A stretch of DNA of 64,000 nt, taken from IMG/VR virus record IMGVR_UViG_3300005365_000003, positions 10,730 through 74,729 of that record. The stretch is one strand, 5' to 3'. A program made the translations under genes and the position numbers. This document shows positions 1 to 64,000 of this stretch, one piece after another. Each line of letters begins with the position of its first letter. Positions within the stretch are counted from its first letter, which is position 1. The DNA comes from a virus (taxonomy: Duplodnaviria > Caudoviricetes). The notes below the pieces were generated by a model, which saw only the letters and a program-made list of their open reading frames with translations, was not told the origin of the DNA and did no database searches.

Positions 1-1
1 C

Positions 2-352
2 CATTGGATTGGCGACTTTGTGTTTCAGTCTGATTGGCAAGCTAAAAATAAAAGTAAAAACAATATAGCTCTTACGGCTCATGTTGCATCGTATAGTTTT
101 TGTTGGCTTGTAGCATGCTCGATGTCTGTTTTACTAACAGATGAAAGCATACTGATAATACTTTTTCCTGTAATTACTTTTGTGCTCCATTGGATAACTG
201 ACTATTTTACTAGTCGTATAAACTCAAAATTATACGCCGAAAATAAAATACATTATTTTTTCGTATCTATTGGTTTCGATCAGATATTGCATTACGTACA
301 ACTTATTTTAACATATAAACTTTTAACATATAAACTTTTAACAACTATATGA
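2..352 (+). CDS. DUF3307 family membrane protein (5'-truncated by window)
   Basis: Frame open from base 2: HWIGDFVFQ (HxxGDFxxQ motif), later HWITDY and GFDQILH; hydrophobic segments. Confidence 0.8.
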   Translation, partial: HWIGDFVFQSDWQAKNKSKNNIALTAHVASYSFCWLVACSMSVLLTDESILIILFPVITFVLHWITDYFTSRINSKLYAENKIHYFFVSIGFDQILHYVQLILTYKLLTYKLLTTI

Positions 353-693
353 TGACAACAACAAATTTCAAAGTAGGACAGAAGGTGGTGTGTGTTAGGT
401 CTGGCGAGGCTAGTGATAGAAAACGAACAGAGACTGTTTTTGTTTACAAGGAAAAACAGTATACGATAAAAGATTTCGGGTATTTGGAAGAATCGGATGT
501 AAATATTGCTTGTCATTGGGTTGAACTTGAAGAAGTGGAGGGAAAATGGGGTTCAAATAGATTCCGTCCGCTTGCCTACTCGCACTCCATCTCAGCAACC
601 CTAGCGTCCACTTGTCTAAAAGAAACACAAATCGAAACCTCCGACACTCCTATAAAGGATCCAAGTCCGAAACCCGAAAAAGAAATAGCATGA
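349..693 (+). CDS. hypothetical protein with KOW-like N-terminus
   Basis: FKVGQKVVCV start; ATGA overlap with upstream gene. Confidence 0.65.
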   Translation: MMTTTNFKVGQKVVCVRSGEASDRKRTETVFVYKEKQYTIKDFGYLEESDVNIACHWVELEEVEGKWGSNRFRPLAYSHSISATLASTCLKETQIETSDTPIKDPSPKPEKEIA

Positions 694-932
694 AATACAC
701 ATTTGCAACAAATATTAACGGCAAAGGATTGACGGGCGTGATTGATGTTGAATTGGGCTCAATAGTTTGTTATTGTTCAGAGAAGCAGTCAAAGTTAGTG
801 TTGGAAAAGTTAAATCTATGCGAAGTGTTAACCAAAACCATCTCCGACCTCAACGCCCACATCTCCCGCTTGGGTGCTGAGAATGAGAAGCTGATGGAGA
901 TAAATGCGCAATTAAGAAAGGAAAGTATATGA
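690..932 (+). CDS. hypothetical coiled-coil protein
   Basis: Start re-called to ATG 690 (MKYTF), overlapping upstream stop; heptad-like C-terminus. Confidence 0.6.
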   Translation: MKYTFATNINGKGLTGVIDVELGSIVCYCSEKQSKLVLEKLNLCEVLTKTISDLNAHISRLGAENEKLMEINAQLRKESI

Positions 933-2020
933 ATATAATTTTTAAAGCACTTGTTGGAAGTCATGCTTATGGTACAAACATAGAAGGGTCTGATTTTGAC
1001 ATTAAAGGAGTTTATTTGCAATCCCCCGAAGAGGTTCTTGACTTAGGGTACAGGGAACAAATTACCGTAAATAAAGATGAGGTTTATTATGAGTTAAGGC
1101 GTTTTATTGAGTTGTGTTGTACCGGAAATCCAACTATGCTAGAGCTTTTGTATACTCCGGATGATTGTATAAAAGAGATTCATCCTTGCTTTATGAGGCT
1201 TATTGAAAATAGAGAAAAATTCTTATCCAAATCATGCAAGTTTTCTTTCGGTGGGTATGCCTACAGTCAGATAGGAAAAGCTAAGGGGTTAAATAAAAAG
1301 ATGAATTGGGAAAAAGATAAAGTAGAAAGAAAGACTATTCTTGATTTTTGCTATATACTTACTCCTATGGGATCACAACCTATACGCGAATGGCTCAGGA
1401 TTCAAAGAGGAGAAGCGACACGGCAGGAATATTATGGCGTATCAAAAGTGCCTAATTGCAGAGATATGTTTTATATTTATCCTAAAGATCAGGAAGGATT
1501 AGAGTATCATGGACTTTGCAATTCCGACGAAAGTTCAAATGAATTGCGCATGAGCAGCATTCCGGTAAATCAAATCGCTAAATGTACAGCAATGTCATAC
1601 AATAAAGATGGCTATATTGAGCATTGCAAAGATTATAATCAATACCAGGTTTGGCTAAAAGAGCGCAACACTCAGAGGTATGTTGATATTGACGAGCACG
1701 GACAGAAAATTGATGGCAAGAATTTACTTCATTGCTATAGGCTTCTTGAAACTGGAGTGGAGATAGCAAAGTTTCATACAATAAATGTACGCAGGCCAAA
1801 TGCCGCTTATCTTATTGAAATACGTAAGGGGAAGCATAATCTTGAAACTCTATTGAAGCAATCAGAAAGCAAAATGGAAGAATTAAATAAAGAATTTGAT
1901 TTATCTACCCTTCCGGACAAAGCGGATCGCGGATTTTTTATGTCATTAATGCCTAAAATAAGAAAAGAATATGAATCTACCAGAAATATATCTTTGCGAT
2001 ATAGACGGCACTCTTGCTGA
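929..2020 (+). CDS. DNA polymerase beta-superfamily nucleotidyltransferase (RlaP/YcgL-like)
   Basis: GSHAYGT...SDFDIKGVY (GS and DxD motif), YELRRF, GNPTMLELL, KNLLHCYRLL helical C-terminus. Confidence 0.85.
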   Translation: MNIIFKALVGSHAYGTNIEGSDFDIKGVYLQSPEEVLDLGYREQITVNKDEVYYELRRFIELCCTGNPTMLELLYTPDDCIKEIHPCFMRLIENREKFLSKSCKFSFGGYAYSQIGKAKGLNKKMNWEKDKVERKTILDFCYILTPMGSQPIREWLRIQRGEATRQEYYGVSKVPNCRDMFYIYPKDQEGLEYHGLCNSDESSNELRMSSIPVNQIAKCTAMSYNKDGYIEHCKDYNQYQVWLKERNTQRYVDIDEHGQKIDGKNLLHCYRLLETGVEIAKFHTINVRRPNAAYLIEIRKGKHNLETLLKQSESKMEELNKEFDLSTLPDKADRGFFMSLMPKIRKEYESTRNISLRYRRHSC

Positions 2021-2396
2021 TTTTAAACATCACCGGGGGCCGTTTGATGAACATAAGGTATTAGGAGACAAACCGCTTCCTACTGTAAGGATTATAAATT
2101 CTTTAATTAGAGATGGAAATAGAATTATTTTCTTTTCTGGAAGGACAAGTAATTGTCATAAAGATTCTTGCGAGTGGATAAAAAATCATACTGGTGAATA
2201 CAATCCTGAATTATATATGAGGGAGCCAAAAGATAACCGTTCAGATGATATAGTGAAAGAGGAGATGTACGATAAGTGGATTCGAGGTAAATATGAAGTG
2301 ATAGGCGTATTTGATGATCGATTGAAAGTTTGCAGAATGTGGAATAAGTTAGGATTATTTGTATTCAACTGCAATCAAGGATTAATAGAATTTTAA
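1971..2396 (+). CDS. HAD-family 3'-phosphatase (T4 PseT/PNK phosphatase-like), stand-alone
   Basis: DIDGTLA motif I, FFSGR motif II, MR..DNRSDDIVK, FDDR motif IV. Confidence 0.9.
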   Translation: MNLPEIYLCDIDGTLADFKHHRGPFDEHKVLGDKPLPTVRIINSLIRDGNRIIFFSGRTSNCHKDSCEWIKNHTGEYNPELYMREPKDNRSDDIVKEEMYDKWIRGKYEVIGVFDDRLKVCRMWNKLGLFVFNCNQGLIEF

Positions 2397-2506
2397 TATG
2401 TCCACTTATTATCTATACACAGCAATCTTCATCCTCCTTACCTTCCTTGTGGTGGTGGGGAGGACAATATATAATCATAGGAATGACAAGTAGTTAATAT
2501 GAAAAA

Positions 2507-2839
2507 ATGTTTGGCAAGCCAAATAACCCTGAGTATGTTCTTTGTGCGGCAATTCATTTTAACGATGGCGAACAATACGATCATCAGCCACAAAACATTG
2601 AAAGAGGGTTTGTTATGTGCGGGCGCAGGCATCATAATATATACGTTTCTGTTATGATAATCAATGGAAAAGAAATGACAGCTATTGAAAGAATGACTGA
2701 AGCAAACGGAAAGGCAATACAGGGATTTTTAACAAGCAAAGGCAGATTTTTAAATAGAGAAGAAGCCGGAAAACTTGCCTATGAAATGAAACAAACAGAT
2801 AAATTAACGCACTGTTTATTTAGTGAGGATTTATATTAA
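2507..2839 (+). CDS. conserved phage hypothetical protein (GFLTS...LFSEDLY type)
   Basis: CAAIH, CGRRH, QGFLTSKGRFLNREEA, LFSEDLY motifs recurrent in phage hypotheticals. Confidence 0.7.
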   Translation: MFGKPNNPEYVLCAAIHFNDGEQYDHQPQNIERGFVMCGRRHHNIYVSVMIINGKEMTAIERMTEANGKAIQGFLTSKGRFLNREEAGKLAYEMKQTDKLTHCLFSEDLY

Positions 2840-2845
2840 AACAAA

Positions 2846-3256
2846 ATGACCAACCCCGACTTCTCCAACTTCACCCCCTGTCCGAAGGCTGAGCCTAAAC
2901 CAAAGAAGGTGTATGCTGGGTTAAAAAGGACAGCTTTAAAGAAGAAGTGGCCTGAACCAAAAGGGAAACGTGAGTTTTTCCGGTCAATATGGGAAAAGTG
3001 CGGCGGCTTGTGCATGGTTACGGGGCATCCATTTCCCATGAATAGCAGTTATTCGTACATGCACGTCCTGGCACATGGCCCTTTTGAAAGGTTTGAATTT
3101 TATGAAAAAAATGTTTTGTTTGTAAATCCGCGTATTCACACACTTTATGATAACGTAGGCAAGACTAAACTACTTGAAGAATTTCCGGAGGCGGCGTGGA
3201 TTTTTGATTTGAAAGAAATTTTGCTAATGGAATATAACCGGCTGCCGACTATTTAA
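2846..3256 (+). CDS. HNH-like nuclease-fold protein (degenerate)
   Basis: CGGLC...HVLAH...KNVLFVNPRIHTLYD matches H-N-H spacing; second Cys pair absent. Confidence 0.5.
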   Translation: MTNPDFSNFTPCPKAEPKPKKVYAGLKRTALKKKWPEPKGKREFFRSIWEKCGGLCMVTGHPFPMNSSYSYMHVLAHGPFERFEFYEKNVLFVNPRIHTLYDNVGKTKLLEEFPEAAWIFDLKEILLMEYNRLPTI

Positions 3257-3317
3257 ACTAAAACAAATTATAGAATTAGAGAGACTATAAAAATATTAAT
3301 CAATTAATAAATATAAA

Positions 3318-3905
3318 ATGGGGTATAGAACACACATTGGAATTATTTCAAAGAAAGAATATAATGAAATAAAATCTTTTAATCAGGAGCAACTTAATTC
3401 CTATAAGGGCAATAAAGATAAAGATGACTATATAGGAGCATGGGAAATAGCTCCATCATTATATGAGTTTGGGAAATATACAGAATTTGATGATGAAAAA
3501 TTTTATAAACCATTTTGGGATAATGAAGAATTTCAAGAATACTATGAAGGCGATTTTTGGGTGGTAGAAAAAGAATTTTTGAAACATATTATTGAGCATT
3601 ACAAAAACAAGGTGCTTTCATATTATGAAAATTTACTTACCGCAGATGGAATACAGGAAGAATATGGTAGGTTTAAAAAAATAACCGAAGACGGAATAAG
3701 GAACTTATCATTTGAAAAGAAGGTTGAATGGTTTGACCACATTAAAAATATTTGGTCAGAATGGAAAAATGATTTTGCTATTGATATGACTCACAGAGAG
3801 AAAATAACAGGGAGCTGGAAGTATGAATATTCACTATTTGAATTGGCTAGAATTTATAAAACTTTTGATTGGGAAAACAATATAATGGTTTATTATGGAT
3901 ATTAA
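3318..3905 (+). CDS. hypothetical protein
   Basis: 195-aa ORF with A-rich start context; C-terminal VYYGY. Confidence 0.75.
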   Translation: MGYRTHIGIISKKEYNEIKSFNQEQLNSYKGNKDKDDYIGAWEIAPSLYEFGKYTEFDDEKFYKPFWDNEEFQEYYEGDFWVVEKEFLKHIIEHYKNKVLSYYENLLTADGIQEEYGRFKKITEDGIRNLSFEKKVEWFDHIKNIWSEWKNDFAIDMTHREKITGSWKYEYSLFELARIYKTFDWENNIMVYYGY

Positions 3906-3976
3906 TTTTGTAAGGCTGTTATCATATTTCAATGTAAATCCAATTATTTTATAATTAGAAAAAGAAATATTTAATT

Positions 3977-4489
3977 ATGACCGAAACCATCTCCGCCGCC
4001 GAATACCAGGCCCGTTATGGGCGTAAGGCTACTTTAAAACTTAATCAAGAGAAGTCCGCTTCAATAAAAAAAGGCCGCTCCGCACTCTCTGAGCCACCTA
4101 CAATCGACTCAATTGAGTCCGACGGCAAAATGGTCAAGATAACGCTGGCGGGGCTTATACCGGGGCTTAATGGGAAAAATGGGCTTATGTCCGAGCACTG
4201 GAGTATGCGATTAAAGCGTAAAAAGGCAATGATGATGAGGTTAAAAGTGCTAAATCCACCTAAATTTAAAGGAATAGTTGAAATTTCATTCAAAACATAC
4301 GTTTCTATATTGTCTGATACTGAAGATAATCTACCGGCAAAACGAAAGGTGTTGTATGATTGCTTTGTTACACTTGGGATTATAGAAGGGGATAGTCCAT
4401 TTATACTTAAATCAACTCCTCCTCAGCAAATAAAGTCTAGGCGTAAGGATCAAAGGGTCGAAGTGATTATTAAATCAGTAAAACAATGA
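3977..4489 (+). CDS. rusA: RusA-like Holliday junction resolvase
   Basis: PGLN...DTEDNL..RKVLYDCFVTLGIIEGDS...RVEVII fits RusA catalytic Asp/Lys spacing. Confidence 0.7.
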   Translation: MTETISAAEYQARYGRKATLKLNQEKSASIKKGRSALSEPPTIDSIESDGKMVKITLAGLIPGLNGKNGLMSEHWSMRLKRKKAMMMRLKVLNPPKFKGIVEISFKTYVSILSDTEDNLPAKRKVLYDCFVTLGIIEGDSPFILKSTPPQQIKSRRKDQRVEVIIKSVKQ

Positions 4490-4656
4490 GTGAATTATTA
4501 TTTATTATAGGATATAAATGTCCTGCATGTGGAAACGAAGTAGGGACAGAAGGAATTGGACATGATGATCCTGTTTATTGTTTAAGGTGTCCGGACGGTG
4601 AATATACCGACATGGAGCCTATTTATGAAGAAGCAAATAATAATGAGGATGAGTAA
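4486..4656 (+). CDS. small zinc-ribbon protein (56 aa, not in ORF track)
   Basis: MSELLFIIGYKCPACG...YCLRCPDG; ATGA overlap with rusA. Confidence 0.65.
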   Translation: MSELLFIIGYKCPACGNEVGTEGIGHDDPVYCLRCPDGEYTDMEPIYEEANNNEDE

Positions 4657-4852
4657 AGAATTTTCATTATACGATTCTATTGTCTCTGTTCATGAGATTG
4701 TATGTGATAACTGTTCTTTTAAGGACTATGTTCATACAAATGATTGCCATGAAGCATGCGAATACTTTTACGAAGAAGGATGGCGTGTTCCGAGGTCAAA
4801 ATGCTACTGTCCTAACTGTATAAAAAGGAAATTAAAAACAAAGAGGAAATGA
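4649..4852 (+). CDS. small zinc-binding protein
   Basis: Start re-called to 4649; CDNC and CPNC pairs, EGW motif. Confidence 0.65.
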   Translation: MSKEFSLYDSIVSVHEIVCDNCSFKDYVHTNDCHEACEYFYEEGWRVPRSKCYCPNCIKRKLKTKRK

Positions 4853-5034
4853 AAAGGTTTATTATAAAACACTTCAAATACGAAGCAATGCAATTCAAAT
4901 TCATGAGAAAGTGGATGGGTGGAGATTATTTTAAAATTCAACCTAACTTACCTATGGGTCCATTTTGGAGTGATATTATAATTACAAGCTGCCAGTCTGT
5001 ATTAACAAAACGAGAATCTTATCCCACAAATTAA
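4849..5034 (+). CDS. hypothetical protein
   Basis: ATGA-coupled 61-aa ORF. Confidence 0.55.
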   Translation: MKRFIIKHFKYEAMQFKFMRKWMGGDYFKIQPNLPMGPFWSDIIITSCQSVLTKRESYPTN

Positions 5035-5046
5035 AACCATAAAATT

Positions 5047-5214
5047 ATGAGTTCAGCTTTATTAAAAAAATGCGCAAATGTTTTAAGAGATGTTGATTAT
5101 TTATTTGATGAATTAAACAATGAAATAAATAATTTAGATGAAGAATTAGGTAAAAAAGAGGATGAAATTTCAGCACTTAAAGAAAAAATACAAGAATTAA
5201 CGGAAGCTAAATGA
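5047..5214 (+). CDS. small coiled-coil protein (55 aa, not in ORF track)
   Basis: MSSALLKKCANVLRDVDYLFDELNNEINNLDEELGKKEDEISALKEKIQELTEAK; ATGA overlap with next gene. Confidence 0.6.
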   Translation: MSSALLKKCANVLRDVDYLFDELNNEINNLDEELGKKEDEISALKEKIQELTEAK

Positions 5215-5642
5215 GCATTTACTTAATAAAAAACCGTGCGGGTACTTTCAGTCCACTTGACGCCAGCGACTTTGAAGCCGCAAACTCTATTCCTCCTGGC
5301 AGTGTAGTGAAAGCAGAGAAAGCGCGTAATTACAAATTTTTAAAGAAAGCAATGGCTCTTCTAAATCTTGGATTTCAGAATCAATCCGAATTTACAAACT
5401 TCGATTCCTACAGAAAGATGAAGACAATAAATGCTGGATTTTTCGATCTTGCCCCATTCGCCGTTAAAGATCTTGCCGGAAATTATTTCACTACACAGAT
5501 TCCTATCGCTCATTCTCTTGCGTTTGATAAAATGAAAGAATCCACTTTCGAAAAAGTATTCAACGCCATACTCGATATAATTGCCTCAGACACATTAACC
5601 GCTCCTGAGCAACTAAGGAGAGAAATAGAAGGATTCTATTAA
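5211..5642 (+). CDS. DUF1367 family protein
   Basis: RNYKFLKKAMALLNLGF, INAGFFD, SLAFDKMKESTFEKVFNAILD. Confidence 0.75.
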   Translation: MSIYLIKNRAGTFSPLDASDFEAANSIPPGSVVKAEKARNYKFLKKAMALLNLGFQNQSEFTNFDSYRKMKTINAGFFDLAPFAVKDLAGNYFTTQIPIAHSLAFDKMKESTFEKVFNAILDIIASDTLTAPEQLRREIEGFY

Positions 5643-5644
5643 GA

Positions 5645-5821
5645 TCATTCATTCGTCAACTCCTTATAATGACAAGTCAATATCTCATCTTCCATTAAAA
5701 TAGGCGGTTGTATTCCTATAGATGGCGGCAATAGTTCCAGGTTGCTTATTATTTCTTTTAGAGAACTTATGATCTGCTCAGTAGTTCCCTTTCCTTCGAT
5801 TTTAATGTGTGATTTAAACAT
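5645..5821 (-). CDS. hypothetical protein (58 aa, not in ORF track)
   Basis: MFKSHIKIEGKGTTEQIISSLKEII...MEDEILTCHYKELTNE; converges on DUF1367 gene. Confidence 0.55.
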   Translation of the reverse strand: MFKSHIKIEGKGTTEQIISSLKEIISNLELLPPSIGIQPPILMEDEILTCHYKELTNE

Positions 5822-5891
5822 TGTGTAAGTGGTTGGTTTAGTGATTGTTGTTATAGTTAATATCCTTTTTTGTTTTATTTTTAAAAATTGT

Positions 5892-6083
5892 TTAGTCTTT
5901 TATAAAATTTTCTCTCCTTTTGATTTGATCTAACATTCCTTCTGGATGTTCAAAGTCCAAGCATGCAAGAAATCGGAGATTTGATAATTCCTTTTCAGTC
6001 TCAGCCCTGTTAATTTTGTCCATCATTTCGTGCTCCCGGTCAAGGGGAGACTTTAGTAGTAGGTCTTTGGTGTGGTGGCGCAT
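5892..6083 (-). CDS. hypothetical protein, probable paralog of 6384-6542
   Basis: 63-aa ORF; ungapped N-terminal similarity to 6384-6542 product. Confidence 0.6.
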   Translation of the reverse strand: MRHHTKDLLLKSPLDREHEMMDKINRAETEKELSNLRFLACLDFEHPEGMLDQIKRRENFIKD

Positions 6084-6103
6084 GGTGAATGTGGGTTTTA
6101 AGG

Positions 6104-6382
6104 TTATGGATCAATAAAATCTTCGGTTTCTTTAGCTTCAATTTCAATTATTTTTTTATAAAGCTCTTTTATTTGGTCTGAATCAAGATCAACTCTTACA
6201 TATCTTTCGGTTTGAATATCATCGGATAGCATTTCAAAAAAAGTTATTGACTTAACGTATCCTTTATGCTTTCCTATGTTGTTTGGTTCATCCGTGTAAA
6301 TGAATTTTTTATTTTCCTTAATTGCATATTGATATTCTTCAATAATGAAATCCTTTCCACTTTTTGATACAATTGTTTTCAT
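6104..6382 (-). CDS. hypothetical protein
   Basis: 92-aa ORF in - strand cluster. Confidence 0.65.
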   Translation of the reverse strand: MKTIVSKSGKDFIIEEYQYAIKENKKFIYTDEPNNIGKHKGYVKSITFFEMLSDDIQTERYVRVDLDSDQIKELYKKIIEIEAKETEDFIDP

Positions 6383-6383
6383 T

Positions 6384-6542
6384 TTATGATTGTTTTTTAT
6401 AAATTTCCTTCAGTAAATTATTCAACATCTTTTCCATCATAGCCAGCTTACCCTTACATTCTGTTTTGCTTATCACTGCCAGAAGGTCTTGCTCCTTGTC
6501 GCGGAGGTAGTCGAGGTAAAAGGGGCGGGTGTGGCGTTTCAT
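6384..6542 (-). CDS. hypothetical protein (52 aa, not in ORF track)
   Basis: MKRHTRPFYLDYLRDKEQDLLAVISKTECKGKLAMMEKMLNNLLKEIYKKQS; fills gap, ATGA-type overlap. Confidence 0.6.
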   Translation of the reverse strand: MKRHTRPFYLDYLRDKEQDLLAVISKTECKGKLAMMEKMLNNLLKEIYKKQS

Positions 6543-6946
6543 AGGCTTATCCATCTTCTAATGGTTACTCTTGCAAAACTTTTATTGTTTCTTGTGAATA
6601 AACTGTTTTGACTTCCAAAATAGTTATCAGGAATCCAGTCGTTCATTTCGTGCTTAATTAATTCTTTTTTACATAACTCCATAAGTAACTCTGAATCTCT
6701 TTGTGAAGATAATTTTTCCGGAATTTCAAACTCAAAACTTTCATTTTCATGTTTTTTTCCTAATTTGTCTAGTCCAAATACTTCACATTCACATTTTACG
6801 CATGCTAATCTAGATAAACACTGGCTTAGTTGTTCGGGCGTAAGCTTTATTTTAGCAAAAACTGTGTTTGACAAATCATCCTCTATGTTAATTTCGGTAT
6901 AGTCGCTCCCGATTAGTATACTGATTCTTGCTGATGAAAGTTTCAT
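6539..6946 (-). CDS. hypothetical phage protein
   Basis: 135-aa ORF, A-rich leader. Confidence 0.7.
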   Translation of the reverse strand: MKLSSARISILIGSDYTEINIEDDLSNTVFAKIKLTPEQLSQCLSRLACVKCECEVFGLDKLGKKHENESFEFEIPEKLSSQRDSELLMELCKKELIKHEMNDWIPDNYFGSQNSLFTRNNKSFARVTIRRWISL

Positions 6947-7158
6947 ATTTTTTAGTGTTTAGTTGATTAATTTCTTGCCCTTCGCCCTAATTTTCGTTCG
7001 GTAAATGACCGCTACCCGTGCGTCCACTTGCGTCATTATTATCATCACCTGAAATTATCCAAATAAATATTATCACAACCCCAATAGTGAGCAGCGTACC
7101 GAATATTTTCAGGTCGTGATATGTTAAGGTCTGGAGTATTGTCATGGTGTCTGTGTTT

Positions 7159-7404
7159 TTATATCCAAAACGTTACTTCTTCTATTTTACCGTCTATTTC
7201 GTGTATTACAGTGCTATAGTCACGTTTTAAGTGGACCACCGTATCAATGTAGTGTTTATCTACCTGAGTTGTAATACACGTCATGCGATCCTTTATCATG
7301 TGTATCCTGGCAACCTTCCCCCTATCATCCGTTAGCCCATTGGCAAAGACGTTGATTATGTGGTATGATTCGAGGGGGTTGAGGGGGCAGGATGATTTCT
7401 TCAT
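7159..7404 (-). CDS. hypothetical protein
   Basis: 81-aa ORF coupled to upstream gene. Confidence 0.55.
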   Translation of the reverse strand: MKKSSCPLNPLESYHIINVFANGLTDDRGKVARIHMIKDRMTCITTQVDKHYIDTVVHLKRDYSTVIHEIDGKIEEVTFWI

Positions 7405-7595
7405 TGGAAAAGATATATTGATAGTATGATCATTATTAATACAATTACAAACAACAATTCTAATTCCAAGCCGCTAATATATGCGATCATTATAGGTTCA
7501 TCAATAGAATAACTAGCGCACATAAATATTATTGGTATAATTTGACTCAAAATCAATGCGCCTATAATTCGTTTTATTATTTTATTCATATTCAT
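7401..7595 (-). CDS. small two-TM membrane protein
   Basis: Two hydrophobic stretches after basic N-terminus. Confidence 0.6.
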   Translation of the reverse strand: MNMNKIIKRIIGALILSQIIPIIFMCASYSIDEPIMIAYISGLELELLFVIVLIMIILSIYLFQ

Positions 7596-7615
7596 AGTGT
7601 TTATTCCCGCCGGAG

Positions 7616-7924
7616 TTAGTGTTGTTTAGAGTGTCTTTTAATTAATTTGAAAGCTTCGTATTGACATTGGTGTATACCTGAATTATTTGGACCGTCCCAA
7701 GGCCCCTCTAATTGTTTTAATGCTATATAGCAGTCTTTTAAACATTCAACCAGCTCATCATAACCGTTTACAGCAGTTACAATGCGCTGCGCGTTGGCTG
7801 ATGCTTCGTATTTTCCGTATTCTCCATCTTGCATTTCTACATTAGCGATTATTTTCCCACCCGCAACTATTTTAAGGGCGTACGTTGAATATTCTCCCTT
7901 TGTATGTTTACTTTCTTTTTCCAT
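7616..7924 (-). CDS. hypothetical protein
   Basis: Start re-called to MEKESKHTKG; ANAQRIVTAVNGYDELVECL motif common in phage small proteins. Confidence 0.65.
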   Translation of the reverse strand: MEKESKHTKGEYSTYALKIVAGGKIIANVEMQDGEYGKYEASANAQRIVTAVNGYDELVECLKDCYIALKQLEGPWDGPNNSGIHQCQYEAFKLIKRHSKQH

Positions 7925-7964
7925 AGTGTTTCGCGTTATGCCGCCGCCGCGTTGGTTTGGGTGG

Positions 7965-8192
7965 TTAGTCTTTGGTAAAACAATCCTTTTTCCGATCAAT
8001 AATGTATGAGTGTTCCGAACCTTCTACCTTTATTCCTAAATAATCAAAAGCATCCATTGCGGCCCATCTTGCATTTTCATAGGACTTAATATCTCCTTCT
8101 TGCTCTGAACGAGATCCAAGTCTAAGAATGTGACCTATTGCTAGGGCTGCAACTTGCTCTGCTTGTTTTTTGTTGTCAAATTTATCTTTCAT
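7965..8192 (-). CDS. hypothetical protein
   Basis: 75-aa ORF with A-rich leader. Confidence 0.55.
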   Translation of the reverse strand: MKDKFDNKKQAEQVAALAIGHILRLGSRSEQEGDIKSYENARWAAMDAFDYLGIKVEGSEHSYIIDRKKDCFTKD

Positions 8193-8234
8193 GATTTCTG
8201 TTTTTAGTGATTATTGTTTTGATTCGTCCCCTAA

Positions 8235-8289
8235 GGGCGGCGGCAAGGAGGTAATCTTAGCAGATAAACCCTCCCGCCGCCGTGTGCCC
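8235..8289 (-). other. GC-rich intergenic stem-loop
   Basis: GGGC/GCCC, CGGCGGC/GCCGCCG, GGAGG/CCTCC and ATCT/AGAT arms; no U-tract. Confidence 0.65.
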
Positions 8290-8297
8290 GTCTCTAC

Positions 8298-9167
8298 TCA
8301 GGCAGTTTTGTTGATGATGATTATACAGGTTGCTATTGTCGTTCCGCTCTCTTTAAACGCTCCGGCTGGTACTTCCTCAATGTCTGCCCCTACTTTGTCT
8401 AGGAATCTTTTAAATGCAATCTCTTTTTTATTAGTTGAGTGCTGGAAATGTTTTGAGCAAATAGATACTAATTTTCCGCCCTTTTTTAGTCTGGCGTACA
8501 TTTCGGCAATGTGATCAATATCCTGATTCTTGCTGAATGGGGGATTTGCAACGATTCTATCAAAATGTATGTTTTTTACATTTGTAGATGTATGCGTCCC
8601 TTTTGTTATCTGATCCGCTAAAAAATCTTCTCCAAGTATTACACAGTCTTTAATTTTACTCAGAACATTTCTATTTATGTCCATCAGTTCAAAGGCGTGA
8701 ACGATTAAAGAGGGACATTTATCTAACAGGGCTTTAACTATTGCCCCCTGTCCGGCTGAGGGCTCTAGCACGGTCAAATCTCCGCTTGATATATCAGCCA
8801 ACGAAACCAAGTATTTTGCTAAGTCTGGCGGAGTGGCAAAGAATTGAAACTCTTTTTTAATATTAACGCTTTCCCCACCCATTAAACGATTAATATACGG
8901 TTCTGCATCGTTAGGGAATACGAAAGAGTTTTTCTTATAAGTTGCTCCGGCATTTAATAACGCTGCGCGAATGTCTTTGTAGTTGTCCAGCATTTCAGAT
9001 GGAAGCCATACGGTATTTCCTCCGTATGTACATTTAGATAATGATTCTTGAAAGGCGTTCATGTTTTCGCGTGGCTCTATTTGTTTAACTTGTACTGGTT
9101 GCACTTTTTCTTTTTTAGCTGGTTTTGTGCGATCCATGTGCTGATTGAATTGTTCTGTTAGGTTCAT
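8298..9167 (-). CDS. amino (N6-A/N4-C) DNA methyltransferase
   Basis: QFFATP, VLEPSAGQGAI (motif I), VANPPF (motif IV). Confidence 0.9.
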   Translation of the reverse strand: MNLTEQFNQHMDRTKPAKKEKVQPVQVKQIEPRENMNAFQESLSKCTYGGNTVWLPSEMLDNYKDIRAALLNAGATYKKNSFVFPNDAEPYINRLMGGESVNIKKEFQFFATPPDLAKYLVSLADISSGDLTVLEPSAGQGAIVKALLDKCPSLIVHAFELMDINRNVLSKIKDCVILGEDFLADQITKGTHTSTNVKNIHFDRIVANPPFSKNQDIDHIAEMYARLKKGGKLVSICSKHFQHSTNKKEIAFKRFLDKVGADIEEVPAGAFKESGTTIATCIIIINKTA

Positions 9168-9194
9168 AATTTTGAGTGTTAAAATTGTGGTTGT

Positions 9195-9932
9195 TTATTG
9201 AGAATCGCTCATTTCTTCTTTTGTCACATTGGCATCACTTGCCAAATATTCCTTATACTCATCTTCTCCAACTGTTCCCAGATAGTTACCTCCTCTAGTG
9301 CATATTCTAACAACTCCGGCATGATCTCCAAAACGCTCATCCTCTCTAATTTCAAAAACTTGGTTTAATTTTTCTTGATTCAATGATTTCATAGCTTCAA
9401 ATATTTCTCTTGGTTTAACCCCATCTGGACGATCAAAAGTTATTTTAACTTCTCTGTATTTTCCGGGAACTCCATTGTTATACACTCCGTCTTTCCATCC
9501 ATTGCCAATTGTTTCCCTTTCCCATTTAATAGAAAAATCCTTTTTAACTTTTCCGGTAAATTCATCTTGTTTTACTTCATTAATTCCCATAAGTGAATTA
9601 TACATCTTCTTTTGCTCTGAATTAAGCTTATCAACGCCTCCAATCATTGCAATAAACTTCGCTATCTGCTCAGGCTTGGAATAGATGGTTACGCCAGTCC
9701 ATTTAGTATGCCCTTTTTCATCCTGAAACATTACTCCTATATTGGAGTAAGTGGATTTCTTTACAGCATTCTTTCTTCCGTTCTTCGGATTGATTGTATA
9801 GCTGCAAAACCTGTCACCCTTTTTGGGCGTTGTTTCAATCCAATAGAATATTGAAGTTCTAAGTCTGAACCCATAAGGATAATCTTTTACCTCTAATGGG
9901 TTTGCTTCGGTGTAGTTGAGTAGTGGTTTCAT
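9195..9932 (-). CDS. conserved early phage hypothetical protein
   Basis: Start re-called to MKPLLNY; DYPYGFRLR...YWIE...NPKNG...KSTY family motif. Confidence 0.7.
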   Translation of the reverse strand: MKPLLNYTEANPLEVKDYPYGFRLRTSIFYWIETTPKKGDRFCSYTINPKNGRKNAVKKSTYSNIGVMFQDEKGHTKWTGVTIYSKPEQIAKFIAMIGGVDKLNSEQKKMYNSLMGINEVKQDEFTGKVKKDFSIKWERETIGNGWKDGVYNNGVPGKYREVKITFDRPDGVKPREIFEAMKSLNQEKLNQVFEIREDERFGDHAGVVRICTRGGNYLGTVGEDEYKEYLASDANVTKEEMSDSQ

Positions 9933-9968
9933 TTGTAGAGAGTTTAATTGGTTGTTGTATACATAGTT

Positions 9969-10008
9969 TAACGGAAGGGGGAGGGGAAAGGTTACGTTAT
10001 TGTAACAA
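9969..10008 (-). promoter_or_regulatory. ECF-sigma-like promoter with palindrome, copy 1
   Basis: Minus strand TTGTTACAATAACGTAACCTTT; GTAAC-N17-CGTTA; near-identical architecture at 10731-10770. Confidence 0.55.
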
Positions 10009-10014
10009 TTATTT

Positions 10015-10398
10015 TTATTTATTATATTGGCTTGATTTTGTAGGGTAAAAAGTGTAAGAATTATAACCGTTATTTTTTTCATCAGCTAATCCATTTTTTC
10101 TTAATTCCTGATAAACCTCTGAGGTGATAGAAGAATAGCTTTTTTCAACGGTTGGTGAAAATGTCATAGTTTCATATTTACCGTCTTCAAGTTGGAAAAC
10201 AACCCTTTCGTTTGTATTGCCATAAAGATTAGCTTCCCATTGCCAGTAAATGATTCTCTCCTCTCTGTTATTTGTTTCCGGATATTTTGGTTTATCAAAT
10301 AAATAATCTTCGCATTTAGATTCATGCGCTCCTCCGGTTTGAATAAGGAAATTATATAGTTTTTGAGCCAGCGGAGTTAATACTGTTTCTGTTTTCAT
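10015..10398 (-). CDS. hypothetical protein
   Basis: Start re-called to MKTETV (leader ends CTCTACAAAATG like its neighbours). Confidence 0.65.
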   Translation of the reverse strand: MKTETVLTPLAQKLYNFLIQTGGAHESKCEDYLFDKPKYPETNNREERIIYWQWEANLYGNTNERVVFQLEDGKYETMTFSPTVEKSYSSITSEVYQELRKNGLADEKNNGYNSYTFYPTKSSQYNK

Positions 10399-10426
10399 TT
10401 TGTAGAGATTAGATGATAAATTTTTA

Positions 10427-10696
10427 TTATATTTTTGTGAATTTTGAAAATCCAATATATTTTACGTGAGTTACTTTTTCCTCCTCCTTTAAATGATAGA
10501 AATTACCCCTATCAACAAATACAATTTTACCACTATTGAGTTTTATTTCAGCTCCTGTGTGTGCTGAAATATAAAACCCGCTTACTTCTGATCCATCAGC
10601 ATGGAATAAATGATACTTACTTCCATCTAATGAAGTGTATAAGTGAGTAGTTAATCCTGTTTCGGTATCTGTGTATGTTCTTTTTGTTTTTGTCAT
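10427..10696 (-). CDS. hypothetical protein
   Basis: 89-aa ORF downstream of ECF-like promoter copy 2. Confidence 0.6.
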   Translation of the reverse strand: MTKTKRTYTDTETGLTTHLYTSLDGSKYHLFHADGSEVSGFYISAHTGAEIKLNSGKIVFVDRGNFYHLKEEEKVTHVKYIGFSKFTKI

Positions 10697-10730
10697 TGGC
10701 GTAGAGAGTTATTGTTTATATATACCACTA

Positions 10731-10770
10731 TAACGATAAGACTTTGATAAAGGTTACAATAATGTAACAA
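10731..10770 (-). promoter_or_regulatory. ECF-sigma-like promoter with palindrome, copy 2
   Basis: Minus strand TTGTTACATTATTGTAACCTTT; TGTAAC-N17-CGTTA. Confidence 0.55.
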
Positions 10771-10822
10771 ATAATTTCATTTGTTTAATATTATAAAGAT
10801 TTACAAGCATTTAAAGTAAAAT

Positions 10823-11026
10823 TTATTCCGGGGCGCACCAAATGATATGCTTTAATTTGCACTTATATCCTAGTTTGCTTAAAATTTGCTCTTGTTTATA
10901 TTCGTTAAGTTGTCCTTGTTTGTACCTGTGCCTCCACTGCCTGAAAGTATTATATTCAATATCATCATCAAAATCTTTCCGCTTCATCTCAGCAAAGCAG
11001 TGTGTTATGGCTTCGTTTGTTGTCAT
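10823..11026 (-). CDS. small hypothetical protein, possible helical DNA-binding domain
   Basis: Start re-called to MTTNEAI; TATCTTTG at 11047-11054 upstream; RQWRHRYKQG...ILSKLGY. Confidence 0.6.
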   Translation of the reverse strand: MTTNEAITHCFAEMKRKDFDDDIEYNTFRQWRHRYKQGQLNEYKQEQILSKLGYKCKLKHIIWCAPE

Positions 11027-11046
11027 AGTTATGTAACTTAATGTTA

Positions 11047-11054
11047 CAAAGATA
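11047..11054 (-). promoter_or_regulatory. Bacteroidota sigma-70 -7 element
   Basis: TATCTTTG on minus strand. Confidence 0.55.
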
Positions 11055-11227
11055 TTAAAATGTAGTCCACTTGATATATACGCAAATAATTTATTTATGT
11101 TACACCATATCAGAATAATTAATATCTTTGTCACATGAAACAGTTTCTAAGGCTTTACCTCCGCGTGTTCTCCCTAAAATAATAGGTGCAGTCCTCGCAG
11201 GGTAAGGCTATGCGGTAAAAAGATAAA

Positions 11228-11407
11228 ATGACATTAGGAATAGATAAGCTAACTAATGATGAATTACTAAAGGTAGTTATTGCGTGTGCTGAAATGGCGC
11301 AAACATCCATTGCGCAAGTAGCAGAAAAACTTGAAAAAAAAGATTTAGAACGGTTAGTAAATACTATAGTAAGACACAAAGAGCTTTGGAGCTCAAAACC
11401 AAAGTAA
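11228..11407 (+). CDS. hypothetical protein (59 aa, not in ORF track)
   Basis: MTLGIDKLTNDELLKVVIACAEMAQ...; AAAATG start context. Confidence 0.5.
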   Translation: MTLGIDKLTNDELLKVVIACAEMAQTSIAQVAEKLEKKDLERLVNTIVRHKELWSSKPK

Positions 11408-11433
11408 ACACACGCCCACTTATATTTTAATAA

Positions 11434-11655
11434 ATGCCAAACAAACCTTACTTAATAAGATTTAATTCCAGGGAAATAGCTGGTAAATTTTACATGTCTG
11501 ATGGAAGAGAGATAAACACAGGCATTTATGAGAAATATATTAATCATATTTGTGATTTAACGCTAGAAGAGCAAGATATTTTATTTGAGGAGTATATAGA
11601 AAATGAAGAGCGTATTAACAGGATCACTGAAAACATATTTAATCTATTAAAATGA
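11434..11655 (+). CDS. hypothetical protein
   Basis: 73-aa ORF, A-rich start. Confidence 0.55.
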   Translation: MPNKPYLIRFNSREIAGKFYMSDGREINTGIYEKYINHICDLTLEEQDILFEEYIENEERINRITENIFNLLK

Positions 11656-11873
11656 GCGAAAGATCCGACAAAGCCGACCTATTAGCCCAAAACATTAAGT
11701 CCACTTGCAGCAAATTACAGCAAGAAATGGAAGACAAGCCTTATATAAGGCCAGGTAAAGGCGAAACAAAGATTTGGAGTAATTTAGCTGATTTAAAGGA
11801 TTTGTTACCTGAAAACAAAAAGACAGGATATGCGCACTTTACTGAAGAAGATGACGGATTCTATGATTTATAG
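11652..11873 (+). CDS. hypothetical protein
   Basis: ATGA-coupled 73-aa ORF. Confidence 0.55.
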   Translation: MSERSDKADLLAQNIKSTCSKLQQEMEDKPYIRPGKGETKIWSNLADLKDLLPENKKTGYAHFTEEDDGFYDL

Positions 11874-12149
11874 CTAAACCACAGCAAACACACGTCCGCG
11901 ACACAAATAATTTAACTGCCAACCAAAACACGAAGCCCATTTGACACCAAAACCAAAGACTAAAAAGGCAGCCAAACGCAAATCAAAGGTTTGGTACAGA
12001 GTCAAACAACTAAGAGCATTACTCAAATACATGGGTAAATAGGCTTTATACTCAACACATAGGCAGAATAGCCTCCAACCATTAGACGTAAAACGAGATA
12101 AAACATAGAGAATAAGCATTAAATGCAATTGTATAGACGTTAAAGTTGC

Positions 12150-12157
12150 TATATTTG
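12150..12157 (+). promoter_or_regulatory. Bacteroidota sigma-70 -7 element
   Basis: TATATTTG ending 4 nt before ATG 12162. Confidence 0.6.
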
Positions 12158-12161
12158 CGCA

Positions 12162-12365
12162 ATGACAACACGAAAAGGCTATCTATTTAAGAAAGGCGAT
12201 AAAGTATTGCCATTAGTATATCTATCACTTAAAGCCATTTGCCAGGAATATGGACTAAACTATTACAGCGCAGTAAGAGGTAAGCGGACATTTCCTATGA
12301 GGGGCGAGATAATGGAGGTTGTGATACACGGATATGGTAAGCGCGGCAAATCATTTGGCAGATAA
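12162..12365 (+). CDS. small basic protein, possible DNA binding
   Basis: YLSLKAICQEYGLNYYS HTH-like segment. Confidence 0.55.
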   Translation: MTTRKGYLFKKGDKVLPLVYLSLKAICQEYGLNYYSAVRGKRTFPMRGEIMEVVIHGYGKRGKSFGR

Positions 12366-12397
12366 ATACGTACCTGTCAGTCCACTTGGATCCAAAA

Positions 12398-12733
12398 TTA
12401 AATACCCTTCTTAGTAACACCAAACGCATTACTAACAGGAACAGCAGGCATTAACAGCAAGTCTTCCAAAGTATATCCGAAAGACAGGGCAAGCTTAGAC
12501 AATATAGAAATTCCACAGAATTTAGTCTTTCCGTTGCAAATGTTATAGGCGAACGTACAGGAGCATCCAGCACGTTTTGCAATGAATGGATAACTTAGAC
12601 CCTTTTCATCCTTTAAACGCTTTATATGATTGCCTATCAGGCTAATTATAGCCATATTACTTCGCTCTATCAATTCCTCCGTGAAAGGGAGATGGGAGTA
12701 GGATCCGGAGGCAGGGATGCGGTAATTCCTCAT
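12398..12733 (-). CDS. XRE-family helix-turn-helix regulator
   Basis: IKRLKDEKGLSYPFIAKRAGCS...YNICNGK...LSKLALSFG; TACCTTTG at 12741-12748 supports start 12733. Confidence 0.85.
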   Translation of the reverse strand: MRNYRIPASGSYSHLPFTEELIERSNMAIISLIGNHIKRLKDEKGLSYPFIAKRAGCSCTFAYNICNGKTKFCGISILSKLALSFGYTLEDLLLMPAVPVSNAFGVTKKGI

Positions 12734-13006
12734 AACAAAGCAAAGGTACAAAGTTTTTTATTCAACAAAACATAATTTTTCTCGTTATTTAGTCAAAACA
12801 TGGCTCCACGGCCAGCACTAACAGATCCTAATTAGCTTAACAAATAAATTTGTTCTATAATTTACATTATATTAAATTGTTTAACTATTTGCGTAGGAAT
12901 TAATCACTTACAAAGCACGCTTTCTATTACAACTCATTACAAAGCTAATACGACACTTTCCCTTTGAGTGGAATAACAGTACGTTAGTAAAATTATAATT
13001 GATTAA

Positions 13007-13190
13007 ACGCGAATTGTGAGAAGATTATTTTCGCGTATTCCTGACTAAAATCTCTCATATCTGCCAGACTTGAAAAACTACTTTCAGTTTTGATGCCACC
13101 CGGTCGAAATTTTCGCGTTTTCCTTTGGCGCGCATACCCCATTCGCTATAGGCGTTATCCCCACCCATCCCCCGCACGATCCACTTATAT
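13007..13190. other. GC-rich non-coding signal region, candidate terminus/packaging site
   Basis: ATTTTCGCGT direct repeat (13027, 13109), ACGCGAA/TTCGCGT inverted repeat, C-rich tract; no ORF. Confidence 0.35.
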
Positions 13191-13490
13191 CTAACTCATT
13201 TCCGCCACCCACTTTCCAACCAGCTCGTCTATCTTCTCCACGCTAAACGGGTGTATTCCGAGTGACTGTCCGCAGCAACCTACTGTGCAGTGGCAAATAT
13301 AAAGCCCCATGCTGTTATACGGATCGGGATTGATTAGTACACCTATCTCTGCTGTAAGATTTGACTTACCGACAGGTGTTTTTATGAATTTGCTGTAATA
13401 TACACCACCTGACTGTTTGACAAACATGGGTCTGAAGCTCCATAGGATAGTTTCTGGTTTATACCCTGCTTGTTTTAACTGTTTTATCAT
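13191..13490 (-). CDS. hypothetical protein
   Basis: Last gene of the coupled - strand cluster. Confidence 0.6.
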   Translation of the reverse strand: MIKQLKQAGYKPETILWSFRPMFVKQSGGVYYSKFIKTPVGKSNLTAEIGVLINPDPYNSMGLYICHCTVGCCGQSLGIHPFSVEKIDELVGKWVAEMS

Positions 13491-13879
13491 TTAAAGATTT
13501 TATCATCAATCAGTTGGCTGTAAGCTTTCATAATAACTTCGCTTTTTGACAGAATCACGGTGTAGATGTCTTCTCCCAGGTATCTGACTTGATGAAAGGT
13601 AACTTTAATATCAGTGTTGTTGTCATCTATTGACTCGATTATGGCTTTAAGATGTGATATAGAGAATGGTTGCTTTTTTGGAACAAGTGGACTCATGGGC
13701 AGTTTCTTCTCTTCAAACCACTGAGGATTATTCTCTACAAGATTAGATGAATAGCTTTTAAATGGGTTATCTTCATGAAAATAATATCTGCCATTATCTT
13801 CATCTAATTTTTTTAGTTCAGCTCCAGCTTTAATATCCGGCAGGTCTTTCTTGAGGATGTAGGTCTTTGGCTGTGTCAT
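13487..13879 (-). CDS. hypothetical phage protein
   Basis: YILKKDLP..KAG...VENNPQWFEE motif; ATGA coupling. Confidence 0.7.
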   Translation of the reverse strand: MTQPKTYILKKDLPDIKAGAELKKLDEDNGRYYFHEDNPFKSYSSNLVENNPQWFEEKKLPMSPLVPKKQPFSISHLKAIIESIDDNNTDIKVTFHQVRYLGEDIYTVILSKSEVIMKAYSQLIDDKIFK

Positions 13880-14181
13880 TGGCTTGATGCTGTAATAGGT
13901 TTGTTAAAGTCTGTTTTTAAGTTTGTTGGAATATCGCAATCTTTCAGTCTGTCATTTACAATAGGCTTCACATCCCTCACATTCACCCCATCCGTCATAT
14001 CCTGGCAGGCGTTGAGATCGCAAGAATTGTAATGTCGGATCCGACCCTCAGCTTCAAGTATTATTGTGAATATGTAATTATCATGCGCAAATGGCTCTAC
14101 GCACAGCACTCTTCCGCGTCCATGCGGAGTGTTGACCCATAGCTTTAGTTCGGAGGGGAGGAATGAGATGGCGGAACTCAT
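13876..14181 (-). CDS. hypothetical protein (SH3-like beta fold possible)
   Basis: LWVNTPHGRGRVL; ATGA coupling. Confidence 0.6.
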   Translation of the reverse strand: MSSAISFLPSELKLWVNTPHGRGRVLCVEPFAHDNYIFTIILEAEGRIRHYNSCDLNACQDMTDGVNVRDVKPIVNDRLKDCDIPTNLKTDFNKPITASSQ

Positions 14182-14321
14182 GGATTTAGTTTTTTAATAA
14201 GTCTGTCAATAACAATATAGGCCATGTGTTCACACGAGGTTTTGTCGTGTTCTCCGAAATAGGATCTGATTAGTTTAAGATCCTTTATCTCCTGTGGAGT
14301 TATTTCAATTGTTATTTTCAT
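14178..14321 (-). CDS. hypothetical protein (47 aa, not in ORF track)
   Basis: MKITIEITPQEIKDLKLIRSYFGEHDKTSCEHMAYIVIDRLIKKLNP; ATGA coupling. Confidence 0.55.
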   Translation of the reverse strand: MKITIEITPQEIKDLKLIRSYFGEHDKTSCEHMAYIVIDRLIKKLNP

Positions 14322-14493
14322 GCCCTTTAAATTAAGTCAACACCAAACAATCTTAGCCTTACAGAGTATGTTAATATGATTTTACCGGAAAGACCGTTAC
14401 GCCTTGAGAATAAGCAATTGTCGGCTTTTCTTATACTGATCCAGTTTTTAATATATGTATTATCGCGCATTAAATCGCAGTGTTTTGCTGGTT

Positions 14494-14730
14494 TCATTTT
14501 GCTTTCCTGCCTTTTTCAATAAACTCCATAACTATCCTTGATCTTAGGTCAAGGAGTTGCCGATTGGAGGAGTAGTTTATGTTTGTTATATTGGTTTCGG
14601 ATTCGGCAAGTGGACGTGAGGATGCTGATGCAATGGATCTAGTTTCATCATACTTGCACTTACATGGATGCCTGTAGCATTTATCACAAAAGCCGATGTA
14701 TTTGTTGTTATTATTGCTACTTTGAATCAT
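14494..14730 (-). CDS. small Cys-rich protein
   Basis: FCDKCYRHPCKC motif. Confidence 0.55.
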   Translation of the reverse strand: MIQSSNNNNKYIGFCDKCYRHPCKCKYDETRSIASASSRPLAESETNITNINYSSNRQLLDLRSRIVMEFIEKGRKAK

Positions 14731-14737
14731 TATAAAA

Positions 14738-15268
14738 TTATTTTACATACCAACTGCCACTACAATTTCTGCTTACTGCATAATCTTTATTGCATTCACA
14801 GCAATGATAACTATATGTACCTGTGGCACAATTAGGATTTGTATTGTTTCCATTCTGGTCATAAACTGGTGGATAGTAAGATAGTGTTACGATGCCTCCA
14901 CCTAAAAATCTTCTTGTAGTTGCTTCTTTGCAGAAAGGGCATATAGGGATATTGTTAGCGTATGTTACAGTATCATCATCATTATTACCATGAACTAGCG
15001 TAACATATTTTGAAACAATAAAAGGATACAACCAATATGTAGGATTTTTTTCAAAATCATATTCTGCAAGTCTATGTCTAAATATCATATTGTCTGTGTA
15101 GGAGCCTGATTCTTTAGACGTATTTGCGTAAATTATGTGTGTATCTTCTTCCGGAACATATATTCTCGAAATTTCACATGAATCTAAAAAATAAGTTTCG
15201 TAATTTTTAATAAACTGAGCGTGAGCAGATAATTGAAATAAGCAAAAAATAAATAATAATTTTTTCAT
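14738..15268 (-). CDS. exported protein with Cys pairs
   Basis: Signal peptide MKKLLFIFCLFQLSAHA|Q; CPFC and CCEC. Confidence 0.7.
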   Translation of the reverse strand: MKKLLFIFCLFQLSAHAQFIKNYETYFLDSCEISRIYVPEEDTHIIYANTSKESGSYTDNMIFRHRLAEYDFEKNPTYWLYPFIVSKYVTLVHGNNDDDTVTYANNIPICPFCKEATTRRFLGGGIVTLSYYPPVYDQNGNNTNPNCATGTYSYHCCECNKDYAVSRNCSGSWYVK

Positions 15269-15513
15269 ATTTTTTTTAATCCAAAAATGAAATCAGTATG
15301 TATTTCAGGTATTTTATCATGTACAATTTGTGCAATATAACATGCCGAAAGAAAAGTATTAAGACCAGGAATAAATATTACAATTACTGCACACAGTCCA
15401 GGCTTATCATATTTCCAAAGTCCTGTTTCGTATTCTTTTTTAACATCTAAATATCCACCTATTAAAGATAATAAATAGATGCTCCAACAAATAAATACGT
15501 GTTTATTTTTCAT
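15265..15513 (-). CDS. small membrane protein
   Basis: Two hydrophobic segments, FIPGLN. Confidence 0.6.
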   Translation of the reverse strand: MKNKHVFICWSIYLLSLIGGYLDVKKEYETGLWKYDKPGLCAVIVIFIPGLNTFLSACYIAQIVHDKIPEIHTDFIFGLKKI

Positions 15514-15521
15514 GATTACTT

Positions 15522-15815
15522 TTATATGTTGGGATTTTGACTTACCATCTCCATCTGTTCCTCACTATACCAGGATCCATATTTTTGAAGCGAGTATCTG
15601 TGGACACCTTGAGTAGTTGTCATTCCGCATACAATATCAACCTTGCCAACAAGTTTTGATTGCAAGTCAAACCACCACATATTCTCATCTTCGGCTATTA
15701 ATGGGAGCTTCATCTTCGGTTCGCCCGAATGTTTATTTTGCCAAATAGGATGACCATATTTAACAATCTTAATCTTATCTCCTATACCGTATAGTGGTGG
15801 TTGTTCGCTGCTCAT
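15522..15815 (-). CDS. hypothetical protein (KOW/SH3-like)
   Basis: YGIGDKIKIVKYG...AWY-like SWYSEEQME. Confidence 0.6.
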   Translation of the reverse strand: MSSEQPPLYGIGDKIKIVKYGHPIWQNKHSGEPKMKLPLIAEDENMWWFDLQSKLVGKVDIVCGMTTTQGVHRYSLQKYGSWYSEEQMEMVSQNPNI

Positions 15816-16291
15816 TTTGTATTTTCTTCTTTGTATTTGGCGTAGAGTTGTTCTGTAGTTAATAAATAAATACCTGTACTTCCTCCACTACCAGCAGGAG
15901 GGTGAGCAGTAATCTTATCTGTTGGACTTAATTTGCCTATCCACTCCGCAAACCCCACCGCCTCCTCTTTCGCCTGTTGCTGCTTTTTGGCGAGGAGAGT
16001 AACACCTATTTCTTTTAAATCATTTATCCCTTTCTCGTAAGAATCCAAATCATACAATAGATACTCTCTGGGGTCCAAAAAATTAATCAAATATCTACCA
16101 CTCGGCAACTCCTCCCCCGCTACTTCCGCCAGCTTGTCGGCGTGGTAGGCTTTGTTTTCTGATTGAACGTATCTCGTTAATTTATTAATTGCCAGTATCC
16201 TGTCAAAGCCTTCTGCTTTAAATTTAAAATCTGTGCATTCATCTAAAATTTCCAATAATTCTTTTTCTATTTCTTCAAAGGTTTTTTTCAT
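15812..16291 (-). CDS. hypothetical protein
   Basis: 159 aa; AVGFAEW...TTEQLYAKYKEE C-terminal motif. Confidence 0.65.
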   Translation of the reverse strand: MKKTFEEIEKELLEILDECTDFKFKAEGFDRILAINKLTRYVQSENKAYHADKLAEVAGEELPSGRYLINFLDPREYLLYDLDSYEKGINDLKEIGVTLLAKKQQQAKEEAVGFAEWIGKLSPTDKITAHPPAGSGGSTGIYLLTTEQLYAKYKEENTK

Positions 16292-16306
16292 TGAGGTTTC
16301 TGATTA

Positions 16307-16684
16307 TTATGTTAATTGCAATATTTTTTTGAGTTCAATAGCAGCGGTAATAAATTGTGACTTAAAACTTTCCCAATTAATTCTAGTGACTGTATATGCT
16401 TCTCGTTTAGTATATTCAGATACGATAAACAAACCATATCCTGTCGCTTCTAATTTTTCAGGATACTTTTCTTCATATGTAGGAATTTGTATCTGAATAG
16501 CCCTTCGTTCTTCACCTTGTTTTGTTCTTAAAAAAATCGCCAAGCGATACGGTTCTATTATTGAACACCATGCATCCAATCCATAAGGTTTTAAATCAAA
16601 ATTATTACACATAGCAAGCTGTTCAATAGGCACTTCATTTAACATCATGTTTCCGCTCAATATTTCTTCCGGCTTCTTTTTCAT
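16307..16684 (-). CDS. hypothetical protein
   Basis: Start re-called to MKKKPEEI, overlapping methyltransferase stop. Confidence 0.6.
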   Translation of the reverse strand: MKKKPEEILSGNMMLNEVPIEQLAMCNNFDLKPYGLDAWCSIIEPYRLAIFLRTKQGEERRAIQIQIPTYEEKYPEKLEATGYGLFIVSEYTKREAYTVTRINWESFKSQFITAAIELKKILQLT

Positions 16685-17379
16685 TTGGGTTGTTGTTTGT
16701 TGTGAATTAATCCTCCCCATTGCTGGGCCATTGCTTTTGCGATACCAGGGAAGGTTTTACTTGAGTCATTTTGAGAAATATTTTTGAAGTGAAATGATTG
16801 TCCTCTTTTTTTACCGCCCGTGTTCGATGGCAGATATGGTTTATGATCCTGAATGAATTGAGTAGGTTTTAAACATGGTAAACCGATTAACCACAACAAG
16901 GTTTCTTTGCTAAATGGTTCTCCAAACATGAAAGGCTGTATACTTTGGGTGTGCGGAGGTAAGAAAGCAACTTTCAAAGGGACTGGATTTTCAATAGCTA
17001 TTTTACTTATTCGATGCTCTATTGCGCATTCTAAAATATTAATAAAAAATTCCCTAGCTAATTTACACTTTCTAAATCTCTCTATGTTTATGCTTGTTTC
17101 ACTCATCCCACTTGGTGTTGTGTGCATCCATCGAGCTCCAGCTTTGCTCATGTACGTACATGGAGGATGCGCTATAAGCACATCCCAATCCTTTAATTTT
17201 ATAGCCTCAAAAATATCCATCTGCAAATGCCACTCAGGATGTCCACCCGAACACTCTTGCAGATCGCAACTATAAGCTTCGTGTCCTAATTCCCTGAATG
17301 CTTTGCATACTGCCTGTGATTCTTCGCATCCCACAAGTACTTTCAATTTATTCCCGTTTATTATTTCTTGTGGTGTCAT
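16681..17379 (-). CDS. phage C5-cytosine DNA methyltransferase-like protein
   Basis: VLVGCEESQAV, YSCDL, IAHPPCTY (PC), IAIENPV (ENV-like), SKTFPGIAKAMAQQW. Confidence 0.8.
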   Translation of the reverse strand: MTPQEIINGNKLKVLVGCEESQAVCKAFRELGHEAYSCDLQECSGGHPEWHLQMDIFEAIKLKDWDVLIAHPPCTYMSKAGARWMHTTPSGMSETSINIERFRKCKLAREFFINILECAIEHRISKIAIENPVPLKVAFLPPHTQSIQPFMFGEPFSKETLLWLIGLPCLKPTQFIQDHKPYLPSNTGGKKRGQSFHFKNISQNDSSKTFPGIAKAMAQQWGGLIHNKQQPK

Positions 17380-17388
17380 GGGTTTGCC

Positions 17389-17652
17389 TTAAAATGATGT
17401 ATTATGCCTTAAGCCAACGTTTGGATTAATTTTTCTTTGAAGTTCTCTGGATAAAAATCTTCGCTCAATCATTGCGTATGTTGAAGGGCTTACACATATT
17501 AATTTATTTTCATCATACGCCTTTTGCAATAACTCATCGTCTGTAAGATATACAAGTTTCTTTTCTTCCCACTCAGGAACTTGAATTTTACCTATTGGAG
17601 TTTCAGCATATAAATGCTTACTAATTAAATGAGGGTTAGTTTTAATTTTCAT
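17389..17652 (-). CDS. hypothetical protein
   Basis: 87-aa ORF in cluster. Confidence 0.55.
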   Translation of the reverse strand: MKIKTNPHLISKHLYAETPIGKIQVPEWEEKKLVYLTDDELLQKAYDENKLICVSPSTYAMIERRFLSRELQRKINPNVGLRHNTSF

Positions 17653-17653
17653 C

Positions 17654-18043
17654 TTACTTATTTTTTAATTGTTGCTCCCCCAACCACTTCACCGCAGCCT
17701 TTATGCCTTCGGTGGAGGCGGTGATGGGGGAATCGTATTCTTCAGTTGTGCTTCTATTTTTATTTGGGAATATAGTCACTCCAATAAATCCATGATTGTA
17801 ATCTCTGCTTTCAATCTTTATCTTATGCTTTTCCCATAACCATTCCTTAACCTGTTGCCATAATGGAGCAGCGCAATATCCTGCATGAATATTGTAATAA
17901 CCATTTCCAGAATTAGTCCAATTACTTAATCCCATTAAAGATTCTTCTCCATCTGTGTTTCTATATGCTGAAAAACAGATTTCATCAAACCCCAGTTCTT
18001 TAAGTATTTTGCTTGTTTTATAGTCGGCGAATAGGTTTTTCAT
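17654..18043 (-). CDS. conserved Bacteroidota-phage hypothetical protein
   Basis: SKILKELGFDE...APLWQQVKEWLWEKHKI motif. Confidence 0.7.
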   Translation of the reverse strand: MKNLFADYKTSKILKELGFDEICFSAYRNTDGEESLMGLSNWTNSGNGYYNIHAGYCAAPLWQQVKEWLWEKHKIKIESRDYNHGFIGVTIFPNKNRSTTEEYDSPITASTEGIKAAVKWLGEQQLKNK

Positions 18044-18426
18044 GGGGTTATTGTTTTGGGCGGTTCAGGCAAAGGCATCCAGTGTGTAACGTCTTCACAT
18101 GGACAATTCCAATTATCTGAATCAAAAGTTTTTTTATCGTAAAATATTCCATCTTCCGCCCATTCCGCTATTGCTTCTTCAGACATCAAGCGACCTATAT
18201 CAGTAACTTTGTGTTTTGTAAATATAAGCACACATACGTCTTCTTCTGGCAGATTATCTTCCACCGAAATCCACCTTGATTTTTCAACTTCCATCATCAG
18301 CTCCTTAACTTCTTGTTCAGCGTATTCTTTCATGACTTCCACCAAGCTATCTTTAGCTACGAAAGGGATATTTGGTATTTTTTTACTTAGAAGCATCTCT
18401 TCCGGTGTCTTCTTCATTTTAATCAT
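18040..18426 (-). CDS. DUF551 domain protein
   Basis: RWISVEDNLP...VTHWMPLPEPP. Confidence 0.85.
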   Translation of the reverse strand: MIKMKKTPEEMLLSKKIPNIPFVAKDSLVEVMKEYAEQEVKELMMEVEKSRWISVEDNLPEEDVCVLIFTKHKVTDIGRLMSEEAIAEWAEDGIFYDKKTFDSDNWNCPCEDVTHWMPLPEPPKTITP

Positions 18427-18881
18427 TCTTTTATTAAATATGCCTCAGGAACTATATTTATCCCATCATGCTTTTCTTGAAACAATGCGTATTTTATTCT
18501 CCACGCCCAATGATTTCCTGCTTTATTATGAAAATAATACCTATAACAGAAGTCTCCGCAAGCTGCATTATTTTTTTCATTAACCCATATTTTTTCTGTT
18601 GCTATCCATCCACCTTGTTTTTCTGATATAAATAATTTACAAATTACTGCGTCTCCTGTATTAATCTGACTAGAAAACTGCGATCTTATGCTATCCCATG
18701 TTTCTCTGTTGGTTTCAGATTTATCTTCTTCATCCTTACGATTAGAGGCGCTACCATGCCCATCATTTTCACGCCCAAACACCTCCATCACATCATCCAC
18801 CGTCTTTTCCGGATTGTCGGATTGACAGCGGGCGATTATGGCTATGAGGCGGGAGCGGAGATTGACATTATTGTCATTCAT
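18423..18881 (-). CDS. hypothetical protein
   Basis: ATGA-coupled 152-aa ORF. Confidence 0.6.
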   Translation of the reverse strand: MNDNNVNLRSRLIAIIARCQSDNPEKTVDDVMEVFGRENDGHGSASNRKDEEDKSETNRETWDSIRSQFSSQINTGDAVICKLFISEKQGGWIATEKIWVNEKNNAACGDFCYRYYFHNKAGNHWAWRIKYALFQEKHDGINIVPEAYLIKE

Positions 18882-19141
18882 TTTTTCATATGTTTAGGCC
18901 GATCAGATAAAAGTATTGCCTGGGGATATTTAGTATTCATTGCCTTTTTATTGAACCTGTCTAATTCAAACATCTCAAACTTTATCGGACCGACACCAGA
19001 GATAATGTGTTTTTCTTTATCTTTCATTACCTTAATTTTCCTTATATGGTCTATATGTTTTATTCCCATAAAAGAATCAATGAAAATTTCTAATTCAGGA
19101 TCAAATTTTTGTAAATGATTTATTAGTTCTCTTGCATTCAT
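18878..19141 (-). CDS. hypothetical protein
   Basis: ELINHLQKFDPELEI motif common in phage small proteins. Confidence 0.65.
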   Translation of the reverse strand: MNARELINHLQKFDPELEIFIDSFMGIKHIDHIRKIKVMKDKEKHIISGVGPIKFEMFELDRFNKKAMNTKYPQAILLSDRPKHMKK

Positions 19142-19332
19142 GGCAATAAAATCTTACTCTCACACTCCGGACACCTATTAAAATCCCCCACCTCTTCCGC
19201 CCCTCCTATCCACCCGCACTTGTCACACTTGCAAGGGTTGCATCTGTAGATCATTATAGAGAAAAATACTATAGCGCAGATTATTCCTATAATCAGACCG
19301 GCAAATGCAATATATACTCCTGGCATAATCAC
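19138..19332 (-). CDS. membrane-anchored zinc-ribbon protein
   Basis: TM helix then CKCDKCGW...RCPECES. Confidence 0.6.
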   Translation of the reverse strand: MIMPGVYIAFAGLIIGIICAIVFFSIMIYRCNPCKCDKCGWIGGAEEVGDFNRCPECESKILLP

Positions 19333-19811
19333 TGATTAGCTGCTGTCTTAATAACTTTCCACTTGCCTGTTTTTATGTCTTTATTTGCCATCCATCCTTC
19401 TCCTGTAACTTCCACACCAGATTTGAAAGGGATATCTGGTTGAGTGTTTTTTTCTTCAAGCCACTGATCTATCTCTGACTTCATTTTTGAAGTGATGTAT
19501 GGAGAAGTGGACGCAAGCCATATATCTCCTTGTTGGGTGTACAGATTATTGCCGGTGCTGTCTGTAACTTCGAACCAATTGTTTAAAGATGAATATTGAG
19601 AGTGTGCTGGAACACAAGCGGACAGGAATATAGTAATTCCTATAAGGAGGATTAGTATTTTCATAATTGATTGGTGTATTAGTTTGTTTACTATAAACCT
19701 AATGGATACATTTATTTTTTGCTCTTTATAAGATTCTTTTACCTCTCTTATTTTCTTGGTGGATTCCTTGTCGAAAAGTACCGAAGCGTATATTGTTTCT
19801 TTCTTTGCCAT
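19329..19811 (-). CDS. hypothetical protein: basic N-terminal domain plus internal signal/TM segment
   Basis: TATATTTG at 19816-19823 supports start MAKKETIY at 19811; in-frame MKILILLIGITIFLSAC follows. Confidence 0.6.
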   Translation of the reverse strand: MAKKETIYASVLFDKESTKKIREVKESYKEQKINVSIRFIVNKLIHQSIMKILILLIGITIFLSACVPAHSQYSSLNNWFEVTDSTGNNLYTQQGDIWLASTSPYITSKMKSEIDQWLEEKNTQPDIPFKSGVEVTGEGWMANKDIKTGKWKVIKTAANQ

Positions 19812-19815
19812 AGAA

Positions 19816-19898
19816 CAAATATACAACTTTTTAGATACATACAACATTTGTATAAAAAATATATTTTTATTACACTAATCAAATAATTACTATCTTTG
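19816..19898. promoter_or_regulatory. divergent sigma-70 promoter pair at the accessory/structural boundary
   Basis: TATATTTG (-) 19816-19823 and TATCTTTG (+) 19891-19898, each 4 nt before an ATG. Confidence 0.65.
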
Positions 19899-19902
19899 TG
19901 GC

Positions 19903-20172
19903 ATGGAAAAGATGTATATCCCTAAAATTCGAAAAATAAGTATAGGAGAAAACCCCATAGCCGAGAGAGGCAAGGTGCTGACTATAGAATTAGGCCAAAG
20001 ATTTAATCTAGGAAAAAACAATGTCATTGTCTCGTCTATTGTAGTTGATGAAAACTCATTTTACTTCTTTGGGTGCGTTAGATATTGCATATATGTGACC
20101 AAAAATGACGAAAACGAGGTATTATGGAAAATGTTTGAACGAGTTCCTGTGTCAATTGAGTGTGAAATTTAA
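19903..20172 (+). CDS. hypothetical protein
   Basis: IRKISIG...GQ...V..I motif; first gene of + strand module. Confidence 0.7.
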   Translation: MEKMYIPKIRKISIGENPIAERGKVLTIELGQRFNLGKNNVIVSSIVVDENSFYFFGCVRYCIYVTKNDENEVLWKMFERVPVSIECEI

Positions 20173-20181
20173 TTAAATACA

Positions 20182-21054
20182 ATGATAAAACCATTAAAAA
20201 ACACCTACTTGGTATCCGCTGATCCGGATAAATATTCCAAGCGCGAATCAGGAATTAATGTGGACACCAGTTGGAATAAATACGACTGGGCTACGCAGGA
20301 TGGAATCATAGAATCTGTGCCAACCTTTGTTGAAGAAACTCCGCGTGACACATCGAAGAGATACAAAACAGACGTAGAAATATCTGTAGGTGATAAAGTC
20401 TATTTTCATCATTTTGTCGTTGCTGACGACATGAAAATAACTAGCGGTGATAAAGTTTATTACAAACTCCCTCGCTACCACATGTACTGCGTTGTTAAGA
20501 ACTTAAATATCATCATGCTTGATTATTGGGTTCTTGTCTCTCCTATAATGGAAAAAGAAGAGGACATAATCAAGGAGTTTGGGACATTAAAATTATGGAC
20601 AAAGACTGCGCCTGGAGAAATAAATCTTATGGGAAAGGTGGAGCATGTGTCAACCGCTGGTATAGAGCAAGGGATAAATAAGGGGGATACTATTCTTTTC
20701 AAAAAAGATTCTGAATACAAAATGACAATAGAAGGAAATGATTATTATAGAATGGAGCTGGCAAATGTTGTCGCTGTCATAAGGGACAATAAGCCATTTC
20801 CTCTCAGGGACGAGATAATTGTTCGTAATAACAGCACTAAAGAGCAGATCAGACCATCCGGGCTCATCATACCAACAAAACCAGCCAGGGAGCAGATTGA
20901 GAAAGTAGAGGCAGTGGGGATACAGGATGAAGAAGAACAGTTTTTAGTTGGAGATGAAGTAATGTTTCATCATCATACTGGTTCGAAGGTTGAATATGCA
21001 GGAAACAAGTATGTTGTACTCAGGCAGTTGGAGGTGATTGGAGCAATGAAATAA
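20182..21054 (+). CDS. groES: co-chaperonin GroES-like protein with three tandem domains
   Basis: PLKNTYLV...VGDKVYF; DYWVLVSP...KGDTILF; PLRDEIIV..SGLIIP...VGDEVMF..G.KVEY.G.KYVVLR..EVIG. Confidence 0.75.
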   Translation: MIKPLKNTYLVSADPDKYSKRESGINVDTSWNKYDWATQDGIIESVPTFVEETPRDTSKRYKTDVEISVGDKVYFHHFVVADDMKITSGDKVYYKLPRYHMYCVVKNLNIIMLDYWVLVSPIMEKEEDIIKEFGTLKLWTKTAPGEINLMGKVEHVSTAGIEQGINKGDTILFKKDSEYKMTIEGNDYYRMELANVVAVIRDNKPFPLRDEIIVRNNSTKEQIRPSGLIIPTKPAREQIEKVEAVGIQDEEEQFLVGDEVMFHHHTGSKVEYAGNKYVVLRQLEVIGAMK

Positions 21055-21271
21055 CATCCATATCTAGTGCGGTAGCTAATGCTATAATATTCTTTAATGT
21101 AATATTGTCAGCCGTACCTCTTTCAATATTATATAGTGCAGATACACTTATTCCGCTTCTTATTATAATATCTACCGAATCCCATTCCTTTTTTTCTTTT
21201 TCTTCTTTTAATTTTGTGGAGATTCGAGTCATCAGCTCCTTAAGCAATAACTCATTTTTTATTCTATCCAT
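21020..21271 (-). CDS. XRE-family helix-turn-helix protein
   Basis: IIIRSGISVSALYNIERG...ITLKNIIALATALD. Confidence 0.85.
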   Translation of the reverse strand: MDRIKNELLLKELMTRISTKLKEEKEKKEWDSVDIIIRSGISVSALYNIERGTADNITLKNIIALATALDMDVISLLQSPPTA

Positions 21272-21303
21272 TTAATTAAATTTTTTTATAATAATTTCGA
21301 TTA

Positions 21304-21324
21304 CAAATATATGATTTATATTTG
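21304..21324. promoter_or_regulatory. back-to-back -7 elements
   Basis: TATATTTG (-) 21304-21311 and TATATTTG (+) 21317-21324. Confidence 0.6.
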
Positions 21325-21344
21325 TATTATAAATTCAGTACACA

Positions 21345-22130
21345 ATGTCATCTATAAATACATCCTTCCCTGTAACACAAACATCCTCTGGTGTTGTATT
21401 CGATATATGCTCAGAAGACATTAACATGGTCCTTCCTGTAAGCGGATCATCAGGAAGCAATGTGTTCTACATGATAGACAGGTCTACTGCGGCCAATATT
21501 TTTGTAAACGAAACCCCTGCTGCGATAAAAACTGCCTCTGAAAATCTTATTCCACTTACCAATACCTCAAACTCTACTGTATTCTATATGAATCCGGATA
21601 AGATTGCGGAACTTATAGACAATGGTAGCGGCACAAAGATCATATTTACTCCTGGTAATCAAACTACAGAGGTTTATATTGTTGACGAATCTCGTATTGT
21701 TATTAGGGCACTTATTGCAGCAGTGGGACCAGTCCTTACTCCATTCTCATATCTTATCGGAGCTCCAGGAGTTACAGGAGTTGACTACAACTTCACTTCT
21801 GCCGCAAATACAACAGAACAGTCAATACAGCTTGGCGCAACAACTATTATAGGATCAAATGATGCTGTTGTATCAATCGTTATAGAGTGTATAACAGATA
21901 TGAATGCGGCAATAACAGGGGTTTTGGATGTTGGTCGTACTTCCGGATCGGACGAATACGTCTCTTCAACTCCTTCTCCAACAGTAGGATTCCCTATATC
22001 TGTTAGTCAGACAGTATATCCGTCCACTTCTGCCACTTCTGTATACTACAGCATGACCCCTAGTGCGAACTGGAGTACCATGTCGGCAGGAAAATGGAGA
22101 GTAACAGTAATCAGAGAAAACATACAATAA
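21345..22130 (+). CDS. virion decoration/head-fibre-like protein with duplicated N-terminal domain
   Basis: T/S/V-rich; N-terminal ~120 aa paralogous to next gene; beta-rich C-terminus. Confidence 0.6.
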   Translation: MSSINTSFPVTQTSSGVVFDICSEDINMVLPVSGSSGSNVFYMIDRSTAANIFVNETPAAIKTASENLIPLTNTSNSTVFYMNPDKIAELIDNGSGTKIIFTPGNQTTEVYIVDESRIVIRALIAAVGPVLTPFSYLIGAPGVTGVDYNFTSAANTTEQSIQLGATTIIGSNDAVVSIVIECITDMNAAITGVLDVGRTSGSDEYVSSTPSPTVGFPISVSQTVYPSTSATSVYYSMTPSANWSTMSAGKWRVTVIRENIQ

Positions 22131-22149
22131 CAAATAAAAATCATATCAA

Positions 22150-23073
22150 ATGTCAGCAACATCCCGTACCTTCAACGTAACAGACTCCTCAACAGGAGCA
22201 ACCCAGGATATATCCGCTATCAATATTGTTCTCGTAACAGCTGATGGATCAGGATCAAAGATCCTTTATGCGTCAACGGACTCTCCTACACCTATTCAGC
22301 TAAAGGTAACCGAAACACCGGCGGCTATCAACACAGCATCTCAATATCTGATTGCTCTGACTGATACTGCAACATCTGGCGTGTTTTACTTAAATATTGA
22401 CCGCATCAACCCGGACATTATAACTAATGGAACCGGATCCAATGTGTATTATAACATGGGATTTTCTGAGGCTCACATGTTTACGGTAAACGAATCCAGG
22501 ACTGCTATCAGGACAGCTATTGCATCTGTAGCATCTGGAGGTGGAGGCGGAGCTGGTTTAACTACCCCTGTTTCTACGGTGTCTATCGTAGAATACGGTG
22601 ATGGACGCGACTTTGTTACTGAGTTAACACTTACAAACTTTGTGGTAGGAGCTCTTGCTGGGGCAGCTGCTGCGCTTGGCGTAGGAAATATTGTTGCAAC
22701 ATATCCTGCCGGACAGCATTTTGAGTTGGTAAATTCATTTGCGGCATTGTCGTTAAAGTGCGCCGGTACAGCAGTAGCTACAGACACAGGTCTTGGATCG
22801 GTTATCGCGTCAGGAGCGGTATCTGTACTGAGCGGAACAGCGACTTTTGAAGATCGCTTAACTGGTCAAACCATCACAACTTCCCCAACAGGCGGAACAG
22901 CGGTGTCGAACGTGCTTTGCGCAACAGCGGGTATAGGCACAGGCATATCACTCAATGTGGCGGGTAGCGTGAAGAACGTCTTCTTGAACTCAGCCGGAAC
23001 TTTTAATGTAAACAACACCGGAAATCTCACTGCAACAGGGGTAATCATCCTTAAGTGGGTGAAGATGAGTTAA
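22150..23073 (+). CDS. virion decoration/head-fibre-like protein, paralog of 21345-22130
   Basis: Shared ETPAAI.TAS..LI.LT...VFY.N.D.I motif; poly-Gly linker; A/G/T-rich C-terminus. Confidence 0.6.
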   Translation: MSATSRTFNVTDSSTGATQDISAINIVLVTADGSGSKILYASTDSPTPIQLKVTETPAAINTASQYLIALTDTATSGVFYLNIDRINPDIITNGTGSNVYYNMGFSEAHMFTVNESRTAIRTAIASVASGGGGGAGLTTPVSTVSIVEYGDGRDFVTELTLTNFVVGALAGAAAALGVGNIVATYPAGQHFELVNSFAALSLKCAGTAVATDTGLGSVIASGAVSVLSGTATFEDRLTGQTITTSPTGGTAVSNVLCATAGIGTGISLNVAGSVKNVFLNSAGTFNVNNTGNLTATGVIILKWVKMS

Positions 23074-23104
23074 TAAAATATTGCTTGTCGTGATTTATGG
23101 TTGT

Positions 23105-23137
23105 AAAAAGCCGGGTAGTAAAATGTTCGGCTTTTTT
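23105..23137 (+). terminator. intrinsic terminator, probably bidirectional
   Basis: AAAAAGCCG...CGGCTTTTTT. Confidence 0.8.
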
Positions 23138-23140
23138 CTT

Positions 23141-23148
23141 TACCTTTG
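23141..23148 (+). promoter_or_regulatory. sigma-70 -7 element for packaging genes
   Basis: TACCTTTG. Confidence 0.6.
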
Positions 23149-23172
23149 TGTTAATTAAATTTAATTGACATT

Positions 23173-23568
23173 ATGAAGCGACCAACAACTCCTATCCGAG
23201 ACAAATCAATCCTGTCTTACATTGAATACCTTGAAGACAGGTTGTCTAAGTACGAAAAGTCTCCTTACGTTAAGTCTTATCTTACAGTTCTTGGTCAAAT
23301 AAATGACTGGAACGATCAGCTTACTATTAAAAAAGTGATTGTTGAAGGAATGGGAGAGCAAACTGTTGGTAAAATAAATTTATTTGCCGATTCTTCCAGT
23401 AAAGAGTTTGATAGAGTACATAAATACTTCACTGAAATGAAGCCTTATTTTGAACAGCTTGCTTACCTAAGAAAGCTAATGACTACAGAGGAGAAGGAAG
23501 AGGTGAATAATAATGAAAAGAAGCCGCTATCAGAGGAAAGTGCTGAGAATTATCTTGTCAAATCATAA
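23173..23568 (+). CDS. hypothetical protein, candidate terminase small subunit
   Basis: Position only: helical 131-aa ORF overlapping terL start by 1 nt. Confidence 0.45.
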   Translation: MKRPTTPIRDKSILSYIEYLEDRLSKYEKSPYVKSYLTVLGQINDWNDQLTIKKVIVEGMGEQTVGKINLFADSSSKEFDRVHKYFTEMKPYFEQLAYLRKLMTTEEKEEVNNNEKKPLSEESAENYLVKS

Positions 23569-25736
23569 TGCTTATACCTAAGTATAATAATTTCCAACAA
23601 GAGAGAAAAATTGGTGAGCATGTTGTTTTTTTACCAGACCCACCTGATATTAAAAAAATAGCCTACCGGGATTTACCACAAGATCAACAATTTTTCAGAA
23701 GAGTTTATTTACCTAATGATTGGAGTTCCCTTTCAAAAGAGGATAAGAATAAATTTGCTAATGAGCAGTGGGATATAAGGGGGCGGGAGGGAGAAAAGGG
23801 TGAAGGGTTTTGGTTTATGAATAACGGTAATTTAGAGTGGATGTCCCCAACGCATCACTTTTATTCTAATTGGTGGAGGATAGGAAAAGTAAAGATTCCT
23901 AAAGAATATGTGCTTGATCCAAGAGACATTTATTATCCATTCTTTACAGATGCAGATAGAGACTGGCACTACCTAGCAGATGATTGTTATTGGAATAAGA
24001 ATTGCGGAGGATTATTCACTATTGAGTTCAGGAGGGGGGGCAAAACGTACCGCTGCGCTTCTTATCAATACGAAAAAGTTTCTAAGACGCATGATGCTAA
24101 AGGCGGAACTCAGTCACGGGATGATGCTGATAGCTACAACGTATTTGAAAAAATAATTTACGGATGGAGAAATCTTCCTCCATTTTTCAAGCCGGTAGAT
24201 ACCGGGAATAACAACCCTCTTACTTCATTGATATTCGATGAACCTAAAAAGATAAGTACAAAAAATCTTCAAAAGACTTATTCTGACATTCTACACAGCT
24301 GGATAGATTACGGAAATGCCAGTGAAGGTTATTATGATGGTAAGGAGCAAATCATAAATATTCAGGATGAGATTGGAAAAATTAATAACAAGCGAGGAAT
24401 TGATCTTATAGAGAGAATACGGGTTGTTATCGAGTGCTGCTTTATTATGGGAGAGAAGGTGGGAATGGTTCTTGGAACAACAACTGTAGAAGAACAAGAA
24501 AAGGCTGGCGGAAAGCAGGCAAAGGATTTGTATACCAGGTGTACTACTATAGACGAAGAGGCTAGCAGCCTTCCAAATATATTCCCTACAGGAAAGGCAT
24601 TGGATGAATTTGGCTTCACTCAGTCTAAAATGAAGAGATACTTTAGGTCATCTAATTACGGTTACCTGGGTTCTGATATTAACGGAAAATGCTTGGTTGA
24701 CAGATATGGATATTCTAGGATTAAAGACGCTACAGAGCATTTTTTAAAGAGAAGGAAGAATAAAAAAGGAGCTGAATTGTCTTCAGAAAAAAGAAAGTTT
24801 CCACTTAAAATTGAAGATTGCTGGGTGAGTGATTCTAAAAAGTCGGTTTATGATACTACTAGAATTGAAGAGCAAATAGAATATAATCAGACTATTCCTA
24901 ATAGTATGATTGTTACAGGTAATTTTCAATGGAAGGATGGAATAAAAGATACTACTGTAGAATGGAATCCAAGTCCTGAAGGAATGTGGAAAATTTCATG
25001 GCTCCCTAAATTTGAAGACAGAAATAAATTTGATATAGTTTATGGTAAAAAGTCTCCAAAAAACACAGAAACAGGATGCTTTGGCTTGGACCCTTATGAT
25101 AATAAAATAACTGTAGATAATCGTAAGTCGGACGCTGCTTCGTACGGCTTTAGAAAATTTGATCCAATGTATCCAAATGAATCAGGAATATTTATTTCTG
25201 AATATGTTAATAGACCAAAACTTCCAGAGATCATGTGGGAGCAGATGATAATGCAGGCGGTTTTTTTTGGATGGGAGATTTTAATTGAGAATAATCGCAT
25301 AGGAACTATTAATTACTTTAGGATGCGTGGATTTGAGAAGTATTTAATGAAAAGGCCAGAAGAGACTAAAAATGAATCCGGTTATGGATCAAAGAAAGAA
25401 GAAGAATATGGGATCGCTCTTTCAGGGGAAGACGCCAGGATGGCGCTTATTTATGCAACAGAAAGCCACATTGCATCTAATGTAGGAATGATAGAAAAAG
25501 AAAATCAAACCCCTTATATGGGAAAATGTTATTTTGATAAACTGTTAAATCAATGGCTTGATTTCGATTTCGATAAAAAATGGACCGCCTTCGATTGCAT
25601 GGTGGGAGCTGGTCTTGCATTACTTGGGTCACGAAAACATATTCCAAAAAAAATTGATAACAAGCCAATACAATTATTTCAGCAATATAGAGCAAGCGGA
25701 ACTGGATATGTGGCTATAAAAAACAATACAAAATAA
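23568..25736 (+). CDS. terL: terminase large subunit
   Basis: FRRGGKT Walker A-like, IQDEIGK Walker B, FGLDPYD nuclease motif, ENNRIG, FDCMVG. Confidence 0.9.
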   Translation: MLIPKYNNFQQERKIGEHVVFLPDPPDIKKIAYRDLPQDQQFFRRVYLPNDWSSLSKEDKNKFANEQWDIRGREGEKGEGFWFMNNGNLEWMSPTHHFYSNWWRIGKVKIPKEYVLDPRDIYYPFFTDADRDWHYLADDCYWNKNCGGLFTIEFRRGGKTYRCASYQYEKVSKTHDAKGGTQSRDDADSYNVFEKIIYGWRNLPPFFKPVDTGNNNPLTSLIFDEPKKISTKNLQKTYSDILHSWIDYGNASEGYYDGKEQIINIQDEIGKINNKRGIDLIERIRVVIECCFIMGEKVGMVLGTTTVEEQEKAGGKQAKDLYTRCTTIDEEASSLPNIFPTGKALDEFGFTQSKMKRYFRSSNYGYLGSDINGKCLVDRYGYSRIKDATEHFLKRRKNKKGAELSSEKRKFPLKIEDCWVSDSKKSVYDTTRIEEQIEYNQTIPNSMIVTGNFQWKDGIKDTTVEWNPSPEGMWKISWLPKFEDRNKFDIVYGKKSPKNTETGCFGLDPYDNKITVDNRKSDAASYGFRKFDPMYPNESGIFISEYVNRPKLPEIMWEQMIMQAVFFGWEILIENNRIGTINYFRMRGFEKYLMKRPEETKNESGYGSKKEEEYGIALSGEDARMALIYATESHIASNVGMIEKENQTPYMGKCYFDKLLNQWLDFDFDKKWTAFDCMVGAGLALLGSRKHIPKKIDNKPIQLFQQYRASGTGYVAIKNNTK

Positions 25737-25768
25737 AAACCCCGGATATTTACTTCCAGGGCTTTTAT
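25735..25768 (+). terminator. imperfect hairpin between convergent genes
   Basis: AAAAACCCCGGA...TCCAGGGCTTTT. Confidence 0.5.
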
Positions 25769-25787
25769 TGAATGCTATGCTTTAATT

Positions 25788-25994
25788 TTACTCTCTCGAA
25801 GCCGTTTCGTCAATCCAATTTTCAACATCGGCATGCCACACTTCTTTTAATCGTTCTTCAACTGAAAGTGAACTTAAGGCCACGTTTCCATTCTTATCGG
25901 GAACGTTCCAATCTTCAAATCGGGCTTTTCTTTTTTCAGACAACAAGTAAGAGCCAAAACTTACAAGGTCTTTTCTGTTAAAATAAGTAACCAT
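25788..25994 (-). CDS. hypothetical protein with own promoter
   Basis: YFNRKDLVSFGSYLLSE.R...V.HAD..NW family motif; TATATTTG at 26069-26076. Confidence 0.7.
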   Translation of the reverse strand: MVTYFNRKDLVSFGSYLLSEKRKARFEDWNVPDKNGNVALSSLSVEERLKEVWHADVENWIDETASRE

Positions 25995-26109
25995 TTTGTT
26001 TTATTTTTTGATTTTGCCTACTCTTGAAAGGATTTTCGGCTTCCTCCTGCGTATATTATGCGCTTATTCAAATATATTAAATATTTTTTTGTTCAATTAA
26101 ATTATTTTA

Positions 26110-26560
26110 TACATTTGTATTACCGAATCGAAATAGAAACGAGCAATGCAGGAGTGCAACTCGCCATTGATAGATCGGTCGACAAACAGTCGTTCTATGA
26201 CATACACAAACTTCCTTGAAAAGTTTGAAGTAAAAATACGGGAGGGGCAACTTTCCCTCCATATTTGGCCCTTCATAAATCTATTCAAGGTGGATTTTTG
26301 AGGGGCTTCTTATTTTTAGTAAGACAGTCCTGGCACTTCAGGAGAAACACCGGTTGGATCAGGTAATTGTAGTTTTCAGAAATACTGAAAACAAAGAATT
26401 GTATCCGCATTTAAAAACACCATTTTCACAATGGTCATTTATAATAGTTTTGGCATAATCAAAACGTTCTATTAGGGGCTCCCAGCCACCACACGTGATG
26501 TTTTCTTATTCATAAACGAGCAAACTGTCTATGTTTGTTGTGATAAAAACAAAAAAAAGA
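26110..26560 (+). ncRNA. candidate structured non-coding RNA
   Basis: TACATTTG -7 element at 26110-26117 followed by consecutive hairpins and no convincing ORF. Confidence 0.4.
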
Positions 26561-26578
26561 AATATTATAAATTATTCC

Positions 26579-26586
26579 TACCTTTG
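26579..26586 (+). promoter_or_regulatory. sigma-70 -7 element upstream of portal
   Basis: TACCTTTG. Confidence 0.6.
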
Positions 26587-26607
26587 AAGAATTAACGCAA
26601 ATTCTCA

Positions 26608-28974
26608 ATGGCAGAATATGACAACAAGGCTATAATTGGTTTCCCTGACCCACTAGCTAATCCTGAAGTAAAAATAAGCTATAAATACGGACTTGCATAC
26701 GCCAAAGCTATGTGGTCCGCTTACACCAGAAATCAACTATGGTGGAACGGAAGGAAGCAGCGCGATATAATCAACAGAAAATACGCTGAAGGGCTAGAAT
26801 CAATCGAGAAGTATAAGGATAGGCTAGATATGCAGGGAGATACATCATGGCTTAACCTTGATTTCAATCCGGTAACACGTATAGCTAATTTGGTCGATAA
26901 TGTCGTAGGAAGGCTTATGGCCCAGGATTACAAAATACAGTGTAATCCTATTGATCCGGCGTCAAGAGCTAAGATTGACGATGCTAGAGATGCTATGAGG
27001 GCTAATATGCTTCTAAAGCCAATAAACGATGTAGTAGAACCACAGACAGGTATTTCGCTTATTCCTAAAGATAAACCCATTCCAGAATCAGACGAAGAGG
27101 CGGATCTTTTTTTTCAGCTGAATCATAAAGCAGGGGAGTCTATTGCTATGGAAGAGGGGTTGGCAGCGGTGTTTTACAATACGGAATTTGAAGATACGAA
27201 GAGAAAAGTTATACGGGATGCAGTGGTGCTTAAAAAACTTTCTATTCATGTTAAGTACGATGAGAATTACAACATCATCCCGGAATACGCCGATCCTGTT
27301 GACCTTGTTTATCCTTATTCAAAATATGAAGATTTCAGAAATGTTCCTTATGTAGGGAAAATCACAAAATATACCATAGGTCAGCTTGCTCAGATGACAA
27401 ATGAGTTTGATGAACCTACATTATGGAAGATAGCAAACGAACAGGCCGGTAAGAATAACAATCCTAACTGGCAATGGGGAAATACGTATGAGGGATATTA
27501 TTGGGATAACCAGGTATATGCTGGGCGTCCGTATGATGATTTTAATGTAAGCGTGATGGAATTTTATTTTCTGTGCGCGGATACACAGAAGTATGTTAAG
27601 AAAGATACTTCAGGAGATAGGTTCTATTTCGATAAAAAAAATCCTAACTACAAAATAGATAAAAGCAGCAATACAGAGGCGAGTAAGAAAAAAGAAATGC
27701 TCGAAAGAGCTGTTCAATATTTATATGAAGGGAAATGGGTTATAGGAACTGAATATATGTATGGGTATAAAAAATGCTCAAATATTCCGCGTGAAAGAAA
27801 GCTAGGTGCTTATTCTCCAAAAGCAGAGCTTCCCATCATAATGATTTATCCGGATATTTATGACATGCAGAATAAGTCACTCGTAGAACGCCTTATCCCA
27901 CATGAAGATCAGATAAATCTTATCCATCAGAAGCAGCAGCAGTTTTTGATAAAAGCAAAACCTCCAGGAGTAAAGATTGATTTAGAGGGAATGGAAAACA
28001 TCACGGTTGCTATGGGTAGCGGGTCTATGACATCTATCGACATAACGAAGATGTATGAGCAGACGGGTAATTATATTTTCAGAAGCAAGGACAAGGCAGG
28101 AAACATTATCAATAGCTCTGTTATTGAGCCGCTGGATAATGGAATAGGAAGAGGATTTATGGAACTATTCGAGGCATACAATCAGGAGCTACAGAAGATG
28201 AATGATGTGATCGGGTTTAACTCAGCTACAGATGGTTCCACTCCGGATCCAAAGAGTCTTGTTGGGGTACAGAAGCTATCGCTAAATGCAACCAATTCAG
28301 CGCTGCGTCCACTTAACTTTGCTTATATACGACTTATTGAGAGAGTATCTAAAAGGCTTACTCTCATGATACAGGATAGTATTGAATTTGAGAATCAAGC
28401 TTTTATTAATTCTATAGGAAATCAAGCAACTAGTCTTATAAAATTAGGGAAGGATATTGCTATGAATGAATTTGGTATCAAGGTAGAGTTATTGCCGGAT
28501 GAGGAAGAGAGAGCGCAAATAAATCAGGATATTTCTATTGCTCTTGCTAATAAAGAGATCACGATGGCAGATGCTATAATGGTTCGCCAGGTTCTTAGGC
28601 AGAATACCAAACTTGCAGAGCAATTGCTTGTGCTTAGGGAGAAAAAGAATATTGAAAATGCTAAGGCGGAGGCGGCTAATAACGCTAAGATTAACGGAGA
28701 GGAGCAGACTAAGGCGGCTCAGGCAGCAGCAGAGGCAAATACCCAATCTGCTTTAGCTATAGAAGAAGCCAAGAGAAAGACTATGCAATTTGAATATGAG
28801 TTGAAGTCAAAACTTTCAGCACAAGAACATCTGCAAAAAATGCCAGAGATTGAATTAGCTAATCAAGGTAAAATTGAAATCGCTCATAAGAACGCGGAGG
28901 GTGGAATTGTTAAGGCAGGTATTGCAGCACATGCTAGCATGAGTAAGGCAAGTGATAATAAGGAGGCGGCTTAA
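26608..28974 (+). CDS. portal protein
   Basis: 788 aa after terL; FPDPLA..E.K..YGLAYAKAMW N-terminus, helical core, A/E/K-rich barrel-like C-terminus as in Bacteroidota podophage portals. Confidence 0.85.
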   Translation: MAEYDNKAIIGFPDPLANPEVKISYKYGLAYAKAMWSAYTRNQLWWNGRKQRDIINRKYAEGLESIEKYKDRLDMQGDTSWLNLDFNPVTRIANLVDNVVGRLMAQDYKIQCNPIDPASRAKIDDARDAMRANMLLKPINDVVEPQTGISLIPKDKPIPESDEEADLFFQLNHKAGESIAMEEGLAAVFYNTEFEDTKRKVIRDAVVLKKLSIHVKYDENYNIIPEYADPVDLVYPYSKYEDFRNVPYVGKITKYTIGQLAQMTNEFDEPTLWKIANEQAGKNNNPNWQWGNTYEGYYWDNQVYAGRPYDDFNVSVMEFYFLCADTQKYVKKDTSGDRFYFDKKNPNYKIDKSSNTEASKKKEMLERAVQYLYEGKWVIGTEYMYGYKKCSNIPRERKLGAYSPKAELPIIMIYPDIYDMQNKSLVERLIPHEDQINLIHQKQQQFLIKAKPPGVKIDLEGMENITVAMGSGSMTSIDITKMYEQTGNYIFRSKDKAGNIINSSVIEPLDNGIGRGFMELFEAYNQELQKMNDVIGFNSATDGSTPDPKSLVGVQKLSLNATNSALRPLNFAYIRLIERVSKRLTLMIQDSIEFENQAFINSIGNQATSLIKLGKDIAMNEFGIKVELLPDEEERAQINQDISIALANKEITMADAIMVRQVLRQNTKLAEQLLVLREKKNIENAKAEAANNAKINGEEQTKAAQAAAEANTQSALAIEEAKRKTMQFEYELKSKLSAQEHLQKMPEIELANQGKIEIAHKNAEGGIVKAGIAAHASMSKASDNKEAA

Positions 28975-28977
28975 TCT

Positions 28978-29262
28978 TCAACTTTTTTTAGATGCCCACT
29001 TATTATAAGTATCAGCGTACTCATCCATAGTTTTTCCTTCTTTTATAACCAAGCCTACAGGAGTATCTTTGTCAACCTTTATTTTTCCATCTTCAAAGAC
29101 AAAATATTCTTCTTGTATTGCCTTTAATTCTCGTTTAAATATCCTTATTAGCCCTTCGTATTTTTTATAAAACCTATCTATCTTGCCTCTGTTGAGGTAA
29201 ATATTTCCAACACTCATTTGAGAGAAATCCTTGTCGAGTGTTAGGATGTAGTTTTTTGTCAT
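28978..29262 (-). CDS. hypothetical protein, DUF1617-like
   Basis: KRELKAIQEEYFVFEDG resembles [14 protein letters not shown] of 55518-55883. Confidence 0.55.
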   Translation of the reverse strand: MTKNYILTLDKDFSQMSVGNIYLNRGKIDRFYKKYEGLIRIFKRELKAIQEEYFVFEDGKIKVDKDTPVGLVIKEGKTMDEYADTYNKWASKKS

Positions 29263-29534
29263 TTTACAAGTTGTGTTAATGGAACATCAAGCGCTATAGC
29301 TATACGGCCAAGAACATTAGTCGTAAGTCCATTTTTGTTGTATTTATTTTTAAACATTCGATAAACATGTGTTGGTTCGGAGTCTATCCTTTTAGCTAAT
29401 TCAGCTTTTAGAATATTTTTATTTTTCATTTCATCTTCTATATTTTGAAGAATCCTTTCAGTGTTATCTCTTAATGCTTTTGATATTTGTGGTCGTGTTA
29501 AATACTGCGGCTTGTTAAATTCTTGTTCTTTCAT
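29259..29534 (-). CDS. XRE-family helix-turn-helix protein
   Basis: ILKAELAKRIDSEPTHVYRMF...TTNVLGRIAIALDVPLTQLV. Confidence 0.85.
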   Translation of the reverse strand: MKEQEFNKPQYLTRPQISKALRDNTERILQNIEDEMKNKNILKAELAKRIDSEPTHVYRMFKNKYNKNGLTTNVLGRIAIALDVPLTQLVK

Positions 29535-29971
29535 ATAATTTGTATTTGTTGCATTATTTTTTTTAGTTCTGATTTATTTTTTATGGTTCCATTGAAATAG
29601 TCTACTCCGTCAGGCATATCTTTTCCATCAAATATTACATACTTATCGCGTGATTTGTATAGATAAAAAGTTAAATTAACATGTTTATAACAAGCCATAT
29701 TCCCGTGCATAAATATTAATGATGTCTCTTTCCATCCCAAATTATTAATATCTTCCTCGTCCAAATATTTTACACGAATTTTATTCAGATCTAACGAAAA
29801 TAAATATCCGTTAATTTTTATAGGATGTTGGCCTATTTGTTTTTCCGTCCAAACACATCTTTCTGGAGAATTTTTTTTAATCCAATATCCGCCAGTGTGT
29901 TGCTCTTCATACTCAAATCCTACATGGAACTCATCCAATGATGGGGTATAATATTTTTGTTCTGAATCCAT
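29531..29971 (-). CDS. conserved Bacteroidota-phage hypothetical protein
   Basis: YYTPSLDEFHVGFEYE, IRVKYLDEEDI..LGW, GTIKNKSELKKIM; TATATTTG at 29979-29986 supports start 29971. Confidence 0.7.
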   Translation of the reverse strand: MDSEQKYYTPSLDEFHVGFEYEEQHTGGYWIKKNSPERCVWTEKQIGQHPIKINGYLFSLDLNKIRVKYLDEEDINNLGWKETSLIFMHGNMACYKHVNLTFYLYKSRDKYVIFDGKDMPDGVDYFNGTIKNKSELKKIMQQIQII

Positions 29972-30038
29972 TATAATGCAAATATAGCACAATAACCGTA
30001 AGAACAAACTAGGTCGTAGATAATATTATTAACCAACC

Positions 30039-30046
30039 TAACTTTG
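30039..30046 (+). promoter_or_regulatory. sigma-70 -7 element for scaffold/MCP operon
   Basis: TAACTTTG. Confidence 0.6.
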
Positions 30047-30075
30047 TATTACTAACTAATTTAATTCAATTTAAC

Positions 30076-31242
30076 ATGGCAACCAACGACAATGATTTAT
30101 TTAAAGAAGGACTTAGTAAGCACTTTGCAACACAAGAAATAAAAACAGAAGCTGCTCCTGAGACAGAATTTTTAGAAGCTCAGAAGCAACCAGTCGCGGT
30201 CGCCCAAGATAAAAAAATAGAAAATAAAGCTGAAACGTCGCCAAATGCGGCGGAGAAGCCTGAAGATAAAGTTGTTCTTTCTAATACTAATACAGAAACT
30301 CCGGAAACCAAATCACCGGAAGAAAAAGCTTCAGAACCTGTCAAAGAAGTCAAAATTCCAACACTTGAAGAACTCATTGCAGAGCGCACGGAGGGAAAAA
30401 TCAAGAGCTGGGACGAGATAGAAGCTAAGCTTAATGAGCCAAAACTTGAATTTGCTGATGAGCAGGTTCAAAAAATCAATGACTACATTAAGAATGGCGG
30501 TAAAATTGACAAAAACTGGCTTTACTTCCAAAGTACCGATTTTGAAAAGATTTCTGATCCATTTGAGCTTATTTCAGAGGCTATGCGCCTTGATGAACCG
30601 GGCATAACGGATAAGGAAATTGAGTATCGAATCAAAAATGATTACAAAACTGATGATTGGTCTGATGCAGAAGGTGAGACAACTGAAGTAGAAGAGGTTA
30701 TGTCGGCCAAGATGCTTAGAGAAGCAGAAAAGGCTAAGACTAAACTTAAAGAATTTCAGCAAAAATCATCATTCGCTCCAGGACAGAAATCAGAAGTCGA
30801 TTTGAAAAGAGAGGCTAAAATCAAAGAAGATGCTCAAAAAAATTGGGAAAAATCGGTTGACGAAGGAGTTAAAGGTTTTGACAAAGTTCCTGTAAAAATT
30901 GATGAAAAAGAGGTTTTTGATGTCATAGTATCAGAAGATGAGCGTAAGCCGATCAATGATATGGTCAAAAAAATGGGTTCCGAAGGATTGAATGTACTTC
31001 TGCCTAAGTTCATGGATTCAAAAGGTAATATTGATGTAAAATTATTGTTTAATTACATCTATAAAGCAGAAACCTATGATAATGCGGTAAAAGCAGCATT
31101 AGTCCAGGGGAAAGCCAAAGGGGCATATAAAGAAGTAAAAGAGCTAAAAAACATCAATTTCACAACAGATGGACAAACATCAGCGCCAGAGCACAAAACT
31201 GTAAAAGTACAAGTAGGGGAGCAGCTTTTAGGTATCAAATAG
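30076..31242 (+). CDS. capsid scaffolding protein (putative)
   Basis: Acidic, low-complexity N-terminus, helical; directly upstream of MCP. Confidence 0.7.
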   Translation: MATNDNDLFKEGLSKHFATQEIKTEAAPETEFLEAQKQPVAVAQDKKIENKAETSPNAAEKPEDKVVLSNTNTETPETKSPEEKASEPVKEVKIPTLEELIAERTEGKIKSWDEIEAKLNEPKLEFADEQVQKINDYIKNGGKIDKNWLYFQSTDFEKISDPFELISEAMRLDEPGITDKEIEYRIKNDYKTDDWSDAEGETTEVEEVMSAKMLREAEKAKTKLKEFQQKSSFAPGQKSEVDLKREAKIKEDAQKNWEKSVDEGVKGFDKVPVKIDEKEVFDVIVSEDERKPINDMVKKMGSEGLNVLLPKFMDSKGNIDVKLLFNYIYKAETYDNAVKAALVQGKAKGAYKEVKELKNINFTTDGQTSAPEHKTVKVQVGEQLLGIK

Positions 31243-31275
31243 TAAAACTAACGATTATTAACACAAGAAAATAAC

Positions 31276-32742
31276 ATGCCAAATATTCCAAGTCTATTAC
31301 AAGCCCCAACCAATCATAATTGGATGAGTTCTCAGTTCGCTGTAGCAAGCGCGCTGGATGCGGCACTATTAAAACCAAGCGTTGATACAGAGTTTATCAG
31401 ACGTTATGGCGATCAGAACATGACTGGCTTCATGGAAATGCAGGGAGCAATGAATCCTGTATCAGCGCTTCAATATATCCACTTTGAAGAAGATTGGTTG
31501 CATACAATTGTAAAGGTTGTCGGACAAGCTGCCGGCGCAGCAAATGCTTCTGTGACATTCACGCTAGCTACTTCCCCAGCATACACATACACTTATCCTA
31601 CGACCGCGCAGGCTCCTTATATTTCTATTGGGCCGTCATCTACCGGCGCAACCACTAACCCGGTTCTGGTAAATGATATTATTGAGTTTCCAAATGGTAT
31701 CCAGGGCCGCGTAACTGCTGTAACTACAACAACTTTTGACATATCTCCTATTCAGCTTGGAGACGCGATCCCAGCCACTACAACAAACGTATCGGAACTT
31801 ATTATTATCGGTAACTCGTTTGGTGAAGGAACAGATCAGCCGCTGTCAAGAAACAGCCGCGCGTTGAAATATACCAATAACCTTCAGATCTTCAAACGTA
31901 CGCATACCACTACTGGTTCTGCTATGGGAGAACAAATCTGGTTCAAGGTTGATGGTATCAATGGCACTTCCGGGTATTTGTGGTACTACAAAGGTCAGCT
32001 TGATGAGTTCAAGAGAATGAAAAATGAGCGCGAAGTATCGCTGCTTGTTGGTCAAAAAACAACCAACACTACTCTTGCCAATCTTGCTTCTCCTGATGAA
32101 AGCACAAACATCACTACAGAGGGCCTGATTCCGTTCATCACAAACAACGGCAACATCACCACATATTCTCTTATCAGTGGTATCCTGCTTTCTGACTTCG
32201 AAACAATGATCGCCACACAGCTGGATAAATACCGTGGTGCTAAGGAAAACACTTTATGGTGCGGTATCAACCTTTCGCAAGGTATCGATCGCTTCATGAG
32301 GGCTGAAATGAAAAACGGAGCCATCTCTTACGGAGCATTCCAGGGATCAAAAGAAAAGGCTATAAGTTTCAATTTTGCTTCTTTTGAACTTACCGGGTAC
32401 ACTTTCCATAAGAAGACTTATGATGTGTTCAATTATCCACAAATGTTAGGAGCTGCCGGTCATGGTTATGTTAACCTGGGCCTTGTTTGTCCTGCGGATA
32501 ATGTTGTGATGTCGCTTGGACCTGAAAAAACCAAGACTACTGTTCCTTCTATGCGTATCAATTATCTTTCTCAAACTGGCGGAGCCGGAGGAAGCTACAA
32601 ACGTGATTGGGAAGAATTTATGACAGGTGGTGCTAATGGAACCTATACTAATCAATCCGATAAGGTTGATTACAACATGAGAAGTCATGTGGGACTCGAA
32701 GCGTTTGCTGGCAACAGGTGGATTAAGATAGTTGGCGCATAA
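31276..32742 (+). CDS. major capsid protein (HK97 fold, crAss-like/Bacteroidota type with beta insertion)
   Basis: RYG.Q...GF, YIHFEEDWLH, NNLQIFKRT..TGSA, KRMKNEREVSLLVG, TEGLIP, GYTFHKK. Confidence 0.9.
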   Translation: MPNIPSLLQAPTNHNWMSSQFAVASALDAALLKPSVDTEFIRRYGDQNMTGFMEMQGAMNPVSALQYIHFEEDWLHTIVKVVGQAAGAANASVTFTLATSPAYTYTYPTTAQAPYISIGPSSTGATTNPVLVNDIIEFPNGIQGRVTAVTTTTFDISPIQLGDAIPATTTNVSELIIIGNSFGEGTDQPLSRNSRALKYTNNLQIFKRTHTTTGSAMGEQIWFKVDGINGTSGYLWYYKGQLDEFKRMKNEREVSLLVGQKTTNTTLANLASPDESTNITTEGLIPFITNNGNITTYSLISGILLSDFETMIATQLDKYRGAKENTLWCGINLSQGIDRFMRAEMKNGAISYGAFQGSKEKAISFNFASFELTGYTFHKKTYDVFNYPQMLGAAGHGYVNLGLVCPADNVVMSLGPEKTKTTVPSMRINYLSQTGGAGGSYKRDWEEFMTGGANGTYTNQSDKVDYNMRSHVGLEAFAGNRWIKIVGA

Positions 32743-32754
32743 TCAATTAGTTAC

Positions 32755-32789
32755 ATGCTGTAGTTGAATTAAAAACTCAACTACAGCAT
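32755..32789 (+). terminator. perfect 13-bp hairpin after MCP
   Basis: ATGCTGTAGTTGA / TCAACTACAGCAT; short U-tract. Confidence 0.7.
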
Positions 32790-32835
32790 TTGTAATTTAA
32801 AATTAAATAATCATCATAATTAAATTAAATTTAAA

Positions 32836-33978
32836 ATGGAAACTACACTTGCAGAAGAAAAAAGGCGCTACGGAACAATCCAGGATTTTAATCTTAAAAC
32901 ATCAAATCACTGGGAAAAATTGTACGTGTTCGTATTGAAATGTCAAAACGCTACTCCATCAGTTGAGGGGCGACATTATCCAAATAATTATTCCCTTAAA
33001 TTGGAAGGAAAAATATTTGACAGACACGCTAAAGATAAAAACGGAAAAGTATCTCCACGTACAAGAACCATAAGAGTTGTGCAGGGAGAGGTTAGTATAT
33101 ACAAAGATGAACAAACAGAAGACGGTCAGAAGCTTGAGCCAATCCGGGTAGAATTTTCTAAGGATGGCGTTAAGATAGTTGAAGCCAGGGAAGAACTGGT
33201 ACTTGAATATATGCTTCGATCAAATCTTAATGAAACAAATCCAGAAAGAGATGTAAATGTTCGCCCTATTTATGGTCTTCTTGATTTGAAAACAGGTCTT
33301 CAAAATGAGATGGAAAAAGACATGAATGAATCGAAAGCGGCAAACTGGTGTCATACAATAGATTTTAAGTATCTAATTCGTTATGCAAGAGTTCTTGGAG
33401 TTGATACAACAAAAGATCCGGATGAGATTCGTTACGCTATGAGATATTTAGCCAAACTTGATCCAAAGAAGTTCAATAATGGCCTTGAAAATAAGCTAAC
33501 ACTTCGCAAGTTTGATGTACTTCAGGCTAGTGATGATGGGCTTGTTAAGATTGATTTGAGGTCAAATGCTATTTATTGGGAGAATGGAAATCTGATTACA
33601 CATGCTCCGATAGGAAAGAGTCCGGTGGATCACTTTGTTGATCTCAGCATGTCGGATTCGGCAATGGATCTTGCTTACCGAACTATGGCGCAACAGGTTA
33701 ATGCAAACAATGAGGACATAAAGGTTGAAATTCCTGTTGCTAAAGTTAATATTTCTGCGCAACCTCAAGCCGGGACAACAGCCATAGCTGTTGATGTAAA
33801 TACTCCTCTGGCTGATCTGGTTGATGCAGCTATAAAATCAGGAGTGGCAGTTTATCAGAAGCCGTGGATCATGTATAATGGAAAAAAGTTTATGGGCAAG
33901 AATAAATTTGCTGTTGCTTTAGAGAATGATGCTTTACTGAAAGATGCTCTAATAAAAGCATGTTCGGCAGGAAAGTAA
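32836..33978 (+). CDS. conserved head-module protein with RecA C-terminal-like domain
   Basis: Follows MCP; DLVDAAIKSGV...PWIMYNGKKFMGKNKFAVALENDALLKDAL. Confidence 0.6.
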   Translation: METTLAEEKRRYGTIQDFNLKTSNHWEKLYVFVLKCQNATPSVEGRHYPNNYSLKLEGKIFDRHAKDKNGKVSPRTRTIRVVQGEVSIYKDEQTEDGQKLEPIRVEFSKDGVKIVEAREELVLEYMLRSNLNETNPERDVNVRPIYGLLDLKTGLQNEMEKDMNESKAANWCHTIDFKYLIRYARVLGVDTTKDPDEIRYAMRYLAKLDPKKFNNGLENKLTLRKFDVLQASDDGLVKIDLRSNAIYWENGNLITHAPIGKSPVDHFVDLSMSDSAMDLAYRTMAQQVNANNEDIKVEIPVAKVNISAQPQAGTTAIAVDVNTPLADLVDAAIKSGVAVYQKPWIMYNGKKFMGKNKFAVALENDALLKDALIKACSAGK

Positions 33979-34000
33979 TTTTTTTATAGTAGCATTTATA

Positions 34001-34047
34001 AAAGCCCATTGTAGTGAATTGATAAGTTTTCTATAATGGGCTTTATT
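34001..34047 (+). terminator. intrinsic terminator
   Basis: AAAGCCCATT...AATGGGCTTT followed by ATTT. Confidence 0.75.
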
Positions 34048-34091
34048 TATATATAAAAAAGAAATACCTTTACGCTGTAAAAAAAATAAAA

Positions 34092-35672
34092 ATGCCTACC
34101 ATCCTCACTACCCCAAGCTGGACCACCACATTCGATCTTACAACAAATCCAAAAACTTTTCTTTTTACCGATACAACAAATTATGCAGCTGCCGGCATCC
34201 CGCTTACTGGCGTGAAGGGTAATTTTAATATAATCTCTCCTTCAGGTGTAATTATATGGAACAACACTCAATACGATTCAAATGCGGATATCGTTGCCAA
34301 TGTTAGTGTAAATAATGACTCTATCCCGCTTCCAAACCTTGCAAATCAAGCTCCAGAACAAGGAGTTTATACTATAGCTTACAGTGTAGAGATAACAGAC
34401 GGTGTTAATCCTGTTTATTTCATAGGAGATACTGAGACATATAATTTTGTCTACACATCTCCTGTTGTTTGTATTGTTCCACAAGTAGATTGTATTTCTC
34501 CTTTGTTTACGGCAGCAGACACAACTAATTACACCGTAAATTCAGTTACACCAACTATTACAAGGGAATTTATACTTACTTATCCAACCGGATCAGGAGG
34601 CACGCCAATAATAAATAACACTTCTGCAACAATAACTACATCCACTTTCTACAATGGATTACAGGTACTCACTGTTGATAGCGACTTGAGTTTTGAATAT
34701 TCAAATTTCTTTGTTTCCGATAATGTTGTTGGAACAAAATCACAGAATGTAGATTGTTCGTTTTTTTGTGAATTATATTGCTGCTTAAAATCTCTTAATG
34801 GTCGGATGGACTTGGCAATGGGAGTGAATGATGTTCTGTTTGAACAGTTGAGCGAGCAGTTTCAACTTGTAATGGCAAAAGTACAACTATTATTAAGTTC
34901 TATAGATTGCGGAAAGCAAAATGATGCCAATATTTATATAGCACAAATAAAAATACTTGCAAACTGTACGAACGATTGTACTTGCACAGACGGAACCCCA
35001 TCACTTGTGACAGGCATAGGTGGAATAAATAATGTAAATGTAGTGGTAGTATCAGGCGGCGCGCCAATAACTGTTACTCCTGTTACGGTAAGCGGAATAA
35101 CTACTTATACAATATCCTTCGATCAAGTGCTAGTTACGAAAATAAACAACAGCTATAATACTGTAGTTACAAATACAGACGGAACTATAACTGTTCAGGA
35201 TAGCGGTATAATATCAGATGCTAGAACTTTTGAAATCTCCGCTAATTATGTTGAATACAACAGACTTGAGTTCACTGCGCGTATTCAGTATTCTGTGCCA
35301 GGAGCTCCTGTGTGTACAATAACCGTAGGTAATACTCTTGTCAGCGGGGCAAATATGGATTCGCCAGCTGTAGTTACGAATGCTACAATAGGATTAAGTA
35401 ATGGTAAATTTTTTAATAACCTATTTACTGTTTCCGGATTTATGGTTACTCCGGCTAACGATTATAAAGTAGATATTGAAGCGGTTCTTCTTGGCCTTAA
35501 TCCTGCGGCAACCAATATGTATAATCTGCCGAAACAATTACTTTGTGAAGTTCTTGACCAGGCATCTGGAACATTTAACTTCAGATTCACAGATGTAAAT
35601 GGAATGCCTCTAACAAACGATTACATGACAACTACAACAGATATTAAAGTAAACATTAAAATCTCAGAATAA
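34092..35672 (+). CDS. virion structural protein (Ig-like repeats, Cys-rich centre)
   Basis: T/N/V-rich beta composition, position in tail module. Confidence 0.6.
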   Translation: MPTILTTPSWTTTFDLTTNPKTFLFTDTTNYAAAGIPLTGVKGNFNIISPSGVIIWNNTQYDSNADIVANVSVNNDSIPLPNLANQAPEQGVYTIAYSVEITDGVNPVYFIGDTETYNFVYTSPVVCIVPQVDCISPLFTAADTTNYTVNSVTPTITREFILTYPTGSGGTPIINNTSATITTSTFYNGLQVLTVDSDLSFEYSNFFVSDNVVGTKSQNVDCSFFCELYCCLKSLNGRMDLAMGVNDVLFEQLSEQFQLVMAKVQLLLSSIDCGKQNDANIYIAQIKILANCTNDCTCTDGTPSLVTGIGGINNVNVVVVSGGAPITVTPVTVSGITTYTISFDQVLVTKINNSYNTVVTNTDGTITVQDSGIISDARTFEISANYVEYNRLEFTARIQYSVPGAPVCTITVGNTLVSGANMDSPAVVTNATIGLSNGKFFNNLFTVSGFMVTPANDYKVDIEAVLLGLNPAATNMYNLPKQLLCEVLDQASGTFNFRFTDVNGMPLTNDYMTTTTDIKVNIKISE

Positions 35673-35673
35673 C

Positions 35674-37200
35674 ATGAGCATGACATTGGGTTCATTTGCA
35701 AATGGTGCTGGATACGTATACGTAACAGCTCCTGATGGGGTTTCTATAATTTCTAATTTAGAAAACGACCCTCAAATATGGCAACAGGTTCAGAAGCTTG
35801 CTAATTCATCTGCATCTCTTACTGATCCTACATTGGAAAGTGATTCTACGTATGGTTATAGATTTTTTGGCAATACATCTGGATCTCAAGGAAATCTTAC
35901 CGGTTCAACAGAAATGACAAGATTTTTTGTAAATCGCGGTGCGCAGACAGCAGCATACAAGAAAGCCGTTACTATCGCTACAGGAGTAATAACATTAAAC
36001 AGAGTATCAAATAATACTCTTTTATATGTTTCTACAGAAGGCGGACTGGCTGATGTTCTCGATACAATAACAATGACAGGGGTGGTGGATAATGATACCG
36101 TTACGATTGTTGGTGCAAATTCAGGTGCTGGTGGAATTATAACAGTACCAACAGGAACTGGAAATATTTTTCTGTCCAGTTCAACGTCTTTTGTTTCCGG
36201 TGTTAGAGGAATATCATTGGTGTTGAGATATTTTTCAGCAGCTACAGCCGGATGGTACGAAGTATCGAGAAATGCTATTTTCCCAACCGTTGCACAGCTG
36301 AGGCTTTCAGGAATAGCAGAACCTGTTCAAGGTATAAACACTACTGCTATGGGAACAAGTGGAACTACCACTTATGTTCCTGGAACTGATAAGGGTTATC
36401 AGGTTATTACGGGATCACCTGTTTTAGTTGGCGCAATTGTGTTTGCAACAGGTGGCACTCCTATGGATGGAGATTCGTTTATTCTTGATTATAGAGCTAC
36501 TCCTACTATAGGAGGTAATACAGTAACAGTTTTCGGTATTACACTTACGGCCACTCAATCAGTTCAGAAATGTATCGTTAGAACCACCTATAATCTAACC
36601 AATACAACATGGTATTCTGTTTTGGAGGTTAATGGCAATGCGATAGATTTTGCTACTACTACACAACTGGCAACAAAAGAAGACTTGTTAGGAAATCCAG
36701 GGGGAGATGGATATATACTTTCTTCTCTCATTTCAGGAACTCGTTCTTGGATCCCTTATCCTGTAGGTGGGTCTACTTATAAATTCCTTACAACTAGTTT
36801 TTCCAAGACTAATGCAACACTCGCTTCTGTAACATCTCTAGCTCAATCAGTGCTTGCTAATAATACATATTCTTTTGAATATATATTATTCATTAGCGCT
36901 GATGTAACGGGCGGATCTCAATATAGCATACAGGGATCTGGACTTACTCCAACACTTATAATATATGAGGTAGAGCTTATCAGTAATGCAGCTACTGGTA
37001 GTTATGCTATTGCTGATAGTGCTGGAGATTTAACTACAGCTGTTGGGCAGGCCGGAACTACAGATGGAATATGTAAAATAACCGGAACTATTTCTAGTTC
37101 AACTACCGGTACACTTATATTGAAGTTTGCTCAGAATGCAGCAAATGTAAGTAGTAGTATACTACCTGGAAGTAGAGCTACTTTAACGCAGATAGGATAA
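35674..37200 (+). CDS. tail fibre/spike-like structural protein
   Basis: IATGVITL...VSTEGGLADVLDTIT fibre motif; G/T/S-rich. Confidence 0.6.
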   Translation: MSMTLGSFANGAGYVYVTAPDGVSIISNLENDPQIWQQVQKLANSSASLTDPTLESDSTYGYRFFGNTSGSQGNLTGSTEMTRFFVNRGAQTAAYKKAVTIATGVITLNRVSNNTLLYVSTEGGLADVLDTITMTGVVDNDTVTIVGANSGAGGIITVPTGTGNIFLSSSTSFVSGVRGISLVLRYFSAATAGWYEVSRNAIFPTVAQLRLSGIAEPVQGINTTAMGTSGTTTYVPGTDKGYQVITGSPVLVGAIVFATGGTPMDGDSFILDYRATPTIGGNTVTVFGITLTATQSVQKCIVRTTYNLTNTTWYSVLEVNGNAIDFATTTQLATKEDLLGNPGGDGYILSSLISGTRSWIPYPVGGSTYKFLTTSFSKTNATLASVTSLAQSVLANNTYSFEYILFISADVTGGSQYSIQGSGLTPTLIIYEVELISNAATGSYAIADSAGDLTTAVGQAGTTDGICKITGTISSSTTGTLILKFAQNAANVSSSILPGSRATLTQIG

Positions 37201-37202
37201 GC

Positions 37203-37850
37203 ATGAACATAAACGAAGCATATACTTTTCTTAATTTCATTTCCAACAAAAATCAGTCTGGAACGGTTTCCCCGTCTCAGTTCAATCAGATGGCTACTCA
37301 GGCTCAGTGGGAGTATTTCGAGAAAGAATATGTAAAGTGGCAGACTACGCAGGATGTTACGGATGCTTTGAAAGTGTTTATTAAATCTCTCGCTACTGCC
37401 GTATCGGTAACAGGTCGCCTTCCTTATCCATCAGATTACGAACATGTAATATCTACCAGGCATTATTTCGTAAAGAATGATAACACAGGAATAGAAGTGC
37501 CTGTTAGGGAAGTAGATAATGACCAATATGCTGAGTATTTGCAAAGTGAGATTGTTACTCCAACTTTACGTTTTCCTATTTGGACAGCATACTCAGATTA
37601 CATGCAATTCAAGCCTAATAGTGTTGGACTGATAACTTTTGATTATTTCAGAAAGCCAAACAATCCTGTGTGGGGGTTTACGGTAGTCAATAGTAGGCCG
37701 GTGTATGATCCGCTTACTAGCGTGGACTGGGATCTTCCAGACCAGTGTCACAACACCCTTATTTTTGAAATGTGTAGTTATCTTGGAATTAATTTACGAG
37801 AAAACGAGTTGGTGCAATATTCCGAACTTCAAAAAAATGAGCAGAAATAA
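37203..37850 (+). CDS. tail adaptor/ring protein
   Basis: MNINEAY..LNFISNK.QSG.VSPSQFN..A..AQ; YFRKP..P.W; LPDQCH; position before nozzle. Confidence 0.7.
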   Translation: MNINEAYTFLNFISNKNQSGTVSPSQFNQMATQAQWEYFEKEYVKWQTTQDVTDALKVFIKSLATAVSVTGRLPYPSDYEHVISTRHYFVKNDNTGIEVPVREVDNDQYAEYLQSEIVTPTLRFPIWTAYSDYMQFKPNSVGLITFDYFRKPNNPVWGFTVVNSRPVYDPLTSVDWDLPDQCHNTLIFEMCSYLGINLRENELVQYSELQKNEQK

Positions 37851-37852
37851 TT

Positions 37853-38473
37853 ATGGCTTCAAAAATTCGTATAGCAGAGCAGAGTAGATTATTATTAGGT
37901 GGGAAACCTTCTCTCCAAGAGCTTATGTTGTATGCTAATCAGGCATACGCGACAGTAGTGATGGAGAATTGGTGGGTTAATAAATCTCAGGGAGAAAACG
38001 ACATTAACGGTAATTTTATTTATGCTTTTGAAGACAATGATATTATTTTAGACGTTCCCAAAAACATTTATTACTCAACTCTTCCTTCTTCTTTTTTAGG
38101 TAATATTCCACATGAGATGGGAATCCCGCACGTGTCGTATATGGAGAGTTATAATAAACTATTCATACGATTAAGCAATGGTATGCCAGCGTTGTTTCAA
38201 GGATTACAATCTTCGAACTTTGATGGAAATGATACTTTTTTCGTAGAGAATAATAGAATTTATTTACCTACAATAAATACTTCCACCTCATGCACTTCAA
38301 AACTTTTAATAAAACTTGTTGTGGCACTTGAGGGCATAGACGATCAGAAGCAAATCTCTATTCCTCCTGACATAGAGGCAAAAATCGTGGCAATGTGTGT
38401 AGCGATGTATTCTCAAAAACAAAATGAAACTGTTGTTCAATCTGCTCCAGTAGAAGCTGGCCGAAAACCTTAA
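37853..38473 (+). CDS. tail ring protein (putative)
   Basis: Position; ends IPPDIEAKIV like other ring proteins. Confidence 0.55.
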   Translation: MASKIRIAEQSRLLLGGKPSLQELMLYANQAYATVVMENWWVNKSQGENDINGNFIYAFEDNDIILDVPKNIYYSTLPSSFLGNIPHEMGIPHVSYMESYNKLFIRLSNGMPALFQGLQSSNFDGNDTFFVENNRIYLPTINTSTSCTSKLLIKLVVALEGIDDQKQISIPPDIEAKIVAMCVAMYSQKQNETVVQSAPVEAGRKP

Positions 38474-38482
38474 TAATAGCAA

Positions 38483-39268
38483 ATGGTACAACATACACTT
38501 TCGTCAGTCGTGCAGGAATGGTTGGTAGAAAAAGGAGAAACGAATATGAATCGTTTTGCTAAAATCTATCAGTTAAGTGTGGCATGTTTACGCGAAATTA
38601 ACATGGATTCAACGGGAGTGGCTTCGGTTGCTATCCTGGACGCAAACACTACTGACTCAATAAATTTACCTCCTGATTTCGTTGGATTTATCCGTATGGC
38701 TATTGTTGACTTTAATGGCAATCTTCAGTCGCTCGGTCAAAACGACAACATAGCACTTCCTAGGTGGTATAACTCCTGTGGCGATCCTGTTAAACTTGTG
38801 CCCACTGCTGGAATAAATGACTTGACTGGAGTTAACGTGCAACCGTTTTTTAATGGACTACAAGGATATGCTGATAACTTTCGTAATGCAGAGGCAGTAG
38901 GAAGAATGTTTGGCGTGGGTGGAGGAAATAATGTTTATGGAACATTTAGGATTGACAGGGCAAAAGGAACTGTAGTATTTGGGCACTTATTAACCAACAT
39001 TCATCAAGTAGTTCTTGAATATTTATCTGATATTTCTGTTGTAGATGGGAAATATCTGGTTCATCCATTTATGATTTCAACAATAAAAGCTTATATATCA
39101 TGGATGGATATTAATGATAATGATCGTAAGGGGCTTGGAGAGAAACAGATGAAAGAAAAGCAGTATTACAATGCTGAGAGAAAAATGAGAAGTAGGTTTC
39201 AAGCGCATACTTTGCAGGATTGGGCTCAAGCATTCCGATTTGCTAATAAAGCGGCAGTGCGTTGGTAA
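38483..39268 (+). CDS. tail ring protein (putative)
   Basis: LPPDFVGFIR, FRIDR..G.V.F, VVLEYLSD, VHPFM..TIKAYI. Confidence 0.65.
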   Translation: MVQHTLSSVVQEWLVEKGETNMNRFAKIYQLSVACLREINMDSTGVASVAILDANTTDSINLPPDFVGFIRMAIVDFNGNLQSLGQNDNIALPRWYNSCGDPVKLVPTAGINDLTGVNVQPFFNGLQGYADNFRNAEAVGRMFGVGGGNNVYGTFRIDRAKGTVVFGHLLTNIHQVVLEYLSDISVVDGKYLVHPFMISTIKAYISWMDINDNDRKGLGEKQMKEKQYYNAERKMRSRFQAHTLQDWAQAFRFANKAAVRW

Positions 39269-39279
39269 TTTTTATAATT

Positions 39280-39801
39280 ATGAAAAAAATTATTATTAAT
39301 TCAAAAACTCACGGAATAAAAAATATTTTAGTTGATGACAATGATTTTGAGATAGTGAATAAATATAAATGGACTTTAATATGTCAACCGCATTCTTTCT
39401 ATGTAGTAAGAATGTCATCAAGAAAAGAAGGGAAAAGATATTTTATTCATTTGCATAGGTTTTTGATGGGATTAGATAGGAGCGATAAAAGAATTATAGA
39501 CCACATAAATCATAATGGCTTAGATAATAGGAGATGTAATTTAAGAGTGGCGACTACAGCTCAAAATAATAAAAACATTAGTCGTCACAAAGATTCATTT
39601 TCTAAATATCTTGGAGTTAACTTATATAAAGGTAATTTAAGAAAAGACGGAACTATGCCAGAAAGTAAATGGAGGGCACAATTATATAGCAATGGAAAAG
39701 CTTATCAGGTGTACTGCACATCTGAAATTAATGCCGCTCAAGCCTATAATATTTTGGCTGAAAAACATCATGGCGAATTTGCTAATTACAATAAATCTTA
39801 A
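39280..39801 (+). mobile_element. HNH-AP2 homing endonuclease gene
   Basis: IHLHRFLMG...IDHINHNGLDNRRCNLR...QNNKN; SKYLGV...WRAQL...AAQAYN...HGEFA. Confidence 0.9.
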
Positions 39802-39803
39802 TC

Positions 39804-42800
39804 ATGCCGATTGAGAAGAGAAAATTTACTACTGGCCTCGACCAAGATAGCACACAAGAAGATGTTATTGCTACTAGCTATAGATATGCGCTTAACATAC
39901 GAAGCATGTCCTCTGATGGTCAAAATGAAGGTGCGATAACTAATACAAAAGGCAACACTCTAACAGCATTCACGCTTCCATCTGGAACTAATAAATGTAT
40001 AGGATCCTATGAAGATAAAGAACGCAGTAAAATCTATTATTTTCTTTTTAATTCGACTGATAATCACTCTATTCTTCAGTACGATTCTCCTGCTAACGCG
40101 ATTACTACGGTTCTTACTAACGCTATCTTGAAGTTCCATATAAATTTTCTAATAACTGGAATAAACGTTGTAGAGCTTGATGCAGACAATCATTTGCTTT
40201 ATTGGACAGACAACAACGAAGAGCCAAAGAAAATAAATATTGAGAAGGGGATCCTGCACTCTCAGGGCAATTTTATCCAAGGATATGCTACGCCTTTTCT
40301 TGCCGACTATATTTATAGGATAAAAGCCCCAGAGCTTCATCCGCCTACATGTGCTTATCAATCCGATCCAACCAGGAATATAAATTTATTAGAGGGACAT
40401 TTGTTTCAATTTGCTACTCAGTATATATATGATGATTTTGAGCGCTCAGCTAAGTCTCCAATATCTATTCCTCCGCTTCCGGCGGTTGTGTGTGCTACAA
40501 ATCCTGCTTCAAGTATTAATAACTCTATAGTCATAACATTTGAAACAGGAAGCACTATAGTTACTAAAATCATACTTTTGGCCAGAGAAGGAAATACTGG
40601 CGATTTCTTTAAGATAGCGACATTAGATAAAGCACTTTTAAATATTGCGAGTAATACTACCAATTCATACAGTTTCTATAATGATGAGGTTTATAATTTC
40701 ATTGATATAAATGAAAGTATAAAACTATTTGATAGTGTTCCGCGTAAGTCTAAGGCGCAGGAGATCATTGATCCATCACGAATTACTGATGGTAATATTT
40801 TAGAGGGATTTGATGGTGTTGATATAAATGCACAATTATCATTAACTATTCTTCCGGATCCATCTCCTACATTATATGGATTCAGTGGTAGAATAAATAT
40901 CGGCAACTTCTTCACTACTATTCCTGATTTTATTGTAGGTCAGCCTATTCATAACATAGATGATGGCAGTGGTACTGTGTTTGGAGGGTTTGGTAATGCA
41001 GATTTTGTAAATACCGTAGGAAGTGGATTTGGTCAGACTATTCCTCTTAATGGATTTGTTGTGTATTTGACTGGAACTCCGTATTATGCCATATCAACGC
41101 AAAGCCACCCATCTAACGTAACGTATTATGGCAATCCGGCTGATAATGTATATGATAGCAGTAGTGCTGGAAATAGGACGGCTATACGTAATGCAATTCA
41201 GGCGGGACAGGTTTATAGCGATTTTACTTTCAGTGGCATTCCTCCTGGCAAGTACATAATGCGCATTGCTTCTCATTTAACTACGCAAGCAGATCTTAGC
41301 GGAGGTAATTTAGATTGGCAAAAATCAAGCACCAATACGCTTTTAGTTTCTGAATACAACAATCATGAATGTCTGCTTGAGATCACTTCGTCAGGAGATA
41401 TTATATACGGATCAACTACAGTCCCTAATGGTGGATATATTGGTAGAACTTTAATAATGGATCTTACTAATCCTACTGTAGGGGTTGGATTTATAGATGC
41501 ATCTGCTATAACCGGATATGTTACAGACAAAGACATAGTCTCTCCTTCCGGAACTGCCGGCTACCTAGCCGACACCAGGATAGAGCTTGCTAAGGCAACT
41601 TTTGAATCATCTGGAGTAAGTTGGGCTCTGAGCAACAGCTGGAACAATGTTATGGCGGTATCTGGGTTTAATCCTGGTATATCGGTTAATATCCCGGTAA
41701 CGGATTATCCGAATCATCTTACTTACACGGATCATAATGGTTATATTTACTTTACTGCCGGAGCAAGTGGATTTCATCTGAAAATAGATGCAGTTATTAG
41801 TGGGATATATTCTCTTAATGCTGCTAAATACGATTACGCTAGTCCCCCGTCACCGTTTGTAGATCCACCATCTAACGGAATGAGTATGGGCATATTCAGG
41901 AGTGATGATGCCAGTGGCAATGTTGAAGCTTATTCGAGAACTATACTTAATGGAAGTGTTCAATATACCGGAGTAGGAGTTTCTGGTATATCTGTTGTGA
42001 CAACTCAAGGATCCGCTACCCAAACGCTTGTTAGCGGTCAATACGAATTGCCGGTATATGTAAATACCAGAACTGCTCCTGGCGGACTGTCCAGGGAAGG
42101 ATATGTGACGTATGGGGTATCGGATAATTGCATTGCAACGTTTTCGCCATCTTCTGATTATTACAATATTAATATTCTAACCCCATCCTCTCCTCAGACA
42201 GTATTTGTTAGCCCATATAACGGAACATATGATTACAATAACAACACCGTACTCCTTGCAACAGTAACTATAGTTACAATACTTGGGGCTGGATCATCTG
42301 TCTCGTTTAAAAGGGGAAGTGTGTATCAAATAGGAATAGTTTATTACGATCATGGGAATAGAAGCGGGCTTACTAATACGAATGATAATGATTTTAACAC
42401 TCAGAATCCACAGGGATTATTTGGAAATAAACTAACCATTCCATTTTTTACAGAAATAAATCCAGTCACGAGTCAAATATATGGTGGAGCTCAGCCGTCA
42501 ATATCATGGAGCGTATACAATCAACCTCCTGTATGGGCAACGCATTATCAGTTTGTCCGAACGCTTAACAGTGTTCCAAACAGATACCTGCAATTTACAG
42601 CTAAAAACATTGAATACACAGATGATGAGCGTACAGTTGTTCCGTACACTCAGGCAACTCTTATTGGAATAAATATTCAAAATATAGCTAACTACGCTAA
42701 CTTGCACGGAGATTCAGTTCTTAATTTTGGGACCACTGGTACTACCATAAGCTTTCTTCCTGCAATAGGAGACAGGATAAGATTTATAAAAGATGCTAAT

Positions 42801-44369
42801 GGGATATTCTTTACATCATACGTTGATCTTAAAATAGTCAATGTTGATCTTGCTGGTATAGCGTATGTTAATAATGACTTTGCTTTGGGCCAGATAGCTG
42901 CCGGATGCCTGTTTGAAATATATACTCCAAAGCTTCAATCTCCTACTCAGATTTATTATGAGATTGGCGAGTGCTATGATATAGGGAATGCCGGACTGGC
43001 AACCAGGTTTCATAAAGGCCAAACAGGAGATCAGAGCACTACGTTTATTGCTAATCCATTTGGACAGTTAGTATCTACTGTGCCGGCAACGGGAACATTT
43101 TCATCCGGCGATACATACTCCAGGATTCGCTCAATACCATTTGGTGTTACAGCTCCACCCGATCCAACTAAATTTACCAGCATAAAAGCATGGTATATAG
43201 AGGATGCTAATTTCAGTGACTTTTTTTCAAGTAAGGTTCAGAATATTGGCAGGCCAAATAGGGTAGATAGAACTTTCAGAGAGGTAAGGAGAAAAAGTAC
43301 AATATATTATTCTGAGAAATTTGTACCAGAAACACAGCTAAATGGGCTTAGCTCAGTATATGATACATCGTTTGAGACTTATGAAGCGCAGTATGGCGGG
43401 ATTCAAAAGCTTTTCAACTACAACCTAAGACTTGATTGTTACCAAGAACTTAAAGTAGGAGCTATTCCTGTCAATCAAGTTCAGTTTCAGTCTACGGCAG
43501 TAAGCGGAAGTGATGTTGTGGGGTCCACCGCAACAGTGCTTAATCCTATACGGTACTACCAAGGAGAGTTTGGGATAGGCCAAAACCCTGAAAGCTTTGC
43601 TTATTATGGAGGGCAGAGGTACTTTTTCGACTTGCAAAGAGGGGCCGTGCTTAGACTTTCTGATAATGGATTGTTTCCAATAGATGACTACAAAATGTCA
43701 AACTATTTCACTCAGAAGTCAAGAGATATTTTGGCAACCGGAGTTCATCCGAATATTTACGGAACTTATGATGTAAGGTTTGGCGAGTATATTCTTGCGT
43801 TCGAAACGTTTGATTATTTCATTACTACTCCTACAGGAGAAATATTAGTTCCTTTTCCAGGGGAAACAGTGGCGTTTAATGAGAAGTATAATAGTTGGGC
43901 CACTTTCTACTCTTATTTACCAGAAAACATGTGTACAAATAATGTAGACATAGTTACTTTTAAGAATGGTGGACTGTATACTCATAACAGCAATTCAACT
44001 ATGAATAATTTCTATGGAGTTCAATATCCATCAGAAGTATGGGTTATAAGTAATGCTGATCCATCTAAAGAGAAAGTTATTGCTGCTATAAGTGAGGAGT
44101 GCAGGCAGACATGGGAAGCCTATGAAATCAGTACTCCCAATGGACAAATAAGTAATCTTATTGATTCAGACTTTGAACTTCGTCAGAACATGAATTATGC
44201 TGGAGTATTGAGAGATGTAAATACGCCGAATATTACTAATCCGCTTTTCGAAGGGGATGTGTTGGTGGATACAAATTTTCTCATAAAACTAAGAAATGGA
44301 TTAACAACGTTTGTGAAGTTATATGCTGTTAATATATATTTACAAGCACAGGAAAGGAGCAACAAGTAG
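39804..44369 (+). CDS. tail nozzle/muzzle (stabilisation) protein
   Basis: 1521 aa; GLDQDS, YRYALNIR, LYWTDNNEEPKKINI, FQFATQYIYDD, YQIGIVYYD.GNRS, GEFGIGQNPESFA. Confidence 0.8.
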   Translation: MPIEKRKFTTGLDQDSTQEDVIATSYRYALNIRSMSSDGQNEGAITNTKGNTLTAFTLPSGTNKCIGSYEDKERSKIYYFLFNSTDNHSILQYDSPANAITTVLTNAILKFHINFLITGINVVELDADNHLLYWTDNNEEPKKINIEKGILHSQGNFIQGYATPFLADYIYRIKAPELHPPTCAYQSDPTRNINLLEGHLFQFATQYIYDDFERSAKSPISIPPLPAVVCATNPASSINNSIVITFETGSTIVTKIILLAREGNTGDFFKIATLDKALLNIASNTTNSYSFYNDEVYNFIDINESIKLFDSVPRKSKAQEIIDPSRITDGNILEGFDGVDINAQLSLTILPDPSPTLYGFSGRINIGNFFTTIPDFIVGQPIHNIDDGSGTVFGGFGNADFVNTVGSGFGQTIPLNGFVVYLTGTPYYAISTQSHPSNVTYYGNPADNVYDSSSAGNRTAIRNAIQAGQVYSDFTFSGIPPGKYIMRIASHLTTQADLSGGNLDWQKSSTNTLLVSEYNNHECLLEITSSGDIIYGSTTVPNGGYIGRTLIMDLTNPTVGVGFIDASAITGYVTDKDIVSPSGTAGYLADTRIELAKATFESSGVSWALSNSWNNVMAVSGFNPGISVNIPVTDYPNHLTYTDHNGYIYFTAGASGFHLKIDAVISGIYSLNAAKYDYASPPSPFVDPPSNGMSMGIFRSDDASGNVEAYSRTILNGSVQYTGVGVSGISVVTTQGSATQTLVSGQYELPVYVNTRTAPGGLSREGYVTYGVSDNCIATFSPSSDYYNINILTPSSPQTVFVSPYNGTYDYNNNTVLLATVTIVTILGAGSSVSFKRGSVYQIGIVYYDHGNRSGLTNTNDNDFNTQNPQGLFGNKLTIPFFTEINPVTSQIYGGAQPSISWSVYNQPPVWATHYQFVRTLNSVPNRYLQFTAKNIEYTDDERTVVPYTQATLIGINIQNIANYANLHGDSVLNFGTTGTTISFLPAIGDRIRFIKDANGIFFTSYVDLKIVNVDLAGIAYVNNDFALGQIAAGCLFEIYTPKLQSPTQIYYEIGECYDIGNAGLATRFHKGQTGDQSTTFIANPFGQLVSTVPATGTFSSGDTYSRIRSIPFGVTAPPDPTKFTSIKAWYIEDANFSDFFSSKVQNIGRPNRVDRTFREVRRKSTIYYSEKFVPETQLNGLSSVYDTSFETYEAQYGGIQKLFNYNLRLDCYQELKVGAIPVNQVQFQSTAVSGSDVVGSTATVLNPIRYYQGEFGIGQNPESFAYYGGQRYFFDLQRGAVLRLSDNGLFPIDDYKMSNYFTQKSRDILATGVHPNIYGTYDVRFGEYILAFETFDYFITTPTGEILVPFPGETVAFNEKYNSWATFYSYLPENMCTNNVDIVTFKNGGLYTHNSNSTMNNFYGVQYPSEVWVISNADPSKEKVIAAISEECRQTWEAYEISTPNGQISNLIDSDFELRQNMNYAGVLRDVNTPNITNPLFEGDVLVDTNFLIKLRNGLTTFVKLYAVNIYLQAQERSNK

Positions 44370-44370
44370 C

Positions 44371-44667
44371 ATGACACAACAGTTATTATTATTCATATTG
44401 AGCACTGCCGGATTAACTATAATCCTTACAAGGAGTAAGATATTTAAGCCGGTAAGGGAGTATATTACGATGCGCAATAAGAATAAATTTATGTCAGTTA
44501 TGGATTCGATATTATCCTGTTCTCTTTGCTGTGGATTCTGGTGTTCTATGGTTGTGTATTACTTGCAGTTCAAAAATATTGATATACAGCTAGTTTTATG
44601 TACCTTTGCAGGAGCAGTGATGAGTAATTTGATTATTTCAACAATATTGTATTTAGATAGAAAATAA
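44371..44667 (+). CDS. DUF1360-like small membrane protein
   Basis: ILTRSKIFKPVRE...LSCSLCCGFW; three hydrophobic segments. Confidence 0.7.
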   Translation: MTQQLLLFILSTAGLTIILTRSKIFKPVREYITMRNKNKFMSVMDSILSCSLCCGFWCSMVVYYLQFKNIDIQLVLCTFAGAVMSNLIISTILYLDRK

Positions 44668-45137
44668 TGAAGGATTACTATTACATACCTGAAACCGAAT
44701 ATATCACAATCCTTAATGAGTGTTTTGATGCTGACAAAGAATTGCTTGATAAATATCATGTATGTGCTCCAGCCGATCTGAATACTTGCGTCCGCAAGAC
44801 GTATTATGATTTAAAAACTGCCGAATCATTGAAGTTTTTTGTATTGCATTGTACAGATGATGAATCAGATGAATTGATAGGGTTTTTTGGAGTAATTAAA
44901 GAAGAAAAATACGGAGTTCTGTTTACTTTCTTTGTTAAGCCAAAATATAGGGATCAGAATACGATGGATTTCTTTTTTTCTAGTATAGAAAAAGAATTGG
45001 GAATGGATTATTATTCTGCCATCTATCTTCATAATACCCGCGCTCAAAGATTCCTCGAAAAAAATAATTTCACTGTTGTTAATGAGATAGGTGTTGTGGG
45101 AGAAAAAAAAGATGCAATAATTTTTAAAAATAATTAA
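44667..45137 (+). CDS. GNAT-fold protein (T7 gp13-like position)
   Basis: LIGFFG, HNTRAQRFLEKNNF; precedes ejection proteins. Confidence 0.65.
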   Translation: MKDYYYIPETEYITILNECFDADKELLDKYHVCAPADLNTCVRKTYYDLKTAESLKFFVLHCTDDESDELIGFFGVIKEEKYGVLFTFFVKPKYRDQNTMDFFFSSIEKELGMDYYSAIYLHNTRAQRFLEKNNFTVVNEIGVVGEKKDAIIFKNN

Positions 45138-45139
45138 CT

Positions 45140-45895
45140 ATGCCTGTTTCGCTTTCTGCAATAAATGCCGGCATTTCTGGTGCTGTTGGTGTAGCTCAAT
45201 ATATTAAAGGAGCCAAGCTAGCTAAACAAAACAAAAGAGAAGACTATGAAATTCCAGAAGAAGCCAAGCAAAACCTATCTCAAGCCCAATTAAATGCTTT
45301 AGAAGGATTACCTGCTGAGCAAAAGGCTGAATACATACAAAACACTCAGCGTCAACAAAACTTTGGCCTCAATGCTTTAGGTGATCGCAAGGCTGGTCTT
45401 GCCGGGTTAGCTACTCTTACACAACAAGGCAATGATGCAAATAAGTCATTGTTATCTATGGATGCTGCGGCAAGGCAACAGAATCAACAAGGGCTCATGG
45501 ATGCGCGTACTCAGATGGCCGGATTTAAGGATAAGCAATTTGAGCTAAATAAATTACTACCATTCCAAGCGAATGCTCAGGCTGCGCAGGGGCTGAAAGG
45601 AGCAGGACTCCAGAACATAAGCGGCGCTCTTGGGTCTGTTACAAATACCCTTGAGAATAGTGCTATAGCAAAAGCTTATGGATCTGGTGGTGGATCGACA
45701 GATGGATCAGTTCCGCAAATACCCGGATCTACTCAAGCGGTTAGTGGTGATGGTGGCGGATTTGGTCAAGCTCCGCAACGCACAGATGTTATGAATCAAT
45801 ATCGTGTAGCTAAAATGTCCAATCCAAATCTTTCATTAGCTGACTTTATGAAAACACAACCAAATCAGGGTGGATTAAATTTGTTTAATAAATAG
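45140..45895 (+). CDS. internal virion/ejection protein 1
   Basis: G/A-rich hydrophobic N-terminus, Q/A-rich helical body. Confidence 0.65.
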   Translation: MPVSLSAINAGISGAVGVAQYIKGAKLAKQNKREDYEIPEEAKQNLSQAQLNALEGLPAEQKAEYIQNTQRQQNFGLNALGDRKAGLAGLATLTQQGNDANKSLLSMDAAARQQNQQGLMDARTQMAGFKDKQFELNKLLPFQANAQAAQGLKGAGLQNISGALGSVTNTLENSAIAKAYGSGGGSTDGSVPQIPGSTQAVSGDGGGFGQAPQRTDVMNQYRVAKMSNPNLSLADFMKTQPNQGGLNLFNK

Positions 45896-45897
45896 TA

Positions 45898-47286
45898 ATG
45901 GCAACAGACGCATCAAATATCAGTTCGGGTCAGGGATTAGGCGAAGCTCAAGTATTTAAGCCATACAGGTCTGACTATGGAGATGAGGTTGCTAAAATTG
46001 GCCACGCTAAACGTGCTGAAGAAAACAAACGCCAAGAAGAGGTGTTTGGTGATTTGAGTAAAGTAAAAACCGATGGTATATTCTTCAAGCATAAGCCTGT
46101 ATTTGCTCAGAAACAAGCCGAATTATATGATTATGTTAAAAAGAATGTTGATAAGTTGCGCAAGGGTGACGCTCAAGCTACTATAGAATTTCATGATAGA
46201 TTAAATCAGCTAGGAACAGATATTGGCCTTTCTAAGAATGTGGCTGAAAGTTATACTACTGCCGGTAAGGACTATATGGCTAATCCGGATAAATACAGAC
46301 CAGAAGTTCTTGACAAATTACATGAATTTGAAGGGTATAATAAAGAAACAGGTCAATTTGAGAATGTAGATCCTTCGGTGATGCAACAACATACTGATTT
46401 AGCTAAAAATTTCAATCAGGCTATCCTTCCTAATTTAAAGGAATCAATACAAGAAGGCAGGAAGGTATTCGACATGGGTGATGGACGAATCAGCACCGAT
46501 GAGTTTAAAAAGCTTCCAGAAACGATTGTACGCAATAAAATAGATGCCTGGGTGTCTGATCCTGTTATTCATGAGCAGGCGTATTATGATTATAAAAAAG
46601 CCAATCCGGATACAGAGCCTACTATAGATGACCTGAAGGAAGATTTATATCAAAAATACGGCGCTTCTCTTGTTAAAGATGAGCATAAAAAAGGACTTAC
46701 TGCTGGATGGAAACCTGATTCAGGAGAATCAAAAGGAAACTACTCTGTTGAGCCTATTGTAAAAACAGTAAATCTTAACGATCCTATTATTGATCCAAAG
46801 ACTAAAGAGCCAGTTCTTGATGAGGAAGGCAATCCAACTTATCAACAAGCTGAAACTCCAGTTAAATCCTGGGAATTAAAACAAAACATTCCGATAGAAA
46901 AAGAAATATCTGCTGTTTACAATCCAGGAACATTCCAAAAAGAGAAGAACATTGGAAGTCAAAAATTCAATATGTCTAGTATTGTTGAGCATGTTGTTAA
47001 TAAGAAAACAGGTCAACCAGTTCCTTCGTATGATGAAGCTGTAATAAATAAACATCCTGAGATATACGAGAAGAAGAAGTTTGCTAGCGGAATTATGGGT
47101 ACAGGGAAAGAGGCTCGTCCGGTATATGTTCCCCTGGAAGTAGTACAACCTACCTTAAATCAAAGAAAAATAAAACTTCAAGGAATAGATTCTGAATCTT
47201 CAAATAAAAATATAATTACTTCTAAGTCAAAAAGTGGAAAGGATATTTTTTCAGAAGATGGAGGTAAGACATGGCAATATAAATAA
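45898..47286 (+). CDS. internal virion/ejection protein 2
   Basis: Charged helical protein between ejection genes; FSEDGGKTWQ at C-terminus. Confidence 0.6.
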   Translation: MATDASNISSGQGLGEAQVFKPYRSDYGDEVAKIGHAKRAEENKRQEEVFGDLSKVKTDGIFFKHKPVFAQKQAELYDYVKKNVDKLRKGDAQATIEFHDRLNQLGTDIGLSKNVAESYTTAGKDYMANPDKYRPEVLDKLHEFEGYNKETGQFENVDPSVMQQHTDLAKNFNQAILPNLKESIQEGRKVFDMGDGRISTDEFKKLPETIVRNKIDAWVSDPVIHEQAYYDYKKANPDTEPTIDDLKEDLYQKYGASLVKDEHKKGLTAGWKPDSGESKGNYSVEPIVKTVNLNDPIIDPKTKEPVLDEEGNPTYQQAETPVKSWELKQNIPIEKEISAVYNPGTFQKEKNIGSQKFNMSSIVEHVVNKKTGQPVPSYDEAVINKHPEIYEKKKFASGIMGTGKEARPVYVPLEVVQPTLNQRKIKLQGIDSESSNKNIITSKSKSGKDIFSEDGGKTWQYK

Positions 47287-50200
47287 TGGGAAACGGAACT
47301 AAAATAGTGCCCAAAGATGATCTTCCTGAATCAATTAATGTGGTTCCTGAGAATGATTTGCCTGTTTCATTAAAAAAAAAAGATTCTTCCGAACCATCCG
47401 AGACTTCATTAACCGCGTCGCCAATACCCTCCGCCGAAACCGTGCCAACAACAAGTGGTGGTGGGAATGATGCGCAACCTTATAGTTATTCTTTTGACGA
47501 AATAAAAACTCCTGGAGAGGCTATCCTTCCAACTGCATCTACTTATGGTACGTCTACAGAAGGTAGGCCACATGTAGAGTTGCCAAAAACAGTTTCAGAA
47601 GTTAAGAAGGCTGGAGAGAAGCCTACGTTTAAAAACTATTTAGCAAGTGCCGGTAAAGCTTCTGGAGATTATATTGGCAAACACTTACAGCAGACATTGC
47701 AAGGAACCGAAGAACTTGCTAAAGGAGCTAAACATGGTGGATTAGAAGGGGCGTTGGATGTTATAAAGGGAGGAGCTAATACAGCTTTTGGCGCGCTATC
47801 TTTCACTCCAATAGGTGCAGCCTTTAATGTTGTCACGGAAACGTTGGTTCCTGAAAGTGTAAATAAATGGTTGTTTTCCCCAGCCTCTTCTGTTGCCGAA
47901 CTAGCCGGATATAAACCCAAAGAAGGACTAGAAAAAAAGGCTATTGAGACGGCTGATATTGTGCTATCGCTACTAGCTATGCATCAAGCAGGGAGAGGAG
48001 TAAAAAAAGTAATAGGTGAGGGCGATTTGACTGTTCCGGCAGAAGATATTAATAAAGCTGCTTCAGATGCACTCAAATCAAAGATTGAGAATAAGGAGTT
48101 ATTGAATGTAGATGAAGCAAAACAAGTAACCGAAATTGTCAGCTCTGCTACTTCTGCCGATTTAAAGAAAGCTCTTGATGACAATACCGATAAACTTCAT
48201 CCTGAGCATCATTTTGAGGACAAGGTAGTTAATATTATTGAAAAGGTTAAGGAAGATAAAAATATTGTCAAAGACATTGCGAAACTTGAAGGAGTAGATA
48301 AGTCTACTTTTGAAAATGTAATTAATACTGCAAAGCAAGCAGAACACATAACTGAGGCTGAAGCTAAGGACTTGGTAAAATCATTTGAAAATGTCGAATC
48401 TGCTAAGGAATTAATCCCAGAAGAGCATAAGAATAATGCTAAGGTTGTTAGTCTTATGGTTGATAAGAATGAACTTCTTAATGCTAAGAAAAGCACCGAT
48501 AAAGTATTTCACGAACCTATTGATAAACAAATAGAAGTGATTGATGGGAAGATAAAAAGTGCCTTGGGAATGCCAAAAGAGGAAAAAGTGGTTGCCAAAG
48601 AGGAAAGGACAGTAGAAAAACCAGCGCCGAAAGAATCTTCTCCTATAGAAACCAAGCCTTCGCCAGAGGATATTGCAAAGCGAGAAGAATTTGTAACAGA
48701 ACACATATCCGACCTTGAAAATTCAGGTGAAATGAGTAAGGATATTTCAAAGGAACAATATTCCAATTACTTTCGTAACCTTTATGACAGGAAACTCGTA
48801 AACAAAACTTCCAAAAAAACATCAGAAAATGAGTCAATTACCGGAACTGCCGATACAAGAACAGAAGCGCCTATTGAACCGAATGATACAAAAATCACAA
48901 GATCAGAAGGACAAGGAGTTTTGGCAGAAAGCGCTCCAGGAAGCGGAGGCGGAGGAACAGGCATTGCTTCAAAAGAATCCGCTGCCGCCATCTCAGAACC
49001 AGCAAGGGTAAAGGTTACGCATGAGGCTATAGAGGAGCGGCGTAAAGAAGCTGGACTTCCTCCTATAGAAAAACTTCCAACTGATATTAAGAAAGACTTT
49101 ACTGAGGCTGCTGATGAGTTTAAGGACACTCACAAAGATTTAGCACAAAAAATAGCTACAAGTGATAAGACTCTAAGTAGCAGGAAGGATACGTATGTTC
49201 TTGGCCTTGGTAGGGTAAAGATGTTAAAAGAAGCTAAAGAGATAAGAGAGAAAATAAAAGAAGCTGCTGACTCAAGTGATATTGCAAAAGTAGATGAACT
49301 GAAAGTGGACTTAAAGACTGTAGAAGACAATCTTGATGTTAACGAAACTGCTATAAAACACGCTTCCTCTGAAACTGGTAAGGCCCTCCAATCATTCCAA
49401 ACTGCTTTTGCTGAGGATTTGTCATTAGAGAATACTTTACTAAAGGCGCGCAGTATAGCAAAAGAAGGAAAGATTACCGATGAGCAAGTACAAAAGTTTA
49501 CCGAAATATCTACCAGGCTGGAAGAAGCGCAGAAGAAGCTATCTGAGCATGAAGATAAGATAGCTAAGATGGAATCTCAAAAAGCTATTGACGATTTAGC
49601 TGCTGAGGAGAAATTAAAGAAGGGAATAGAGGAAGGCGTGGCGAAGAAGAAGTTTACTATAAAAGCTAAGGCTGTAGCAGATGAGTTCAGAAAACTAAAA
49701 ACTAAACCGCCAACTTTTACTGATGCCAATGGTAATCCTATCCAAGTATTTACTGCTGGTATAACCTGGAATGATATTATTGAAGTAGGGGCTAAGGCTA
49801 TTGAGAAAACAGGAGAGATTGCAGACGGAGTGAAGGCTATGGTGGACCATGTTAAAGAACAGGATTGGTATACAAAACTTTCAGATAAAGACAAGCAAGC
49901 TTTCGAAGGACAATTGAAGGGTCATTTTGAGGCAGTGCAACCAAAAGAAGAAGGTGGTCGGTCTGGTATTGCTGGTGCTGTTAAAGAACTTATACGTCAA
50001 GGTGTTACCACCGAATCAGAGATTGTTTCTAGGCTAAAAGAAGACAATCCGCATATGACTGACAGACAAATCCGTGATGAAATTTCTGGATATGGCAGAT
50101 CAACAAAGCTTAATCAAGATCCTGTTGAAATAAAATACCGTGAAGTAAAAAGAGTGGCTGGACTTATTTCTAAACTTGAAGATGTAGAATCCGGAAAGCC

Positions 50201-51710
50201 TCCTATAAAGAAAATAACCGGGCAATCTGAGCGTACGCAGGAAGAAATTGATCTACGTAATCAGATCAATGAGGGCATGCAAAAACTTACCGGAGAAAAA
50301 GAGAAAAAAATTGTTACTGATGAGCAGAGATGGAAAACTAATCTTGAGCGATATAAAAGAAGGCTTTCAAATGAACTCGTATCGCTTGAGAAAAAACGAG
50401 AGGTTAGGGATTATGAGGTAAAAAAACGCGTTATTACTCCGCTTGATAAGGAAGGAGAAGAGTTGAAGATGAAAGTGAACAAAGAGAAGGTGTTGAGACA
50501 AATGGAGTTAACAAAAATCGAACTAGAGAATAGGTCAAAGCTTCAGAAAGTTTATGATGGCGCAGTTGAAGTGGCAAATCTTCCCAGAACACTTATGAGT
50601 TCTATGGATTTTTCAGCTCCTCTCAGGCAAGGATTAGTTGCCACTGTTTCACATCCAAAACTGGCTGCTAAAGCAGGAGTAGAAATGTTTAAGCAAGCTT
50701 TTTCTCAAAAGCGATTTGACAAGTGGTTTCATGATGTAAAAGAGGACCCTCGTTATACTGAAGCAAAAAAATCTGGCCTTCACATTGCCGATCCGCACGA
50801 TCCAAGACTTACGGTAAAGGAGGAAGCTTTTATGAATAATTTAGCTCAAAAAATTCCCGTTATTGGAAATTTAATAAAAGGATCCGAAAGGGCGTATGTA
50901 GGATATTTGAATAAAATGAGGTGGGATGTTTATAATCAATTGTCGGAACAGTTATTTGTTAACGGAGAGAATTACATAAGTCATCCAAAGCTATACAAGG
51001 GGCTAGCTGATTATGTGAACAATTCAACAGGACGTGGCAAAATAGGATCCCTGGAAACTGCTGCTCCCGTATTAAATTCAATATTATTTTCTCCTAGGCT
51101 TATTGCATCAAGATTAAACGCTCTCAATCCTGTTTATTATGCAAAACTACCAAAGCCAGTAAGGGTTCAGGCATTAAAAGACATGGGCAAATTATTGCTT
51201 GCCGGCGGAACTGTGATGGCGCTTGCTAAGCTAAATGGGGCAAACGTAGAATCAGATCCACGTAGTTCTGATTTCGGAAAAATACGAGTTGGAAATACCA
51301 GGTATGATATATGGGGAGGGCATCAGCAATATATAAGGGTTTTAGCTCAATTGTTGTCTGGGAAAACAAAGTCCAACGGAAAAATATATGAACTTGGAAG
51401 CAAGAAACAGTTTGGAAGGACCAGGGGAGATGTATTGCTATCTTTTGCCAGGGGTAAGCTTGCTCCGGTTCCATCTATGGCAGTAGATGCACTTGCCGGA
51501 AGGACTATAATGGGAGAAGAGGTGACACTTAAAGACGAGGCAATTAATCACTTACTTCCACTTATCTATGGTGACCTAAGTGAAGCTATGAAGGATCAAG
51601 GGGCTAAGGCTTTATTTACAGTAGCTCTTCCTTCTACATTCGGCGTAGGCGTTACAACGTATAGCCCAAAGAAAAAGATGGCTAAATATAAATTGCAGAC
51701 ATCACAATAA
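47286..51710 (+). CDS. large internal virion/ejection protein
   Basis: 1474 aa; coiled coil; C-terminal DFSAPLRQG, ERAYVGYLN, LFSPRLIASR, DPRSSDFGKIRVG, GKLAP domain seen in large phage cargo proteins. Confidence 0.7.
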   Translation: MGNGTKIVPKDDLPESINVVPENDLPVSLKKKDSSEPSETSLTASPIPSAETVPTTSGGGNDAQPYSYSFDEIKTPGEAILPTASTYGTSTEGRPHVELPKTVSEVKKAGEKPTFKNYLASAGKASGDYIGKHLQQTLQGTEELAKGAKHGGLEGALDVIKGGANTAFGALSFTPIGAAFNVVTETLVPESVNKWLFSPASSVAELAGYKPKEGLEKKAIETADIVLSLLAMHQAGRGVKKVIGEGDLTVPAEDINKAASDALKSKIENKELLNVDEAKQVTEIVSSATSADLKKALDDNTDKLHPEHHFEDKVVNIIEKVKEDKNIVKDIAKLEGVDKSTFENVINTAKQAEHITEAEAKDLVKSFENVESAKELIPEEHKNNAKVVSLMVDKNELLNAKKSTDKVFHEPIDKQIEVIDGKIKSALGMPKEEKVVAKEERTVEKPAPKESSPIETKPSPEDIAKREEFVTEHISDLENSGEMSKDISKEQYSNYFRNLYDRKLVNKTSKKTSENESITGTADTRTEAPIEPNDTKITRSEGQGVLAESAPGSGGGGTGIASKESAAAISEPARVKVTHEAIEERRKEAGLPPIEKLPTDIKKDFTEAADEFKDTHKDLAQKIATSDKTLSSRKDTYVLGLGRVKMLKEAKEIREKIKEAADSSDIAKVDELKVDLKTVEDNLDVNETAIKHASSETGKALQSFQTAFAEDLSLENTLLKARSIAKEGKITDEQVQKFTEISTRLEEAQKKLSEHEDKIAKMESQKAIDDLAAEEKLKKGIEEGVAKKKFTIKAKAVADEFRKLKTKPPTFTDANGNPIQVFTAGITWNDIIEVGAKAIEKTGEIADGVKAMVDHVKEQDWYTKLSDKDKQAFEGQLKGHFEAVQPKEEGGRSGIAGAVKELIRQGVTTESEIVSRLKEDNPHMTDRQIRDEISGYGRSTKLNQDPVEIKYREVKRVAGLISKLEDVESGKPPIKKITGQSERTQEEIDLRNQINEGMQKLTGEKEKKIVTDEQRWKTNLERYKRRLSNELVSLEKKREVRDYEVKKRVITPLDKEGEELKMKVNKEKVLRQMELTKIELENRSKLQKVYDGAVEVANLPRTLMSSMDFSAPLRQGLVATVSHPKLAAKAGVEMFKQAFSQKRFDKWFHDVKEDPRYTEAKKSGLHIADPHDPRLTVKEEAFMNNLAQKIPVIGNLIKGSERAYVGYLNKMRWDVYNQLSEQLFVNGENYISHPKLYKGLADYVNNSTGRGKIGSLETAAPVLNSILFSPRLIASRLNALNPVYYAKLPKPVRVQALKDMGKLLLAGGTVMALAKLNGANVESDPRSSDFGKIRVGNTRYDIWGGHQQYIRVLAQLLSGKTKSNGKIYELGSKKQFGRTRGDVLLSFARGKLAPVPSMAVDALAGRTIMGEEVTLKDEAINHLLPLIYGDLSEAMKDQGAKALFTVALPSTFGVGVTTYSPKKKMAKYKLQTSQ

Positions 51711-51801
51711 TAAAAACTAATTTTGTATAACATAAAACACTTCTCATGAGAATCAATAAAAATAAAAACAGTTCTCCATTAAGAAAAAAGATGGCTAAAT
51801 A
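51672..51801 (+). repeat. 17-bp direct repeat spanning a gene junction
   Basis: AAAAAGATGGCTAAATA at 51672-51688 and 51785-51801. Confidence 0.85.
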
Positions 51802-52393
51802 CGCTGTTGGCGGAGGAGTTGGAGATGATAAAAAAAAGACAACAGCAGTGAAGCGTTCTGGAACTGGCGAGGATAAGCCTGGCCTAAAAGCTCTTGAAGG
51901 AACTGGCGAATACAATAAACCAACATGGTCCGCATCTGGTAAGCCTTATACTGGTAAAGTGTATCTTGAAGACAAAAAGAAAAAATATCCCATAAAAAAA
52001 CCCACCCCTCCTCCAGTAGAAAGGGCAACGCCAAAATTCAGTGGTAGAAGATCTACAGCTAAGGGGTTGGCTGATGGTGGTGAAGTAGATGGGGAAGGAA
52101 CTGAAACATCCGATTCTAATGAGGCGGTTATAAAGAAGGGGTCTTTTATTATTCCTGCTGCTATAAGAAGCAAGCTTAAAAACATGCTTAATTCAGGAAA
52201 GAAAGCTAACATGAATCAATCTGGTGGTATTCAGGTTAAATTAAGTAAAGGAGAGGAAGTGGTAGAGCCAGGAGAAGCAAAAGAAATAGACTCTGGATTA
52301 AAAAAAGGTGGAGTCAAGAAAGGGATAAATATGCTTGCTCCTAAATCAAGAAGAAAGTTTAGTGCTAGGCAATTCAGAAAAAACGGCATGTAG
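51746..52393 (+). CDS. basic protein with GG.V.G.GT.TSDS motif
   Basis: ADGGEVDGEGTETSDS...GSFIIPA and VKLSKGEEVV; TAATTTTG at 51718-51725. Confidence 0.6.
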   Translation: MRINKNKNSSPLRKKMAKYAVGGGVGDDKKKTTAVKRSGTGEDKPGLKALEGTGEYNKPTWSASGKPYTGKVYLEDKKKKYPIKKPTPPPVERATPKFSGRRSTAKGLADGGEVDGEGTETSDSNEAVIKKGSFIIPAAIRSKLKNMLNSGKKANMNQSGGIQVKLSKGEEVVEPGEAKEIDSGLKKGGVKKGINMLAPKSRRKFSARQFRKNGM

Positions 52394-52452
52394 TTTTATT
52401 ATAAAAATATGAATCTGAAAAATAATTAATAACTTTACCCAAAATACCGCTC

Positions 52453-53151
52453 ATGGCAAATAGAAAAAATACATTCATAGCCGCAATCACCGATAAAAGA
52501 ACTTTGCCATATAATGTGACCAAACAAGGCACTATAAACACTGTTGGAACGAATGTTCAGGGATCGGACGGGCTTACATACAATACGCTTGTTGGTGCTA
52601 TTGGAATTGGAAATTTAGTTACTGGATCCACAAGCAAAGCTCATGGGGTGGTATATGCTGATAGCGGAACAGTACTTAAATTAAGTGATATTTCTGGAGT
52701 TTTTTTAGACACAGAAGTACTTACATTTACAAATACTCTTACTGGAGCAACTACCGCTACTGCTGCCGTTAATGGAGTCCCTACATACACCTTATTCATG
52801 CAGCAGTGCGTTGTTGGAGATTTTATATACAATGATCCGCAATCCGAAGTTCACAAGATAACTTCTATTTCAGATAATATGAGTATGCAGATACAAGAAG
52901 CATTTGGATCTGATTTAACCGCACAATCATTACTTATAGTGCCGTTTATTCCTCATCCGAAAGAAATATCTGTTCTTATTCCGGCCGGAAACCCATCAGG
53001 TACTATTGATGGAGCTGCGTGGCCTGCTGGAGTAGGATATACTGCTTCAAAAATTAATCAAGGAATGACATCAACTGGGATAGGTCAATTTATTGACCCT
53101 ATAATAGTAAATGCAACAGGAACCACAATGTTAGTAGAAATAAATTATTAA
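52453..53151 (+). CDS. tail structural protein
   Basis: T/G-rich; IGNLVTGSTSKAHGVV...GVFLDTEVLT motif. Confidence 0.55.
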   Translation: MANRKNTFIAAITDKRTLPYNVTKQGTINTVGTNVQGSDGLTYNTLVGAIGIGNLVTGSTSKAHGVVYADSGTVLKLSDISGVFLDTEVLTFTNTLTGATTATAAVNGVPTYTLFMQQCVVGDFIYNDPQSEVHKITSISDNMSMQIQEAFGSDLTAQSLLIVPFIPHPKEISVLIPAGNPSGTIDGAAWPAGVGYTASKINQGMTSTGIGQFIDPIIVNATGTTMLVEINY

Positions 53152-53155
53152 TAAT

Positions 53156-54679
53156 ATGCCATTAATACCAGAAGGAGGCGGCGGTGGAGGGGGTGGAAGC
53201 GGAACTGTAACATCCGTTTCTGTTACTACAGCAAATGGTGTTTCGGGAAGTGTGGCGACACCTACCACAACACCAGCGATCACATTAACACTAGGGGCAA
53301 TTACCCCTACTTCTATAGTAGCAAGTGGAGCTATATCCGGAAGTAATTTAAGTGGAACCAACACTGGAGATCAAACAAATATAACAGGTAATGCTGGAAC
53401 AGCTACAGCTCTACAAACAGCAAGAACAATAAACGGAACTTCTTTTGATGGAACTGCTAATATTACCATAACATCTGCTGCAAGTACGCTGACAGGAACT
53501 ACGCTTGCTTCTGGCGTCACAGCTTCATCATTAACTTCATTTGGCAGTTCAATAGCCTTAGGTACTCCTGGGTCAGGAGTGCTTACTAATTGCACAGGTC
53601 TACCATTAACTACAGGAGTTACTGGTACACTGGCTCTTGCTAATGGAGGTACAGCTGCAAGCCTTACTGCTTCCAATGGGGGTATATTTTATTCTACCGG
53701 GTCTGCTGGCGCAATATTGTCGGGTACGGCAACGGCCAATAAGATACTTGTTAGTGGTTCATCAACTACTCCTTCATGGTATACACCTACAACAGGTCGT
53801 ATTGCATATTTCACAACTGGAGGAGCTGTAACAAGTGATGCAACATTAACCTATGATGGCACTAGTGGACAATTTGGTAATGCAACTACTACTGCATTAT
53901 CTATTGGCGCAGCATTACCAACGACTAATGGCATTAATCAGTTATTTATTGGTAAAACTGGTTTTCTAGGTGGTGAACAGGTGGCGTCCGGCGAGTTCGA
54001 GTTCGGGATAAATTATTACTATAACTCCGGATTTAGGTATCGATTCGCTGGAACAAGTAATTATTGCAAACCAGCTAGAATGATATATAATGGTAATGCA
54101 AGATATGGTGACTTAGATTGGGAGACGGCTCCGGTATCCACTGGTGCCGACAACACATTCACGTGGTCCACTAGAATGACGTTAACGGGTACTGGCATTT
54201 TAAGTATTGGATCTGCCACCCCAAATTCTTCGACAATATTTAATGTTGCAAGTACTACACGAGGAGCGCTAATATGCCCAATGACAACTGCTGAAAAAAA
54301 TGCGGTTTCATCCCCTCCTGATGGACTATTTGTATACGATGCAACGACTCATTATTATAATTGGTATAATGGAACTGCATGGATTCCAATCATTCCTTCT
54401 ACAGGTACTCCTCAAAGCTATTTTACTCCAACTACCGGTGCTACTATTACTTTAGTGACTAATAATTTTAATATTGTTAATCCAGCAGGAACTATTGCTA
54501 CTCTTACTGTTAATTTACCTTCTTCTCCAACAGATCAAGATATTGTTTATATAAAATATACTCAAACTGTCACTGCTGTTACTTATGCGAATGGCACTGT
54601 TGTAGGAGTAGCGCCTCCTAGTGTTGGGTCTACTTTAGTGGTTCTGACATACAGAGGGGCAAGTACCAGTTGGTATTAA
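53156..54679 (+). CDS. tail fibre protein
   Basis: Poly-Gly then GTVTSVSV, TATALQTARTINGTSFDGTANI, LALANGGT, CPMTTAEKNA fibre motifs. Confidence 0.75.
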   Translation: MPLIPEGGGGGGGGSGTVTSVSVTTANGVSGSVATPTTTPAITLTLGAITPTSIVASGAISGSNLSGTNTGDQTNITGNAGTATALQTARTINGTSFDGTANITITSAASTLTGTTLASGVTASSLTSFGSSIALGTPGSGVLTNCTGLPLTTGVTGTLALANGGTAASLTASNGGIFYSTGSAGAILSGTATANKILVSGSSTTPSWYTPTTGRIAYFTTGGAVTSDATLTYDGTSGQFGNATTTALSIGAALPTTNGINQLFIGKTGFLGGEQVASGEFEFGINYYYNSGFRYRFAGTSNYCKPARMIYNGNARYGDLDWETAPVSTGADNTFTWSTRMTLTGTGILSIGSATPNSSTIFNVASTTRGALICPMTTAEKNAVSSPPDGLFVYDATTHYYNWYNGTAWIPIIPSTGTPQSYFTPTTGATITLVTNNFNIVNPAGTIATLTVNLPSSPTDQDIVYIKYTQTVTAVTYANGTVVGVAPPSVGSTLVVLTYRGASTSWY

Positions 54680-54689
54680 GTATAAAAAT

Positions 54690-55475
54690 ATGAGTTTAGA
54701 TATTGCACCAGTTAATAGCGTAAGAAACGTTGATTCGAGAACAGTAAACATTGTTTTCGAAGGGGATTCTTTTATGAATCCTACGAATGGATTTATTGAT
54801 GTTTTGAAAGCAGCTATAGTAACTTCAGGAATAAGGACTTCCATGAATAGTAATGCCGCAAATGGCGGCACTATATCAGCTATACCAGCCGGAGGCGATA
54901 ATAATTATATGCTTTATTCTGGGCGAATAGCTTCTGCAAATGCGTTATACTATTCTGGCTTTTTAAAAAATATTCTCTGTTGTTTTGAAGGGATAAATGA
55001 AGTAGCAGGATTCCTATTGCAGACAGGGAACAGCAATGCTACGATCATGGCAGATACCTATGCAGCTTATGAGGCATATTATTCAACCGCTAGAACTTCA
55101 AATGCTGGGTTTAAGATGATATTAAATACGCTCACGCCTCGTACTGATCAATCTGCTGGAGTAAATGCCAATTATGAAATAATACGTCAAAACGCTTCAG
55201 ATAAATTAGATGTAACAACTATTAATGGCAAATTAAGGAGCGAGTTCACAACAGCAACTGGAATAACTAGAGTATGGAAATCTGCTCTTGCAAAATGGGC
55301 TGGATGCTTATTGGTTGATCCTGGAGACGATCCGGATATAGGTCAGGCAGGACAATCGGCAGATACTACTTATTACAAAGATTTGGTTCATTTGACACCT
55401 ACAACAGGATGTAGCCTTATGACTAATAGATACTATTTACCAGCAGTACTATATATTCACGATGGACTTCTTTAA
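54690..55475 (+). CDS. SGNH/GDSL hydrolase (probable tail-associated esterase)
   Basis: FEGDSF (block I), EGINE (block III), DLVHL (block V). Confidence 0.8.
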   Translation: MSLDIAPVNSVRNVDSRTVNIVFEGDSFMNPTNGFIDVLKAAIVTSGIRTSMNSNAANGGTISAIPAGGDNNYMLYSGRIASANALYYSGFLKNILCCFEGINEVAGFLLQTGNSNATIMADTYAAYEAYYSTARTSNAGFKMILNTLTPRTDQSAGVNANYEIIRQNASDKLDVTTINGKLRSEFTTATGITRVWKSALAKWAGCLLVDPGDDPDIGQAGQSADTTYYKDLVHLTPTTGCSLMTNRYYLPAVLYIHDGLL

Positions 55476-55484
55476 AATATAGCT

Positions 55485-55492
55485 TAGTTTTG
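55485..55492 (+). promoter_or_regulatory. sigma-70 -7 element
   Basis: TAGTTTTG upstream of 55518. Confidence 0.5.
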
Positions 55493-55517
55493 TATAAAAC
55501 AACATAAATACACACAA

Positions 55518-55883
55518 ATGGAATTAGAAACAATAGAAATGGTAAATGCGCACACGGCCCTTAAATCAATTTCCGGCAAAGAACTACCATCTTTACTTAG
55601 CTTCAAATTATCCAGACTTGAAGTTAAGTTGTCAGAAGCTGCCATTGCTTATGATAAAACAAGAAATGATCTCATAAAGAAATACGGAGAAGAAAAGGAT
55701 GGAGTTATTCAAGTAACAGAGATAAATAAACCAGTGTTTTATGAAGAGATCGGTAAAATAGGAACTGTTAAAGAAAGCATTAATATTCCCGAAATAGATA
55801 TATCAGAATTTTCTGGAGTTAATATTTCAAAAGAATTTTTTATTGCAATGAATAAATTAATCACGGATAAGGTAAACAAATAA
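55518..55883 (+). CDS. DUF1617-like putative fibre chaperone
   Basis: [10 protein letters not shown]......[14 protein letters not shown]. Confidence 0.65.
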
Positions 55884-55893
55884 AATTATTATA

Positions 55894-58545
55894 ATGAAAA
55901 ATTATTTATTGCTTTTATTTTTAATACCGATAATAGGAATGTCCCAGGGAAATCCTATCAATCCTTATAAGGGATTAGCAACTGGAACAAATACTTATTC
56001 ACTTACCATATCTGATACGAAGGCAACAAATATGCCAGCCGTTCCTGTAACTGGATTGACAATATTAATGAAAGTTACTAACCCTAATTCTGGTGCGAGT
56101 ACGTTAAGGTTAACAACTCCAGCATCATCAACCTATCCAGTAAAGCCAATTACTCAGAATGGTTCTGCTCTTACTGGTGGTGAAATTGTTCAGAGCGTAT
56201 GGAATATTATGACTTATGATAGTTCAAGCGGAGGTCAGTGGCAGCTTATGGGTAGAACGATAGGAACATATACAGGGTCTGTTACAACAGTATCTGTAGT
56301 CACAGCAAACGGAGTAAGCGGAACGGTTGCTAATCCTACCACAACCCCGGCTATTACCTTATCTGTTACACCTAACGTTAGTAATGCAACTGGAGTATTA
56401 CCTATAGCAAACGGAGGAACTAATTCTACACTTACAGCTACATCAGGGACTGTATTGAGGGGAAATGGTACGGCTTGGGTTCCATCTGGATTTACTATGG
56501 ATAATACCTTTCCAGCCTATCAATTGTTATATCCATCAAGTGCCAATACCCTAACATCAAATCCCAATCTATTATATGATGGTACTAGTCTTATGTTAGG
56601 TGCCAATAATTCAGCGGCAGGTATACCACTTTGGATTTACATGTCTTATGCAGGAGAATTACAAAATAGAATTGATAATATTAATACTGGTGCATCATCA
56701 GAAGCCAATTTTAATGTAAATAATTCTTCAAGTTCTCTTAGAATTAGAAAACTATCTACAGGATTTACAACTAGTGGAGAGTTAGTTGCAAATGCAAATG
56801 TTATAGAGGGTAATGGAGGACCACTAATATTTAAGACAGGAGCAGCAGAAAATAAACCAATAATATTCACGCCTAATGGAGTAGTGTCAAAAATGATACT
56901 TGACTATACAGGTTATCTTGGAATAGGAACATCTATATCTCCAACAGAGATCTTACATGTAGGTGGTAATCTTAGACTTGAAGGGGCCTTTATGCCTGGA
57001 AATTCAGCAGGTACAAGTGGTCAGGTTTTAACCTCTGCTGGAGTAGGATCAACACCAACATGGTCAAATGCAAGTTCAGGAACAGTAACAAATATTGCAA
57101 CCGGAACAGGATTAACTGGTGGACCAATAAGTTCAACTGGTACAATATCAATTAGTACTGTACCAGTAGTTAATGGAGGAACTAATATAACATCATATAC
57201 TATTGGTGATATTTTGTATGCTTCAGGATCAACTACTTTATCTAAACTAGCTGGAGTGGCAACCGGAAATTCGTTAATATCAGGAGGGGTAGGCGCTGCT
57301 CCTTCATGGGGAAAAATAGGATTAGCTACTCATGTATCTGGAAATTTACCTGTTGGAAATCTTAATTCTGGTACATCGGCAAGCAGTTCTACTTTTTGGA
57401 GGGGTGATGGAACATGGGCATCACCTCCAGGATCTATTACGACGTTAACCGTAAGTCCTAATGACGGCGTTAGTGGTACTGTTGCAACGCCAACAACTAC
57501 GCCTACGATTACTATAGAATTGGGAGATATTACGCCGCAAACTGTAACAACTGGCAGCGTAATTGTTAATGTATCTAATGTAACAAATCCAATTGGTTTA
57601 CAATCTACTGTAGAAGGAGATTATAGTACAACTGCAAATTCTACTGGAGCTTTAATAAGCGCTAAAGGAGCTTCTACGGTAACTGGAATTGAAATAAATT
57701 ATTTACCAAATGTCGGCGGTATTGGTAATGGGATAACAATAGATGCTACTGCGGCTAATGCAACTGGATCAAATAATGGAATTGGCATAGCAGCATCAGG
57801 AGCTAAATATAATACGGGGCTGACTATTGGGGCAACTGGAGGAGATAATGCTGTAGGTTTAACTATAACAGCCGAAACGGGTTCAGTAGTAACAGCAGCA
57901 ATTTCAGTTGTATCTGGTAATGTTGGAATAGGCACATCAATTACTCCAGAAGCTCAATTAGAAATTCAAAATACAGAAGGTAATGATGCTACATTAGCAT
58001 TAGATGCAGATGATGGTGATGATAATGCTGATACTTGGTTTGCTAAATCAGAAGCTGCAACTGGAGATTTTAGTTTAACAAATCACACCAGTAAAAGACT
58101 AGCAGTAACATCAGATGGTAGACTTTATGGAACAGCACTACATAATAACTCTGGAGCAGTTACCGGTACTACAAATCAATATATTGCATCTGGAACTTAC
58201 ACTGCTACTATAACTAATGGATCTAATGTAACGGCTAATACTGCACAGATTTGTCAATGGATAAGAGTAGGGAATGTAGTTACTGTTAGCGGTGGATTTA
58301 CTGCCACAACTACGGCAGCAGCATTAACTGCAAGCTCTGTTTTTCTTTCACTGCCTATAGTAGTTCCAAGTACATTCTCAAACTTTAGTCAATTAGGAGG
58401 TTCTGGATCAGTAACAGCAGGAGGCACATCTCTAGGAATTACGGCTAATAATGATGGGGGCGTTGCTGTTGCACACGTCAATTGGCTGTCTTCAGGTACT
58501 GGTTCTCTTAATTATACATTTTCATTTCAATATCTAATTTTTTAA
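55894..58545 (+). CDS. tail fibre-like protein with N-terminal signal peptide
   Basis: [17 protein letters not shown]|Q; fibre repeats [31 protein letters not shown]...[12 protein letters not shown]. Confidence 0.7.
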
Positions 58546-58555
58546 ATTAATGCTA

Positions 58556-60298
58556 ATGAAAAAATACATTTTATCACTATTCATAATTATAGCTTGCTTT
58601 ATGGCAAATGCTACAACTTATTATGTATCACTAACTGGAAGCAACGGTAACTCCGGACTTACAGAAGCTTTGGCATGGAGGACATTAACTTACGCTGTTG
58701 GCGGATCCTCTCCAGTAGTTGCGGGGGATTTAATTTATGTAAAATGCGGAAACTATGGTAATGAAAATGTTGTATTTTCAAAAGAGGGGTCATGCGGATT
58801 GCCTTTAACAGTTAGGGGGTATAAAACCACTCCAGGAGAATCAATTACCGCTCTTATAAATCAAGCTAACCCATATACAGCATATACTACAACAGCAATG
58901 CCTACTTATACAGGTAGCAGCAGAACGACCGGAATAGCTATAGATACAAGAGATAGGGATTATATAAATATTGAGAATATTCAAATAACAGCCTATGCTT
59001 ATGGATTATTATCTGGATCAGCAGATACAACTGCAAATATTAATCTATACAACGTAAATTGTATGACAATAGGGGACCCATCAAATACATATTTAGGACA
59101 AGGAATATTATATGGAAGCATGGGAACACAATGGGGAGATAGAAATAAAATTGTGAATTGTTTAGTTGTTAATTGTTGTGCAGAAGGAGTAAACTTTAAT
59201 GGAGATAATAATGTTGCTTATGGATGTAAGGTCTATTGTAATGAGCAAAATACTATTGGTTACGAGCAAACGGATTATTATTTTATGTGCTGCGGAAACT
59301 ACAATCGGTTAGACCATTGTTATGGAGAAAGAGCGGCGGCAGTAGCGGCAGCAGGAAGTCAGAGTATTCACGGATTCTCATTTAAGACAAATGCTGAACA
59401 AGTTATAGATCAGGGATTACCATACCCAACAATATCAGCTAAATATAATGTAGCTTATTATTGCGGAATGAGAAATGCAGATGAAGGATTTTGTGCCAGA
59501 CACCGTTTGGCTCAATATAATTTATTTTCTCACTGTTATGCACGCGGAACACATACTGGATCAAGCGCGGCTAGTGGTAATGGAAATCTGATAACATGGA
59601 GAGATGGGGCTAGTTATAATACAGCAGATGCTTGTAATGGAGATTCCTTATACTCTTTCTATGAAATTTATGACACATCAGAAGATGGCGGATCTCATCC
59701 TGGAACTGGAAATAAAATAATTAATTCATGGGGGGCAAACTGCTATGCAACAAATTACTTCAACAATCCTTCCGGAAGTTCAACATATACAGTAGATTGT
59801 GGGCAGCATTTGGTGGCAAACTGCTCTTTCTATTTAACAAGATACTTACATATATGTTCTACTCATTGCGCCAATATGATTTTCCAGGGAAATATTTACT
59901 ATGGAAACTCAGATGTTGGGTCTGGTGGTTATTTTGCAGGTGGAACATATTCAGCAGATATAACAGCAGGAGAATTTACTGACTGCGATTATTACAAACA
60001 ACAAGGAGGAGTTTCTGCTCCAATATTAGCAAGCACTGGAAGCAAAACAGTTACACCATCATATACTAATGCAGCAGCAAGAAATTTTATTCTTGGAGGA
60101 TCCTCGGCAATGTTAAACGCTAATTCACACATAACTGCCGAAACAGTACCTATAGTAGCTATGTGTCAGTTTGCAACACCAAATAATAATCTTGATGATT
60201 TCGATAGAAATGTTTATAATGTGAGAAACATACCTCATATAACAAGAAATTACGATGGAGTAGTAAAATTTGGAGCAAGAAATATTGGGTGCTATTGA
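58556..60298 (+). CDS. right-handed beta-helix (pectate-lyase-like) protein with signal peptide
   Basis: MKKYILSLFIIIACFMANA|TTYYVS..GSNGNSG....AWRTL; Asn/Cys ladder repeats. Confidence 0.7.
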   Translation: MKKYILSLFIIIACFMANATTYYVSLTGSNGNSGLTEALAWRTLTYAVGGSSPVVAGDLIYVKCGNYGNENVVFSKEGSCGLPLTVRGYKTTPGESITALINQANPYTAYTTTAMPTYTGSSRTTGIAIDTRDRDYINIENIQITAYAYGLLSGSADTTANINLYNVNCMTIGDPSNTYLGQGILYGSMGTQWGDRNKIVNCLVVNCCAEGVNFNGDNNVAYGCKVYCNEQNTIGYEQTDYYFMCCGNYNRLDHCYGERAAAVAAAGSQSIHGFSFKTNAEQVIDQGLPYPTISAKYNVAYYCGMRNADEGFCARHRLAQYNLFSHCYARGTHTGSSAASGNGNLITWRDGASYNTADACNGDSLYSFYEIYDTSEDGGSHPGTGNKIINSWGANCYATNYFNNPSGSSTYTVDCGQHLVANCSFYLTRYLHICSTHCANMIFQGNIYYGNSDVGSGGYFAGGTYSADITAGEFTDCDYYKQQGGVSAPILASTGSKTVTPSYTNAAARNFILGGSSAMLNANSHITAETVPIVAMCQFATPNNNLDDFDRNVYNVRNIPHITRNYDGVVKFGARNIGCY

Positions 60299-60331
60299 AT
60301 ATCATTAATAACAATTAAAATAAATACACAT

Positions 60332-60637
60332 ATGACACCGTCAACACCGTCACTTTGGACCATCCTAAAACAAACCATTATCGAGCAAGGGAAAGGTAGT
60401 TGTAAGAGAGTACTGGCTTATATTTTAACTAGTCTTGCATCTTTTATCATAGTTCATGCGCAAATAACTGGAGGCGAAGTGGATTATGGAGTGTTATCTC
60501 AGCTATTAATTGCCATAGGCGCATTGCTTTCAATAAGTGCTTTTCAACAAATAAAAGGAGTGAAGGGCGGTGTTGTACCTCCTATACTCGAAACCGTCAA
60601 TCCGGACAATCCAAATACTCCTCCTGTAAAAGGGTGA
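60332..60637 (+). CDS. holin-like two-TM protein
   Basis: GSCKRV motif, two TM helices, start of lysis cassette. Confidence 0.55.
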   Translation: MTPSTPSLWTILKQTIIEQGKGSCKRVLAYILTSLASFIIVHAQITGGEVDYGVLSQLLIAIGALLSISAFQQIKGVKGGVVPPILETVNPDNPNTPPVKG

Positions 60638-60638
60638 C

Positions 60639-60992
60639 ATGATGAAGTATATTGTAAGTATAATAAGCATTGTTGGGATATTGCTATTTATGGGCAACTA
60701 TTCTATCTGCGATTATTTCTATTACAATGATCTTGAAAAATGGTGGAGTTTAAAGCAAAACCTTTATAATGTTGTTATTTTCATCTTTCAGTTTCTTGCG
60801 TTTTATTATGTTGCCGAAGCTGTAGCTAAGTCGGTGTTGTGTTTTGGATTCATGATAAGCTTTGCAAATATCGTAGATAGACTGTTTTTTGACGTAAAAA
60901 CATTTGAGTCAGATGACATAGCAATGCTTATATTTGCTTTAATATTTTCAACGCTATTTTATTTTACCAATAAAGCTAGTGGAACAAAATGA
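60639..60992 (+). CDS. multi-pass membrane protein
   Basis: Four hydrophobic segments; NIVDRLFFD. Confidence 0.6.
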   Translation: MMKYIVSIISIVGILLFMGNYSICDYFYYNDLEKWWSLKQNLYNVVIFIFQFLAFYYVAEAVAKSVLCFGFMISFANIVDRLFFDVKTFESDDIAMLIFALIFSTLFYFTNKASGTK

Positions 60993-61260
60993 ACAGATAT
61001 ATAAGAGGCTAGATAAACTCTCTGATGCTCTGGAAAGTCATATAGAGAAAAGCGGAGCTGACGCTACAGATATGAAGTTGTCCCTACAAGAGATCAAGCA
61101 ATACCAAAAATCAGATCGTGAATTACTAAAAGCTCACCAGGACAAACTTACGGAGTGGGATTCTATACGAGACTTCAGTAAAGGTATAATATTCGTTGTA
61201 GGGTTATTGTGGCTTGGGCTTACAGGATTTGTATCGTGGTTATTTTCAAGGCACCCATAA
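60979..61260 (+). CDS. coiled-coil plus C-terminal TM protein (XhlA-like holin candidate)
   Basis: N-terminal coiled coil, single C-terminal TM, abuts endolysin. Confidence 0.55.
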   Translation: MEQNEQIYKRLDKLSDALESHIEKSGADATDMKLSLQEIKQYQKSDRELLKAHQDKLTEWDSIRDFSKGIIFVVGLLWLGLTGFVSWLFSRHP

Positions 61261-61646
61261 TGACACTAAGAGAAAAACAATCAATTTTTACATTCAATAT
61301 TCATAGGCTTATAGAACAGGCTTATAAACTAGGCTTTGAATTAACTGCTGGAGAGCTTTACAGGACTCCAGAGCAGCAAAAGATATATTTCGACACCGGC
61401 AGAAGCAAAACCATGCATAGCCTTCATATAGAGCGATTGGCGGTAGATTTTAACATATTTAAGGACGGGAGGATGCTATTTCAAGAATCGACCCAATATG
61501 AACAGGATGTAATGACTTGTAAGCCACTTGGTGATTATTGGGTATCTTTAAATACGGCAAACAGTTGGGGTGCTGATTGGGGAAAGGACAACAATCCGCT
61601 TAATGATAAATTTCGTGATCCATATCATTTTCAGATGAATCATTAA
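61260..61646 (+). CDS. endolysin, M15 family peptidase
   Basis: Start re-called to 61260; YRTPEQQ, SLH..RLAVD, WGADW, RDPYHFQ. Confidence 0.9.
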   Translation: MTLREKQSIFTFNIHRLIEQAYKLGFELTAGELYRTPEQQKIYFDTGRSKTMHSLHIERLAVDFNIFKDGRMLFQESTQYEQDVMTCKPLGDYWVSLNTANSWGADWGKDNNPLNDKFRDPYHFQMNH

Positions 61647-61650
61647 ATAA

Positions 61651-61767
61651 ATGTGGCCTTTAGTAATAAAAGCAGTTATCTGGATAGGTCGTTTAGCAGT
61701 GGAGAATTTTATTTCTGAATACGTAAAGAATAAAGCCTCTAAAATAAAACATAAACTCAAAAAATAA
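61651..61767 (+). CDS. 38-aa cationic amphipathic peptide (not in ORF track)
   Basis: MWPLVIKAVIWIGRLAVENFISEYVKNKASKIKHKLKK. Confidence 0.55.
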   Translation: MWPLVIKAVIWIGRLAVENFISEYVKNKASKIKHKLKK

Positions 61768-61775
61768 AAATCACA

Positions 61776-62012
61776 ATGACAACATCATCTACTACTACCA
61801 CTACTCCACCAAAACGCAACTACACAAAGATGGTATTTATGGCTATAGGATTTGTACTGGCGCTGCTTGGAACCGATCACTATACTACTCAGTGGATAAG
61901 CGGAGGTGCTGAGATAACAGTTACTGATAAGAATATTGTTATTTCGCCTATAGATACAATAATCAAAAAAGACACCAACATCACACCGATGCAAAAGGCA
62001 ATTAGCAAATAA
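61776..62012 (+). CDS. single-TM protein, possible lysis accessory
   Basis: Thr-rich N-terminus, one TM helix. Confidence 0.55.
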   Translation: MTTSSTTTTTPPKRNYTKMVFMAIGFVLALLGTDHYTTQWISGGAEITVTDKNIVISPIDTIIKKDTNITPMQKAISK

Positions 62013-62016
62013 TTAC

Positions 62017-62205
62017 ATGAGTTATCTGAGATTCATTTTAAAAGGTATTTGGCTATTATTTACCATCATATTCTTGTTTTTTAACGCAATTTGCATATAT
62101 GTTGCGTGGGTAGACCGGAAATCATGGTACGTACTTCCAATTATAGGGATCCTCGATGTAATGTTTTTTGTTTTTTCTATAGATGAATATAATAGAATAA
62201 AATGA
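62017..62205 (+). CDS. small two-TM membrane protein
   Basis: Two hydrophobic helices. Confidence 0.55.
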   Translation: MSYLRFILKGIWLLFTIIFLFFNAICIYVAWVDRKSWYVLPIIGILDVMFFVFSIDEYNRIK

Positions 62206-62309
62206 AAAAGATAAAAGACTTTATCTCCAACATCAGCTACTGGACGTGGTCTTTTCTGATGGCACTGTTTGTTATTGCTATAGGAATATATTTTAACGCT
62301 TGTAACTAA
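62202..62309 (+). CDS. 35-aa membrane peptide (not in ORF track)
   Basis: MKKIKDFISNISYWTWSFLMALFVIAIGIYFNACN; ATGA coupling. Confidence 0.45.
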   Translation: MKKIKDFISNISYWTWSFLMALFVIAIGIYFNACN

Positions 62310-62316
62310 TCGCCAC

Positions 62317-62823
62317 ATGAGCATCTACACAATATCAGCCGGTAACCACTACGCCAACGGCGTTAACTTTGGCATACACTCATCAGGCAAGACTGTTTCG
62401 AAAGTAGCTATCTTCCATTCAAACTGCGCTTATGATCTCGGCAATGTAAATCAGGCAGATATAAATAAGCTGTACGGATTTTCTGTTGGACTATTTTCTG
62501 GTAATGATTACAATTCAGCTAGGTTCGGATGGAGATGGAGTATAGAGAAGCAGAAAATAGAACTATTGGCGTATGTTTATATTAACGGTGTTAGGATCAA
62601 TGAATGGGATGCAGATATATCGATGGGATTTTTTGATCTAAATGTTGAAATATTTACTGAAATATCTGTTTTGCTTAGTGGATACAGATTCAGAACTGTA
62701 AATAATGGTATTGAAATAATTAAACTTGTACGCAGAGGCGGCAGCGGAATGGGATACAATCAATACCCCTATTTCGGCGGTGATGAAGTTGCTCCGCACA
62801 CAATGACGATAGAGTTGAAATAG
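62317..62823 (+). CDS. hypothetical beta-sandwich protein
   Basis: DINKLYGFS...NSARFGWRW...PYFGG motif. Confidence 0.65.
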   Translation: MSIYTISAGNHYANGVNFGIHSSGKTVSKVAIFHSNCAYDLGNVNQADINKLYGFSVGLFSGNDYNSARFGWRWSIEKQKIELLAYVYINGVRINEWDADISMGFFDLNVEIFTEISVLLSGYRFRTVNNGIEIIKLVRRGGSGMGYNQYPYFGGDEVAPHTMTIELK

Positions 62824-62829
62824 ATTCTA

Positions 62830-62958
62830 TCATGAGCTACACTTCGCTATTATCGTTACCACTATTATAATAATCGCCTTGACTATCATGAACATCATAG
62901 GCATGTAGAATAATCCCCTTTGTCGTTGTGGTTTCTTCTTAAAATTCAGCGGCAGCAT
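62830..62958 (-). CDS. possible 42-aa membrane peptide
   Basis: MLPLNFKKKPQRQRGLFYMPMMFMIVKAIIIIVVTIIAKCSS; basic then hydrophobic. Confidence 0.25.
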   Translation of the reverse strand: MLPLNFKKKPQRQRGLFYMPMMFMIVKAIIIIVVTIIAKCSS

Positions 62959-63115
62959 AGTATATTCCCAGTTTACAACAAAGTAACGGAGGTGGGCCCT
63001 AAAAGTTAGGGTACAAAGTGGGGCGACATTTACATTAGAGGATGTAAATTGGTGTGTTCATTGTGTGTTAATAAAATAAATATTGCACATTGTATTGTGG
63101 AACAGAAAGGTTTCA

Positions 63116-63123
63116 TACATTTG
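63116..63123 (+). promoter_or_regulatory. sigma-70 -7 element
   Basis: TACATTTG upstream of 63150. Confidence 0.6.
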
Positions 63124-63149
63124 TGTTATAATTAATCTAATCAAACAAA

Positions 63150-63497
63150 ATGAAAAACAAAAATCAATTCAGACAGGGAGATGTGTTCATAGAGAAAATC
63201 AATGAACTTCCTTCCGGTCTGAAGAAAAAGAAAGACAACATCGTTGCTGTTGGAGAATCCATGAATCACGCCCATGCAATGTTTGGAGAAGTTGATGTTC
63301 TTGAAAAATCAGAAGAAGTATTTCTTGATGTTCGTGAAGAAGCAGAACTAAAACACATTCTTCTTGAGGCAGGAATTGCTACTGAAAACTGGACCAAAGA
63401 ACATCATCCGGTTACGTTGAAGCCAGGTAAGTATAAAGTGATTCAGCAACAACAATACGATCCTTACAAGAAAGCTGCCGAACGTGTAAGAGATTAA
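63150..63497 (+). CDS. QGDV-type His-rich protein, usual partner of DUF6745
   Basis: RQGDV, AVGESMNHAH, EHHPVTLKPGKY...QQQYDP. Confidence 0.75.
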   Translation: MKNKNQFRQGDVFIEKINELPSGLKKKKDNIVAVGESMNHAHAMFGEVDVLEKSEEVFLDVREEAELKHILLEAGIATENWTKEHHPVTLKPGKYKVIQQQQYDPYKKAAERVRD

Positions 63498-63516
63498 TTA
63501 ACCATAACCATAACAC

Positions 63517-64000
63517 ATGAGTAAATTAGAAAAGCTATCCCCCAGCCAAGAAAAGATCATGTTAGAAACGCGTGATTTTTGGAATGATTATATATTCTCT
63601 TGTAAAAATTATATCAATAAAGAGAAGGCTAAGGTAAATATTGAATGGTTGTATGATTTGGCAAAAGTTAAGTCAAAGCCAGTTGTTGTTTATGTTGACA
63701 GTCCTATGGGATGTCAATTAGCTGTTACTTATTTGAAAGAGTTCATTAAGCAGGCAAAAATAAATCGCTCTACGGCCAGCGTGTGGGACAGCGTGGGGGC
63801 CAGCGTGAGGGCCAGCGTGTGGGACAGCGTGTGGGCCAGCGTGGGGGACAGCGTGAGGGCCAGCGTGTGGGACAGCGTGTGGGCCAGCGTGGGGGACAGC
63901 GTGGGGGCCAGCGTGTGGGACAGCGTGAGGGCCAGCGTGAGGGACAGCGTGAGGGCCAGCGTGATGGCCAGCGTGGGGGCCAGCGTGTGGGACAGCGTGT
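63517..64000 (+). CDS. DUF6745-like protein with tetrapeptide repeats (3'-truncated)
   Basis: MSKLEKLSP.QEK...W......A...I..LY.......P.VVYVDSP then (SV[WGR][DA])n. Confidence 0.75.
   Translation, partial: MSKLEKLSPSQEKIMLETRDFWNDYIFSCKNYINKEKAKVNIEWLYDLAKVKSKPVVVYVDSPMGCQLAVTYLKEFIKQAKINRSTASVWDSVGASVRASVWDSVWASVGDSVRASVWDSVWASVGDSVGASVWDSVRASVRDSVRASVMASVGASVWDSV
63775..64000 (+). repeat. 12-bp coding tandem repeat, about 19 units
   Basis: Units of G[AC]CAGCGTG[TGA]GG (one ATG variant) running to the window end. Confidence 0.95.

Follow-up and report, generated by a model that had tools for sequence, protein, structure and literature searches.

GTCCRCTTG, a polar word converging on the repressor region of one phage lineage, as a probable strand-specific DNA signal

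What could be the role of a nine-nucleotide word that recurs in one part of a viral genome and points from both sides to the same short interval? The word, GTCCACTTG, was noticed in a 64-kb window (the whole stretch of DNA that was analysed), corresponding to bases 10730-74729 of the 74,729-bp genome G000; window positions are marked 'w' below. All eight exact copies listed in the original prediction, six on the plus and two on the minus strand, are present (Table 1), and the window holds no others, in agreement with the claim that exact copies end before 14.7 kb. Dinucleotide shuffles of the window contain 0.29 copies on average and two at most. The ninth exact copy of the genome lies outside the window, at genome position 1388 on the minus strand, and makes the polarity imperfect. 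The Markov-corrected (third-order) k-mer count proposed as a check ranks GTCCACTTG as the top 9-mer of G000 (9 vs 0.32 expected, p 7e-11) and GTCCACTT as its top 8-mer (15 vs 1.7).

Table 1. Sites of the word, its variants and neighbouring features of the switch region (window coordinates)
Feature	Position	Strand	Context
GTCCGCTTG (A5G variant)	566..574	+	left arm; next copy 40 nt downstream
exact GTCCACTTG	606..614	+	left arm; sense in 114-aa ORF, frame 2
GTCCACTTA (position-9 variant)	2400..2408	+	left-arm orientation; possible weak site
exact copy	5251..5259	+	within NinB/Orf gene, sense, frame 1
exact copy	7022..7030	+	antisense, in minus-strand gene block
exact copy	11065..11073	+	divergent promoter region upstream of small plus-strand block; conserved in L095
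exact copy	11699..11707	+	73-aa ORF, sense, frame 2; conserved in L095, R3 and L114
67-aa basic protein	12162..12365	+	candidate motif reader (lead only); conserved in 4/4 motif-bearing lineages
exact copy, innermost of left arm	12380..12388	+	32-nt gap between stop codons of convergent genes
Cro/CI-type HTH (XRE family) repressor-like gene	12398..12733	-	Pfam HTH_26, E 4.3e-5, above curated cut-off
457-bp regulatory region	12734..13190	.	in switch interval; Bacteroidota-type TAnnTTTG elements on both strands
exact copy, innermost of right arm	13684..13692	-	sense in 130-aa ORF; G000-specific
exact copy, right arm	14607..14615	-	sense in 78-aa ORF; exact in L095 and R3, flanks ~50% identical
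GTCCACTTC (position-9 variant)	19504..19512	-	right-arm orientation; R3 has same variant, nearly same flanks
GTCCGCTTG, outermost of right arm	19615..19623	-	first gene of minus-strand operon; orthologous G variant kept in R3

It had been noted that all eight copies have their 3' ends toward 12.4-13.7 kb, and this convergence depends on neither the reading frame nor the strand of the genes. Taken alone, G000 gives this polarity weak statistical weight (0.06 for the eight window sites, 0.14 for the nine sites on the circle). The pattern is, however, reproduced in independent lineages. Three further mosaic lineages carry GTCCRCTTG, namely L095, R3 (a 73.9-kb NCBI contig) and the fragment L114; GTCCACTTG is enriched in both L095 (7 vs 0.09) and R3 (6 vs 0.29), and about 8-13 motif copies are kept per genome. 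Across the lineages, all 13 distinct left-arm sites are on the plus strand and all three right-arm sites on the minus strand, with one exception; a perfect two-block order would arise by chance with P of about 5e-4, relatives included. The rule is broken by the exact copy at genome 1388 (-) and by an 8-mer variant at w7228 (-). New sites at non-orthologous places have the right orientation every time, and the position-9 8-mer variants in the R3 early region obey the polarity in five of five cases.

The motif is best described as a strict 9-mer, GTCCRCTTG, with A or G at position 5, present in 11 copies in G000. The five one-mismatch variants named in the original prediction are all real, but that list was incomplete, as the window contains 15. 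Among them are the two GTCCGCTTG sites at w566(+) and w19615(-), both of which behave like true sites. This G variant is enriched by itself (2 vs 0.22 in G000, 2 vs 0.08 in L095 and 2 vs 0.17 in R3) and obeys the polarity rule in every instance. Apparently, only A/G at position 5 or else changes at position 9 are tolerated, a strictness that fits recognition by one protein. Around the copies we found no flank consensus beyond the 9-mer. The motif is also confined on the map. Of the 74.7-kb circle, an arc of 29 kb accommodates all 11 copies (P about 8e-4); they keep to the non-structural region of some 30 kb, and the structural genes contain none in either G000 (44 kb) or R3 (21.8 kb).

Amino-acid choice had been dismissed as an explanation on the grounds that the copies fall in different frames and in intergenic DNA, and both points stand. 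Copies occupy two sense frames, antisense strands and intergenic DNA. Shuffling of synonymous codons throughout the early region reduces the 11 copies to 1.3, of which about one is an intergenic site beyond the reach of the shuffling. With respect to local genes, distinct sites are sense in about nine cases and antisense in about seven. Since the copies point to the repressor gene from both sides whatever the gene direction, they represent a real directional DNA signal.

The same counts weaken the RNA motif that had been listed as an alternative, about half of the distinct sites being antisense to local genes. Such an element would act co-transcriptionally or at the RNA level: a factor for processivity, processing or stability would recognise the word either in the transcript or in the non-template strand while this is exposed. 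Two long early transcripts would start at the outer limits of the early region, run inward and converge at the switch, the minus-strand block being crossed antisense by read-through. Most early genes are indeed transcribed centre-ward, 16 of 17 distinct sites would be sense to such transcripts, only 2 nt separate the stop codons of the plus operon and the minus block, and the innermost copy is located where the converging transcripts would end. Terminator-like sites are no commoner than in shuffles, so that read-through is possible. Nevertheless, the sites antisense to the genes that contain them (about 7 of 16) would require putative long antisense transcripts. Moreover, the copies have no shared hairpin or common RNA fold, the Rfam covariance-model search of w1-21000 produced no match at gathering score, which led us to reject a known RNA family, and the Pfam matches of 20 early proteins comprise only HTH, DUF6745, DUF551 and two weak hits, with no NusG-like family. 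To our knowledge, known RNA-type signals occur once per leader and are not dispersed every 1-4 kb. We therefore regard an RNA-level element as decidedly unlikely.

Conservation in relatives sets the word apart from its surroundings: 53 of 54 motif bases are retained vs 73% in the 45-nt flanks on each side (Fisher p 2e-6). Two orthologous sites are exact within otherwise unalignable DNA, and L114, the fourth lineage, retains two sites. The w5251 site is exact in R3 and appears as GTCCGCTTG in L095 through a synonymous change (CCA to CCG). The w7022 site is exact in L095 despite different flanks and an abutting 3-nt indel, and a position-9 variant takes its place in R3. The w12380 site is found at the same gene-relative position in both L095 and L114, with unalignable flanks. 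It might be argued that all this reflects chance, common descent or an artefact of mutation or composition, as there are just three or four related carrier lineages and the polarity of any one genome carries little statistical weight. However, each genome shows extreme enrichment, the word persists where flanks have fallen to random level, gains at non-orthologous sites are always correctly oriented, and R3 has not retained the other words enriched in G000. An absence of function is thus hardly credible. As judged from the aligned genomes, selection preserves GTCCRCTTG while its surroundings diverge, and does so only in the non-structural part of the genome.

Even with variants counted, five relatives (G001, G409, L102, L104 and L106) contain zero or one motif copy, and no comparable word is dispersed through them. 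The hosts of cultured phages with a related terminase all belong to Flavobacteriia, and the GTCCRCTTG-bearing lineage of temperate-type phages most likely infects this class. On the genomic evidence, this one phage lineage possesses in GTCCRCTTG a functional, strand-specific DNA signal of its own.

The polarity switches at the Cro/CI-type HTH gene and its regulatory region. The non-coding region originally placed at about 13 kb is smaller than stated, part of it being the HTH gene itself. In the 457-bp regulatory region, matches to the TAnnTTTG promoter element occur at genome positions 23470(-), 23574(+) and 23669(-). R3 has an ortholog of the HTH protein (61% aa) and 85% column identity over w12700-13200; unrelated genes take the place of the HTH gene in L095. 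The switch intervals of the three lineages share no k-mer of at least 12, which argues against a shared cos or end site there. The copies around this interval may also be origin-flanking protein sites, one more of the alternatives originally listed.

The reading originally put forward for this geometry was that of Chi-like sites. In such a case, the word would be an attenuator of host AddAB or RecBCD. DNA ends at the switch region would be virion termini or rolling-circle tail ends from a nearby origin, and an enzyme moving outward would meet the copies 3' side first and be switched from degradation to recombination. If ends do arise at w12.4-13.7 kb, the arrangement fits, with 3' ends facing the centre on both arms. 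In addition, the density of copies peaks within a few kb of the centre, and a strict strand-specific word indifferent to frame and gene strand is typical of Chi. Lambdoid origins are usually near the immunity region, which also counts for Chi. AGCGG, which we take to be the Chi of B. subtilis AddAB, lies within the complement of the G variant and serves as a lead only. Chi-rich phages with terminal clusters do exist, such as LLS, MD8 and P1 (PMC12315714).

The over-representation expected of Chi in candidate hosts (hundreds of copies or more) was nevertheless not found. Among 522 genomes (401 Bacteroidota and 121 Flavobacteriaceae, a sample outside which the true host may lie), the word never exceeds 53 copies in a genome and is usually no commoner than its reversed control, and a 9-mer present only 5-20 times per genome would be useless to the host as Chi. 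The phage also has a Rec module of its own (Erf, SSB, NinB/Orf and RusA-like genes in G000, with ERF in R3 too), whereas the described Chi-rich phages have neither a phage Rec module nor a RecBCD inhibitor and Rec-module phages mostly lack Chi (PMC12315714). Close family members of the same layout do without the word, the centre has no conserved end or origin element, and the first 10 kb of late genes are copy-free though much of the left arm is farther from the centre. Given the lack of enrichment in the sampled host genomes, the phage's own Rec module, the word-less relatives and the missing central element, the Chi identity is not supported: GTCCRCTTG has little resemblance to a Chi site of the host, and a Chi-like attenuator of the host enzymes is unlikely.

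Alternatively, the copies might be sites at which a phage nuclease nicks or cleaves one particular strand, comparable to T5-type virion interruptions, with the nicked strand swapping at the switch. A strict asymmetric word in about ten copies per genome and in strand-specific orientation would suit such a role. So would the 67-aa basic protein encoded beside the switch, which among solved structures most resembles, though weakly, the part of the nicking homing endonuclease I-HmuI that binds DNA (Z 4.2; Foldseek E 6.7). However, no nuclease is common to all motif lineages, the GIY-YIG gene having no counterpart in R3, and the confinement to the early region is left unexplained. Moreover, the known nicks of T5 and phiKMV are confined to a single strand and do not switch between two arms. 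Nick sites are thus very unlikely.

The explanation that we tentatively prefer is a lineage-private site with a small phage-encoded reader and a directional action of Ter- or Chi-like logic. The word is scarce in candidate hosts and is gone in slightly more distant relatives, and the reader is therefore most likely encoded by the phage. A small protein would bind the asymmetric word as a monomer, and the bound site would act directionally on a DNA-tracking machine, be it a replisome, a helicase or a helicase-nuclease. The logic would be that of Ter/Tus or of a private Chi, not of the host's own Chi. Several small proteins are common to every motif lineage. One candidate reader is the 67-aa protein, for which the ESM Atlas gives a NUMOD1 or I-HmuI-NUMOD-like lead (0.76-0.79) and AlphaFold2 a model with pLDDT 81; a faint homolog occurs in G001, a motif-less relative. 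An 81-aa protein (w7159-7404) has two homologs among 5.8 billion proteins, both on motif-bearing DNA (L095-type and R3). In the scanned early region we found neither a Tus- or RTP-like protein nor a primase, a helicase-nuclease or a conserved nickase. It counts against the preferred explanation that a barrier model alone leaves the total absence from structural genes unexplained. In a more specific version, which we find somewhat unlikely, the phage's own reader (a small monomeric DNA-binding protein or a factor retargeting the host helicase-nuclease) and the two arrays would steer forks or DNA-end processing around the lysis-lysogeny switch. If this version is true, Ter- or Chi-type logic would be owned by a virus and not borrowed from its host.

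Among known systems, several could be set aside. DNA uptake sequences (USS/DUS) need hundreds to thousands of host copies in both orientations, vs at most 53 in the sampled genomes. The DnaA box (consensus TTATCCACA) has only the TCCAC core in common with the word: in DnaA-box register, where 1-2 mismatches would be acceptable, every copy has 3-4, always at positions 3 and 9 and variably at positions 1-2, and the conserved TTG is left unexplained. As to Bacteroidota sigma-A promoters, most copies are inside ORFs, and a plausible -7-like TAnnTTTG element is present downstream only at w11065. KOPS/FtsK and SRS/SpoIIIE are likewise polar words pointing to one locus from both sides. However, KOPS occur densely and with a skew along the entire host chromosome, with dif as their point of convergence, whereas here there is no abundance in the sampled host genomes and no dif-like central element, and 60% of the phage genome is copy-free. 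The fixed nick sites of T5-like and phiKMV-like phages resemble the present case in that a short word, strict and strand-specific, recurs at a few positions. They affect one strand only; here, two strands are involved, the sites are known from sequence alone, and no conserved nickase was found.

Chi-rich phages (LLS of E. coli, MD8 of P. aeruginosa and P1; PMC12315714) are closer, as their word is also the most over-represented oligomer, strict, strand-specific, clustered in one map region and not codon-driven. They differ in having one orientation instead of two opposed arms, and here the word is lineage-private and accompanied by the phage's own Rec module. Known Chi sites are 5-8 nt long vs 9 nt here, and the word is not abundant in the 522 sampled Bacteroidota genomes. 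The Ter sites of E. coli and R6K (with Tus) or B. subtilis (with RTP) are about 23 bp long vs 9 bp and share no sequence likeness with our word. A small dedicated protein recognises the Ter sites; here, the reader is a candidate only, and the proteins scanned include no Tus or RTP family match. We know of no Ter-type fork-trap system described for a phage. In layout, however, the two agree. In both cases, about 10 asymmetric sites, not abundant genome-wide, form two opposed groups that occupy about 40% of the replicon and point to a single interval independently of gene direction, as do the 13 plus-strand sites followed by three minus-strand sites, one exception aside, in three phage lineages.

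The word GTCCACTTG is over-represented in the phage genome (G000, 74,729 bp) far beyond chance. The eight exact copies of the original prediction are all present, on the plus strand at w606, w5251, w7022, w11065, w11699 and w12380 and on the minus strand at w13684 and w14607 (w, position in the window), whereas dinucleotide shuffles of the window give a mean of 0.29 and never more than two. The window corresponds to bases 10730-74729 of the record, and a ninth exact copy lies outside it, at genome position 1388 on the minus strand. In a third-order Markov model of the whole genome, the word is the most over-represented 9-mer (9 versus 0.32, p 7e-11) and GTCCACTT is the top 8-mer (15 versus 1.7). 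The five one-mismatch variants noticed by eye are real, but that list was incomplete, the total being 15. The copies occupy two sense frames, antisense strands and intergenic DNA. Amino-acid or codon choice can indeed be ruled out as the cause, since the frames differ and a synonymous-codon shuffle of the early region leaves 1.3 copies versus 11 observed. A longer motif or a hairpin was rejected, as the information content of the flanks and the folds add nothing to the 9-mer. The sites are also no closer than expected to the boundaries of homology (HSPs) between G000 and its relative L095, and a literature search for the sequence returned primers only.

Two other enriched words of G000, CTACTATAG and TCCGCTTAC, were rejected as comparable signals, neither being conserved in the related contig R3. 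Seven copies of CTACTATAG (0.66 expected) span w24544-60150 in the late region, four on the plus strand and then three on the minus strand; without conservation in R3 this pattern is probably due to chance. A further word, AGAAAAAGAA, has 13 copies in the whole of G000 (1.2 expected), mostly on the coding strand (e.g. w3566, w3957, w16259 on the minus strand and w25493), an excess that may reflect translation initiation or a Lys/Glu-coding bias.

The word recurs in further lineages. A search with a conserved 295-aa early protein uncovered the metagenome contig L095 (identical in sequence to L096), which is related to G000 in a patchwork fashion (68-95% at the nucleotide level) and has seven exact copies and two GTCCGCTTG in 20.6 kb; the exact 20-mer around the copy at w11065 matched only the L096 contig. 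R3, a 73.9-kb NCBI metagenome contig, represents a third lineage and was found via an 81-aa protein that has just two homologs among 5.8 billion proteins. The 57.6 kb of R3 that was read holds six exact copies and two G variants (the A5G form). L114, a 1.65-kb fragment of a fourth lineage, keeps two sites. The G variant is enriched on its own in G000, L095 and R3, and we therefore write the motif as GTCCRCTTG; judging from the sequences, variants at position 9 are possibly tolerated as well.

L095 covers seven of the G000 sites, of which five are exact, one is a synonymous A-to-G variant and one falls in non-homologous DNA. The word is conserved: 53 of 54 motif bases are identical between G000 and L095, versus 73% in the 45-nt flanks on each side (Fisher p 2e-6). 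Two of the sites have unalignable flanks, yet the word there is exact and at the same gene-relative place. In G000, L095 and L114 alike, the w12380 copy occupies the short stretch that separates the stop codons of two convergent genes. Sites have also been gained, appearing at non-orthologous places among the lineages. It is highly improbable that such a word has no function.

Other relatives lack it. G001, which has the closest terminase (85% at the amino acid level), has only the structural module in common with G000; it carries one copy and no comparable word. Its GGGGCGGCTGT cluster was rejected as a sister motif, being a different, local feature and not a dispersed polar word. In its non-structural region a longer word (about GTTCAAAGGGGCGGCTGT) occurs four times within 3.3 kb, each time on the minus strand (L085, 49029-52341); it may serve that phage as a promoter or regulator site. 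L102, L104, L106 and G409, relatives with 63-75% identity in the 295-aa protein, have 0-1 copies each, variants included, and in their own word rankings tandem arrays come first (27-nt in L102, 12-nt in L106 and G409), none of them dispersed or polar. A search for relatives with NinB returned nothing, and no record matches the NinB protein exactly.

PHROG and Pfam scans place terminase, portal and a long structural operon in one part of G000 and assign Erf, SSB, NinB/Orf, a RusA-like protein, a nucleotidyltransferase and several DNA methyltransferases to a non-structural region of ~30 kb. This single virus record begins and ends within the same 12-nt tandem array, which makes the assembly circular in effect. 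The array lies directly upstream of, or within the 5' end of, a DUF6745 gene, and 12-nt arrays with other units adjoin the homologous gene in G409 (8907-9267) and L106 (13839-14034, unit TAATTGGCTATA); the part of R3 that was read has neither the gene nor the array. By its sequence the array looks like an iteron-like or lineage-specific repeat. The 295-aa protein, which has about 190 homologs and belongs to neither a Pfam nor a PHROG family, occurs together with its methyltransferase in L095, G409, L102, L104 and L106, and the pair is absent from R3. R3 itself encodes two tyrosine integrases and a member of the Gad2 (anti-Gabija) family (L111:5172-6035, L110:14006-14845). The G000 proteins scanned included no integrase, so the lineage is not uniform in its lifestyle or integration modules.

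Features of the phage genome and candidate readers of the word
Feature	Position	Strand	Remarks
NinB stop and minus-strand block	w5642-5645		convergent; 2 nt between stop codons
81-aa protein	w7159-7404		candidate reader; lineage-exclusive
295-aa protein and adjacent Eco57I-like N6-adenine methyltransferase	w8298-10082	-	pair
67-aa basic protein	w12162-12365	+	candidate reader; right beside switch; aligned across lineages
Cro/CI-type HTH protein gene	w12398-12733	-	Pfam HTH_26, E 4.3e-5
Regulatory region	w12734-13190		457 bp
Structural operon	from about w19.9 kb on	+	
12-nt tandem array across contig junction	w63774-64000 and L001:1-160		unit GGCCAGCGTGTG, about 30 copies
DUF6745 gene	L001:24-815		
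75-aa zinc-ribbon protein	w4625-4852		candidate reader
78-aa Cys-rich protein	w14494-14730		candidate reader

Taken alone, the polarity in G000 is uncompelling (0.06 for the eight window sites, 0.14 for nine sites on the circle). With orthologs merged across lineages, there are 13 distinct left-arm positions, all 13 on the plus strand, and three right-arm positions, all three on the minus strand. Such a perfect two-block order of 16 sites has a chance of about 5e-4, or ~2e-3 on the circle with the sole exception among exact and G-variant sites, genome 1388 on the minus strand. The 8-mer variants in the early region of R3 follow the same rule (5/5). That the word is functional and polar is established by the evidence as a whole. 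It is also confined: all 11 G000 copies lie inside a 29-kb arc (P about 8e-4), and the structural genes have zero copies in 44 kb of G000 and zero in 21.8 kb of R3.

Orientation is independent of transcription. Relative to local genes, about nine of the distinct sites are sense and seven antisense, and copies inside the left arm's minus-strand block run antisense in each of the three genomes. This bears on the possibility that the word is an element recognised within a pair of long early transcripts that converge, which would require antisense read-through over that block. Where the block meets the plus-strand early operon, such read-through is likely in both directions, since the stop codons nearly abut and no terminator was found at the junction. 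A terminator scan, in which the sites were no commoner than in shuffles, is uninformative on this explanation, and we consider it improbable.

The polarity switches between w12388 and w13684. The "non-coding region" at ~13 kb toward which the copies were thought to point is really a short regulatory region beside a repressor-like HTH gene, and both lie inside this interval. The regulatory region is 85% identical between G000 and R3, above the neighbouring genes, and carries TAnnTTTG elements on both strands; gene and region together (w12398-13190) are probably a genetic switch. In L095 unrelated genes occupy the interval (an immunity-cassette swap). A common cis element at the centre was rejected, as no k-mer of at least 12 is present in all three switch intervals (G000, L095 and R3).

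The host is likely of Flavobacteriia type. This assignment follows from the Bacteroidota -7 element TAnnTTTG, 4.6 times denser in intergenic than in coding DNA, from the 87 cultured phages that have a related terminase, whose hosts are without exception Flavobacterium, Cellulophaga, Tenacibaculum or Maribacter, and from distant terminase relatives in Flavobacteriaceae and Flavobacteriales bins. A megablast of w1-20000 against cultured phages gave no match. The suggestion of a host Chi fared poorly when 401 Bacteroidota genomes drawn evenly and 121 Flavobacteriaceae genomes were counted: no genome has more than 53 copies, 5-20 being usual, and the word is mostly no commoner than its reversed control. 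The phage early region carries it at about 375 per Mb. With 10 copies per chromosome, a 9-mer cannot function as a host Chi, KOPS or uptake sequence, and the counts hold any 7-8-nt core near chance levels in typical genomes. Chi-like control of a host nuclease, with DNA ends at the centre, is accordingly unlikely, although the complement of the G variant contains AGCGG, the B. subtilis Chi. The geometry would fit DNA ends that arise at the centre, and it would equally fit rolling-circle tails started from an origin close by. Against this, sister lineages of the same layout are without the word and the centre is without a conserved element, observations that likewise speak against a common cos site or end at that point. 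Moreover, the published Chi-rich phages are without a Rec module and phages having one are mostly without Chi (PMC12315714), whereas this phage has Erf, SSB, NinB and RusA. Should an unsampled host use the word as its Chi, Bacteroidota would gain their first Chi candidate.

T5-like strand-specific nick sites are quite improbable, as no nuclease is common to all motif lineages. Because the signal most resembles Ter sites with a dedicated small binding protein, we tentatively favour, at somewhat less than an even chance, a phage-encoded reader; both this reader and its action are what we infer. GTCCRCTTG would be bound by a small phage protein as a monomer, and the bound site would act directionally on a machine tracking along DNA. 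A barrier model of this kind leaves the total absence from late genes unexplained. The candidates are small proteins present in every motif lineage; Pfam assigned no families to ten small shared proteins. For the 67-aa protein, language-model features hint weakly at NUMOD1 or I-HmuI-NUMOD-like domains. Its AlphaFold2 model (pLDDT 81) had no significant Foldseek match in the PDB, and with two aligners its best solved match was the DNA-binding region of I-HmuI, at only TM 0.51 and Z 4.2, a model-based resemblance that we regard as a lead.

In cells, the repair and segregation of DNA and the completion of its replication depend centrally on polar words, Chi, KOPS and Ter among them; in phages, a borrowed host Chi is to our knowledge the only polar word described. 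The present word is directional, appears to be private to a phage lineage, and is confined to early genes, with its centre at a repressor locus. A phage-encoded reader, if there is one, would represent a compact protein-DNA module of a new, orientation-dependent type and reveal a new layer in how phage genomes are organised. The word works like known polar DNA words, but when tested it did not qualify as a host Chi, KOPS, an uptake sequence, a DnaA box, a promoter or an Rfam RNA. Its agreement with a Ter-type trap is in the geometry. Like Ter sites, it is strict and asymmetric, with few copies that form two opposed arrays spanning about 40% of the replicon; it is independent of transcription and, in this phage, lineage-private.

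What the first reader, a model, noticed from the sequence alone, without database searches (positions are those of the whole stretch)
26110..26560. Promoter-driven, hairpin-packed region between terL and portal: candidate new structured RNA
Seen: + strand TACATTTG (26110-26117), divergent from the - promoter at 26069-26076, followed by adjacent stems. These are AATG/GAGT-GCA-ACTC/CATT (26145-26168), ATAGA/CGAC..GTCG/TCTAT (26170-26198), AAACTT/AAGTTT, AAATA..GGAGGG/CCCTCC..TATTT (26234-26266), GGCCCTTCA..AAATCT/GGATTT..TGAGGGGCT (about 26267-26309), CCTG/CAGG, GTTTTCAG/CTGAAAAC (26372-26392), ACCATT/AATGGT and CAAAC/GTTTG. The longest + ORF I could read is about 51 aa and unconvincing. I could not match it to tRNA, tmRNA, RNase P or a group I core. 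Inference: a 280-450 nt phage ncRNA; its position next to the motor genes invites comparison with phi29 pRNA, though antitoxin, sponge or leader roles are equally possible.
Basis: partly seen in the sequence, partly recalled or inferred. Interest (0 to 1): 0.8.

Follow-up and report, generated by a model that had tools for sequence, protein, structure and literature searches.

The report
Phage leader RNA with kissing-loop terminator
The gene-free stretch before the portal gene of this uncultured Flavobacteriia-type phage holds a conserved, folded, non-coding RNA of about 195 bases whose terminator hairpin loop pairs with an upstream loop, a design that recurs in related phages and has no named family.

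Summary
The + strand folds better than shuffles (z -3.7 overall, -5.3 at 26200-26320). Rfam and ARAGORN find nothing there.

Only one close relative is available (L012/L013, portal 89% aa). There the region is 93% identical over 26118-26320, against 79-82% in terL and portal and 57-62% at third codon positions. Changes sit in loops or are compensated.

The main new result is a loop-loop pairing. The H3 loop CCUUGAA is the exact complement of UUCAAGG in the loop of terminator-like hairpin H5. In L012 the two loops are CCGAGAA and UUCUCGG, so two pairs covary.

The same design (host-type promoter, upstream loop or segment complementary to the apical loop of an intrinsic terminator) recurs in two modules of unrelated sequence. 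One of these also covaries.

The 51-aa ORF is not conserved as a protein. Two of the listed hairpins are not conserved.

Best reading: a promoter-proximal leader or short RNA with a kissing-loop terminator that gates read-through towards portal. Membership of the phi29 pRNA family is not supported. There are no expression data, and the RNA itself is known from only two genomes.

The parts
26088..26117 (+). Bacteroidota-type promoter: -33 TTTG (26088-26091), 18-nt spacer, -7 TACATTTG (26110-26117). Predicted transcription start near 26121.
   Evidence: Pattern match. The stretch 26094-26215 is 100% identical in L012. The same promoter is present in L014, where homology stops at 26119 and a different cargo follows. 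TAnnTTTG sits 21-30 nt before the ATG of several genes in the window.
26121..26318 (+). Predicted non-coding transcript 'RNA A' of about 195 nt, from the start site to the U-tract.
   Evidence: z -3.88 in the window and -4.35 in L012. It is 93% identical to L012, against 79-82% in terL and portal. A covariance model built from it hits only the window and L012.
26124..26181 (+). 5' domain: a long irregular hairpin, invariant between the two phages.
   Evidence: RNAalifold consensus. No substitutions occur here, so covariation gives no information. It lies within the 122-nt exact run.
26207..26227 (+). Hairpin H3: a 7-bp stem (CAAACUU/AAGUUUG) with the 7-nt loop CCUUGAA at 26214-26220. This loop is one kissing partner.
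   Evidence: The loop is CCGAGAA in L012.
26234..26266 (+). Hairpin H4 (AAAUA..GGAGGG / CCCUCC..UAUUU), a spacer hairpin.
   Evidence: The stem is invariant. The loop differs by 4 substitutions and a 3-nt insertion in L012. On the minus strand it is scored as terminator-like.
26267..26307 (+). Hairpin H5, terminator-like. It has an 8-bp G+C-rich lower stem, a 2x2 interior loop, a 6-bp upper stem and the 9-nt loop AUUCAAGGU. UUCAAGG (26284-26290) is the other kissing partner.
   Evidence: Hairpin energy -16.7 kcal/mol with a T-rich tail. The upper-stem pair C26281-G26293 becomes U-A in L012, and two wobble pairs become Watson-Crick pairs. The loop is UUCUCGG in L012.
26308..26319 (+). U-rich tail UCUUAUUUUUAG after H5.
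   Evidence: Conserved in L012, where C26309 is U, making the tract more U-rich. The same tail type follows the terminator of the other leader module at genome 7731.
26346..26392 (+). Conserved block with hairpin B1 (GUUUUCAG/CUGAAAAC, 26372-26392).
   Evidence: 85% identity. The B1 stem is kept, with one G-C to G-U change. The loop is changed and carries a 1-nt indel.
26442..26474 (+). Hairpin B2: 12 bp in two segments.
   Evidence: U26445-A26471 becomes G-C in L012, a compensatory change. Two further one-sided changes keep pairing. The G-U pairs favour the + strand.
26475..26578 (+). Conserved non-coding block. It contains the hairpin GGGGCU/AGCC.CC (26475-26490), hairpin B4 (26519-26539) and an A-tract.
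   Evidence: 90-93% identical over 26460-26539. There is a 2-nt indel in the B4 loop. No conserved promoter motif lies inside it.
26579..26586 (+). Proximal promoter of portal: -7 box TACCTTTG, 22 nt before the portal ATG at 26608.
   Evidence: It is conserved in L012 and in L001, which lacks RNA A.
25788..26076 (-). Divergent neighbour. It comprises the promoter TATATTTG (26069-26076), a DUF805b leader motif (26015-26049) and a 68-aa gene (25788-25994).
   Evidence: Rfam RF02914 scores 43 bits against a gathering score of 35.6. The ORF has a positive coding score and at least 157 homologues.

Best explanation
Proposed mechanism. A host-type (Bacteroidota sigma-A) promoter at 26088-26117 starts a + strand transcript near 26121. 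The transcript folds into a 58-nt 5' domain and hairpins H3, H4 and H5. H5 followed by UCUUAUUUUU acts as an intrinsic terminator, so the default product is a non-coding RNA of about 195 nt. The 7-nt loop of H3 pairs with the apical loop of terminator hairpin H5 as a kissing complex, either within one molecule or between molecules. I propose that this contact sets how efficiently H5 terminates. The module would then work as a promoter-proximal attenuator or leader. It would gate read-through from a strong promoter across the second conserved segment (26320-26578) into portal and the late genes. The short terminated RNA may itself feed back in trans through the same loops.

Shown: conservation, fold, covariation, recurrence of the design, and the absence of a conserved ORF.

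Inferred: transcription, termination, and the regulatory effect of the kissing contact.
For: 1) Constraint. RNA A is 93% identical between the window and L012. terL is 79%, portal 82%, and third codon positions 57-62%. The longest exact run in 6.4 kb of alignment is 122 nt, at 26094-26215. It is flanked by a diverged stretch (58-72% identity, with a 17-nt indel), which argues against one recent transfer.

2) Structure. z is -3.9 and -4.35 in the two phages. The + strand folds better than the - strand. Stems contain G-U pairs.

3) Covariation. Of 16 substitutions, 6 form 3 doubly compensated pairs and 2 turn wobble pairs into Watson-Crick pairs. Random placement gives at least 3 compensated pairs with P = 3.5e-4.

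4) Kissing loop. A 7-nt complement between two loops arises by chance with P = 0.003. It is kept in L012 through two covarying pairs.

5) Recurrence.
- 'Leader 2' occurs at G000 genome 7583-7745 and at L015:2923-3085. It pairs a 5' segment GUGUGCGC with the terminator loop GCGCACAC. In L015 these are GUACGCGC and GCGCGUAC.
- The L016 gap pairs the hairpin loop GCUAACA with the terminator loop UGUUAGC.
- Per-family shuffle P values are about 0.06 (0.10 for the L012 copy), 0.001-0.003 and 0.03.
- Among 32 terminator-like hairpins in the whole genome, only these two leader terminators have a G/C-containing upstream complement of 7 nt or more.

6) Cis role. In G000 (GIY-YIG-like ORF), L015 (105-aa ORF) and L016 (HNH), the module's promoter is the only TAnnTTTG motif between the preceding gene and the downstream gene. 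In L015 the ATG follows the terminator by 38 nt.

7) Region B. It has a + strand hairpin with a compensatory change but no conserved promoter of its own.

8) Module boundary. Homology with L014 breaks at 26119, which is the predicted start of the RNA.
Against: - There are no expression data.
- RNA A itself is known from only two genomes, so statistical power is low. With the MFE fold of the window alone, substitutions are not significantly depleted from paired positions (P = 0.18), and 3 marginal pairs are broken.
- Portal has its own conserved promoter at the canonical distance. That promoter is also present in L001, which lacks RNA A, so portal does not need read-through.
- No NusG-like or Q-like antiterminator is encoded in the phage.
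- The effect of a loop-loop contact on termination is conjecture.
- Covarying inverted repeats could also be explained by a co-evolving DNA-binding protein.
Confidence: 0.45

Rival explanations
1. Stand-alone trans-acting small RNA, an 'RNA moron'. The 195-nt RNA is the functional product. H5 is simply its terminator, the kissing loop compacts or stabilises it, and the invariant 5' domain binds a host or phage protein or RNA.
For: - It is bracketed by its own promoter and terminator inside a hypervariable accessory island between terL and portal.
- The 5' 95 nt are 100% conserved, more than structure alone would need.
- Portal has its own promoter.
- The cargo downstream of the promoter is swappable in L014.
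Against: - No target was found. Duplex energies against all phage translation start regions are no better than for shuffled RNAs.
- Sister modules of the same design sit directly upstream of genes that lack their own promoter.
- Region B appears to be constrained as + strand RNA without a promoter of its own.
Confidence: 0.3
2. Packaging or assembly RNA working like phi29 pRNA.
For: - Two covarying complementary loops are the feature that mediates pRNA self-association (PMC5066667).
- The position is next to terL and portal.
- A coaxial 7-bp kiss between H3 and the 16-bp H5 looks strained within one molecule. This is my inference and was not computed.
Against: - There is no Rfam pRNA match even at E <= 10.
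- The phage has a full-length 722-aa large terminase and a 74.7-kb genome with direct terminal repeats. According to PMC5066667, only phi29-like phages are known to need such an RNA.
- Close relatives (L001, L015-L017) lack the RNA while keeping the same terL and portal.
- The same loop design occurs at a locus far from the packaging genes.
Confidence: 0.04
3. Small protein gene. The ORF 26146-26301 (51 aa) lies 29 nt after the -7 box and ends inside the terminator hairpin.
For: The spacing from promoter to ATG matches that of real genes in this phage, which is 21-30 nt. The ORF is open for 51 codons.
Against: - In L012 TGG becomes TAG, so the ORF ends after 41 aa. Every nucleotide difference inside the ORF changes the protein.
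- The first 24 codons are identical at all synonymous sites, so the constraint is on nucleotides.
- The coding score is negative.
- It has no homologue and no Pfam match.
Confidence: 0.04
4. DNA-level element. The inverted repeats are binding sites for a dimeric regulator, or form an origin or recombination site. The 'covariation' then reflects co-evolved protein specificity.
For: Covarying inverted repeats are also expected for operator half-sites. The conserved block 26460-26545 lies 35-120 nt upstream of the portal promoter.
Against: - The repeats sit exactly in the apical loops of two separately conserved hairpins. They are 63 nt apart.
- G-U pairs and the stronger + strand fold point to RNA.
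- The same arrangement involves a terminator loop in three unrelated modules.
Confidence: 0.07
5. Decaying remnant of a lost accessory gene or homing-endonuclease cassette, of which only terminators survive.
For: The island holds 0-5 different genes in relatives, including HNH endonucleases. The stretches 26380-26459 are only 52-65% identical and carry 3- and 10-nt deletions.
Against: RNA A is conserved like second codon positions. tblastx finds no protein remnant. Compensatory changes are present.
Confidence: 0.05

Closest known systems
Antisense-RNA transcription attenuators of plasmids (pT181 type)
   Same: A hairpin-loop kissing contact decides whether a terminator forms in a 5' leader. 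The recognition hairpin has an interior loop below the upper stem, a feature that PMC3753616 reports as necessary. H5 has a 2x2 interior loop in that position.
   Different: In pT181 the partner loop belongs to a separate countertranscript from the opposite strand. Here both loops lie on the same transcript, and one of them is the terminator's own apical loop. No antisense promoter is conserved.
Lambda PR'-6S RNA-tR' leader, and the HK022 put and P4 CI / P1-P7 c4 leader RNAs (from my own knowledge, not tested here)
   Same: In lambda, a constitutive promoter followed closely by a terminator yields a short RNA of about 190 nt ahead of late genes. In P4 and P1/P7, complementary segments within one leader transcript covary between related phages.
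   Different: No Q-like or NusG-like protein is encoded. Rfam families, which include the c4 RNA, give no match. The host is in a different phylum with different promoters. The pairing involves a terminator loop.
phi29 prohead/packaging RNA (pRNA)
   Same: A phage-encoded RNA of similar size with two complementary loops that covary (PMC5066667). The position is close to the packaging genes.
   Different: There is no match to the family model, no three-way junction closed by a helix joining the 5' and 3' ends, and a different packaging machinery with a full large terminase. The RNA is absent from close relatives that share the same terL and portal.
DUF805b RNA motif (Rfam RF02914)
   Same: It lies in the same intergenic region and is a leader motif of Bacteroidota type.
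   Different: It is on the opposite strand (26015-26049), is 35 nt long, belongs to the divergent 68-aa gene, and is not part of the finding.

Membership tests
phi29 pRNA (Rfam Phage_pRNA) | Match to the family covariance model | tested here: not met
   cmscan of 25500-27000 at E <= 10 lists 7 matches, none of them to pRNA. The whole window at gathering threshold gives only DUF805b.
phi29 pRNA (Rfam Phage_pRNA) | Two loops with complementary sequences that covary and mediate self-association | tested here: inconclusive
   The 7-nt complementarity and two covarying pairs are met. Whether the pairing is between molecules cannot be tested with these tools.
phi29 pRNA (Rfam Phage_pRNA) | Three-way junction with helix A formed by the paired 5' and 3' ends (PMC5066667) | tested here: not met
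   The only predicted closing helix (26120-26123 with 26319-26322) lies beyond the U-tract. H3, H4 and H5 are consecutive hairpins.
phi29 pRNA (Rfam Phage_pRNA) | Phage with phi29-type packaging machinery | tested here: not met
   terL is 722 aa and covers nearly all of phrog_6681. The genome is 74.7 kb with direct terminal repeats. The nearest cultured relatives are Cellulophaga and Flavobacterium podophages.
Intrinsic (Rho-independent) terminator | G+C-rich hairpin immediately followed by a U-tract | tested here: met
   H5 has an energy of -16.7 kcal/mol and a G+C-rich base, followed by a U-rich tail (CTTCTTATTT as printed from the scan's hairpin end at 26305). The tail is conserved and more U-rich in L012. 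Actual termination was not tested.
Bacteroidota sigma-A promoter | -33 TTTG and -7 TAnnTTTG with a 17-21 nt spacer | tested here: met
   Exact match at 26088-26117. It is conserved in L012 and L014. The motif count in the window is not above chance, so the support comes from position and conservation.
Protein-coding small ORF | ORF conserved in length, with mostly synonymous change | tested here: not met
   There is a stop at codon 42 in L012, and all differences change the protein. The coding score is negative. No homologues were found.
Any Rfam 15 family (riboswitch, ribozyme, sRNA, ROOL/GOLLD, group I/II intron) | Match to a covariance model | tested here: not met
   for the window. for the sister modules in L025, L015 and L016.

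The most novel reading that the evidence does not exclude
Flavobacteriia podophages carry a previously undescribed class of RNA device, the 'kissing-loop terminator'. An upstream loop pairs with the apical loop of an intrinsic terminator on the same transcript. The loop sequences are freely re-coded between modules and between phages, which gives each module its own specificity. The accumulating short RNA could then act in trans on nascent leaders. This would be a protein-free timer or dosage counter that switches late genes (portal) and selfish nuclease genes on.
Probability: 0.25. Interest if true: 0.8.

Novelty: new variant of a known kind. Interest (0 to 1): 0.62.

Why it matters
Regulation in phages of Bacteroidota is almost unexplored, and no RNA-based control element has been described for this podophage group. 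The finding gives a defined element of about 195 nt with a specific, mutable 7-bp contact. That contact can be broken and restored in simple experiments. The same logic is found in three sequence-unrelated modules, two of them placed before homing-endonuclease-type genes. If the contact controls termination, it would be a compact natural RNA switch with programmable specificity. That would be of interest for phage gene timing, for control of selfish nucleases, and as a part for synthetic RNA circuits of the pT181-attenuator type. If the RNA instead multimerises, it would be a second example of the rare self-associating phage RNAs.

Tried and rejected
- Homologue search for RNA A:
  - blastn against 50,697 phage records found no match.
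  - Four exact-pattern scans of IMG/VR found none.
  - One scan of genome contigs gave a single hit (L024), in a contig with 66% G+C around the match. The model scores it 7.9 bits (E 0.12), so it is a chance 20-mer.
  - The covariance model R1 hits only the window and L012 among 17 sources and the whole L001 genome.
- Portal-based scans of IMG/VR and JGI metagenomes gave no closer relatives than L001.
- Homologues of the 68-aa neighbour sit in unrelated phage gene arrays without the RNA, so the two are not a conserved pair.
- No paralogue of the region exists in the genome.
- A target search by duplex energy against 150 phage translation start regions gave a best value of -45 kcal/mol. Shuffled RNAs gave a mean best of -47, so there is no signal.
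- tblastx for gene remnants found nothing below E = 0.1.
- The TAnnTTTG motifs at 26445 and 26530 are not conserved in L012, so I rejected them as promoters.
- I could not fetch the part of the L013 genome homologous to the 7.6-kb locus. The cluster look-up returned only the window's own proteins.
- The first genome-wide terminator scan timed out and was redone. The first genome-wide z-score scan covered only 23.8 kb.

Full report
**Setting**

The window is bases 10730-74729 of a 74,729-bp IMG/VR virus record with direct terminal repeats. terL (23568-25736, phrog_6681) and portal (26608-28974, phrog_6547) flank the finding. The nearest cultured phages by portal protein, at 28-32% identity, infect Cellulophaga, Flavobacterium, Tenacibaculum and Maribacter. 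The major capsid protein of relatives is of the SU10 type.

Between terL and portal lie, in order:
- a bidirectional terminator (25732-25769);
- a 68-aa gene on the minus strand (25788-25994);
- a 613-nt gap (25995-26607).

**Observation**

The complete promoter TTTG-N18-TACATTTG (26088-26117) is one of four such matches in 64 kb. The bare 8-mer is not enriched. However, it lies 21-30 nt before the ATG of several genes, so position matters more than count.

No ORF in the gap exceeds 63 aa. All have negative coding scores under a model trained on the phage's own long genes, whereas the 68-aa neighbour scores at the 98th percentile.

Folding of 26110-26560 gives z -3.72 on + and -2.98 on -. A 120-nt sliding scan places the excess at 26200-26400, with + strand z of -5.3, -4.2 and -3.3. 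The rest is only -1 to -2.

ARAGORN finds nothing. Rfam finds only DUF805b on the minus strand at 26015-26049, which is the leader of the 68-aa gene.

**Relatives**

The terL-portal junction is a hypervariable island.

| Locus | Portal identity | Content between terL and portal |
|---|---|---|
| L001 | 74% | four unrelated genes |
| L015 | 77% | five genes, including an HNH endonuclease |
| L016 | 69% | a 501-nt gap plus an HNH gene |
| L017 | 69% | about 80 nt |
| L005 | 43% | about 120 nt |

None of these contains a homologue of the gap.

Homologues of the 68-aa protein led to one close relative. It was recovered twice, as L012 (a Logan contig) and L013 (NCBI JAWVGW010000419.1, 73.9 kb). Its portal is 89% and its terL 87% identical at the protein level, and the whole gap aligns.

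A third fragment, L014, shares the 68-aa gene and the promoter. Homology stops at 26119, after which a different open frame follows. The cargo therefore begins exactly at the predicted transcription start.

**Constraint**

| Region (window vs L012) | Nucleotide identity |
|---|---|
| terL | 79% |
| portal | 82% |
| third codon positions | 57-62% |
| 26118-26320 | 93% |
| 26321-26578 | 80% |

The longest exact run in 6.4 kb is 122 nt at 26094-26215. The stretch just upstream (26020-26099) is only 58-68% identical and has a 17-nt indel. A single recent transfer is therefore an unlikely cause of the identity.

The 51-aa ORF (26146-26301) is not conserved as a protein. In L012 it stops after 41 codons (TGG to TAG), and every difference changes the protein. 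The first 24 codons are identical even at synonymous sites. It has no homologue or Pfam match.

**Structure and covariation**

RNAalifold on 26118-26325 gives a 58-nt 5' domain (26124-26181), H3 (26207-26227), H4 (26234-26266) and H5 (26267-26307). There are 66 pairs and none is broken.

Differences from L012 fall as follows:
- in the H3, H4 and H5 loops, including a 3-nt insertion in the H4 loop;
- at C26281-G26293, which becomes U-A;
- at two wobble pairs, which become Watson-Crick pairs.

Both RNAs fold well, with z -3.88 and -4.35.

The H3 loop CCUUGAA (26214-26220) is the exact complement of UUCAAGG (26284-26290) in the H5 loop. In L012 the loops read CCGAGAA and UUCUCGG. Two adjacent pairs therefore changed on both sides and all 7 pairs are kept.

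Statistics:
- A 7-nt complement between any two loops arises in 0.3% of loop shuffles.
- Three or more doubly compensated pairs from 16 randomly placed substitutions arise with P = 3.5e-4.
- The evidence has limits. Using only the MFE fold of the window, substitutions are not depleted from paired positions (P = 0.18). Three marginal pairs break, one of them in a spurious hairpin within the U-tract.

Downstream of RNA A:
- Hairpins B1 (26372-26392), B2 (26442-26474, with U-A to G-C plus two one-sided changes) and B4 (26519-26539) are kept.
- Indels of 1, 2, 3 and 10 nt rule out coding.
- The hairpins CCTG/CAGG and ACCATT/AATGGT are lost.

**A recurrent design**

H5 is followed by UCUUAUUUUUAG.

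That locus has a promoter, a roughly 125-nt leader and a terminator, followed by 350 nt of very structured sequence and a GIY-YIG-like ORF. I call this module 'leader 2'. It has a copy, 87% identical, inside the terL-portal island of L015, 38 nt before a 105-aa gene.

- In leader 2 of G000, the 5' segment GUGUGCGC is complementary to the terminator's apical loop GCGCACAC.
- In L015 the two are GUACGCGC and GCGCGUAC. Again two adjacent pairs covary.
- In the L016 gap, a third and unrelated module has a TACATTTG promoter. Its hairpin loop GCUAACA is complementary to UGUUAGC at the tip of a terminator hairpin that is followed by CUGUAUUUUAGG.

Shuffle tests of the whole upstream segment against the apical 14 nt give P of about 0.06 for RNA A (0.10 for the L012 copy), 0.001-0.003 for leader 2 and 0.03 for L016. 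As a control, I scanned all 32 terminator-like hairpins in the genome. Only the two leader terminators have a G/C-containing upstream complement of 7 nt or more.

In all three other placements, the module's promoter is the only TAnnTTTG between the preceding gene and the downstream gene.

**Interpretation**

The finding is a real, selected, non-coding RNA element on the + strand. It starts at a host-type promoter and ends, at least by default, at a terminator whose apical loop pairs with an upstream loop.

Sister modules sit directly before genes that lack their own promoter. The segment after H5 also shows RNA-type constraint without a promoter of its own. For these reasons I favour a cis-acting leader or attenuator that gates read-through towards portal (0.45). 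The second choice is a purely trans-acting small RNA (0.30).

How the kissing contact acts is inference. It could stabilise termination. It could also be competed in trans by the accumulating short RNA.

The nearest mechanistic parallel is the kissing-hairpin attenuator of pT181, whose recognition hairpin also needs an interior loop near the top (PMC3753616). Here, however, both partners are on one transcript. The phage encodes no NusG-like or Q-like protein.

**pRNA**

The family tests fail:
- there is no match to the family model;
- there is no three-way junction closed by the paired ends;
- the phage has a full large terminase;
- relatives with the same terL and portal lack the RNA.

I put a pRNA-like role at 0.04.

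**Novelty**

No Rfam family, no cultured-phage homologue and no paper found in the library describes this element. It is a new variant of known kinds, namely leader or attenuator RNAs and phage small RNAs.

The scan had noted this same stretch once more, in another reading of the same genome. It had not noted it on other DNA.

The main weaknesses are the absence of expression data and the very small number of sequences.

Noticed in passing
window 26015-26049 (-), 25788-25994 (-): An Rfam DUF805b motif (43 bits, gathering score 35.6) forms the leader of a 68-aa gene that is not a DUF805 protein. The protein family has at least 157 homologues, mostly in phage-like arrays of small genes. The motif is also present before the orthologues in L012 and L014, but not before three distant homologues that were checked.
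   Followed up: partly
G000 genome 7581-8081 (L025:1082-1582), outside the window: A second gene-free locus. It holds 'leader 2' with a kissing-type terminator, then about 350 nt of G+C-richer, very structured sequence (z -5.6 for the 501 nt; one 150-nt window at -7.2), then a weak GIY-YIG-like 129-aa ORF. It has no Rfam match.
   Followed up: partly
L015:2923-3085 versus L025:1084-1245: Leader 2 is 87% identical between two phages whose portals are 77% identical. It sits at different genomic positions: in L015 inside the terL-portal island, before a 105-aa gene. It therefore behaves as a mobile promoter-leader-terminator cassette.
   Followed up: partly
terL-portal junction in L001, L005, L012, L015, L016, L017: The junction is a hypervariable island holding 0-5 accessory genes. 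These include HNH endonuclease genes (L015:1667-2164 on the minus strand, L016:4410-4922) and an FGE-sulfatase-like protein in L001. L012 and L014 carry an extra 157/158-aa gene after terL that the window lacks.
   Followed up: partly
L015:4620-4700 and L016:4300-4365: The roughly 500-nt gaps of L015 and L016 are both structured (z -3.1 and -4.1). Near their 3' ends they share a hairpin with a G-run arm, a U-tract and a following C-rich run (36 nt at 78% identity).
   Followed up: no
L014:1-321 (-): In L014 the same promoter as at 26088-26117 is followed directly by a frame that stays open for 107 codons to the contig end. It has no Pfam match. Its ATG lies only 4 nt after the -7 box.
   Followed up: no
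window 26051-26066: A small hairpin lies just downstream of the minus-strand promoter (GCGUA/UGCGC). It has covarying arms in L014 (GCACA/UGUGC) and is deleted, as a 17-nt gap, in L012.
   Followed up: no
window 25732-25769: A bidirectional terminator-type hairpin with an A-tract and a U-tract lies between the convergent terL and 68-aa genes.
   Followed up: no
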